From Asterionella formosa (Eukaryota), in assembly GCA_002256025.1 (NCBI GenBank), contig NKIB01014611.1:1-42053 (forward strand): a stretch of 42,053 bases of DNA. Direction: 5' to 3'. The notes under the pieces were generated by a model. The model did no database searches. It was not told the DNA's origin and saw nothing but the letters and a program-made list of their open reading frames with translations. The position numbers and the translations under genes were made by a program. Below are positions 1 through 42,053 of this stretch, in pieces. Positions within the stretch are counted from its first letter, which is position 1. Each line of letters opens with the position of its first letter.

Positions 1-69
1 AGAAAGATTTTAAATAGTCGAAACATTCGCTGGGCTGATTGGCATGGCCAAACAAGTCCAATCGCAGGT

Positions 70-2167
70 TTGAGGGATTTCAATGTGGAAGGGGACACAG
101 AAGTGGTTGTTATTCCAATTGATGATGAAAAGCAGGACGAAGATGTTCTTCCTGTTGTGCCACCTATCCAGCAGGATATTGATTTGGAAACACCTGTTCC
201 AGTTGCGAAACAAACAAGATTTCAGCTATCCGAAGCAGTGGGGAAGTTAGGTGATGAGATCAACAAAGATGCTTCGAAGAAAGCAAAATTGGAGCGAGAA
301 TTGAAACGCCTTGATGGTTGGAAAGAAGTTACTGGCAAACGCAGTGCTCGGCGCAACTTACAACTAGATGACAAGGATGAAGGATCAATTGAAGAAATAG
401 ATTATTCTGAAGCGGCCTATCAAGATGATGATGAACTATTTCAAAGTGAAGAAGGAGTAGAGAGGTTCTATGCAAATTCTACAACGCTTGCTTCCGATCC
501 TGGGGAGCCAAAGCATTACAAGGAGGCTATGAAAGGAGACGAGAGCAAGCAGTGGACCGTTGCTATTAAAAATGAAATCAACAATTTCTACAAGCGAAAT
601 GTTTGGAAAATGGTTCCTCGTGACAATCTCAAGGGCAGAAAACCCTTAGGCACACGCTGAGTATTCAAGAAGAAATCCGAGCAGGATAAAAGTATTCGAT
701 ACAAAGGACGTACTGTAGTGAAAGGCTACGATCAGATCCCAGGACTGGATTTCACTGATTCATTTGCTCCAGTTGCAACAGATGCTTCAATGCGTATGAT
801 ATTCGCTCTCTCGTTATACAAATTGGATAAGTCTGAACCCCCCCTCGTTATACAAATTGGATAAGTCTGAAGAAATACGATGGGTTTGTGAAATCATTGA
901 TGTTGAAGCTGCTTTTCTTGAAGGAGACATGGAAGAGCAAATCTATATTGAATGGCCAGATGGGGTTTTAGACTTTTGTTTCGAAACACAAGAAACAATG
1001 AAAAACAAATGCATTAAGTTGGAGAAGGCCATGTATGGCACAGTTCAAGCAGCGCTACAATTCTTCAAGAAGATGGTTCAAAACTTAACCAAAGGTGGAT
1101 TGAGGCAAAGCAAGGTCGATCCATGTCTATTCTTCATCAAGGAAAACAATGCACTAATCCTAATAATTGCCACACATGTCGATGATTGTGCAATTGCTGG
1201 AAAGCCAAATGATATTAAATGGTTCAAAAATGAAATCAAGAAACACTTCACAATTAAGGAGCTTGGCCCTTTGAAGAAGCATTTGGGAGTGTGGTACGAT
1301 TGGGGCCAAGATAAAGTGGGACGCTACTTGGAGTCGAGCTTGGAAGATTTTGTGCATGTTATGCTCCAAGATTATCATGATATTTTTGGAAAGTATCCAA
1401 GAGATGCATCAACCCCAGCATTTCCAGGAATTGTTCTCAGAATGAATCCAGACAAAGTGATTCTCCATAAAGAATATCGTTCAATGGTTGGAAAATTGTT
1501 GTATTTTGTGAAGAAAGTTGGACCAATATGCGCGAATGCATGTCGTGAACTTTCTCAACATTTAGAGAATCCAGGTGATGCCCATTGGAGTGCTGTTGAA
1601 CGTTTGTTAGGTTTCATTGCAACTGATGAAAGGAACAGAAAATTAAAAATGAGACCACCACATGAATTACGAGTTCAAGACGTGGTGGACAGCTCATTTG
1701 GGGACAATCCAGATACAAGGAAATCGACAAGTGCATATTGGGGTACGATTGGTGGTGCATCGCTAGTGAATTGGATTTCGAAAGGACAGAAGATTGTTAC
1801 TGTTTCCAGCACTGAAGCAGAGTATGTGGCTCCATCAGATGGATCAAAGGAAACTATTTTTATAATGAATCTACTCAATGAAGTTGAATACGTGGAAATG
1901 CCCAGTATCATTGCAGAAAACAATACAGGTGCAATTTTTCTATCAAAGAATCAGCAGGTTGGTTCACGAACTAAGCACATTGATGTGAGATATCTTTTCA
2001 TTCGAGAAAAGGTGAAGGCTGGGGATATTAGAGTTGACTATGTGAATACTTTAAAGAATCCTGCAGACCTACTTTCAAAGAATGTCACTCAGAAAATTCA
2101 TGACACTCATGCAACCCACATTATGAATGGGACCATGGATTGTTGGTTTCGAGATCAGGGAGGGTGA
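70..2167 (+). pseudogene. Disrupted copia pol (RT-RNase H)
   Basis: TGA at 658-660 replaces the expected Trp of GTRWVFK. A 28-bp duplication (810-837 and 844-871) around a C run adds 34 bp and shifts the frame. RNase H EDN motif reads ENN. The true 5' start lies outside the window. Confidence 0.9.
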
Positions 2168-2642
2168 TAAAATATATGGAATCCAACGAATCGAGAATCA
2201 ATATTTTTAGTAGTGATTAGAAACCAAGACCCAAAACATTTCGACATTTATTGACAAATGACTGGAGATGTTTACTTATTGACAAATGACTGGAGATGTT
2301 ACTTATTGACAAGTGAATCAGATGCTCACTTATTGTCAAAAGAATAAGTGCTGCTCACTTATTGTCAAAGTAAGCAAGATCATTTTCGACGAGATCAAGG
2401 AAAGTGTGAGAAGTCTTGTTCAGGATTACATGAGTAATCAGGCAAGAACAAGACCTAGATAGACTATTAACAGAAAGCTCACAATATTACAAAGTGTAAA
2501 GTGAAAATACGTTTTCAGCTTTAGAGATCTTAAAAGTAAGATCTGTGATATTTCAACTAGACAATTTAACATAACATAATCTGTTGAAAATAAGCTGATC
2601 AGGACTTGAGTTCCTGTAAATTGCTGTTATTCTTTTTAACCA
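2165..2642 (+). repeat. 3' LTR of the copia element (TG...CA; right boundary approximate)
   Basis: Starts with TG immediately after the PPT. AT-rich and non-coding, ends near TTTTTAACCA. The 5' LTR is not in the window to confirm the end. Confidence 0.65.
2248..2370 (+). repeat. Five ~28-bp tandem units inside the LTR
   Basis: TTATTG(A/T)CAA cores at 2248, 2276, 2303, 2330 and 2359; the first units share ATGACTGGAGATGTT. Confidence 0.85.
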
Positions 2643-2679
2643 GTGGGAGTTCCAGGTACTGGGTCTCAATGCTGCAAAC

Positions 2680-2772
2680 ATGATGACTGCTGGGAAATAG
2701 TATGCCAATGTTGTCTGCTTGATCAAGTTTGATGGTGAGGAATCAAACAGGCATGATTGGAGTGTGAATACC
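2680..2772 (+). pseudogene. Probable gag N-terminal remnant of a second copia copy downstream of the LTR
   Basis: Translates MMTAGK*YANVVCLIKFDGEESNRHDWSVNT, resembling the copia gag start pattern (F-D-G..nw..W), ~40 bp after the LTR end. Confidence 0.5.
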
Positions 2773-2799
2773 TGTATACTTTATGTATTATCTCTATTA

Positions 2800-3150
2800 T
2801 ATCTACTGCGGAACCTACGAAAAAGGATTTTTTGGCTGTTCCAAGGCGCCAGGAGAAAACCTATCTGGCCGCTTTGCCCGCCTGCCCCCATCGATGTGGG
2901 GTGCTCGGGTGGCATCATGGGAGGATTCGAACTCCTCAAACCAGTTCATGTACTCAGGAGTGGTTTTGAAGCACCCTGTCATCCATAAATGACCTGGTGT
3001 CCAGTGAGGGACCCTGCCCCTTCACCTGGGCAAGGTAGTGTGAGACTTTCACTCACTATAAACCTGTGTACAGCCCCAGTCTTGACCAGTACGCGGTCTG
3101 CCCTGCCGTCGGAGCATTGGCCCGTGTCTACAAACAGGGGTTGTTTCTTC
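2800..3150 (-). mobile_element. GC-rich, structured non-coding retroelement-like fragment (resembles an RTE-clade LINE 5' UTR / SINE body)
   Basis: Minus strand GGTTTATAGTGAGTGAAAGTCTCACACTACC (3034-3064) and hairpin GTCATTTATGGATGAC, plus several other stems. A diverged partial copy lies on the + strand at 3302-3395. Family assignment is from recalled motif similarity only. Confidence 0.4.
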
Positions 3151-3208
3151 GTTACTACCGGTATGCAAGCAATTCGAAGCTATGCAGTGATAAGCTCTAC
3201 GAACGACA

Positions 3209-3710
3209 ACCAGGAACCTGGTACCTGGTACCAGGTACCCACCATCACTGATAATGGTGTACAGCAGAAGAAGCAAAACAACCAAGCAGGTGCAGCATCA
3301 TGAAACTGCTTGTAGACACGCGCCGCACGGGCTTGGATTTGACAGGGCACGCGACTTGCTGAGTCTGATCATATGAACGCTGCGCAGGGCCCTTATGTAT
3401 GATAGCCACCAGTATTATATCTCATGTACACGATACATAGACATAAATTCCTTCCGGTATGTAGAAGGTACCAGGTACCATGGTATGATGATGATGGAAG
3501 AAAGAGCACCGTTTTGCTCAGTTTGGGTTTCGGATAACTTGGTGGTACCTGATACCTGGTACCAGGGTACCCTACCATCAGCTCGGCACGGAACGACGGT
3601 ACCAGGTACCTGGTACCCTGTAGCTGGTATGCCTTGTACTGGAACCATGCATGTAATGGTACCAGGTACCTGGTACCACCAGGGAAAACAGCTACCTGGT
3701 ACCGGTACAT
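3209..3710. repeat. (GGTACCW)n palindromic repeat cluster upstream of the 4047 gene
   Basis: Perfect palindromes GGTACCTGGTACCAGGTACC 3220-3239, GGTACCAGGTACCTGGTACC 3598-3617 and TGGTACCAGGTACCTGGTACCA 3657-3678; further units at 3467-3485, 3544-3571 and 3693-3708. Confidence 0.9.
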
Positions 3711-4046
3711 AGGGCACCATCCACTTTTATACTTGTTCCGGAACCCCCCCCCCCACACGTATGGCTGCATTACACAACATGTATGTTGCGGTATGCAGGC
3801 CTCAGATTGGTGCTCAAGTACCATATGATACCGTGCAGCATCCCGATTTATTCGTCTGCCTGTCACGAGGACGCCGGATGGAAAAAAGAACAAATGAATC
3901 ACGCCTCCTTCTTGGGAAATTTTATTCTGTTCTCACAATTCTTCCATTTTCAAATTTCGCCCTTAACTACAGATCTGAACGTGAATGTCATTGGTAGAAA
4001 ACCGACTTGGCTTTTACTATTATCAAAGAAATCATAACATCACACA

Positions 4047-4814
4047 ATGTCAAACTTTTCTTCCAACCGCTTCATCTTCTTTGTGTCTCTCGCTGTCATG
4101 GTTTGCATTCATTCCTCAGTTGCGTTTTCGAATTCTCGTTTGTTTTTTGGAAAGAAGTCACTGGGAATTCTTTTGTGGAATTCGCATCGTTGGGGCGATG
4201 ATGTCATGTCAGAACAACGTCTGAAGCACCTCGCAAAACTCAAGAAAGAAGAGTGGGTCCATAACAGTGTAGAATACTATTCAAAGGTAATGCGTGATGA
4301 ACGCCGGAAGGGAGTGCGACACGAACCAGAGATCATGAAACCTATACAACACAAAGAATTTATGCACATGGCAATAAAGCATTACTTCGCTTTGCGCAAA
4401 ATAAAGGATGGAAAGCCCTTTCATGCCGAACGAATCTACCGGAATATCATTGATGAGCTTTCTAATGAGGAAGAAGGAACATGCGACCATTCAAAGCTGG
4501 CTGTGACAACACTATTGTTAGCATTGCTTCTTCAACGATTAGGAGACTTCAAAGGAACCCGCTCTGTCTTTCTAAACTTCTTTCGGATTGCAATCATGGA
4601 CCACGAGGATGATAATAAAGAATGCGTGTGCTCGGCAAAAGTATTGCAGGCATACGCCCTTTTCGAAATGAAACGTGGCAATTCACTGAAAAGCCTAGAG
4701 ATCGTCAATAAGGCAGTGAAACTCGACGACACGCTGGCTCCCATTTTAAAATGGAAGCAATTCAGAGATGCCATGGGGAGAACTAAACAGATCGTGAGTA
4801 AAGTCACAAGTTGA
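4047..4814 (+). CDS. Putative plastid-targeted helical-repeat (HAT/TPR-like) protein, 255 aa, intronless
   Basis: Hydrophobic signal peptide ending SSVA|F (Phe at +1). Helical repeat-like segments such as VLQAYALFEMKRGNSLKSLEIVNKAVKLD. Confidence 0.7.
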   Translation: MSNFSSNRFIFFVSLAVMVCIHSSVAFSNSRLFFGKKSLGILLWNSHRWGDDVMSEQRLKHLAKLKKEEWVHNSVEYYSKVMRDERRKGVRHEPEIMKPIQHKEFMHMAIKHYFALRKIKDGKPFHAERIYRNIIDELSNEEEGTCDHSKLAVTTLLLALLLQRLGDFKGTRSVFLNFFRIAIMDHEDDNKECVCSAKVLQAYALFEMKRGNSLKSLEIVNKAVKLDDTLAPILKWKQFRDAMGRTKQIVSKVTS

Positions 4815-4998
4815 TGAACAATACACTTCTGTTATTTTCATAGGTTCGCTGAAATAAGATATCATAGTAGAATTCTTGTAATAAAAAAGCCATATATCAG
4901 CCAGTACTTGATTCTTGATTAAGCTATGTCAGGGGTATGATGTTGTACATTTGACGATGACCCACACCCATTGCAGTTGGAGAGATCCTAATTTAATT

Positions 4999-6674
4999 TT
5001 AGTAGAGGCGCTTCTCGAAGCTATGAAGACCGTGAACACCGCCCTCTTTCTGCGCGGCCGGTGAACGAATTTCGAAGCGAAGTTTGTCAGCATAAAGCAT
5101 ATCTTGACCCTCTTGGACAGTCTTGATGCCAGCATCTTGAAGCCCGTGACGAATGCCCTGAGACAAATACGGAATGTAACGTCGAAGGGTGCCCTTGTCC
5201 TGTACAGCTCCACTAACACCCTGGGCGACCTTAACCGCTGTAGCCGAATTGTTTTCCCAAACATACCGCTTTTCTCCTCCTTTGCTCATGGCCTCAATGG
5301 ACCCCATTCCTCGGTAGCGCTTGAGACGTACTCCGTCCTGGTAAAAGTACTCGCCTGGAGCTTCGTCTGTCCCGGCCAACATACTTCCCATCATAACGCA
5401 ACCTGCTCCAAGGCACAATGCCTTGGTGATGTGCCCAGTAGACTTGATTCCACCATCAGCAAGGATCGGAACTCCATATTTTCTAGCAAACTTTGCAACA
5501 TGGTACACGGCGCTAGCTTGTGCGCGTCCAACAGCACAAACCTCTTGGGTTGTACAGATGGATCCAATTCCCATGCCGACACGAAGACCATCTACACCAG
5601 CCTGAATCAAGTGAAACGCCTGTGACGGAGTAACGACGTTACCTCCGATGACTTCTAGGTCAGGAAAGGTCTCTTTAAGGTGGGCCACGATTTCCAACTG
5701 GTAGCGAGAATCGCCCTGAGACGAGTCGACGACAAGAACATCAACGCCAGCTTCAACTAATGCAGCAGCACGTTCACGATCTTCGGGTCGAGTTCCAATG
5801 GCAGCTCCAACCAGCAATTGCTTGTTCTTGTCCTTGGATGCAATGGGAAAGTCCCGGTTCTTTTGTAAATCAGTTCGGGCGATCAAAGCAATAAGCTCAT
5901 CATGCTCCCCTACGACAGGAAGCTTTCCCTTTTTGGAAGACTTGAGAATTTCATTGGCATCGGAAAGGCTAATTCCATCCTTGGCGGCGATCAATGCGGT
6001 CCGAGGAGTCATAAATTCCTTAATCTTGACAGTAGGGTCTTCAATGAACGAGGTATCACGGTTTGAAATAATACCCACGAGTTTGCCTCCCATCTTCCCG
6101 GTGTCAGTTATTGGAAACGAGGAGAAGCCCATGGAAGCCTTCAGGCGAAAAATATCTTCGACAGTGTCATCTGGACCAAGACAAACAGGGTCGGTAATAA
6201 AGCCGTTTTTGAATTTCTTGACCTTGCGGACTTCGGCGCACTGGTCCTCAATTGTAAAGTTTGCATGGATGATGCCGATTCCACCCTGAAGAGCCATCAT
6301 AATGGCCATCTTCGATTCTGTGACAGTGTCCATGGGAGAAGAAACGAAGGGAGTGGCAAGTGTGATCTTCTTTGTCAATTTAGAAGTTATGTCGATTTCA
6401 TGAAGAGCCATATGAATGTGGCCGGGCATAACAATAAGGTCATCATATGTGTATGCTACGCAAGCGGGGTTATTGACAAAGACTTGAGTCGCGCTGAAGC
6501 TGTATTGGATGAATGGATGACGACAAGTGGCATACGTGAGAATAGGGATAGAAATAAAAGGATATTTAAATGGCTGTCGTAACACAAGGTATCAATCGTC
6601 GTTGTTTCTCACCCGCATCCTCCCGAGTTAAGCGTTTCCTCGTCGATCTCGTCAATGACTTTTCCATTGATCAT
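4999..6674 (-). CDS. IMPDH: Inosine-5'-monophosphate dehydrogenase, 520 aa; exons 6674-6613 and 6499-4999
   Basis: [17 protein letters not shown] pair, DSSQG, catalytic [27 protein letters not shown]. Intron 6612-6500 (GTGAGA...TACAG) joins [21 protein letters not shown] to FSATQVF in frame. Confidence 0.97.
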
Positions 6675-6976
6675 GGTGGGATGGAAAGAAACAGACATGA
6701 TAATGGGTTGTTCTTTCGGTTGGACGAAGAATTGGATGCAGCTGGTCTTTCGCGGTTGATGTTTGACAAATCAAATCGCATGTTGTGCACGAAGACATGT
6801 TTTGGTGAAGAGCGAAAATGATGACTGGTGCTGGTGTAGTATAGTGAAGCTGCTGATGGCTGCTGGCATTGCAAATATTTCTGTCCCACCGGAACTACCG
6901 GTAAAACACGCACACTAGGTGATGTATAGTTAGTGTACCGGCATCATATTTTTGAAAGACTATATGCACACAAGTA

Positions 6977-7020
6977 TACCTGGGTACCAGGTACGGTACC
7001 TGGTGCCGTATCACGTACCG
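6977..7020. repeat. GTAC/CCWGG repeat cluster upstream of IMPDH
   Basis: TACCTGGGTACCAGGTACGGTACCTGGTGCCGTATCACGTACCG, ~300 bp 5' of the ATG, at the edge of an AT-rich decayed block. Confidence 0.8.
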
Positions 7021-7559
7021 GCATGTTGCGGTGATTCACGTAGGCGGCTGATGGGCAGACACAGGAATTCAAACAGAAATACAGTTTGCTGGAGTGTTAT
7101 CGGTTTTTAAATCAACAAACACTTGTGCAGACCCCTGAAATCAACATTCGCGAAATCAATTTGAGCGAAATGTCTAAGTCCAAAATAAGCCATTTAGAAG
7201 AACAATACCAGTAGTGTAAAACGGTTTAATATACAAGAATTTAGGAAAAGAATTGTACTTTTATTGTTTTAGGCACCTACTACAAGCAAATCATATCAGA
7301 CATTATCAAATTTGTTTCAGACATCAGCAAAATTGTTTCAGTCGATTTCCTGTCAGACGATTTTCTGCCTGACAATTCTTGCTCTTGCTTTGTCACTTTA
7401 AAAAGTATATGCATCTACCACCAAACCTGCTCAGCATGTGCGTATGTACACTGTCGACTTGTGTACATTACAGCAGTGACTTAGCTACTAAAGTGCGTGT
7501 TTTAATATCATACTCTGTAGTACAATGCAGAATACAGTTCCCAATCAATATTGAATGGC

Positions 7560-7980
7560 TGATTGATAAGATGATAATGTGATATTACGATAGGTTTACT
7601 TCGATACATACATCACCAAATATGATGTATAATATTGAATAATGTTATCACATAGCTATGTAATACATTGATCATAGAACTATGGTGATTTAATAAAATG
7701 TTCATGGTATATTTTTAATCAAAATATGATTATATTAAGATAATACAATGATAATAAAATACGATAAATATGTACACAAGTGATAACATTACATCATAGA
7801 AAAAAGATTGATTAATCATAAAGTTTATTTGTTAATACATATATACTCGACTTTAAATATATACAGTAAAAGCAAATAGTTACTATGATAGTATTATATT
7901 GTGAATAGGATCTAAGCATACGGATGCGTTGATATATACATCACCATAATATATATGATTTGTGATATGAATTGATGCAT
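7560..7980 (+). repeat. AT-rich dispersed repeat related to 25600-25790
   Basis: Shared strings ATGATAATGT, CATAG(C/T)TAT..ATACATTGATCATAG and CTAAGC(A/G)TACG in the same order. Confidence 0.5.
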
Positions 7981-9618
7981 ATCACATACCGGTTTCCTCC
8001 ACCATAGTGATTGAGCCTCCTTCTTCCTGCCTGATTTCCATATCTCGAGTTCTGTTGTCATTTTTACCATATACTGTAAAGGTATAATTTCTTAATTGAT
8101 ACCTAAGCCTGGGCAAGCGGAAAGCTGAATTAAAGACTTGGCAATTCATGAAGAATGGGCAGGACATGTTTTCCTCCAAACAAAAGAGGGTGAAACACCA
8201 TAAAGGTGATCATTGAACTGTTCCAATTCCACGATGCTGCTCTTTTGGCCTATGATATGCCGAAACAGCACACCATCAATACAAATGATCCAATACTACT
8301 TGTAAATTATATGATTAAAATTCCAGCACCACGAAGAACACATGTTGATTGTAGGGAATTATCATACAGAAATTAAGTTCTGATATGTGCCCAGGATTCT
8401 CACCTGGTGCTGTTCCACATCAAACTTAAGCAACTCATTAAAAGCAGACCATACTGCAAGCTATATTGAGTCAAAAACTACGATTTCTAGAAAAAGCCAA
8501 CTATCTGTTCAAAGAATCCAAGAAATTAGCGGCATCGGTCCAAAAATCAATTTACACATATTATAACACTAAAACAGCAGCAACACAAGAATTGAGGACC
8601 AAAAGGAAGCAAGGTTCTAACACAATCTAAACTTCCCATACAATTCTCGAGCTGACATGAACAGTGCAGCTATGGAGAAATTCTCAGAGAACAACGCTAT
8701 ATTTTTTTAAAATCTACTTCCACATGAGGGAGTGACCACCACCAAAACAATCCTCCACCACCCCACCTTATATGGGCCATGGAGTGCAATGACCGCAACT
8801 CTAGAAATAGACTAGTAAGAATGCGCTATAAAAATGATTAATTTATGAAAATGTATTGCAGCTATGTTCGCACTAATGAAACCATGAACGTTAGGTTGCC
8901 AGTGCAAGCCACAATCTAAACCAATAGAAATGTTTCTTTTGTTTGGATATGGTCGGAGTCTAATCAACCAAATATCTGATATTTGGTCAATGAGGGGGTC
9001 ATTCTCGAACAAGAGCAAAGCAAATTTGGTCTTGGTTGATGTGGTGGCTAAAATATTTTTGCTTTTTCGACCAACATAATGCATCATTACATGTAATGAC
9101 TCCCAACTGCATTAGGCTTGGTATTTGGTCAATGCAGTTGAGATGCTCTTAAGCAAAACCAGCAAGAAGCAAATGGCAGAATAATCAATATAGATTGGTC
9201 TCAATATTTAGGCTTGATCAGATTAAAGCTAAATATATATTTAGGATCAACAAGCCGGTCGGGTTGGTTAATTAAACGGATATCAAGAAGAGACACATGT
9301 ATACCGGTATATCAATTTGGAATTGGAATCAGAATTGCCGGTAGGAAGTTGTACGTGGAAATAGAAATAGTAAAATTACCGCAGCAACTTGCAGGAACAC
9401 TGCCGGGTACAGGGACTAGTCTCATATACCAGTACCGGTAATCGTTTTCTCAACGGTTCGAAAATGTCCATCAACCCACATGATCACAAAAAAACCAGTC
9501 CAGACAGCTTATTATCGGTGGACAACTTGTACCATCAAGGATTCCAACAGTATAGTAGACTCCCATTCTTGTGCATTGAATAAGCTCCCTGATACTCCAT
9601 ATCTATTCCATCATAATC

Positions 9619-11353
9619 ATGCTTTCAACTGGTTTGTCGCTCGTGAAGGGATTTCTTCCAGATTGGCCCGAGTGGTGCGTGTATGCCCCTCAACCATTGA
9701 CTATTGCAGCTGTTGGCACAGCTGTCTATCGATTTATCTCTTCATGAACTAACCCATCTGCATCATTCATTTGCTTCTGGCTGATGTGAACCAATCGACA
9801 GGGCCCTCGATGTCTTGCTCATCATGACGGCGCTGCTGGCCCTCACACTCGCATTGGCAACCTTCTACACCCCTGACGATGAAAAGGACTCTACTCAGAC
9901 TACTGACAAAGTAGCACTGAAGGCTCACAAGAAACTACACAAGGAGTTCGACGCCTTCAGACACAAGTACATTGTTGTCTATCTTATCATTATGTTGGCA
10001 GATTGGATGCAGGGAACACACATGTACACACTTTATGCTTCATACAACGTCAATATCTCGGCACTGTTCTTGACAGGCTTTTTGAGTGGGGCCATCTTTG
10101 CTCCTTTTTTAGGTTCTGCCGTTGACAAGTTCGGTCGTAAGAGATCGTGCATCGTCTACCTTATCTTGGAAATTATCATTAACTGCATGGAACATTCATC
10201 CACAATGCCCATGCTTTTGATGGGACGCGTACTTGGAGGCATCTCCACAAATTTGCTATTCTCTGCTTTTGAAAGTTGGATGACAACGGAGCATCGTCAC
10301 AGAGGTTTTCCCGAAGAATGGCTGACAAGAACGTATGCAGAGGTGAGTGCCTTTTAGTTTTTGAGTTGCTAAAATAGCTTTTAATAATTTCTGACTTGAA
10401 ATTTGAATGTCAGGCTTCCATTGGAAACGGGGCCATGGCCATCTTGGCTGGAATCGTCGCGCAGATTTTGGAGGATAATTTCGGACACATTGGTCCCTTC
10501 CAGGGTGCGATTGCATTGACATCTTTGGCACTACTCTTGGTATTGGGATGGGAAGAAAATTATGGAGAAATGAAGGAAGGCGATCATGACCAATCGTCAT
10601 TGTACAAGCAGTTCATCGATGGATGGACAACAACTATGACAGACTCAAGAATTTGGAGAATTGGAATGACGCAGGCTCTTAGTGAGGGTGCCATGTACAC
10701 TGTAAGTATGAAGAAAGGAGTTGGTAGGCTGATGTGCTTATTATTGATTGCCCTATGTATCATTTACTGACTCCGGAAAAATGATACTTATTCAGTTTGT
10801 TTTCATGTGGGTCCCAACTCTCATATCACTTAATCCTTCTGGTGGAGTTCCAACTGGGTGTGTCTTTTCAGCCTTGATGATGGCCATCACCATGGGTGGA
10901 GTATTGTTCCCTCCACTTCAGTCACTTTTTTCTGTTCTTGGATCTAAAGCAACTGCCCCAGAAGCATCTGCAGCTTTTATTTACTTACTTGGTAGTATTA
11001 GCATGGCCATCCCAGCCCTATGTCTATCTGGAATGTACTTCACGGAGACCGATTACTTCAATAAGATTATTGCAAGTTTCTTGGTGATGGAATTCTCAGT
11101 TGGTCTCTTCATGCCTGTGGCTGGTACCCTGCGATCAAAGTATATTCCGGATTCCCTACAAGGGGCAATTCTCAACATTTTTAGATTGCCACTCAATGTA
11201 GTGGTTGTAGTAGGTACATATGCTACTGATCACATGCCGCATTCAGAGGTGTACAAAGGTGTGAGCATATGCCTCTTGTTGGCTGCACTTCTTCAAGCCT
11301 CCCTTATTATTGGGGCAAGTGGTGTTTCAGCTAGCAAAGTTAAGAAGGAATAA
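9619..11353 (+). CDS. MOT2: Molybdate-anion transporter, MFS_5/DUF791 (MOT2/MFSD5) family, 480 aa; exons 9619-9674, 9802-10342, 10414-10701, 10796-11353
   Basis: Family motifs LADWMQG, GGISTNLLFSAFESWM, YTFVFMWVP, LRSKYIPD..NIFRLPLN. Three GT-AG introns (9675-9801, 10343-10413, 10702-10795) restore one frame. Confidence 0.92.
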
Positions 11354-13105
11354 AACAGGCACATTGAAGGAGCAGTAGAAACATCAACATAAATGTGCAT
11401 CTAGTTCATGTGTGTTGAATTTTCGGAAACTTCGTATTCCCATATTGCATGCTTTGTTCAATGACATTACAGGTGTATGATGCTTTGTTTCTGATTAATG
11501 GAAAAACCTTTAAAATGACAGTCATGGACAGTATAGCATGATGAGAAACACATTGCAATTTCAAACCACAGAATGAAAAGTGGCAAAAGGTGCATTTGGA
11601 ATTGTGCACCCAATCAAGAATGGAAAGTACAAATTTTCAGCCATGGTTGCAAATGCACAGACTAACAAGGTAGATGGAAATACTGGTTTGATACATCCAG
11701 GAAAAGAACATCTACAAAATTAACCTGAAAAATGTGCAACTGACATTTTTTAATCTACCACTATTACCGCAGTACTTTATTAACATTCCAAATTTTCGTT
11801 AGATTGTGTCTACTATCAAAAGGTAGGAACATGGATAGACAACTCCATATAACCTTTGCCTCAAAACATACAGAACAAAATATAACAGGAATCAAAGTGC
11901 TAGTTATGTTTACGCAAGAATAATCCAGTATTGGGCCAGCAAAGCTCGTGGACAAAAAGGAGAGCAAATGCTATACTAGATTGTATCTTCTTTCCTAGAT
12001 TCTAGCAAGTTATAGATCTAGAAATTGTTGTTCCATTCAAATTTGAATGAGTAACAAAGGTCGTCAAATAGGTTGGGAATCATAGAAAGGAATCAGAGAG
12101 GAAGAAATTTTATTCATATTGAGACTGATTGATTTTGGGTGGGATCAATTTTTTATCAAGAATAACTTGAAGGCTCCAAATCCTTGGAAAATTCAGAACT
12201 ATCAATATACTCTGTCAGCAATGGATAGAAGCATCACAAAATGAGTTGTACAATGATAACAGGTCACAATTTCTGGGAAGCTCAATTATTTGCATTATTT
12301 CTTTGTTGCACCATTGAGATTCCCCTTACAGTGCTATTATAATGAATTTGATCGCCAAGTACTAGGCAAAGTGATTTTGGGTGTTTCAAAAATTGTAGCT
12401 TCCATATTATCCTTCAGCACTCCTGAAGCTACAGTTGTGGTTGGGCATGCCCATTTGAATGAAATATAGATGAGAATAAGAAAAGGGAAATTGGGAAGCT
12501 TTGAAATAAACAGATCGCCTTCTGAAAGAAAAGGAGGCTACCAATAAAAATTTTTAAGCCATAGACAATTCTGTCACCCAATCTGTGATGCAGTTTGTAT
12601 GCTGATCTTGGTTAGTCTTCAGTTTGCCCTACAATACAAAAAGTTGCACTAACCATAGCTTTTATGACAGGAAGAGGTGATGGCCAGCGAGGATAACGAA
12701 CTACTGTCAATATCAGTAGAATACCTCTACATTGGGGGAGAAGGGATAATTTAAGCTAATCCTCATAATTCTTTTTTGTGGCTTGACTTTGTTGTTGATA
12801 CAATGGCTTGGACCTTTCAATTGCCACATAATTACTCTGCTTTGCTGTAGAGTTTCTCAGCCAGAACAGGAAAATATTATGACTTCGCACTTCATGGGAT
12901 TATCCTAGTCAGCTGTGCTAAAACCCACCAAACTGGGCTTAAATCTGCCTTGCATCGCAGATTATCCTTGGCTTGGTTTCTGCTTTGAATTTGAGAATAC
13001 TGCATACATCATAATGCTAGTATGAGACTTACAGTTAAATCCAGCCAAATCAATTCCATTCTCATATCAGCACAGTACTCTCTCTCCATAAAATACTCGT
13101 AAAAA

Positions 13106-15115
13106 TCATTTGTCAAGATTACTGAGAAGGTCTGTTTCGTGTTTTTCAGATTTTATAATGGTACTGGATGCAGGGTCACCGGGATTTTCAGACGGCTTTG
13201 ATGAGCCAAACAAGAATCGTAATGGAATAAAGGCAACATGGAAGGGGAATAAAATGACAAAGTTTGCTGTCCGCCATATAGCCTTTCGAAAAAACAATGC
13301 CAAAATAGTAAGAAGAATTTGAACAAAGAGGTTCACAGCCTCTCGAGGCTTTCGGCACTGCTGGTTTGTGTATTCAATAACAAGTACTGGGGCATTGTAA
13401 TTCTTCAGCTCGCGACGGGCATGAGAACAAATCAGTTTGAACTCATTGACCAATCTCCTCTGTACCCAAGCTGCACCATCACCAACCCTTTTCATGACAG
13501 CCCTGATCTGTATGCCCGTTAACTTTATCAAGGGCCTCAAATGATTTTCTTGAAAAGGCCTGAAATGCTTGTCTACGTGCTCCTTTAAGATTTTATCATA
13601 CATCTCACGGGTCTTTTGGCAAAGTTTGTCAACGTATTGCTTTAAATGCTCGTTGTATAGCTCACGCGTCTTTTCTAGGTGAGACTCCGATGCCTGTTTC
13701 ATAAACTTGGTAGCGTGACCGGTGATCGCACCCACCTTCCCTGTTGCCATTGTGGCAGCGGTGATCATTGCTGCAGTTGTTTCTTCATGAATGTAAGTAA
13801 AGTTACAGAATGATCTTGATCTATACAATTGCTCCCAATTGGCAAGCTCCTGAGGAAATCTATGAGATGACGGTTTGAACGAACGACGTGAAAGTAGAAA
13901 ATAAGTACTTACCAATGAAGCATCACTAAGACGCTTGTCGAGCCTCTTGTTCCTTTTCTCTAAACCATCGACCTTTGTTTGAAGAGATGCTTTCGACGCT
14001 GTAAGTGTAGAAACTAATTGGGCGTGAATGGAATTGGTTTCCTTCAAAGTTAACTCCGCATTCCTCTTGGCTTCAGCGAGTGCTTCACTGGCTTTATGTT
14101 TTGCAACATCCAAGTCTTTCTTCGCGCTATCCTCTAGTCTCTCGATGATCTTCTTCAAATTCGAAATTTCCCTTTCATGTTGTGCTTGCAAACTATATAA
14201 TGATGCTTCTTTCTCAGCAGTCAGTTTGATGATCATTTCTTCGTTTTCACTCTTGACTGTCGCAAGGAACTCAGCTGCATCTTTTTTGATGTTTGCGATA
14301 AGAGAATCCTTCATTTCGTGCTCGTCTTCGTGCTTTATAATGAGTTCCTTAATTCGCGATGCTGTTGCCTTCTGCAAATCCTCTATCTCCTGTTTCGCAA
14401 GCTCTTGTACATCTTTGATATCGCGGGCCATTTGAGCTACCGTTTGAGAATGGGCCTGCTCCATGGTGAGGACCAATTGTTGGTTTTGCTGATGAGCTTC
14501 GGCGATCTTATTTTGTGCATCATTATTCAGTTGAATCTGAATAGATTCCCATTCAGCCTTGGCGGCTTCCATGGCAGCATCGGTAGCCGCTTGAATGTTC
14601 TTAACTTCATCCTTCAAGCCCTCGATCGCCTTGACGGAGTCTCTTAAAGCAGAATTGAGATGTTCTTCTGCATCCTTTGTCATCTTATCAACAATTATTT
14701 CATATTTTCGCGTAGTAGATTTCTGTACTTCTTCACTGTTATGTCTCCAGAATTCTAGCTCGTTGGTCGTGCTCGCCAAAGTCTTATTCATACTCGACAA
14801 CTCCTCTTCCAGTTTGGTTATCTGAGCCAAGGCCATAGTGTGGGCGGCTAAAACTTCATCACGCCTGACCTCTGCATGAGCCTTTTGCTCGTTGGCCAAA
14901 ACAAGAGACTTGGCCATTATAGAATCACAAGTCAATGCTGCATGTCCCACCGCTTCTTGCTCCTTGGTCACCTCGGTGACTGTCCCAGTCGAGGCATCAT
15001 CATGTGCGGCCATTGCTCGCTGTTCTCTCATTCCTCCAACTAATTTACGAACATCGATCCCATGTGCCATATTGGCACTTACGATGAGAGTGAACACGAG
15101 CGCTTTCATCGCCAT
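13106..15115 (-). CDS. Uncharacterised protein with signal peptide, long coiled coil and C-terminal hydrophobic segments; ~648 aa if intron 13912-13850 is spliced
   Basis: 2-kb ORF. MAMKALVFTLIVSANMAHG signal-like start, E/K/A-rich heptads, hydrophobic LFVQILLTILALFF and FVILFPFHVAFIPL. Internal GTAAGT...CTCAG 63-nt intron candidate. Confidence 0.8.
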   Translation of the reverse strand: MAMKALVFTLIVSANMAHGIDVRKLVGGMREQRAMAAHDDASTGTVTEVTKEQEAVGHAALTCDSIMAKSLVLANEQKAHAEVRRDEVLAAHTMALAQITKLEEELSSMNKTLASTTNELEFWRHNSEEVQKSTTRKYEIIVDKMTKDAEEHLNSALRDSVKAIEGLKDEVKNIQAATDAAMEAAKAEWESIQIQLNNDAQNKIAEAHQQNQQLVLTMEQAHSQTVAQMARDIKDVQELAKQEIEDLQKATASRIKELIIKHEDEHEMKDSLIANIKKDAAEFLATVKSENEEMIIKLTAEKEASLYSLQAQHEREISNLKKIIERLEDSAKKDLDVAKHKASEALAEAKRNAELTLKETNSIHAQLVSTLTASKASLQTKVDGLEKRNKRLDKRLSDASLVSTYFLLSRRSFKPSSHRFPQELANWEQLYRSRSFCNFTYIHEETTAAMITAATMATGKVGAITGHATKFMKQASESHLEKTRELYNEHLKQYVDKLCQKTREMYDKILKEHVDKHFRPFQENHLRPLIKLTGIQIRAVMKRVGDGAAWVQRRLVNEFKLICSHARRELKNYNAPVLVIEYTNQQCRKPREAVNLFVQILLTILALFFRKAIWRTANFVILFPFHVAFIPLRFLFGSSKPSENPGDPASSTIIKSEKHETDLLSNLDK

Positions 15116-15564
15116 GGTGAACAAGAATGAAATGAGTTAGAAAGTGTTGAGATTTTACGATGTTTTTCTCGTCGAAGCATTTTCGTGTTAGTAACGGCTG
15201 TCTGACTGGCTGACGGTGAGCAATGCGCCATGTGGCAGAGATTTCTGTGGTGACGGATAAAATCATAACCTTTACGACAGGTAGAGCTATTATGTATATT
15301 CCCTCTTTTCCGATATAGTTGCAAACTAACTTACCCCGGTAGGTCACTGCCTCACATGAAGCACAACCTCCAATAATTCTCCATCTAGTAACCCCTCCTA
15401 ATTGAAAATTATTTCAGAACATATTGGTTTATATAATATATATATTCTAACTGGTCTAGAACTAGTAGCTAGGTGAACCTGACTCGTTTTCCTTGGCGCT
15501 TTTTTCGTAAACTCGTGCCCTGATCGGAAATGTTTGCTCTGGACCCCCCCCCCCCCATTTTCAT

Positions 15565-16070
15565 GGACCCTTCGTTAGTCGATAGACATTAGAAGAGGGA
15601 TTTAACACCATAACAGCGACAATACAACATTGTTGATTGTTCACTTCGCAACCTCAAAAGGGACGACATCAGAGGCAATGAAATGGATGACAGACTCATA
15701 GTAAATCCGGGTGTTCACCTCCAGTTGGCTAAAAATTCGATGTCAGAAGAACCACAATTTATTGTATTTGGAAGGGCGTGCTCTCATCGTTCACAAATGT
15801 TGAAACCAATCCATGTAAAGCAAAACAAGTATGCTGGCTAGCGAAATTCAAGTTAATTCAATAGCCCTAAATGGTCTGATCCACAGCCATGTATCGCTAT
15901 GTAGTGTTATAATCGCCTAAATATACAAATTTAACCGAGATACCCGTAGCCTGCATCTTCTTGCGTAGAAAATTTAAGTTTCTTCTACAGAGGGCTTCTT
16001 TGAATGATGTGGATCGAGCCGGGTTAGTCGCAGAGCGTGTTGCAACTATACTGGAACAGAGGGAGTACAT
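15565..16070 (+). repeat. Decayed dispersed repeat, copy 1 (inverted copy at 27660-28155); probable transposon relic
   Basis: Both copies translate similarly: IPVACI...LLQRASLNDVDRAGLVAERVATILEQREY here, versus IPVACI...LQQRAFLNDVDRAGLVAERVATMLEQGEY. Confidence 0.85.
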
Positions 16071-17964
16071 AATTACCATTATGTACCACCTACACAGTGA
16101 ATCATTTTGACAATGTGCATTGAGGGACCTATGGATGTCCTGCTACCACCTAAAACCTGCTTTGAGCCTCTAAATCATCAATAAGTATGACTAAATACTG
16201 AAATATTCATTTCAATCATTGTAGATGCTCCAGATGTTCATGAGAGGTGGGGGATTGTGATTGGACAAACAATTCAACCAGATTCCATTGACAACGGAAG
16301 ATTCGCTACAAAGGCGAGGGGCTGTGCTGTTGAATTACTTAATTATTAAGTCATTAAAATCTCTTGCACGCCATTTTAATGCCATTGCTTCGTGGACTGT
16401 CGAGCAAATTATAATGGGGACACCCGTGGAAGTGTAGGCTCGAGAAAATACCATCCTTGCACGTAAGTGTTTCTAAATGCACAACGGGTTACTCAGGTGA
16501 ACACGTGATTATTGTTTAAAATCTATAAAATCAGTAATCACTTATATCAATGATAGAATATTTTCCTAAATAAATTTTAAAAGACCATTTTTGTTTACTC
16601 AAAAGAATATCGAAAATTATAATCAATTTTTGTTTTATCATCGATTGGGGTTTGTTTCATGACTTACTGGTACAATGTCATACCTAAATGATGTTACTAT
16701 GCTTAGACATGCTCAACGCATGCATGCTGTACTTACGATACCTCCAAAAAACTGAAAGGCATCCTTATTTTACCCTGGTAGTGGTGATTTTGAGTGGTAT
16801 TCCCTGGTTCTTGTGCTTTCTTTTTTAAGCGGTGGTTTCCCCATGATTGATAGCTTAGGAAGTGGTGGTTATTCCTTGATTTCCATGTCTTCCATGATTC
16901 TACTAGCCTCGGTTCGATCTGAATGTTTAATGTACTATAAGGCAGCAGCTTTTTCCAATGCTGTATCGATTTCCATTGCCCTAGTTCTATGTGTAGCTTC
17001 GGTTCTGGTTGGGGGAGGTGGCTTGTTGCTTGCTTGTTGAATCCTTTCGCCGCTTTGCTGTCATTCTTGCTTGTGGCCTCTAACCATGCTGTGGTTTCCT
17101 GTGCTGCTATAGCGGTTGAATGCTTTTTCTTTGTGTCCGTTGGGAAATGCGATGTTTCTAATAGGTCACTTGCTGTAGTCTTGATTTCTTCGTTTACTCC
17201 TGTAATGGTCTTCTTTGTCTTCCTACAGTTGTTTGGAAATGAATGGTCTGATGCTTCATCTTTTTTCGCTTGTTACTACCATATCTGTGACTTTTGCCAC
17301 CAATTGCTGTGTATCGCGTAAGTTTTCACCGATAAAATAACCGTTAACATGCCAGCGCAAACCATTTAATTTATCTTGTTGATTGGAAAATCAACATCAG
17401 CTTCACAGTTCATCATGAAAACACCATTGGTGCAATCATTTGACCTAATGGTTTCTATGATCCAAATTCTAGCCAACCACCTTTTTTGCAAGACCTTTTA
17501 TCATAGTACTATGATGGTGTCGTTGTAGTCATATTAGCAGTCATAGCTTTAGCCATGGCTGGAAGAGATCAATAACTCTTTTTTCCTTCCTATATATTGA
17601 CGAATATTCTTTTACATTGTAGATTCGTAAATTCTTACTCAATTTTAATAGACATATCTATAAATTTTTTTCAATTGGATTGTTCATACTATGATATAGT
17701 AGACCTCAAGGCACAGCGATTTGTGTGTCATTTTGATGGAGAAATGGAGAAATGGCCAATTATCAAAATGGTCAATGTGTTGTCGAGTCTCACAGTAGTA
17801 CTGGTAGCGCATGTACACAGAGGCTTGCGCTTGTTGGTCACAGCATGATGCATTTGTTTTATCATTAAATTCCGATTACTTTTTTAGGCTACGCATATGC
17901 AAATTACTGCTCAGATATATTTAGATGTTTGTCACTGGCCTGTCGCCGCTAACGATCCATGTTA

Positions 17965-19435
17965 CACCATGATACACTGTGATACAAATTAGTGATACAG
18001 TGTCAAGTTTGGAATGAATGAAGATCAAATTCAAATCGAGCTACTGTTACTGATGTATTTTCAAGAAAAATTCAAATGAAGTGATGAACAATGAAAAATG
18101 ATAAGAACGGCCATTTAAGCCATAGTATGCATAGCGAAAGAAATCCAAACGAGTGGCGCAAGAAAGATCTTGACTGGTCATTCCAGGGCGATTCCCGTTC
18201 CAGCTATTGTCTTGCCATTCGGGTACTTCTAAGAATTTTTTAAGGTTTATATAATTTGTTTAGTAATTTTTTTTCAGGGGCAATATGGGGCACATCGAAT
18301 TTTTCGGCATTAAAATTGCCGATTTTATCATGACAGCCAGAATAACGGTGATATGCATAGAAATGGTACAACAAGCGTAAAACACACGAGAATGATTGTA
18401 ACATGATGCAACATCAATGAAAAATGAACATGATGTTTGGAGCAACGATGTGATACACACCGTCAAATGAGAAACAGATATTATTGTCTTTGGATAGAAA
18501 TGAAGTAAAAAATAGGAGTTTCAATGGCAATGTATGTATTGTGACATTGCAGTACTTTCACATGCAATTGACTCTCTATCATCACACAATCAAAGACCGA
18601 AATAAGAAGAAAAAATCTGAAACCAATTTAGACCTGCATCGTTATGTAGCGTAAATGATCTGGTTGCTGCAACCATTCACATCGCTGTAGTAGCAGCCTG
18701 ACACCAGTAGTAGCAGTCTTTCCGGTACAGTCATCATTCCTCCCACCAAACAACCCTGATCATTCCATTCTGAGCGAGCGTGATTGCGAGGCTGCTCCAG
18801 CACTATCAAATCCCTCTAGGTGAGTATTGTTACATAGCTTGTGATACGAAATCATAGTATAAAGGTAGCAAAGCGTGTTAGTACAAAAAAAGCATTGCTT
18901 GGCGGCAATATTGACATCATGGTCAACGACTGTACAGATCAACAAATAAGATCAACAACAATTCATCTTCAAAGAGTAGGCATTGATACATACGTTGGCC
19001 CTTGCGTAGATAGTTACAATCGAATCAAAACGATAGTGCGGAACAAGAAACAACGATGGACGCGATCAAAATGGACCATGGAAGCAATTAAATCGGAAAT
19101 TTGACAATTGTATCTACAATCACATCAGTGTTTCACTGTTGCACTCACCAATCCGCTCTAACAAGCATAACACGCAGCAGACAATCATGGGCTCAAAAGA
19201 AAGTCGAAAGTTCCTGTTGCAAGCCCAAATTGAGTAATGGCAGGCAGGATAGAGTGAGAATTATAATTGTGAGGATGAGGATCGGCATGGTGAAAGGTGA
19301 ATTGCAGGTGTCCACTTTTCAGGAGACGAACAAAAACGAGGTGAATTCTAGATTTAAATTATCGAAATCTGTTAAGTGTTGCCTTCAGAAGTACTTGAGA
19401 GCGCGCTAGGAAGAAGTACCATAAATTTTAACAGC
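17965..19435 (+). repeat. Decayed repeat block with segments matching 39005-39200 and 41895-41990
   Basis: AATGA(A/C)AAAATGATAAGAA(C/T)GGCC is shared with ~39175. AGAAAGATCTTGAC(T/C)GGTCATTCCAGGGC and GAGCGCGCTAG...CCATA(A/T)ATTT(T/C)AACA are shared with 41913-41990. Confidence 0.7.
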
Positions 19436-19439
19436 TCGG

Positions 19440-19505
19440 CACCGTACCAGGTACCAGGGGGTACCACCCCTGGTGGCTGATGGGACAGGACACGTACCCG
19501 GTAAC
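19440..19505. repeat. GGTACC cluster with hairpin just upstream of the JmjC-like gene
   Basis: GTACCAGGTACCAGGGGGTACCACCCCTGGT; 8-bp stem 19453-19460 with 19467-19474. Confidence 0.85.
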
Positions 19506-19573
19506 CTAGTAGTTTTTGTCGCCTTCGTCTGGTTTAACAGAAAAATTATGCGACTCGCCCCTTTGCTTCGACC

Positions 19574-20863
19574 ATGACAATGACCGAAATACCCATCAAC
19601 GATCCCTTTGCTCCTATAAATATTGATTCAAAGTTCTCAGATGATGATCTGTTTCAGCGTTTCCGAGAAACAGGATATTTGTGGCTCAACAAGATGAGAG
19701 CGAAGCGAACCTCCAACACAAGTAATAACATTCATTCATTTCTACATCGACACGCCGCCACGTGTCGAACGCACTGGTCTGTGGAGAATCGAGGGGACTA
19801 CGAAACAGAACAACAATTGATGGAGCCAACGTCCATAAAGGACTTGGTAGATAGATTTTATGTCTCTACCATTATTCACAAGACAGACGTGCTGGCACTT
19901 GAAGATCTCCTCGCCTTGACACTTCCTCGCCCCCCACTACCAACTGCAATACACAATGGAGGAGCTTGGCTTTTTGTTGGAAAGACGAAATGCTCTGGTG
20001 GAAACTCGAAACGCAAGCGGTCTTTGTATGCAATGATTGGACGGGCGGAACATGTGGACGACGTAACTCATTCCGGCACTTGGCACTACCAACAATCAGG
20101 CGACAAAGTGTGGTACATACGACCCAATAAGACGTTGTGGGATTTAGGTGAAGTTCCAGACATCAGTAAATCTAGTTTAGCCGAGCAAACGGAAAAATTA
20201 ACTTGGCGATTGAAAGTGAAGGTTCAAGAAGGGGACATCTTTATTCTCAATACGCGCATTTGGTTTCACCACACTGAATTGGAAGAATCTAACAGCGATT
20301 GGTCCATAAGTATTGCACGAGATTTCTATCTACCGCTTCCTTGTCCACAGAATACAAAAGAAGGGGACATTATTTTGGAAGAGGACGATATACCTACTGA
20401 CATTCCTCGTAGTGATGCACCAAATTGTGCCCTCGCCGAAGTCGAATTCGACGAGACCGGGGAGTGCAGTATCGTACTGATTGCCATTTCCGATGGCATT
20501 AAAAAGGGCGATACTCTATTTATTGCCGAAGATAATGTTGAAGGAGAGTATAATGGAGCTGAATCGATAGACCCTAGAGCTTTGGCTGTTGAGTGTTTTG
20601 GAGTAGGCGATGTCGTACTTCGCGGTGAAGAAATCCCAGATGACTTACCTAGAAGCTTGGACCCAACCTGCGCGCTCGTTTTGGACCAAAAAGATGAAGC
20701 AATTCTTCGGGCACTGGTACCTATCGAACCGGGCCATGTATTTTCGATCTTGCCAGATGATGGTGAAGACTACGACGAAGTAGAAGTTGCTCTTGAAACC
20801 GGGGAATTAAAAAGATGTGATGCAATTATCTACCGTGATGAAAGCAGATCATCTGATTTTTGA
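19574..20863 (+). CDS. JmjC/cupin-like Fe(II)-2OG oxygenase with two C-terminal SET-like modules, 429 aa, intronless
   Basis: GRAEHVD (HxD), TWHYQQSGDKVWYIRP and EGDIFILNTRIWFHHT (distal His). Duplicated module GD.IL..EEIP.D.PRS..P.CAL...L.A...I..G.. Confidence 0.8.
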   Translation: MTMTEIPINDPFAPINIDSKFSDDDLFQRFRETGYLWLNKMRAKRTSNTSNNIHSFLHRHAATCRTHWSVENRGDYETEQQLMEPTSIKDLVDRFYVSTIIHKTDVLALEDLLALTLPRPPLPTAIHNGGAWLFVGKTKCSGGNSKRKRSLYAMIGRAEHVDDVTHSGTWHYQQSGDKVWYIRPNKTLWDLGEVPDISKSSLAEQTEKLTWRLKVKVQEGDIFILNTRIWFHHTELEESNSDWSISIARDFYLPLPCPQNTKEGDIILEEDDIPTDIPRSDAPNCALAEVEFDETGECSIVLIAISDGIKKGDTLFIAEDNVEGEYNGAESIDPRALAVECFGVGDVVLRGEEIPDDLPRSLDPTCALVLDQKDEAILRALVPIEPGHVFSILPDDGEDYDEVEVALETGELKRCDAIIYRDESRSSDF

Positions 20864-22091
20864 TGCACACGCCCAGATTATGTTTGCAAATTATTTTCAG
20901 AGAGCTAGTAAGGGATCAGACCATTTCCAGAAGTTTTGATTTTCTGTGACGAAGGATTAGCCCGTCAATCCACCAGTAGTCATTGCAATTGTCTCGGCAC
21001 CGCGGCCAAATGACCCTCTTTGGCAAAATCTCAGTTGACGATTAGCAAAGTTGTTGCATATCCGCTCATTTCGATGATCTGACTTTGGTATCAAATTTCA
21101 CGTTTCTTTGAAGAATTTATCTTATGCTGTGGTATACTGCATGCCTTCTGGGACTTGTTTTTGGAAAAACGTGCGTGGCTGCAGCCATGCCCTTTCGTTA
21201 CAAGGAGAACCTATATTATTATTATTGTTACCATCTTTTCTCAGGCTAGCTTTCTTCTTGTCATGGATTTAGCCACGAGTATAACATCTCCATTGCATTT
21301 ATTTCTACTCCAACCAAATCGATAAAAAATGTGCAGCTGCACCTCAAGGTGTGGTCAGTCTTTGGTTCGAGGGACATAGCAAATTCAATGAGAGAGACAT
21401 TGTGTCGTTTTGCAACTCTCGTGTTGACCAACAGTTTCCAGCACCAGATGTAGTTGTTTGGTCTTCCATCAACTATGAAAAGGCCGCTCAAAAGTAACTC
21501 GAGAATTGGTCCATTTAATTTCATTCATACACCATCATATGCCAATGCAGGGCTAGGGGAGTTGTACATGTAGTGTAGCAACACAGTTTTCATGACTGAA
21601 TCCAAGCAATCACTATAGCTGCAATCTTAAATTCATTCCTTCTTTCGGTACCCAATCAATGTGATGTTGTAAGATTTTGCATTTAGAATCCACGGTAACA
21701 TCAACAGAGCCTTCTTTAGGTACCAATTGGCAAGTGCAAGACGGCCAGAATCTTGAGGGGCAATATAGTTTTGAGGCCAGTCAGGAGGACGCGAATTGTC
21801 ATTCCTAGTTTTCTCGCTTTCACTGTGCAGTACCATGAAGTAGTGAACAGACGCGTATGACAATATTCCAAACATCAAAGGGAGCCACTCTGCAGTTTTC
21901 ATAACAAATTCACTGGATGGTAATCTTGCTGCCTGACGATATGAAAAAAAGACAAGGGTGTAGACTTACAACTTACATGAACAAAAATTGACATTTTAGA
22001 CATTCTTATAAATATGATTACAAGACTGTAAAAAACTAGGATGATGCAAGCCTCTGACGATTTCATGGCCACTCCTGTATTCCTGGATGGG

Positions 22092-22577
22092 CTATCTAGC
22101 TTCTCGCTTCTCTGGTTCTGATGACATGCTTTCCAATCCTTGAACATTAGGCCAGTCCCTCCACTTGGGGGCAAGATTTCGGACATCTTTCACATCCTTG
22201 ATTCCAGTCAGAAAAGCTCCGATCTGGTCCAATTCACGGTCGGCAGGGTCGTCAATAAACGACGAGCAATCAATCGCATTTTCGGGATGAAATATGTAGG
22301 AACTAGGGGAGTTGTCCACAATAATAGCCTGGGTCAAATCTCTGTCTATCAGACTCATGTCTTTGACATAGTTTCCTTCGTAGTAGACACAGGATTCACG
22401 GAAAAGTCGAGCTCGGATAACGCGCTGAGGATCTAGGAGATCTAAAAGTGGATCCGCGTATTTGTTCAGACTGGCAGTGTACACAACAATCTCGTAGTGT
22501 TTTGACATTTCAACGAGAAACTTATCGACACCTGGTCTTTTGGCGACATAGACAAAGTGGACAACGTCTTCGATCTG

Positions 22578-22611
<34 letters not shown>

Positions 22612-23385
22612 TTTTTTTATTTTTTTTTTTGGGGNNNNNNNNNNNNCCCCGCGCCCCCCCGCCCCGCCCCGCACGCGGGGATGAGATGTAAATTACTAGA
22701 TAGTGTGACGGTAACGCTTGCCGCAAATATATATACGTACTTGTACTGGAATGACAAAATCAGCACCAGACACTGCTCGGAAGCTTGAGTGTACCAGCGT
22801 CTCATCTAAATCCAACACCAAGCATTTCTTCCCGACATCATCTGGATGATGCGCTGGTAGGAGCTTGATTCGATTTTCTTCCTTGTCTTCAGTCGCAGCA
22901 ATTGTCGGTGAAGGTGGGTCAAGTTCATCTTTAGAATGGTTTCGTCCATCTTTAGCGACAACAGCAGTGTTTTCATCAGGAAGCAGGCAACAGCACATTA
23001 AACGAATGCTGTCCAGCAGTGTTTCACAAGGATCGACATCGATATGATCATCATCAGGTTCACCCGCTGGTTCATCCTTTTTATGGGCAGATTCAATTGC
23101 GGCAGCTGATCGAGGTGTTGATGCATTGCCATAGCGGTCAGTTTGCGTTATAAAATCCGGCACAGGAGCTCCTTCCGAAGCATGTCTCGGGGTCTTCTCC
23201 GCGCCAGGAGAGCGCAAATCAGACGACCCTCTTACTCCAACAGGAGTGGTCGAAACAGTGGGCGTCGACTTCATGGTCTGCGGAGTTCCATTTTGTTGTT
23301 TCGCGGATTTCAAGTCCTGCGTGTTAACTTTCAAAGACGGCTTTCTTCTCGAAGACTCCCCGGAATCCGAGGCTTGATCTACCAT
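22092..23385 (-). CDS. CTDSP: Small CTD phosphatase (SCP/Psr1-like, NIF/FCP1 HAD domain), 375 aa; exons 23385-22741 and 22574-22092
   Basis: [14 protein letters not shown] (DxDxT), [44 protein letters not shown] cluster before the domain. GTACGT...AACAG intron 22740-22575. Start codon uncertain because the frame is open further upstream. Confidence 0.93.
22579..22680. other. Poly-G/poly-T tract and 12-N gap inside the phosphatase intron; low-quality sequence
   Basis: A run of ~30 G, T runs, N at 22635-22646 and a C-rich stretch. Confidence 0.85.
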
Positions 23386-24846
23386 AGCTGGCTTCACTCT
23401 GCGTCGCCTCGTCTTGGAAAGACCAGTGACGGATTCCTTCTCCCGTGTTTTATCTTGCGGAGTGCCGGCCGCTTTTTCCCTGCCTATATCAACGTAAGTG
23501 ATTCTGTAATGTCGACGACTCTTTCTCTCTGTAACGGTTCTTGTGCTGCGTTGAGGTGCTAGATCTGTCGGACCTATCACATTAACATACAAGCAAAACG
23601 AGCCCAGGTTAGAAGCTGTGAGGAAACCACGATCAAAGGAGAGTTCAAAGCATACGCAGAAACGGCAAGCAAGGCGAACGCAGGAGTGGTGCTAAAAGCG
23701 CTGGATCAAAACTTGGTGAATGTATATACCGGTATGCATCATGAATACAAAGTCTCGTACATAGATACAGGTGTAATCCACTGCGATATATTGCAAGATT
23801 TCGGCACTCAACGTCTGCTAGCCGGCGTGCGTGCATGGCCAATCCAATAACATGTCAAGAAAACATTGCCCATGATGAGCGCCGTGATAGCGATCAAGAC
23901 AAATGCGTTGTACATGGCTTCTGCTCTTCGCACAAACTCATCTAAAGATTTGAAATCATATCCCCGTTCAAGAAGATTAATATACTTTGATGCTGATTCT
24001 CCCTTTCCTTCCCTTCAAAACCCCATTGACCAAGCAAATCGTTCACAACAATCTTCCAATAATGCGACCTTTGCTTACCTGACATGATATGAACGTTTAT
24101 GAATCGAATGCACTGCTACTGAGTGGCTCGATTCAATATACCTTCCTTGCTGAAACTCTTTATTAAACGTCGTCGATCACAATAAGAGACTTTCTTTGGA
24201 GGCAAATCATTATTCGTTCTCAATTACTTCTAGCACCACATCAGTACCGGCATGTATGTTCGGCAGTCGAATTGCTGCGTGCACGCTGACAATGAAGGAA
24301 TTAGCACACATTTATATGAAGGGGGCGGAGTATCCAGGGGAGTTGAATATCGAAGTTTCTTGCCAACGCCTCGTTTGAATGTATTCGTGACCTTATATGT
24401 ATATATATTTCAATTTTTGTATCCAACATTCCAATTTTTCATGTGTTTGAGCATTGCGTTGTCCTTTAATCATGACTTGAATTCGGCGATGTAAAATCTT
24501 CAGATATCGATATCAATCATATATTCGATTGGACTGTATGACCCGGGACCTGTCCGGCGTAGAGACTAAAAAGTCCACAACCTGTACGGTAAATTCCATG
24601 TTTGTACCGGTATGACATTACTCAAATTCAAAACCATATCTTCATTGATGGGGGGTCACAGCAGTTTTTCGGTTGAGCTATGGACAGTAATGCGTATAGC
24701 CAACGTTCTGGTTGTATGGTGAGAGTACAAGGTACCTGGTACCAGTATGTAAAATGATTTTACCGTATGTCAGACACTACCGGTATATCACTATCTTAAC
24801 TGTTACAACCCTCAACGGTCAACAACGGTCCACAGTCCAGTATCTG

Positions 24847-27386
24847 GAGAAGTATCTAACTGTAGCTAGTAGCTAGTATTTGTTGAACAACGGTACCAGG
24901 TACCCTGGTACCAGTATATGCGCTTTTCAGTTAATCCTTGTGTACAACTCGTTCTCCTACATAGGTTGACACTAAAGTAGTATTCAATAGAGGTGTTGGT
25001 CGAGATCTCTCCTGATAGAGTTCTGATATGATCTATGTAACCCTAACCCTATAGGGTACATGCAGTTGAGCGGAATTGCTCACTCTCCCACACTAAAGTG
25101 GATTCTTGACTGTAATTATCCTGTAAATAACAAATGTTATCCAGGTGATGACTGACATGAGACACATTCAATGTTTTGTCATACAGGACAATAAAACCAA
25201 TCAAACAACGGAATAGTGGGCAAGTTCAGAGTGACACTAACAGCAGGGAAAGAGATGCGACATTAGGCACTGCCTGACACAAGATTCAGAACAGAGGAAG
25301 AAAAGGCCAAGGCAGGAACAATATAAATTGAGACAAGTGGAGAGAGAAACATGGGGTAGCCGTAGAATCATAGATATCATTGCTAACATTTGATAATTAT
25401 ATTACGATCCATTTCAAGCTATTTTGAACAATGCTTGTGATTAGAATTATGATCATGTTTAAGATAGATATACGATGAAACAATTCACATGATAGCATAG
25501 ACTTGCGCTAATACGTTGTAGTAACAGTTTATATTTGGCGATCACGAGAAGTGAAAATAAAATGAGAAGTTTTATGATATTGATAAGAAATGTTGTTGAT
25601 CAGTTGATATACATAGTATGATGATAATGTTCTTATTATCATCATGCTTCAAGCTCGGTAAAATATTAATAAATCATCATAGTTATAGGATACATTGATC
25701 ATAGTTTTGATCCAAAAACTATCATATATGTGAAAATCCTGTGCCACTAAGCGTACGATACCCTTGATCCTATATGCATGCATGATAATTTTTTTGCAGA
25801 CGACACGACAGGGGAGCGTAAAATTTTTTGATCCTTCCTCCTATCCTGTAGCTGAAGAGCATTATCCCTTGTGAAATCCCCTGTTGTTCCACCTGTTTTT
25901 GTGACCCTTTTGGGTGTTGTTTTGGGGAAGCCAGAGATCTAGGCACAGATGCCACTAGCTGACCAACAGGAGTGTTCGTGACCACTAAAAGTTCCTGGGC
26001 AGATTCATAAAATTCAGCAGGTATGGCCCTTGGCACAGTAACCTAACCAGGCATTGTCATAGGGTTAACCCATGCATTTGTAGAAAACATGAACAGGGTT
26101 AGCTTTGTCAGTATGATAATTCATCCTACATTGAATTTCCACGCAAGAGAAACAGGAAGTGGGTTAGCAGTGTAAGTAGTGTTAGTAATATGATAACTTG
26201 AGGGGACTTATGTTTAACCGTTGTTTCACAATTCCATGCGTGGACTGCTGCAAAATTGGCGCTTGACATGGCTGCTTGTTTTCTTGATGTGTCACATGAC
26301 TGCCTTTGGCGATGCGAAGACGATCTTTTGTTAAAAATTGACTCAAGTCACTCTTGGTTTCTTGCTGTATCCACGATTGTCTTCAGCTATATGAAGACAC
26401 TCTTTTGTTAAAATTTGAGACCAGTCGTGCTTGGTTTTCTTGATACATTTCAAGATTGCCTTCAGCTGCATGAAGATTTCAAGTTAGTATGGTAAAGAAT
26501 CCGTGCTTGAGCTAATCTTTGAATGATTATGATTGACTAAACGAGTGAATGGATTGGTAAGTATTTGTTATTGTATGATTCAATTCAATCACTTGCAGCC
26601 ATGCATCGTGTGCATTGGGCACAGGAACTGACAATGACAATGACGCTCCATTATTTCTTGGACAAGGTCGCTTGATCGTCTGGATGAGGCAATGTGAGTT
26701 TGAAAAATTATTTTTTTTGAGATGGTTTCCGAAGTCCATAACCAAAATGTTACAAATTTTTGACAAATACTATCAGAGCGTCCACTGACACTGACTCTCC
26801 AAGCTTTCATAAGATCAAGTAAGATGGTGGTCCAATCACATCATCATGGCTTTTCGAAGCAAAATGTCATTTGTAGGACTGATCATAGCTATGGGTGTAC
26901 TTCAACGCTCATAAAGTCAGACAAGGCGATATCTGTGAGGCATCTTTGTATTAAGCGAAGTTATCTGCTGGAATGAAGGTCCATGTGTTAGCCATAACGC
27001 AGGATTTTATGAAAGCAATCAACAAAGCTTCCACCGAGCATCCCTGGATCAAATCTTGGTCGAAAGACTCCAATTGAGCTGTTCGGTACAAAAGAAAGGT
27101 GTGAGCCTTGATGTTAAGTCTGTTGTAATCCTTGATCAATGGGACCGTTGGAACTTGAGAGTGCATCAATATTGTTAATTCTAATTTGACTCTTTTTGAA
27201 TTCAAGCAAAGTGAAGTATACAACTACTAGAAGTAGTAGTATTTGTTGATTATATGAGCTTATTAGTTAATCCTTGTGTACAACTCCTTCTCCTATGTTG
27301 ACACTAAATTATTCAATAGCTGTTAGTCGAGTTCTCTCCTGATAGATTTCTGATCGGGGTATGTGTAGTTGAGCGAGATCGCTCAC
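24847..27386 (-). mobile_element. Degenerate ~2.5-kb element bounded by direct repeats (24847-25083 and 27211-27386); probable non-autonomous or deleted LTR element
   Basis: Both repeats share TAGTATTTGTTGA, AGTTAATCCTTGTGTACAACTC, GTTGACACTAAA, TCTCTCCTGATAGA and AGTTGAGCG..GCTCAC. On the minus strand a purine-rich AGTGTGGGAGAG precedes TG at 25082. No intact ORF; no target-site duplication seen. Confidence 0.65.
26275..26480. repeat. ~78-bp tandem repeat, about 2.7 copies
   Basis: Recurring CTTG(G)TTTTCTTG...GA(C/T)TG(C/T)CTT...GAAGA...TCTTTTGTTAAAA. Confidence 0.75.
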
Positions 27387-27659
27387 CTGGTACCAGGGTA
27401 CCAGTACCAGTACTATGCAGTATGTCGACTTCTTCTTCTAACTAGGTAATAGAGCAGTAAAATGATATGAATAGGTAAGAATTCCCGTTAATGCGAGCAT
27501 CGCATGGAGTTAACAGCACACTGACTTATTTGAGCACCGCCATCATTATACAAATTATGGATGACGCGAGCAAGTTTGATCATCCTTCAACAACCTTGAT
27601 TCATGAAACACAGTGGTATCATGTTCTCAAAGTATTCAGATGTGGATACCAGTACTCTA

Positions 27660-28155
27660 GTACTCCCCCTGTTCCAGCATAGTTGCAACACGCTCAGCGA
27701 CCAACCCGGCTCGATCCACATCATTCAAAAACGCTCTCTGTTGAAGCAAAATGCATTTTCTACATGAGTTGATGCAGGCTACAGGTATGTCGGTTAGATC
27801 TGTGTACGTAGCTGAGTATAATGCAAAATAGCAATACATGTGCATCGTTTAGGGCTATTGATTTTTGTTGGCCAGTGTACTGACATGTATGCATGCGTGT
27901 AATATCAGCTATTACTACCAAAGAGATAAAAAAAAACTAAACTAATGAGGGATGCATTTTCGGACAAAATAATCGTTCTACAGACGTCGAATGCATAATT
28001 TAGCTCAAGTTTTGTGCATGCCCAGATTTATGACAAGCCTGATGGTCTCATCAGCCTCCCGTTTGAGTTTATGAATCGAGCACCAATCAGCGATTTATTA
28101 TCGCTGTTCTGGAGATAATTCTTTTTTAATATGTCTATTGATTAACAAATGGTCG
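27660..28155 (-). repeat. Decayed dispersed repeat, copy 2 (inverted relative to 15565-16070)
   Basis: The reverse complement contains TTTGAATGATGTGGATCGAGCCGGGTT, also present at ~16000, with further collinear matches. Confidence 0.85.
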
Positions 28156-29099
28156 ACGAAAGGGGTGTCGAGCCCATATCCTCTGTATCTGCCGTTCATT
28201 TGGAGTTTCAGTTCCATGTGATTAAGTTATGCTGGAGAAAAGAATGGAAGTTTCTTTCAATGGTAGATTGCGACTGCAAAGTATAGACTCAGCTGGATGA
28301 CCAGTCATTTTGGCGATTTGTATTCTCGGGGCAGCATAGAAACACAATTTTTCATTAGCAGCCCCCAAGGGTGCATTCTTGAGGAAATGTTGCAATACAT
28401 GAAAGTCAATATTTGGTATGGTCAGGCAACAAGTAGCTGGTTGGATTTTGATGCATGGATCAAGCATTTCAATATACTCGTTTTGGTGAGAGGTCTCATG
28501 ATGCGCGCAGCTGAATTCATTGATGATTTTGTTCACCAGTAATTGTACTTGAGCAGTAATACTACTAGTAGTATGGTGCATAGTACTAGCATTTTGTGTA
28601 TTCTATGTAAAATACAAAAAGAATTAGTATTACTAAATTGTAATGTTTGAGGAAATGAGATCAATGATTTGTCAAGACTCATGTTATTGTTGCCCTCTGC
28701 ACTCAAGCTTCCAATGATCTCCTATGAATTCACCATTGTTGTTCTTACTAGAACTAGGTTTCTAAAAAGAATTAAAGCAACCAAGCCAGTCCTTTAAAGG
28801 GTCATTGAAACCAAAAACATGCATTTTGGACTTTGCATTTCTTCACTTGAGATTTTATAGTTATTAAGTTTTAATGACTATGTATTGTTGTTAAGGATTA
28901 TCGTCACCTAGTAGTTTTTAAGCGATGAAATGATGGAAAGCAAACAACGATAAGGGGACGAGATCTTTACAATTAAAGCAACAACGATGAGACAAATCTA
29001 TTTTGATGCAAATATTAATTATATTTATAATTGGAACAATATTTTGTTCTCCTACTAACCCTTACCCTAGACTCCTCCGCCATTTTAGCATCTGAAGTG

Positions 29100-29700
29100 A
29101 AATTCTAATCGTTGTCTGCAATTTCTAATCGTTGTCAGCAGATTTCTAGTCGTATGTAGTCACCAATTGGCTGGATCAGTACTCGTAAACAAAAGAGTCA
29201 TTTTGAAAATATCAATTAAATATTAATTGATATTTTTGAAATAGAGAATCAAACAAAATTTGGTTCGACCTACAGATTACCGTAGTGTAGAGTGTTGCAT
29301 ACTGTGAAAGTGTCAAATCTGTTCGTATCACCATTGTTCTGAGTTGCGCATCTATAAATTACATTAAAAAATGCGCCATCGGAGACTTCCCTTTTCGTTG
29401 TCAATAATAGTGTAATTAAAATAATTCTTTTTTGATTGTATTTTCTACGTTGTGCTTAACATATGTATCAAATAGCAAAGCGTCCTCCTCGTTCTCATTT
29501 TTCATGGAGATATACGTTAATTTTCGTCATGGTCAAGGCTGAGACGACATGATAAGGAATTCTCCAGCCGCTCATGACGACTACACTGTAGTGATTTATG
29601 TAGAGAGAAACAAATCGCAACATCGAGGCTAAAAAATTAATAATAATATAATAGCCGCGTCCACAAAGGGATACTTTGGGTACCACTTAAAAACTGTAAG
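29100..29700 (+). repeat. Dispersed repeat, copy 1 (direct copy at 41100-41710; partial at 30170-30330), with ~20-bp TTCTAGTC.TTGTCAGCA sub-repeats
   Basis: Shared GTCAGCAGATTTCTAGT, GAGTCATTTTGAAAAT, AAATAGAGAATCAAACAAAATTT, AAAGTGTCAAATCTGTTCGTA, AATGCGCCATC and CATGGAGATAT, all collinear. Confidence 0.9.
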
Positions 29701-31528
29701 TCATCGTTATTTTACTCCATCTTCCGACTAAAATATATTCAAGTAATATTGCAATCGAAACCTGATGCAAGTACGAAGTGTATGTTACACGATGCACTCT
29801 ATTCTACGAAGAAGTAATCAGATTCGATTCATTGTATAAAGCCATAAAGATCTTTTTTTTCAAAGTCATTAAGATTGTTGCATAGCGGTGGCTTACAGTG
29901 AATATTTTTCTAGTATCCATACATGATTATATGTTCACCCCAAACCGTGATTTTTTAAACTCCGTTTATTCTACAGAAATTCTTTTCGTATTACTTTACC
30001 TTTTTGCGCGATACAGTATGCTTTTTGCGCTTGCATCATCACCGAATTCTTCTGATGCATTGCATACTATGTTTATTGTATTGGCAAGGCTATTAGAGGG
30101 TGGTGGTTGTGTCTGTTAATGTAAATACCACTACTTCATAAGCATGACAAGTGTCATTCAGAAAATCTATTCGTATTTGCAAGTTCTAGTCTTAGTCAGC
30201 AAATTCTAGTTGTCATTGTCAGCAAGTTCTCAACATAGAAAGAGATTATTTTTATTGTATTCTGAAGCTAGAAGACGGTCGCTGAACCGGTTCATCAGTG
30301 AGCAAATCCAAGTCGTGTTCAGCCACTGATTCTGCAAATCGTCATCGGTCAATAAGAGTGACCGAATTTACTTCGACACAATTATCATCGCGTCTGATTC
30401 TCTTTCTCCAAATGTAGCTAGTAGGTAGCTAGCAGTGCTTCATGCTGCTCCATATGTACTTTGCTGGAATGACTAATACAAACCATAGAATAATAGAACA
30501 GCGAGCCAATAATAAATCAAAATAGCGTTAATCTTTGCTGTGGGAGGGATTTAGGGTGGTTGATTCATACTATAAATTGCGAAAGGCTTGCGATGTCTAG
30601 ACTGCTTCTTTGAATCGGCTTCAAAAGAATTGTGTGCTTCACCACCCCTCTATTCATTTACTGATGATAAACTGGCGTGGTTGTCCTCTTTCTCCCTTGC
30701 CTTAGCTGACGACTCTTCGTTGTTCGATTCAACTCTAAAGGTAGTAGATTTTAATATTCGCGTTGTCGCTTCTTAATCTATCAGCTTCGACCCCTTCGAT
30801 TCAAACGCATGAGATATACCGGTATTTGTATTACGGTGCTTGTGTGGCATGATGGCCCATCGCGTCCTTCCTTGTTTGTAATATAAAGTTTTCCTAAATT
30901 ACTTAAGGAACATTATTTCCATCGAAAACTGGCCTATCTCGTCCTGCAGGCATAGGACAATTCATTGGGAGTAGTGAGTCGGGGAGTGAGTCAAGACTGA
31001 AAAGGTGCGCATAAAACGTTCGTTACCAGGCCTTCATTGGTACTCCCTCTGTCCAATATTAAGTTGCATTGATTCGCCGGCACCACAAGTTTCTTTAATG
31101 TTCGCATATGAAGGATTACGTAGCAAATATACCATCTGTCTACAAGCGGATCGGCGTTCTCGAAAAAACCTTTTTTATGAGTTACATAGACGTGAACATA
31201 CGCTCTGTTTTTGTAATTAAATTATTGAAATCTGAATAAATTAATCCAAACCAGTTTAAATGAGTATATTAAATTCCGTATATGTACATATCGCCAAATG
31301 CTGTTTTACATTGGCTGGCCACTCAAATATTTGCGGGAAACCAAATACAACAAGCCACTATCATAATTATAACATGAATAGAATAATTGTCGTTCGGTAT
31401 ACTTTCTACGGTTGTTGCACCTACATGGACCATACTGCCGGATATTTAACCGTTACAATCCTCAAAACGAGCATACCGTCGTTTCTTCCTTCCCATCATC
31501 GCCACTTTTGGGGTTGTGAATTCCATAA

Positions 31529-31852
31529 NNNNNNNNNNNNNNNNNNNNNNNNNNNNNNNNNNNNNNNNNNNNNNNNNNNNNNNNNNNNNNNNNNNNNNNN
31601 NNNNNNNNNNNNNNNNNNNNNNNNNNNNNNNNNNNNNNNNNNNNNNNNNNNNNNNNNNNNNNNNNNNNNNNNNNNNNNNNNNNNNNNNNNNNNNNNNNNN
31701 NNNNNNNNNNNNNNNNNNNNNNNNNNNNNNNNNNNNNNNNNNNNNNNNNNNNNNNNNNNNNNNNNNNNNNNNNNNNNNNNNNNNNNNNNNNNNNNNNNNN
31801 NNNNNNNNNNNNNNNNNNNNNNNNNNNNNNNNNNNNNNNNNNNNNNNNNNNN
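31529..31852. other. Assembly gap
   Basis: Run of N. Confidence 0.99.
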
Positions 31853-32936
31853 TTGTGGATCCATAGCTTAGAGCTAGTCGCACAATAGGGCAATTGAGCT
31901 GGAGAAGAAGCCATAAACTACAAAATCATCAGCTAGCAACAAAAATTGATTTTTAAATCATAATTTATCTTTTTAAGAAAGACATATCATCATTGTCTTG
32001 ATGTTATTAACTGTTACTACCAGTACCAGCTGTAAACATTTTCCAGGAACATACACAGCAGATACATTCTATATCATATTGATATACATACATCGGTATA
32101 TATATCCCAACTATGTATGCATAGTGATTGCATATGTGGAGTCATTGGCTGGCTGTGAAGGTGCTGGTAAGCATTTTCTATCAGTGCCTCTGATTTCAAC
32201 AGAATCTTGCTCTCCAGTATCCCCCCAATCTTATTTCGATCAATAGGGTTTTTTGGATTGTTGGGGCTTCTGGATTGGGGCTTTTGGATTGCGGGTAGTC
32301 CCAGGTAGTTCGAATATTGGCCCATCCATGTTACTTTAGTAGCTTTTATAGTTATTCATCCAATACAACCACCATCGATGAAGGTGATTTGCACTGCATC
32401 ATTGCCTTATCCGTCATCTGCAAGGGGTGTCCAAATACCACAACATGCCAACTAAATGAATTATTAATAAGCTTACTATAGGAAAAGGTGGACAACAGGA
32501 AATCTTCACTACTGCACGCTTGCTTGCTTACCCGATATACCTGAGGGAAAATGATATATTTGCACTCCATGTCAAAAGAAACTACCATTCATTCGAAGGA
32601 AATGGGTTGAACAAGTCAAAAAGGAATAATTTTCATTTTTCCTGTTATTCCGCAATTTTTGTTCATCTTTGACCCTAATTTGAAATGAATTGTTGAGAAA
32701 CATGTAGTAAGAATCAGCAGCGCAAATCCATGGTGAGTTGGTGCCTTCAAGGCACTCCCCGGCCGTCATTCGATGGATGACCTGATCTACCGGTACTCGT
32801 ACGTAGTAAGTACAGGTTTTCTACTATCGGTAGATCTGGCGCTATTTTGCTTGCAGTTATCGGCATTGCGATCGTTCTCTTGGTGGCCCCTGAGTTGATT
32901 GACGAACCTGAATCTACAATACCTACTATTTCAACG

Positions 32937-35372
32937 ATGCAAGAAGGTGCCTGGGATGTTGCCTCGTCGGAGGAGATGATGGGAGTTCGTCTCTCCTTCC
33001 ATTGCTGGCCTTCGTCTCGACTAGAAGCTACACGATCAGTAGCTCCATTTGGAGCTCTCTACACACCTCTGAAGAAGTTGAATCCAGCTTGTTGCCCACC
33101 TACTGCATTGCCATATGATCCAGTTCGCTGTGCCACTGCGACTTGCAAGGCTGTCCTCAATCCTTACTGCCAGGTCGACTTTCGTTCGAAGCTTTGGGTC
33201 TGTCCGTTTTGTCTTACCAGGAACCACTTCCCTGCGCATTACGCAGACGCCATAAGCGAGACCAATCTTCCCGCTGAACTTATTCCTCAATATGTCACTT
33301 GCGAGTATGAGCTTCCCAGTGTACCCGACATGGGATCTCCTGCTTTCCTTTTCGTGGTGGACACTTGTGTTCATCCAGAGGAGTTGGCGGAACTCGCCGA
33401 TTCGCTTCAGCAAGCACTTTCACTTTTGCCAGAGCAAGCGTTGGTTGGCTTGATTACCTATGGGACAAATGTTCAGGTTCACGAGTTAGGCTTTGAGTCT
33501 TGCTCCAAAGCTTATGTTCTGCGTGGAAACCGAGAGTACTCTCCTGGTCGCGTTGGCGAACTCTTGGGCTGCACTCCCCGAGCCCCTGATCCTGGACAGC
33601 AGCAGCCAGGCCATCCTCCACAGCCCCCAATGGGACCGGGACAGGAAGTCTTGCAACGATTCTTGCTGCCAGTGTCAGAGTGCTCCTTTGTACTCGAACA
33701 AATTCTCGAGGACTTGCGCAAGGATCCTTGGCCTGTTCCCCACGACAAGCGTGTCGCTCGTGCCACTGGATGCGCTCTCTCTGTGGCAACTTCACTGTTG
33801 CACTTGGCCATTCCTCGTCGTGGCGCTCGTATAATGTTGTTTACAGGAGGTCCCTGTACATCTGGACCTGGAAACGTTGTGTCCCGCTTGAAGGAAGAAG
33901 ACATGCGTTCCCACGCAGACCTTGCGAAGAAGTCGGAACCCCTTTTTAAGCCTGCATGCGAGTTTTATGCCAACCTGGCTCACCCGACCACGAACGCCCA
34001 AGCCGCCAGCACTAAAAACAAAAATACTCATCCGAATCAGGGCAGCTGTTATCACGTTGTTGACGTCTTTGCTTGTTCCCTAGATCAAGTTGGATTATTG
34101 GAAATGAAGGTTTTGGTCGAAGCGACTGGTGGTTTAGTGGTGTTGGGGGACTCCTTCGGGCAATCTGTGTTCAAAGAATCTCTTCGTCGAGTATTCAACC
34201 GATACCCTGAAGATGATCAACAGGACGCTGGTAAGATGGCCATGGCTTTCGGCGCTAAATTGGAGGTGTTGACCAGTCGCGAGTTCAAGGTTTCTGGTGC
34301 TATCGGGCCTGTTACTAGTTTGGGAAAGCATGGACCGAGTGTTTCTGATTTGGAAGTTGGTAAGGGTGGAACAAACGCTTGGAGTCTAGGAGGTATAGAT
34401 CCACAAACGACCGTTGCCATCTACTTTGATATTACCAACCCAGGAAATACGCCCATGCCCGAAGGAAAACGTCGTTACATTCAGTTTTTGACTCAGTATC
34501 AGCACTCAAACGGACGAACTCGTCTTCGTTCCACGACCATATGTGGTGCTTGGTATAATCCTCCCGCAGGAGCTCAAGGCGACGCTGTCGCTCAGCATGA
34601 AAGTATGGCTGAAAGTCCCGTAAAGATGAGCTTCGATCAAGAAGCTGCAGCTGTTTTGACTGCAAGGATGGCCGTTTACCAGACCGAAACAGATGAAGTT
34701 GCAGATGTGCTACGTTGGGTGGATCGCACGTTGATTCGTGTATGCGCCAAATTTGCAGAGTACACCCCTGAAGATCCGTCTACTTTCCGCCTTTCTCCAG
34801 AGTTTGGCCTCTACCCACAGTTTATGTTTTATCTCCGTCGTTCACAGTTCTTGCAGCGTTTTAACTCGAGTCCTGACGAAGCGGCTTACTACCGTTATAC
34901 TCTGACTCGAGAAAACACAACTAACTCGCTGGTTATGATTCAACCAACACTCCTGTCGTATTCATTCAATGGTCCGCCTCAAGCAGCCCTTTTGGATGCT
35001 GAGAGCGTGCGTCCCGACACGATCCTTTTACTTGACACTTTCTTTCAAGTTGTTGTTTTCCACGGCGAGACTGTGGCGGCATGGAGAGAACAACGGTATC
35101 ATGAGCAAGAGGAACATGCTTCCTTTCGAGCGTTACTGGAAGCTCCTCAGTCTGACGCTCAGTTGATTATGGACGCTCGTTTTCCTGTGCCCCGTTACAT
35201 TGTCTGCGATCAACACAAGAGTGAAGCTCGTTTCTTAATGGCGAAACTGAATCCAAGTGTCACACATAACTCCAACTTGGATTCAGGTGGAGGAGGAGCT
35301 CAAGTCAACACAGACGATGTTTCTCTTCGCGTATTTATGGAACATTTAATGAAGCTTGCTGTACAAACCTAA
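32937..35372 (+). CDS. SEC23: COPII coat protein Sec23, 811 aa, intronless
   Basis: [15 protein letters not shown], zinc finger C...[80 protein letters not shown]. First in-frame ATG at 32937. Confidence 0.98.
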
Positions 35373-35605
35373 CTTGAAGGCATAATGTCACTTCTCTCGT
35401 CAACTTTTTCTTTCGAAGGAAGGAGTTATTCTCCGCCTTTTTAATTTTCACTATGTCTACGGCTCAAATAAGAAATAAAAGTATTCTCTAGCATAGTGTT
35501 TTGTTCTTCACGATGATGATATTCTACTGTTGAGGTACAATGACTTGGAATGAACTTCCAGCACGCTGAAATATAGGGGCAAGAAAGGGATGGATGACAG
35601 ATGTG

Positions 35606-37009
35606 TTAGAGAATGGTGTGCGGAAGCTGTGTGTAGGATTGTCGTCGAGCATTACTCCGTCTTTTGACGACGAATACCGATAAGCAAAGGATAGTGATAA
35701 GAAAGACACCCGAAATAAGATGCCGCACGTGACTGGTGGTTTGAGAGAGCAAGATCAATGCTGTCATTGATTTAAGAAATGAAGGAGATGAAATGATCGT
35801 TTCAACGGGCCCAACTTCAAAACTGTCACTAATCGCAAGTCGCTGAGTCCATGTTTTCGACTGGCCTGGTTCCAAATGAATGAAAAGCTGTGGTTCAGGC
35901 GAAATGGTTGTCTTTTCGAGATAGAGATTAAATCCGTACATATTAATGGGGTCATATGGCTGCTCGACAAACTCTGCAATGTCCTCAACAATCGATGTGC
36001 CACACGCTCGGAGGGTAAAGGTACCCTTGGTGCTGAGATCCTGGTTAAAGTACGCTTTGATCCGTATCCCACGTTCAACCTCACGTTCCATTTCAATAAG
36101 AACAGTATCACCCGTCGATTGCACCGTGGCATAATTTTGTAAAGGCGTGGACCAGAAGGGCGTATCAGGCTCCTCATATAGATCAGAGATATCATCAGTA
36201 GGTCGTAAACCCAAATCCACCGAATAACCAGGCCCAATGGGCCTGCTGTCACAAGAAAAGAAGTGATGGGAATACCAAGCGGTCGAAAAAGCATCGCTCC
36301 CAAGGTTTGTTAGTGTTGATTTCACGAGAAGTACATTGTCTACCAAAGATATATCCTTCCGCAACTTGTAACCGTACTGGTTGAGAGACTCTTGGTGTTC
36401 CAATACGACGGTGTTGATGAATGGCATAGACGAGTTCCACTTCGGCTGCGATGCAAAGACATATGGACTGTTGAATTTGTAGTCGTCGGTGCTATCACAT
36501 TGCTGACAGCTGCCCTTGATGAGCTTTCCAACGCCAATCTTCAGAAAGGGATCACCAGGTTTCGCAGAGCGATAACCCAAAACACCATTGGTGACATTGT
36601 CAACTCCATGCCAACCACATCTAAAGTCGCAGAAACTACCATCATCCCCAATACCAAATTCAGAAGCTAGACCTATTCCTGCCTCGGGCCAGAGGGGGTC
36701 ATGTGGAACACGCCACAGCTCCGATCCATACAGCGAGTGTGTGCGCTTGCTGGCAATGGCGTTGCCGTTCGAATCGTGAGTAGTTCGCCTAATTGCTCCA
36801 ATCATTGAACCATGTTCAAACCGTGTCGAGCGGTAAAAGAAATCGGCAGGATTTGTATCGGAATCGATGCCTCCTGGAAGGTAAACAGTGACTTGTAGGT
36901 CGTTGTTAAGCGACGACAGGGTCACATTCGCGTACGAGGCCGTTGCCGGAAGCAACCACAAACAGGTGAGTAAACACAATCCCACACATGGATGAGCAGG
37001 CAATGCCAT
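35606..37009 (-). CDS. Uncharacterised type I membrane protein, 467 aa, intronless; luminal domain resembles a bacterial galactose-mutarotase-like family
   Basis: Signal peptide MALPAHPCVGLCLLTCLWLLPATAS, motifs YRSTRF, PHDP, GY..AKPGDPFLKIGVG and YSHHFF, C-terminal TM helix and short basic tail ending YTQL. Confidence 0.8.
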   Translation of the reverse strand: MALPAHPCVGLCLLTCLWLLPATASYANVTLSSLNNDLQVTVYLPGGIDSDTNPADFFYRSTRFEHGSMIGAIRRTTHDSNGNAIASKRTHSLYGSELWRVPHDPLWPEAGIGLASEFGIGDDGSFCDFRCGWHGVDNVTNGVLGYRSAKPGDPFLKIGVGKLIKGSCQQCDSTDDYKFNSPYVFASQPKWNSSMPFINTVVLEHQESLNQYGYKLRKDISLVDNVLLVKSTLTNLGSDAFSTAWYSHHFFSCDSRPIGPGYSVDLGLRPTDDISDLYEEPDTPFWSTPLQNYATVQSTGDTVLIEMEREVERGIRIKAYFNQDLSTKGTFTLRACGTSIVEDIAEFVEQPYDPINMYGFNLYLEKTTISPEPQLFIHLEPGQSKTWTQRLAISDSFEVGPVETIISSPSFLKSMTALILLSQTTSHVRHLISGVFLITILCLSVFVVKRRSNARRQSYTQLPHTIL

Positions 37010-37126
37010 GGTTGCTTCGGTAGTGTCGGGCACTATCGAAACGAAAGCAGCGAACGTAACACCGAAATGATGAGACCAGATTGTTAGATAATGCAAATCC
37101 AAGAATTCTACCAACGCACACTTGTC

Positions 37127-37760
37127 AGTACCGGTCCCTTACCAGGGTAACAGTTACCTTGTACCCCCGGTAACTGGTACCAGGTACCAGGTACCACCGG
37201 TTCCCCTTTGTTGGCTGTGTTTCATATTCCTATTTACATGCCAGGGCATCTGTACATACATACACACACAAAGTAACCATCCGGTAAACTCCTTCGTACT
37301 AGGTACCTGCTACCAGGGTAAGGTACTTACCGTACATATGAGAAATATCGGTATAAACTGGTTGGATATCATCTACCGTACCGGTATTATACTATTATTA
37401 TTTCTGTTTTTACCGGGGATCTACCAACCGGCATTTTCGTAACATCTTGTACAGGTACGGTACCACCAATAGTGTACCTTGTACCTGGTGCTTGCTTTAC
37501 ATTGTGCTTACCGCTAAGATACTAACTACCAGTACCAGGTATTAAAGACCGCCCAATTGTGTGCAATCGAATCCTTTTCCTGTTCTTGTCGTGGATTCGT
37601 CGGTTGCATACCGGTATACCTTTACCAGTTGCGGTCATTTTGCTTGAACTAACATTTTAGTCTTGGATAAAAAGAGCTCAATCTTTTGTTCCAGAAAAAT
37701 TACCGCAACTTGCTTTGTACCTGGTGGAGGGGGATACTGAGTACTGGTGGTACCAGTCAC
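37127..37760. repeat. Extended GTAC/CCWGG cluster upstream of the 37009 gene
   Basis: CTGGTACCAGGTACCAGGTACCACCGG near 37174-37200, plus many TACC/GGTA units through ~37755. Confidence 0.85.
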
Positions 37761-38005
37761 CTTGTTTGTACGAGAATGTGTTATATTATCCCCTCCATTA
37801 CCAATGGATACCATGTCACCTTGTTTGTACAATAACGTGTTCTAGCCTAAGAACGAGGTGACAATAAATACTAATGTCACCTTGTTTGTTCGAGAATGTG
37901 TTATTGCGTCCACTCCATCACCAGTAGATACAAATGTCACCTTTTTTCCGAGAAAGTGTTGTTGCGTAGTACCCTCCATCACCTTTTTTAGGTATACCAA
38001 TGTTA
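37756..38005. repeat. ~60-bp tandem repeat, four copies
   Basis: Units begin GTCACCTT(G/T)TTT; three contain CGAGAA(T/A)GTGTT...CTCCAT(T/C)ACC. Confidence 0.85.
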
Positions 38006-38010
38006 CTCCC

Positions 38011-38276
38011 TATCCCTATGATGGACATGATTAAAATTCAAATCAATTGTATACATAGTAGGTTTTACTTACAAAAATATCTTTGCAACATATATAGCTA
38101 GGCATCACTATGATGGACATGATTTAAATTCAAATCAATCATATACTACCTCGGTACATACGTTTTCATGCAAAAATATCTGTGCAACATATACAGGTAT
38201 CCCTATGATGGGCATGATTTAAATTCAAATCAATCATATATGTACATTTACATACAAAAATATCTGTTCAACATAT
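38011..38276. repeat. ~80-95-bp tandem repeat, three copies
   Basis: Units share CTATGATGG(A/G)CATGATT(A/T)AAATTCAAATCAAT and CAAAAATATCT..CAACATAT. Confidence 0.9.
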
Positions 38277-39646
38277 TCGCGGCAGGACAATTGATGTTAT
38301 AAATACACAGTATCAGAATTCACACACAATTAGTCTTGTACATGCATATACATATATGAATATCAATCATGTCTTCTAAACAATAATTAGGTACAGATAT
38401 GTACATGTAGCTAGTACCCATGTGCGACTGCCCTAGGCTAATGCAAAACAAATGATTCAAATTCCGATTCAGCGGTTGCTGATGGTTGCGGCCAGTGATG
38501 GTAAACATGAAAAAATACAGGTATTGATATATTAATACTTACAATATTCTCTATGACCATAAATATTATACATATTAGATGATGAACCGAATTTATATGA
38601 TCATACTATGATCGTCATTATACAATGATGCATCACATGAAGAAGATGTTTTCTATTTGCAGATGTAATCATAGATATACCTTATAGTGAGAAATTGTGA
38701 ATCTACAATGGAAAAATATTTGTCAACTTATAGGAATACAACAAACAGAACTATTGATTTGGTTCAGAAGAAACTGGAGCCATAACTACCACTACCACTA
38801 CAACTATCATATGACAAGAGGACAAGCAAAATTGGTGTCAGGGTAAAATTCAAATTATATGCACCAATAAATCAATTGATTGCGGCAGTATTGTCATGTT
38901 GGACCGCGATGTGGTTGATTTTCAATGACCAACAAAATAAATTACAGTTGGCATAATATTAATGTGATGCTGACGTGTTTACAGTAATTTTATCAGTGAC
39001 AATGAACATGATACACAGTGATCAATGGCTCTATCACTGATACAGTATTGATCAGTGGTCCAAGAACTGTATCAGTTATACACACATGATACACCAGTGA
39101 TCATACTTAAATCCCATTGGTGATACAAACCGCCATTTTCGAAACAAAACCCAAAATGATACACCAATGACAACCAATGACAAAATGATAAGAATGGCCC
39201 TGAATCACTTGTTGGGACATGATGTTAGCTTGAGCATCATGCAACAGCATGTAGTTTGTTGGTGCTCATCTCAAAACGTTGATTGTGTATTGTCATATCA
39301 CCCACTAGGCACAAAATACCTGCTATGTAATGAGTGTCATGTGGGAGCATTTTCCAGTACATAAATGCCCAGTTGCAAGCAATATGCTCATTCACCAGGC
39401 ATACCTGGTACACATATTGATAACAACTAGCAAAAATGCTAGCTGCAATGCTTGATACTTTCACTAGAACTATGACAAAGTTCAATAGGTACAAGCGAGA
39501 AATGTTGACAGCTTTTTGCAATGAATAGACTGAATTGATTGACTACATTGGAGGGAAAAACTCCAACATTGTCATTTGCAAGAAATTAAATGATATGTTC
39601 ACAATTTCATTCAGTCCCTGACTTGACTCAACATAAATTGATATTC

Positions 39647-40533
39647 TCAATCATTCCATTTTTCTGTTTGTTGTTGTTTTCGCAACATTTCCAAGTCTAT
39701 TCTAGCAGGATCATCACCATACAAGGTGTTTGGTCGACGCCGCCTTCGGGCTTTGGAAATGATTGTATCAAGTTCTTGCATTGAGACAAAAACAGACATC
39801 CCCCCAGTCATATCTTCCACATTAGATTTACTTCCCAGCTTTTGAATCTGAATCTTACCCTTTCCAACACAAACTTTTCCATCAACGAGCACTTCAAACG
39901 TAGGCTCTTCTTTTGTATCCGGGTCTAGGGCGGGAAGAATTCTCTTTTCTATCAATACATCAGGATGCGACATTTTTATGCGCTTAGCAACTGTTAAGTA
40001 ATATGGCTGTGGATTGTTTGTAACGAATCAAATAGAATTCAAAGTGAGAGAACGAAATTGTGAGTAAACATACTCGACCAATAACCCATGCCATCAACAT
40101 TAGAATTAATTCAATCAAGTGAACTCTACCTTCAAACCGCTGCCTCCGCTATAGCGAATAGTGACAACCACTCTCTTATCCTGTGATTTCAGAATCAAAA
40201 ATTAGAAGAGGTCAGTTATCATTGCGAAATTCACTGTCACCACAATGCACCCATTGCACACACCTGCATTGTCAAGAACTTTTCAAAGGACACCGGCGGA
40301 GAAAGCGGAAGTAGATCTGACGCATTGACGAATTCAGTAATATTTATGTCGTCACTCACTATGGAATTCTCCCCATTGATAGCAGCTAGATTGCTTGTCT
40401 CGGCTACGGGAAAGGAGGAGGCCCTTGGTGCAAAAGACATGGCTGGCCCTTGAAGAAATGAGTGGCATTGAATTACGCATGCCAACAAAAGAAAAAGGCA
40501 GTGCAAGCAAGCAGTTGATTGCGTTCCCTTCAT
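39647..40533 (-). CDS. Putative plastid-targeted Rdx/selenoprotein W-like thioredoxin-fold protein, 226 aa; exons 40533-40264, 40180-40130, 40006-39647
   Basis: Signal peptide ending CHS|F. Two GT-AG introns give an uninterrupted frame reading VVVTIRYSGGSGLKPYYLTVAKRIKMSHPDV...FEVLVDGK, matching the Rdx pattern. Confidence 0.75.
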
Positions 40534-40659
40534 CTTGTCCGATTTCTGGGACAGCGACGAGGATCGAAGGCTTCGTCAAAAAAAGTGAGAAAACAAAACA
40601 GCGCCGAAAACCATAATGCTGGTGACTACGGTATATACCAATACCAATCATAACGTGAC

Positions 40660-40850
40660 TACCGTACCTGGTACCCTGGTACCAATACCATTCATTCATT
40701 ACCGTGGGTATGATATACCGCAGTGCCCAATGTACGTCATACATGATACCAGGTGCCATGTACCAAGTAAATCTTCCGGTACCTGGTACTCCGAACAGGT
40801 ACCCTGGTACCGGTACTCGGAGTACTGGTACCAGGTACCAGGAAGGTCCA
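40660..40850. repeat. (GGTACCW)n cluster upstream of the Rdx-like gene
   Basis: GTACCTGGTACCCTGGTACCA, GGTACCTGGTAC, CAGGTACCCTGGTACCGGTAC and CTGGTACCAGGTACCAGG. Confidence 0.9.
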
Positions 40851-41099
40851 GTAGCGCACGTTCAATGCGCACCTTTTCAGTTTCGACGCACTCCCAATGG
40901 ATCCTCTCATGCCTGCCAGCCAAGATGGACTGGCTTTTCATTCCGAACTCTCTTACCAGTAAGTAACTTTCTTTAATGTTAAATTATTATTCAATAAATC
41001 CAAGTCGTGTTCTGATCATCGAAATCTTGTTCAGCTACACTACTGGTAATGGTATTCAGCAACTTGATGATGGTTCTCTAATGGAATTCACCAATAAGC

Positions 41100-41710
41100 A
41101 ATTTCTAGTCATAGTCAGCAGTTTCTAGTTGTAGTCAGTCAATTCTTGTCATTGTCAACAAATATTGTTGTCAGCAAGTTATAGTCATTGTCAGCAGATT
41201 TCTAGTTGCATGTAGTCACCAGCTGGATCAGCACTCATAAACAAAGAGTCATTTTGAAAATGTCATTGGACTTTTAATCGACATTACTTAAGCAAATAGA
41301 GAATCAAACAAAATTTCTTTCGATTGACATATTACCATTGTAGCATGCTGTGTACTGTAAAAGTGTCAAATCTGTTCGTAACTTCGTCATTTTGAATTGT
41401 GCATCAATTAAACTACATGAAGCAATGCGCCATCTGCGACTTAAAATTTCGTTGTCATTATTAGTGATATTACAATTATTATTTACGATTGTATGAATCT
41501 ATGTTGTGTTAGATGTATTCACCAGATAGCATTTTCCATGGAGATATTTGTTATTTTCGACATGTCAAGGTGGAGATGGCATGATGCAGGTTTCTCCAGC
41601 AAGGCACAAGAACTACACTCAAGTGTTTTATGCATTGCAACATCTAAGCTAAATAATAATATCCAAGCTTCTATAAGGGCTACCTCAGGTACCAGGTACC
41701 CTGAAATATA
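41100..41710 (+). repeat. Dispersed repeat, copy 2 of 29100-29700
   Basis: Collinear matches over ~600 bp, including the ~20-bp sub-repeats. Confidence 0.9.
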
Positions 41711-41941
41711 GACCAGTATCCTATGTAGCCATAGTATGTACCTGTGTGATATGTGATATACTATGTAGGATATTGCAAATAGTATAGCGTTGGACGTGTC
41801 TGTTAGGCTGTTAATGTCGACAGGTGTCCGAAGTCTAGATGTAGTCTGCGGAATGTCTAAATGGAAATAGACCGGATTTATATAGCAAAATAATATGCAG
41901 ACGAGCGGCGGGAGAAAGATCTTGACCGGTCATTCCAGGGC

Positions 41942-42040
41942 AGTACCTGGTACTGGAGCGCGCTAGAGTAGGCGCCATATATTTCAACACTACTGGACCT
42001 TCCTTGTACCTGGTACCAGGTACCAGGTACCGGTACTACT
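41942..42040. repeat. (GGTACCW)n cluster at the window end
   Basis: AGTACCTGGTACTGG and GTACCTGGTACCAGGTACCAGGTACCGGTAC. Confidence 0.85.
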
Positions 42041-42053
42041 CGGCGCTATCTTA

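Follow-up and report, generated by a model that had tools for sequence, protein, structure and literature searches.

The window (the whole stretch of DNA analysed here, 42,053 bp) is a contig of nuclear DNA from a freshwater diatom. Genes, taken as ORFs of at least 150 aa and not as gene models, make up 13,847 of its 42,053 bases, and GGTACC-based palindromes and arrays are distributed along it as listed below (no strand is assigned to these features, gene strands are given in brackets, and the RNA contig ends used as landmarks are not true transcription starts, and contigs may break at repeats):

3209..3710, largest array zone of the left side, 338-569 bp upstream of ORF 4038-4814 (+); 3-unit arrays at 3220-3239, 3598-3617 and 3658-3677, plus 2-unit and decayed copies
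6896..7020, TACCGGTA at 6896 and GGTACCAGGTACGGTACC at 6983-7000, 305-394 bp beyond the outer end of the IMPDH frame (4999-6591, -)
9302..9440, two lone TACCGGTA palindromes, 352 and 483 bp upstream of the MFS_5 transporter frame (9785, +)
15332..15341, lone TACCccGGTA, 196 bp upstream of ORF 13106-15136 (-)
19400, AGCGCGCT palindrome near the arrays of the next entry
19444..19505, GTACCAGGTACCAGGGGGTACC and GTACCCGGTA, 43-93 bp upstream of ORF 19538-20863 (+)
23727..23734, lone TACCGGTA, 153 bp past the 5′ end of the NIF-phosphatase RNA contig (23573 in X12, 23574 in X9)
24730..24914, two arrays and TACCGGTA at the margin of a high-copy repeat block
27385..27413, array GGTACCAGGGTACCAGTACCAGTAC within a repeat-rich block, adjoining the second repeat copy (27251-27354)
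32788..32815, TACCGGTAC and two more GTAC, about 80-105 bp upstream of the Sec23 RNA contig 5′ ends (32893, 32922)
37140..37760, array zone beginning 7 bp past the X9 RNA contig 5′ end (37133) of the 510-aa gene 35606-37138 (-); perfect (GGTACCA)3 at 37176-37196, with about 600 bp filled with decayed GTAC/TACC/GGTA words
39402..39411, TACCTGGTAC, the sole 3′-flank core, 111 bp past the point where RNA coverage of gene 39513-40572 ends
40664..40850, array zone 93-257 bp upstream of the RNA contig 5′ ends (40571, 40572) of the spliced gene 39513-40572 (-)
41686..42040, arrays in high-copy DNA at the window end, at 41688-41700 and 41943-42036 (4.6 units), with no assignable gene

The arrays at 24730-24914 and 27385-27413 sit in repeat-rich, RNA-poor DNA with no gene close, which speaks against a promoter role.

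The original prediction had described these features as arrays of a self-complementary heptamer, (GGTACCW)n, and this observation is confirmed in the window. It had also proposed a comparison with shuffled controls; made for the window with 100 dinucleotide shuffles, this gave 35 matches to GGTACCWGGTAC against a shuffle mean of 0.00. GGTACC, the top hexamer by z-score when N-containing words are excluded, occurs 50 times against about 4.3-4.5 expected (shuffle mean 4.53, highest shuffle 9). Searching for the 14 heptamer words contained in (GGTACCW)n gave clusters in the left half (3216-3239, 3466-3703, 6977-7004 and 19444-19466), the middle (24730-24745, 24892-24914 and 27385-27410) and the right (37140-37541, 37717-37756, 39402-39411, 40664-40842, 41686-41744 and 41943-42031), so that each strong cluster of the original prediction is present at or near its predicted position. 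The weaker sites of the TACCGGTA type are genuine as well, this palindrome having 14 copies in the 42 kb, including those at 9302, 9433, 23727 and 32788. We found no description of GGTACC(A/T) arrays in the printed literature, and the feature is apparently undescribed.

The core, TACC(N0-2)GGTA, occurs 52 times in the window. Counted by spacer in the wider set of contigs, there are 596 TACC-W-GGTA and 12 TACC-S-GGTA cores, together with 68 of spacer 0 and 61 of spacer 2; a central G or C is rare (12/608). Relative to the downstream gene, the central base is A in 127 cores and T in 120, i.e., without strand preference. The distance between successive GTAC is 7 bp in 434 cases, and 5, 6 and 8 bp in 83, 93 and 85 cases, respectively. 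The claim that W flips between A and T and that arrays form perfect palindromes stands for the palindromes (3220-3239, 3598-3617 and 3658-3677); in the wider set of contigs, however, an unchanged W between neighbours is twice as common as a flip (70 vs 35 of 105 pairs). Folding of the hairpins gives stems of 7-11 bp with energies of -5.6 to -10.5 kcal/mol and z-scores of -1.3 to -2.9, and stems of this length are judged short for stable cruciform extrusion. The geometry of the core, as given by the spacer counts, suits a dimer site.

The predicted upstream placement holds in the window. A core is found within 600 bp upstream of all nine non-transposon genes and within 600 bp downstream of one (Fisher p = 0.0004), the latter being the core at 39402, which had been foreseen as a 3′-side exception near 39401. 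Gene bodies harbour none of the 52 cores and 3 of the 50 GGTACC, consistent with the claim that coding regions are nearly free of the motif. The wording "nearly every gene" applies to the window, but in the wider set, i.e., diatom-like contigs of at least 5 kb and the window, about half of the ORFs (43/89) have a core in the 600 bp upstream, and 15/90 have one downstream. In this set, core density per kb is 4.19 upstream, 1.35 downstream and 0.54 within ORFs. Enrichment upstream combined with depletion in coding DNA and 3′ flanks is the distribution looked for in a promoter element. Moreover, divergent intervals contain cores in 9 of 15 cases, tandem ones in 14 of 39 and convergent ones in 3 of 21; outside the ascertained intervals, cores are present in 12 of 43 promoter-containing vs 2 of 20 convergent intervals. 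Core density keeps climbing away from the ATG, reaching about 9 per kb at 400-1000 bp upstream, with no sharp peak near the start, and this broad profile agrees better with a compositional zone than with a core-promoter box.

With respect to transcripts, the nearest core lies 153, 93, 105 and 7 bp upstream of the X9 RNA contig 5′ ends of four genes. Contig ends from two runs of different studies agree within 1 nt at two genes (23573/23574 and 40571/40572) and are 29-80 nt apart at two others. Arrays are present in some RNA-library contigs, and their exclusion from transcripts is therefore not absolute.

The same pattern is seen on other contigs. Multi-cluster zones recur, 5′-biased, on diatom-like metagenome contigs, and at least 124 stretches of metagenome sequence, drawn from many projects, contain an array 20-mer. 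The contigs are called diatom because they carry DUF6824 genes, a family that in the Atlas is mostly from Bacillariophyta. The CCT-beta of one contig has 88% identity and the IMPDH of the window 77% identity to Seminavis robusta, which hints that the array carriers may span more than one diatom lineage; among 123 loci, no overlapping orthologous loci were found. Lone uniform (GGTACCW)n arrays are also present on unrelated high-GC metagenome contigs. The suggested "VPGTWY-type spurious peptides" in other algae gained no support, the best Atlas score being 0.87, under the bar of 0.9.

We tentatively favour, with somewhat less than even confidence, the reading that the arrays are a promoter element, symmetric and bound by a protein, whose sites multiply locally. 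It would be a lineage-restricted promoter-region element of diatom nuclear genes, the core being the 9-bp palindrome TACC-W-GGTA with minor forms that have a 0- or 2-bp spacer, and tiling of this core at 7-bp steps would generate (GGTACCW)n. The element would sit in untranscribed DNA upstream of transcript 5′ ends, at distances of about 10 bp up to several hundred bp, in two formats: single sites (Sec23, NIF phosphatase and the MFS transporter) or zones of 2-4-unit arrays. The inverted TACC/GGTA half-sites may be bound by a putative symmetric dimeric DNA-binding protein, which would act as a general promoter factor by holding the region open or by marking a boundary. Since unrelated housekeeping genes carry the site, a general factor is proposed rather than the switch of one regulon. 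In addition, the sites would spread locally through tandem duplication and short templated insertions in either orientation, possibly by a repair route, and local multiplication of this kind would make the copies sharp, clustered and polymorphic.

The main rival, possible but somewhat doubtful, is that the arrays arose neutrally, as a by-product of break-and-repair or transposon-footprint events with a sequence bias. Where accessible upstream DNA breaks, the ends would be rejoined via the self-complementary GTAC microhomology or via short templated or snap-back synthesis, thereby seeding and expanding GTAC-centred units. Copies in transcribed DNA would be purged by selection because they are hairpin-forming and splice-site-like (CAG|GTA), and the 5′ bias would reflect where breaks arise and where such DNA is tolerated, with no function involved. 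Several observations point in this direction. The array at 24892-24914 belongs to a 27-bp insertion within one repeat copy; the block, with three GGTACC units, is absent from two other copies, homology continues on both sides of it, and its right junction, GGTACCAGTAT, recurs at the array some 150 bp upstream. The strain comparison lists 10 indels over 20 kb; two of them lie in promoter flanks, and each of these is the gain or loss of a GTAC unit, i.e., an extra GTACCG behind 32703 that creates a second TACCGGTA, and a GGTAC unit missing at 37454 in one strain; these indels are unpolarised, however, and a deletion through microhomology would account for the GTACCG difference equally well. There are 380 perfect 11-mers against 107 variants with a single mismatch at any of the 9 inner positions, a copy-and-paste excess that is characteristic of copied DNA and uncommon among transcription-factor sites. 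Flips in a third of the pairs (35/105), yet hardly any G or C centres, are not expected from random point mutation, and the 5-, 6- and 8-bp spacings beside 7 as well as the peakless climb in density away from the ATG likewise suit a repair process.

Other data count against it. The 293 inter-array spacers score like the control for terminal inverted repeats, and in a self-BLAST of the window the zones share no similarity beyond the arrays themselves and no common interior, so the terminal repeats, shared interior and target duplication of a MITE or DNA transposon were not found. A 7-bp target duplication predicts same-W neighbours only and thus leaves the flips unexplained. Moreover, within the window, cores are scarcer in repeat-rich DNA than upstream of genes, which would be odd if the process were purely neutral, and two transcript ends have single sites that look placed, at 105 and 153 bp upstream.

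An ordinary heptanucleotide microsatellite, grown by slippage and common in intergenic DNA by chance, is unlikely. Head-to-tail units within the 1-9 bp range of microsatellites are indeed detected by Tandem Repeats Finder (period-7 arrays of 2.1-4.6 copies at the cluster sites of the window), same-W neighbours prevail, and the isolated uniform arrays on high-GC metagenome contigs fit this explanation. The arrays are very short, however, mostly 2-4 units and at most 7 in the wider set, and slippage is efficient only at greater lengths. Nor do the units keep to one orientation, as slippage growth would have it: one third of neighbours are inverted, one array was inserted where the repeat was previously absent, and non-repeated palindromes (TACCGGTA and TACCWGGTA) are distributed alike. 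In addition, there are many separate arrays per zone with a strong 5′ over 3′ bias, and a single, well-placed TACCGGTA upstream of housekeeping genes is unlike what a plain microsatellite predicts.

It is very unlikely that the arrays serve a DNA-modification or restriction-like system, with methylation of GTAC or CCWGG as a mark of promoter DNA; the strict W centre and the merging of two classical palindromic restriction sites, GGTACC and ACCWGGT/CCWGG, in one unit would agree with this reading, but a modification target has no need of a tandem or clustered layout. An assembly, library or linker artefact is improbable in the extreme: many contigs do break at arrays, but they do so because 10-42 contigs per run share an array and then run into unlike sequence, the mark of a dispersed repeat, and an X2 contig (32925-37605) passes through the 37176-37195 array and most of the following zone, the contig 39218-40894 spans the whole 40664-40842 zone, an X1 contig of a different study reads through 37176-37195 with zero differing letters, and the 20-mer comes from many metagenome projects. 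DNA contigs of two separate studies thus carry the arrays, which refutes the scenario that they would be missing from independent data as the product of one assembly.

The promoter-region element remains our preferred reading. Of the three readings offered originally (a promoter or boundary element, a modification or protein-binding target and the footprint of a repair process), the promoter-region location is borne out by the cores upstream of 9/9 genes and 7-153 bp past the RNA contig 5′ ends of four genes, and an insertion or repair component by the 27-bp insertion, the GTACCG and GGTAC indels and the copy excess. A bolder proposal, which we regard as rather unlikely, is a self-propagating nuclear palindrome in more than one diatom lineage: a sequence-specific activity (break, repair or recombinase) would place GTAC-centred heptamers in nucleosome-free upstream DNA, and the cell would use the arrays as a general promoter or boundary signal. 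If true, this palindrome would be a eukaryotic counterpart of the bacterial REP or HIP elements.

HIP1 (GCGATCGC) is the highly iterated palindrome of cyanobacteria; it is prokaryotic, common within genes and has no agreed function. The diatom motif is likewise one short palindrome many-fold above expectation (50 vs 4.5), but it is tandem and absent from gene bodies instead of spread alike through genes and spacers. Bacterial REP/BIME extragenic palindromes are mobilised by RAYT transposases and lie mostly downstream of genes. The diatom palindromes are also short, extragenic and clustered, with copies that seem propagated rather than independently evolved; unlike REP/BIME, they are eukaryotic-nuclear, lie upstream of genes and form weak hairpins, and no linked transposase was found. 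As dispersed short repeats near genes, one of them an insertion, the arrays resemble MITEs or excision footprints, but no terminal inverted repeats, conserved interior or target duplication were seen around or between them.

Unstable promoter repeats of yeast set nucleosome occupancy, and (GA)n arrays, another case of tandem promoter repeats, are bound by GAGA factor. Here too, short tandem units concentrate in promoter DNA and differ in number between strains, although one self-complementary unit, inverted as well as direct, dominates many genes and contigs. Finally, general-purpose palindromic promoter elements are known from housekeeping genes; they include the Drosophila DRE (TATCGATA), which is bound by DREF, the vertebrate NRF1 site and that of yeast Reb1, a general regulatory factor. 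The diatom sequence differs from these, its 7-bp tiled arrays and 500-bp zones are atypical and its copies are much sharper. As with these sites, however, it is a short palindrome about 50-200 bp upstream of the transcript starts (here RNA contig ends) of unrelated housekeeping genes, and it occurs in either orientation and, at some genes, as a single copy.

The hexamer GGTACC, seen 50 times in the window against 4.5 expected, is its most over-represented real hexamer, followed by the rotations GTACCA, TACCAG, CCGGTA and TACCGG; GGTACCWGGTAC occurs in 35 copies versus none across 100 shuffles. According to the original prediction, arrays of the self-complementary heptamer GGTACCW (W is A or T) mark the 5′ flank of nearly every gene. 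The cluster positions it listed are borne out by a heptamer-word scan and by Tandem Repeats Finder, which calls period-7 arrays at the sites of the word clusters. The core is better described as TACC(N0-2)GGTA. The window holds 52 copies, including 14 TACCGGTA and 25 TACCWGGTA, and tiling of the latter at 7-bp steps places GGTACC at every junction. Another palindrome, AGCGCGCT, is present twice (19400-19407 and 41957-41964; 0.09 expected), with an array ~40-50 bp from each copy.

Pfam matches on long open frames identify the window as a eukaryotic nuclear contig.

Long open frames with Pfam matches in the window:
800-2167: copia-type reverse transcriptase
4999-6591, minus strand: IMP dehydrogenase (IMPDH)
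from 9785: MFS_5 transporter
22092-23691, minus strand: NIF-type phosphatase
32781-35372, plus strand: Sec23

The closest relatives of the window IMPDH are diatom proteins (best match 92% identical; 77-84% for named diatoms, with Seminavis robusta at 77%). The G+C content is ~41%, and the stretch is found in public runs of lake and freshwater metagenomes and of one "algae metagenome". Neither the Rfam nor the tRNA scan gave a match. There are two N gaps (22635-22646 and 31529-31852). The first lies in the NIF-phosphatase intron (22570-22740), where a 31-nt G run, a T run, a CCCCG repeat and the 12-N gap coincide and assemblies break. The repeat-rich parts include unrelated tandem repeats of 77, 95 and 27 bp (26316-26476, 38011-38273 and 2248-2369, respectively). 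At 41397-42053 the depth in X9, a lake metatranscriptome, is 9709 compared with ~200 at neighbouring genes, and DNA-run depth is very high too, which suggests that the window ends in a high-copy repeat that is apparently transcribed.

The position of the core was scored for the nine non-transposon genes of the window, with the 5′ reference set at the 5′ end of the RNA contigs where these were available and otherwise at the outer limit of the open frame. All nine carry one or more cores in the 600 bp upstream; in the 600 bp downstream, a core occurs at one gene (site 39402; Fisher p = 0.0004). None of the 52 cores lies inside the 13.8 kb of gene body. For four genes, RNA contigs from X9 and from X12, a polyA library of a different study, end close to the cores.

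RNA contig 5′ ends and nearest core, with distances measured from the X9 end:
NIF phosphatase: 23573 (X12), 23574 (X9); core 153 bp beyond
Spliced gene 39513-40572: 40571 (X12), 40572 (X9); core 93 bp beyond
Sec23: 32922 (X12), 32893 (X9); core 105 bp beyond
510-aa gene: 37053 (X12), 37133 (X9); core 7 bp beyond

These ends support a promoter position but fall short of proof, since a contig end is no mapped start and may result from a break at a repeat. The stretch at 24-32 kb is without RNA contig cover and was never counted as silent. Arrays with other flanks also occur inside some X12 RNA contigs (loose ends at 37174, 42005-42024 and 31038), so either the arrays are not strictly untranscribed or those libraries contain some DNA. 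In two runs, single RNA contigs (within 32893-37133) span Sec23 (plus strand) and the convergent 510-aa gene (minus strand), so that the 3′ ends of these genes overlap or abut inside the 239 bp that separate the frames.

A contig (32925-37605) of X2, a DNA run, crosses the array at 37176-37195 and the greater part of the zone (a stretch of DNA with arrays) behind it, and a second X2 contig (39218-40894) covers the entire 40664-40842 zone. The same array is read through, with no differing letters, by a contig of X1, a DNA run of another study. With arrays read through in two studies, an assembly, library or linker artefact can for practical purposes be dismissed. In each DNA run, 10-42 contigs share array sequence and then diverge, at 27385, 37194/37196, 40664, 42006 and 42030; such unlike continuations are the hallmark of a repeat scattered through the genome(s) in the samples.

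A search of metagenome contigs with GGTACCWGGTACCWGGTACC returned at least 124 stretches, corresponding to at least 123 loci, and the viral contig collection gave no matches to this pattern. Among the matches listed, loci at 36-50% G+C typically carry several clusters each, as the window does, and long open frames on them encode eukaryotic proteins, at least five with DUF6824. DUF6824 clusters in the Atlas are recorded mainly from Bacillariophyta; no mention of the domain was found in the searchable literature. DUF6824 genes are 5′ neighbours of array zones in four loci (L014 975-1751, L045 7290-8399, L061 1602-2819 and L078 2480-3553), an adjacency that may merely reflect a large gene family. 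One contig of this G+C class encodes a CCT-beta 88% identical to that of Seminavis robusta and ~70% to those of other named diatoms. Set against the 77% identity of the window IMPDH to Seminavis, this value suggests that the feature is probably present in more than one lineage of diatoms, tentatively so because the CCT-beta contig has one array only. The high-GC loci among the matches listed have isolated arrays, mostly with one repeated W, of the ordinary microsatellite kind; at >50% G+C (for example L023, L037, L073 and L101) these are (GGTACCT)n or (GGTACCA)n of up to ~10 units, some within long open frames. Left out were L021 and L066 (bacterial gene content), L067 (animal-like; an 88-word array and animal-like PDE4 exons) and the duplicates L017, L044, L098 and L104.

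For the wider set, open frames of at least 150 aa served as stand-ins for genes on loci of at least 5 kb among the matches listed, plus the window; the loci were selected for carrying an array, a selection blind to gene orientation. In this set, 43 of 89 frames have a core in the 600 bp upstream and 15 of 90 have one in the 600 bp downstream. Thus, the expectation that nearly every gene is marked holds in the window and fails beyond it. Core density per kb is 4.19 upstream, 1.35 downstream and 0.54 within frames. Cores occur in 9/15 divergent, 14/39 tandem and 3/21 convergent intervals, or in 5/11, 7/32 and 2/20, respectively, once the intervals that recruited the loci are removed. Among the matches listed, with three non-diatom loci still in, neighbouring frames turn the 5′ end toward a zone 40 times and the 3′ end 21 times, and no zone lies inside a frame. 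In the set with the window, density climbs with upstream distance from the ATG, with ~2 cores per kb over the nearest 100 bp and ~9 per kb at 400-1000 bp; it is low across the first 300 bp past stop codons. This profile indicates that the motif fills the untranscribed upstream spacer at no fixed distance to the gene.

The anatomy of the core was examined in 72 loci (300 kb) among the matches listed, to which the counts in this paragraph refer. TACC-W-GGTA occurs 596 times (A, 315; T, 281) versus 12 for TACC-S-GGTA (S is G or C); TACCGGTA accounts for 68 further copies and a form with a 2-bp spacer, mostly AG or CT, for 61. The palindrome GTACCWGGTAC is found in 380 perfect copies versus 107 single-mismatch variants summed over its nine inner positions. 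Arrays have 2-4 units (maximum 7). Neighbouring units have the same W in 70 pairs and a different W in 35; since the reverse complement of a unit is the unit with W flipped, the neighbour is an inverted copy in one third of cases. Relative to the downstream gene, W is unbiased (A, 127; T, 120), and no spacing signal other than 7, 14 and 21 bp was found. Predicted hairpins are modest (-5.6 to -10.5 kcal/mol). The words TAGTA and TACTA are also numerous in zones of other loci among the matches listed.

A repeat family is present in the window at 24840-25027 and 27215-27354, as direct copies at a distance of 2.3 kb (83% identity between 24915-25027 and 27251-27354), and once more on a metagenome contig, in L027 (150-420). 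In pairwise alignment the 24.9-kb copy holds a 27-bp block, CAAC then three GGTACC units, which is missing from both other copies, and homology continues for at least 45 bp on each side; the block was inserted into DNA already in place. The junction on its right, GGTACCAGTAT, is identical to that of an array ~150 bp upstream, which suggests local templating. DNA depth at 25389-26055 is ~1000x the single-copy level in X1, and the high-copy family could be the LTR-like ends of a non-autonomous element. Compared with the window, X2 has an extra GTACCG behind 32703 (CAT-GTAG versus CAT-GTACCGGTAG), its form containing a TACCGGTA, and is without GGTAC at 37454-37458; of the ten indels listed for 20 kb, these two are the ones located in promoter flanks.

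Among the matches listed, terminal inverted repeats around 293 inter-array spacers did not exceed the control, and in self-comparison the window zones have nothing but arrays in common. With neither terminal inverted repeats nor a shared zone interior, the idea of transposons between arrays was rejected. A 7-bp target duplication accounts for the same-W pairs and fails on the flips, and the element fits neither a MITE nor a microsatellite that grows by simple slippage. The arrays at 40825-40854 and 41990-42019 share a flank in opposite orientation (~30 bp at 97% identity), and 40865-40895 also matches 30982-31012; a small repeat module may be attached to arrays.

Collectively, the results demonstrate a palindrome, sharp and strand-symmetric, that is concentrated in upstream, largely untranscribed DNA, is copied locally in both orientations and is found in more than one diatom contig set. 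We tentatively favour, at slightly less than an even chance, a putative site for a symmetric dimer, which would bind the palindrome as a general promoter or boundary element. This reading draws on single, well-placed sites upstream of unrelated housekeeping genes, on a half-site geometry in which a 1-bp W centre is strongly preferred and spacers of 0 or 2 bp are tolerated, and on fewer cores in repeat-rich than in gene-upstream DNA. The main rival, somewhat unlikely in our judgement, is a neutral product of sequence-biased break and repair, tolerated outside transcripts only; it explains, no less well than a promoter element does, how sharp the copies are, the 27-bp insertion, the strain indels and the breadth of the zones. 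The two are compatible, as a motif born in repair could later have been put to use. Ranked below both, together with the artefact, are a plain microsatellite, which is improbable, and a DNA-modification target, which is slightly more so.

Promoters of diatoms are poorly understood, and to our knowledge few general cis-elements have been described in them. A sharp 9-bp palindrome that stands upstream of all genes in 42 kb and recurs on other diatom contigs offers a concrete handle. Were it a general signal for promoters or boundaries, diatom gene annotation and promoter design would benefit; were it a mutational footprint, it would reveal a sequence-specific break-and-repair activity at promoters. 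Under either reading, annotators are concerned, as arrays yield spurious frames and break short-read assemblies. A 179-aa open frame at 3393-3932 (minus strand) crosses arrays, encodes GTRYLVP/GTRYQVP-like repeats and probably gives rise to spurious gene calls. The suggestion that similar peptides occur in other algal gene predictions found no support in a peptide search of the Atlas (score at most 0.87).

No description of the motif was found in the literature searched, a scope outside which most subscription journals fall; the matches listed were restriction-site primers or unrelated work, with the tandem form absent. Heptanucleotide microsatellites and palindromic or cis-regulatory diatom elements in that literature likewise included none matching the motif. 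The searched passages of a study of Phytophthora factor specificities (PMC11267843) and of bioRxiv 10.64898/2026.03.25.714157 do not mention GTAC, GGTA or TACC.

Among known systems, dimer sites such as the AP-1/CRE pair have a half-site geometry that the diatom palindrome resembles. Functionally, the element may be akin to the palindromic elements of housekeeping promoters and to tandem repeats in promoters; the way it spreads appears to resemble that of the iterated and extragenic palindromes of bacteria.

Follow-up and report, generated by a model that had tools for sequence, protein, structure and literature searches.

DNA transposons that target TA, the MITEs, and the footprints left by such elements are textbook material, and mariner-like elements have been reported in diatoms. 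Excision of mariner and Stowaway elements leaves the target site duplication together with a short sequence from the element end (PMC4561436). In Tc1/mariner transposition the transposase cuts the non-transferred strand within the element, a few bases from its end, and the footprints correspond to the 2-4 nt with which the element begins or ends; in Sleeping Beauty the scar is TAC(A/T)GTA, i.e. TACAGTA or TACTGTA (PMC6943129). Among the element ends that have been described, the 5' inverted repeat of the mariner Mos1 begins CCAGGTG after the TA (PMC2642840), and the end of the rice Stowaway element 14T32 reads CTCCCTCCGTCCCAG (PMC4561436).

The locus considered here lies in a 42,053-nt stretch of DNA from Asterionella formosa, which was analysed whole and is called the window below. 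Two copies of a short dispersed repeat in the window differ at one site. Copy 1 reads TATTTGTTGA, then a 28-nt block, ACAACGGTACCAGGTACCCTGGTACCAG, at 24887-24914, and then TATATG; copy 2 reads TATTTGTTGA-T-TATATG at 27240-27256, where the lone T is position 27250 and GTAC is absent. Both sequences are present as an earlier note on this DNA had read them, and so is the array that it had placed against the right end of copy 2, which follows directly after the last aligned base (27391-27415) and is crossed by a contig of DNA run X4 with 0 gaps. The TA of the empty site is observed directly and falls exactly at the right junction of the insert. The array neighbouring copy 1, at 24726-24751, has variant words in the same order as the filled site. 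The GGTACC arrays of the window are given here about an even chance of being stacked excision scars of the Tc1/mariner type, composed of duplicated TA and transposon tips. The coordinates of the features discussed are collected in Table 1.

Table 1. Positions of genes, repeat copies, arrays and element ends in the window; arrays are written in TA register.
Feature	Position	Strand	Remarks
Copia RT (RVT_2) fragment	857-2167		Pfam
Six-array cluster	3209-3708		upstream of ORF at 4047
IMP dehydrogenase gene	4999-6585	-	ORF, domain scan
Array	6977-7019		upstream of IMP dehydrogenase gene
Stowaway-like end	16056-16067	-	TA-CTCCCTCTGT
Array	19444-19465		~110 nt upstream of ORF at 19574
Neighbouring array	24726-24751		TA-CAAGG-TA-CCTGG-TA-CCAG-TA-TG-TA; possible repair template
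9-mer AACAACGGT	24821-24829	+	exact match to left junction of insert, 24886-24894
Copy 1 of short dispersed repeat	24849-25083	+	old, decayed; right tip unrecognisable
Filled site	24887-24914	none	(GA)A-CAACGG-TA-CCAGG-TA-CCCTGG-TA-CCAG-TA(TATG)
Copy 2 of same short repeat	27213-27390	+	near family consensus; ends ...GCTCACCTGG, then TA
Empty-site TA in copy 2	27251-27252		TTGAT-TA-TATG; candidate insertion target
Array abutting copy 2	27391-27415		TA-CCAGGG-TA-CCAG-TA-CCAG-TA-C-TA
Stowaway-like end	27661-27672	+	TA-CTCCCCCTGT
Third E1-type tip	31026-31040	-	CCAATGAAGGCCTGG; between two TAs, outside arrays
Stowaway-like end	31041-31052	+	TA-CTCCCTCTGT; its TA common to E1-type tip at 31026-31040
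Sec23/24 ORF	32847-35372		domain scan
Array cluster	37155-37754		upstream of ORF 35606-37009(-)
Arrays outside left end of E1	40660-40837		TA register
E1, inverted-repeat element	40838-42006		1,169 bp (1.17 kb); TIRs 40838-40854 (CCAGGAAGGTCCAGTAG) and 41990-42006
Array outside right end of E1	42007-42040		TA register; window ends at 42053

The long ORFs of the window are eukaryotic and nearly without introns, and a NIF phosphatase and an MFS_5 transporter are also among them. The IMP dehydrogenase protein is 75-92% identical to its relatives, and all relatives with a named source organism are diatoms. Public runs containing 23600-28600 come from 14 studies and bear metagenome labels (freshwater, lake or algal). 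Among 88 ORF translations of the window, the Copia reverse transcriptase (RT) was the sole transposon-related Pfam match and no transposase or DDE/D domain was found; the ORFs of the repeat-mosaic region at ~24.7-31.5 kb had no Pfam matches. Because an Rfam scan of the window gave 0 matches and a tRNA scan 0 genes, there is no indication of a SINE. Neither an LTR pair nor LINE tails were supported as readings of the two copies, and the hairpin GAGCGAGATCGCTC close to the end of copy 2 was likewise considered as part of a Helitron without support: no RT or endonuclease ORF was found there, and the internal region at 26.5-27.1 kb is low-copy by contig depth.

Copies 1 and 2 are 83.2% identical over 113 nt, and four further indels (2, 3, 4 and 24 nt) separate them. 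Logan contigs of four DNA runs (four studies) were aligned to 22647-31528 at 80% likeness, with 47,038 contigs placed for run X1. Summed word depth, which is not equal to copy number, was 647,317 in X1 for the bin of copy 2 (27102-27398) and 440-1,160 for single-copy bins (22647-24428); it was 1.7-1.9 million in the bins at 25320-25913 and about 7,000-11,000 over the part of copy 1 at 24980-25063. The region at ~24.7-31.5 kb clearly consists of dispersed, highly repeated elements in a mosaic. The two copies had been called direct repeats; going by the X1 depth, they are old members of a very abundant dispersed family and not a local duplication. Further diverged repeat pairs occur in the window and agree with the mosaic picture. 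The word CCAGGTGA at 25141 was tried as the start of the very abundant repeat at 25.1-26.2 kb and rejected, the 8-mer having 5 exact matches in the window, which is about the chance number.

The same contigs bear on the polarity of the indel. In X1, 226 contigs start their fit at 27226 and hence cross 27249/27250 in the empty form. Indel rows with 28-53 contigs were found at 27206-27224 and none at 27249/27250 (among the best 12 of 331 rows), nor was there a cluster of loose ends at 27249/27250 among the rows listed for X1 contigs; had the share of family members with a 27-nt insert there exceeded roughly one in ten, a listed row would be expected. There is no contig row for the array 24887-24914, and this missing row carries no weight. 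Contigs from the rest of the family thus read across the empty site, and on this indirect evidence, drawn from the best-supported rows, the array is taken as derived in copy 1, and was probably gained by copy 1 rather than lost from copy 2. Of the earlier claim that the motif was added after the repeats duplicated, the addition to copy 1 is thus probable, but the duplication gives way to old dispersed transposon copies. Another indel has the reverse polarity: in one contig, 25029 and 27360 are linked by way of 27 letters that resemble the AACCCTAACCC piece of copy 1, and copy 2 therefore lost that segment.

GGTACC occurs 50 times in the window, whereas dinucleotide-preserving shuffles gave a mean of 4.53 and a largest count of 9 (0/100 reached 50), and it is the commonest non-N hexamer; 16 clusters have at least two sites. 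The sequence GGTACCWGGTACC reads as ...GG-TA-CCWGG-TA-CC... when cut at TA, and every array is in this register, as a C..G word between one TA and the next. The whole window was cut at each TA, and 200 first-order Markov simulations served as the comparison for the short spacers. Enrichment is confined almost entirely to C..G words: CCWGG (25 observed, 0.19 expected), CCGG (14 observed, 0.23 expected), CCAG/CTGG (14 observed, 0.84 expected), CCAGGG/CCCTGG (8 observed, 0.04 expected), CCG/CGG (9 observed, 2.03 expected), and CAAGG/CCTTG (3 observed, 0.28 expected). Both the TA register and these word statistics are direct observations. None of the 61 array words lies within the long ORFs (14,900 coding bases), and 23 of the 24 chains of at least two array words are outside long ORFs. 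Spacings of 5, 6, 7, 8 and 10 nt coexist, as do spacers of 1-6 nt between TAs, and in four of the six three-site arrays the spacers differ from each other (T,A; A,T; A,T; A,CT), the remaining two being A,A.

TA-flanked elements with tips of this kind can likewise be observed directly in the window. The ends of E1 are TA-CCAGGAAGG... and ...CCTTCCTTG-TA, and its 17-nt TIRs match at 16/17 positions and begin CCAGG/CAAGG; the match in an inverted-repeat scan was 30 nt long and 97% complementary. The flanking TAs are at 40836-40837 and 42007-42008, and arrays go on in register from both. The third E1-type tip is bounded by TA outside any array, so that the tip belongs to the element. While both TIRs of E1 are in the window, only the right end of the short repeat is, and its left end is taken, with uncertainty, from a consensus of loose contig ends. 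Copy 2 ends ...CACCTGG-TA (27384-27392), where summed depth drops from 647,317 to 3,736, and the array then follows in register. The loose-end consensus left of 27226 reads ...AAAG TA CCAGGTG AAGTATCTA and matches the right end of copy 2 as its inverted complement; with a median loose end of 12 nt, the distal letters of the consensus rest on few contigs. The bases upstream of TA-CCAGGTG in this consensus also resemble copies 1 and 2, and the left end of the short repeat appears not to be clean, so the repeat may be longer or may be composite. Ends of a second type, CTCCCYCTGT, occur in three instances in the window, each preceded by TA, and from these three Stowaway-like ends it follows that TA-targeting elements are present in the window. 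For the Stowaway-like copies, no right end was found in the window. A strict scan for pairs of TA plus TIR (first 5 bases identical) missed E1, gave weak pairs only, and was left unused. Nine-mers shared among array flanks were rejected as a test, which is confounded by flanks that physically overlap.

If the arrays are stacked excision scars, elements of the E1 or short-repeat kind would insert at TA, and their excision would leave the TA duplication and tip bases, sealed by end-joining. Because two identical overhangs, in this case CCAGG, would pair except at the middle base, the expected scar would be TA-CC(A/T)GG-TA, and shorter or longer joins would give CCGG, CCAG/CTGG, CCG, and CCCTGG. 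Such excision would be expected to leave TACCWGGTA, TACCGGTA, and TACCAGTA, and the word spectrum expected from CCAGG...CCTGG tips is the spectrum observed. Repeated hits at or beside one place would then stack the scars into arrays; mixed spacers within arrays are predicted by independent joins and not by slippage. The 28-nt block, which sits inside an old copy of another element, would be a stack of four words with a 2-nt loss at the left edge, placed at the TA of TTGAT-TA-TATG and parsed as GA(TT lost)A-CAACGG-TA-CCAGG-TA-CCCTGG-TA-CCAG-TA-TATG; repair may have copied the array 160 nt upstream. We infer that excision would have made the words and that several events were needed to stack them. 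The addition had been called de novo, at a site with no seed. That problem is removed because the empty site TTGAT-TA-TATG supplies the TA, and CAACGG, CCAGG, CCCTGG, and CCAG, each then followed by TA, are the tip words of the TA-flanked elements in the window.

Several features count against excision scars. The commonest word, CCWGG, has 5 tip bases, which is more than the published 2-4 nt; TA-CCAG-TA/TA-CTGG-TA (14), TA-CCGG-TA (14), and TA-CCG/CGG-TA (9) fit a 2-4-nt scar, but TA-CCWGG-TA (25) has 5 nt. The left edge, GA-A-CAACGG, fits only with the assumed 2-nt loss and an atypical word, and stacking requires repeated hits at one place. The window yielded no transposase gene, and no pair of element and scar alleles was seen among the contig pieces.

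Insertions templated by polymerase theta at repaired breaks are copied from nearby sequence and have microhomology at their junctions. A patch of this general kind, in which a break in copy 1 was repaired from DNA no more than 160 nt upstream by microhomology-mediated end joining or template switching, is rather unlikely as the account of the block. The block would be a local copy of the 24726-24751 array and of a piece of 24821-24829, which is compatible with an earlier origin of the arrays as scars. All 28 insert bases, together with the junction bases, are tiled by exact matches of at least 9 nt from the 400 nt upstream, and 0 from the 400 nt downstream; the local upstream sequence is the best 400-nt tile, with 32 positions compared with no more than 26 elsewhere in the window. 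Exact matches include AACAACGGT at 24821-24829 and CCTGGTACCAGTAT at 24735-24748, the array at 24731-24743 tiles in either orientation, and both arrays begin with the rare word CAA(C)GG and end CCAG-TA-T. Since the filled array is like its neighbour in word order, it may be a copy and not an independent stack. However, the arrays are of low complexity and the tiling is mostly a trivial one of array against array, with ~6 non-array bases informative, and a donor with two full sites for an insert with three would have been copied inexactly. Going by the upstream tiling, the templated repair put forward in the earlier note may have played a part, although most of that match is of low complexity. 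Like polymerase-theta insertions, the insert can be pieced together from short stretches close by that overlap by 1-3 nt; unlike those insertions, its motif is widespread and equals transposon tips, neither of which is predicted by generic templated repair.

It is improbable that (GGTACCW)n is an ordinary micro- or minisatellite that grows by slippage or hairpin formation, with transposons that prefer the arrays or tips that coincide with them. Tandem Repeats Finder does find period-7 arrays, the units at array edges are degenerate, and the arrays are self-complementary. Nevertheless, copy 2 offers no unit at the empty site on which slippage could act. In line with the earlier note, slippage of a pre-existing unit is not needed at that site, and the arrays show the mixed spacers and coexisting spacings given above instead of identical tandem units that change as wholes. 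In addition, the E1-type tip keeps CCA beside TA outside any array.

Two further explanations are very poor candidates. In the first, breaks would receive the motif de novo through telomerase-like reverse transcription from a GGUACCW template. In its favour, the motif is in strong excess and present at a site without a seed, and arrays lie at the borders of repeated segments, but the units vary in length and in the W base, unlike template-copied repeats, the only RT found in the window is the Copia fragment, and TA-flanked elements resident in the window have these same words as their tips. The telomerase-like activity named in the earlier note is thus not indicated, and either it or de novo synthesis is unlikely to lie behind the addition to copy 1. 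On the best reading, slippage and a telomerase-like adder both fit worse than excision scars. In the second, the arrays would be selected cis-regulatory sites, putative binding sites for a GTAC factor clustered in promoters, and four ORFs (4047, IMP dehydrogenase, 19574, and 35606-37009) do have arrays 110-840 nt upstream, but arrays are also found in or between decayed repeats far from genes (24726, 24894, 27391, and 40660-42040), and a compact genome puts any intergenic insertion near a promoter.

No mention of GGTACCW arrays or of stacked footprints was found among the listed matches when the literature was searched by sequence and by topic. In these listings, array 7-mers appeared, by title, only in cloning or primer contexts, GGTACC combined with repeat terms gave nothing relevant, and no title from the literature on footprints, mariner, microsatellites, or MITEs dealt with stacked scars; array 13/14-mers gave an unrelated match only. 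The 20-mer GGTACCWGGTACCWGGTACC had 0 loci in viral contigs. In prokaryote genomes it was found in at least 110 stretches, all of them bacterial and all in the self-complementary form, with no diatom DNA. In metagenomes, a 19-mer taken from the repeat's conserved core matched a single locus, which is alike only over the 19-mer and was rejected as a chance match.

If the arrays are stacked excision scars, then one of the strongest sequence biases in the genome of this freshwater diatom is a by-product of cut-and-paste transposition, and a new motif-adding enzyme is unnecessary. Excision scars would not be rare single events and could accumulate in intergenic and promoter DNA as arrays of palindromic sites. 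Past transposon traffic could then be followed with the arrays as a simple marker; the arrays would also generate indel variation near genes and provide a testable system for the target choice of transposases. A speculative extension, which we regard as doubtful, is that the scars act as decoy ends: CCTGG-TA-CCAGG would mimic an abutted right and left end, the transposase would recut it or insert there, and each repair would add a unit, so that the arrays would propagate themselves, come to occupy many promoters, and make their hexamer the most frequent one in the DNA of this diatom.

The closest described systems resemble this locus in different respects. Like Stowaway MITEs and plant mariner-like elements (Osmar/14T32), the elements here have a TA duplication and are short and non-coding with TIRs, and the three diatom ends TA-CTCCCYCTGT(T)CCA are close to the Stowaway 14T32 end (PMC4561436). 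Unlike in Stowaway, the array words match a different tip (CCAGG...) and not the Stowaway-like one, and a diatom is the host. The end of the short repeat, TA-CCAGGTGA (27383-27392, minus strand), begins CCAGGTG after TA like that of Mos1, but just 7-8 bases are common to the Mos1 inverted repeat and the short repeat (PMC2642840) and no transposase was seen in the window, so that any kinship would be conjectural. With the footprints of Sleeping Beauty and of Tc1/mariner elements generally, the array words share a TA duplication that is kept, a few tip bases between the TAs, and a middle base that is A or T, and the variant forms are like those that scars acquire by error-prone end joining (PMC6943129). 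In Sleeping Beauty this A or T reflects the central mismatch left when two identical overhangs pair, and the same would hold for the array words. Compared with Sleeping Beauty, which has 3 tip bases, the main word here has 5 (CCWGG), and unlike the scars of that system the putative scars of the window are stacked 2-5 deep and common enough to make GGTACC its commonest hexamer.

Copies 1 and 2 (24849-25083 and 27213-27390) of the abundant short dispersed repeat differ elsewhere than in the 28-nt GGTACC array. In copy 1, AACCCTAACCCTA at 25041-25053 comprises two telomere-type units and lies in a 24-nt piece that is absent from copy 2. Because a similar piece is present in another family copy (the joint filler, among the aligned contigs), this piece was lost by copy 2. 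At 27207-27219, copy 2 reads AAAGT/GAAGTAT while the loose-end consensus of the family has AAAGTACCAGGTGAAGTAT; the 7-nt difference is exactly one GTACCAG unit and makes a second filled/empty site within the short repeat element.

The surrounding DNA is rich in other repeats. The very abundant dispersed repeats in two stretches (listed below) reach a summed word depth of up to 1.9 million in the DNA run X1, versus approximately 1,000 in unique DNA, and no Pfam-recognisable ORF was found in them. In the metatranscriptome run X11, 26% of the words sampled from the ORF-poor region 23600-28600 are present, so parts of this repeat mosaic may be transcribed. A gap of 324 N is located at 31529-31852, within a repeat-rich stretch. 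Within the likely intron of the NIF phosphatase gene, the segment 22580-22672 contains a 31-G run, C-rich repeats and a gap of 12 N, which probably marks a place where assembly failed at a homopolymer. The MFS_5 transporter gene (9785-11353) contains three ORFs in differing frames and is split through short introns or frameshifts.

Repeat features and Stowaway-like ends in the window
Feature	Position	Strand	Description
Very abundant dispersed repeat	25185-26200		summed X1 depth
Very abundant dispersed repeat	29100-31528		summed X1 depth
Tandem repeat, period 95 nt	38011-38273		intergenic or repeat DNA
Tandem repeat, period ~60 nt	37751-37983		intergenic or repeat DNA
Tandem repeat, period 77 nt	26275-26476		intergenic or repeat DNA
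Tandem repeat, period 20 nt	41097-41218		subterminal, inside inverted-repeat element E1
Stowaway-like end	16056-16067	-	TA/CTCCCYCTGT(T)CCA
Stowaway-like end	27661-27672	+	TA/CTCCCYCTGT(T)CCA
Stowaway-like end	31041-31052	+	TA/CTCCCYCTGT(T)CCA

At least 110 stretches of bacterial DNA (prokaryote genome contigs, loci L002-L081) carry the self-complementary 20-mer GGTACCWGGTACCWGGTACC, frequently several times in one genome, with hosts including Acidimicrobiia, Gemmatimonadaceae, Planctomycetota, and Omnitrophota. The bacterial sequence is probably a REP-like GGTACC hairpin repeat and has no relation to the diatom arrays. No right ends that pair with the three Stowaway-like ends were found in the window. 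The sequence of these three ends strongly resembles the terminal inverted repeat that Stowaway MITEs carry in plants, as in the end of rice 14T32 (PMC4561436).
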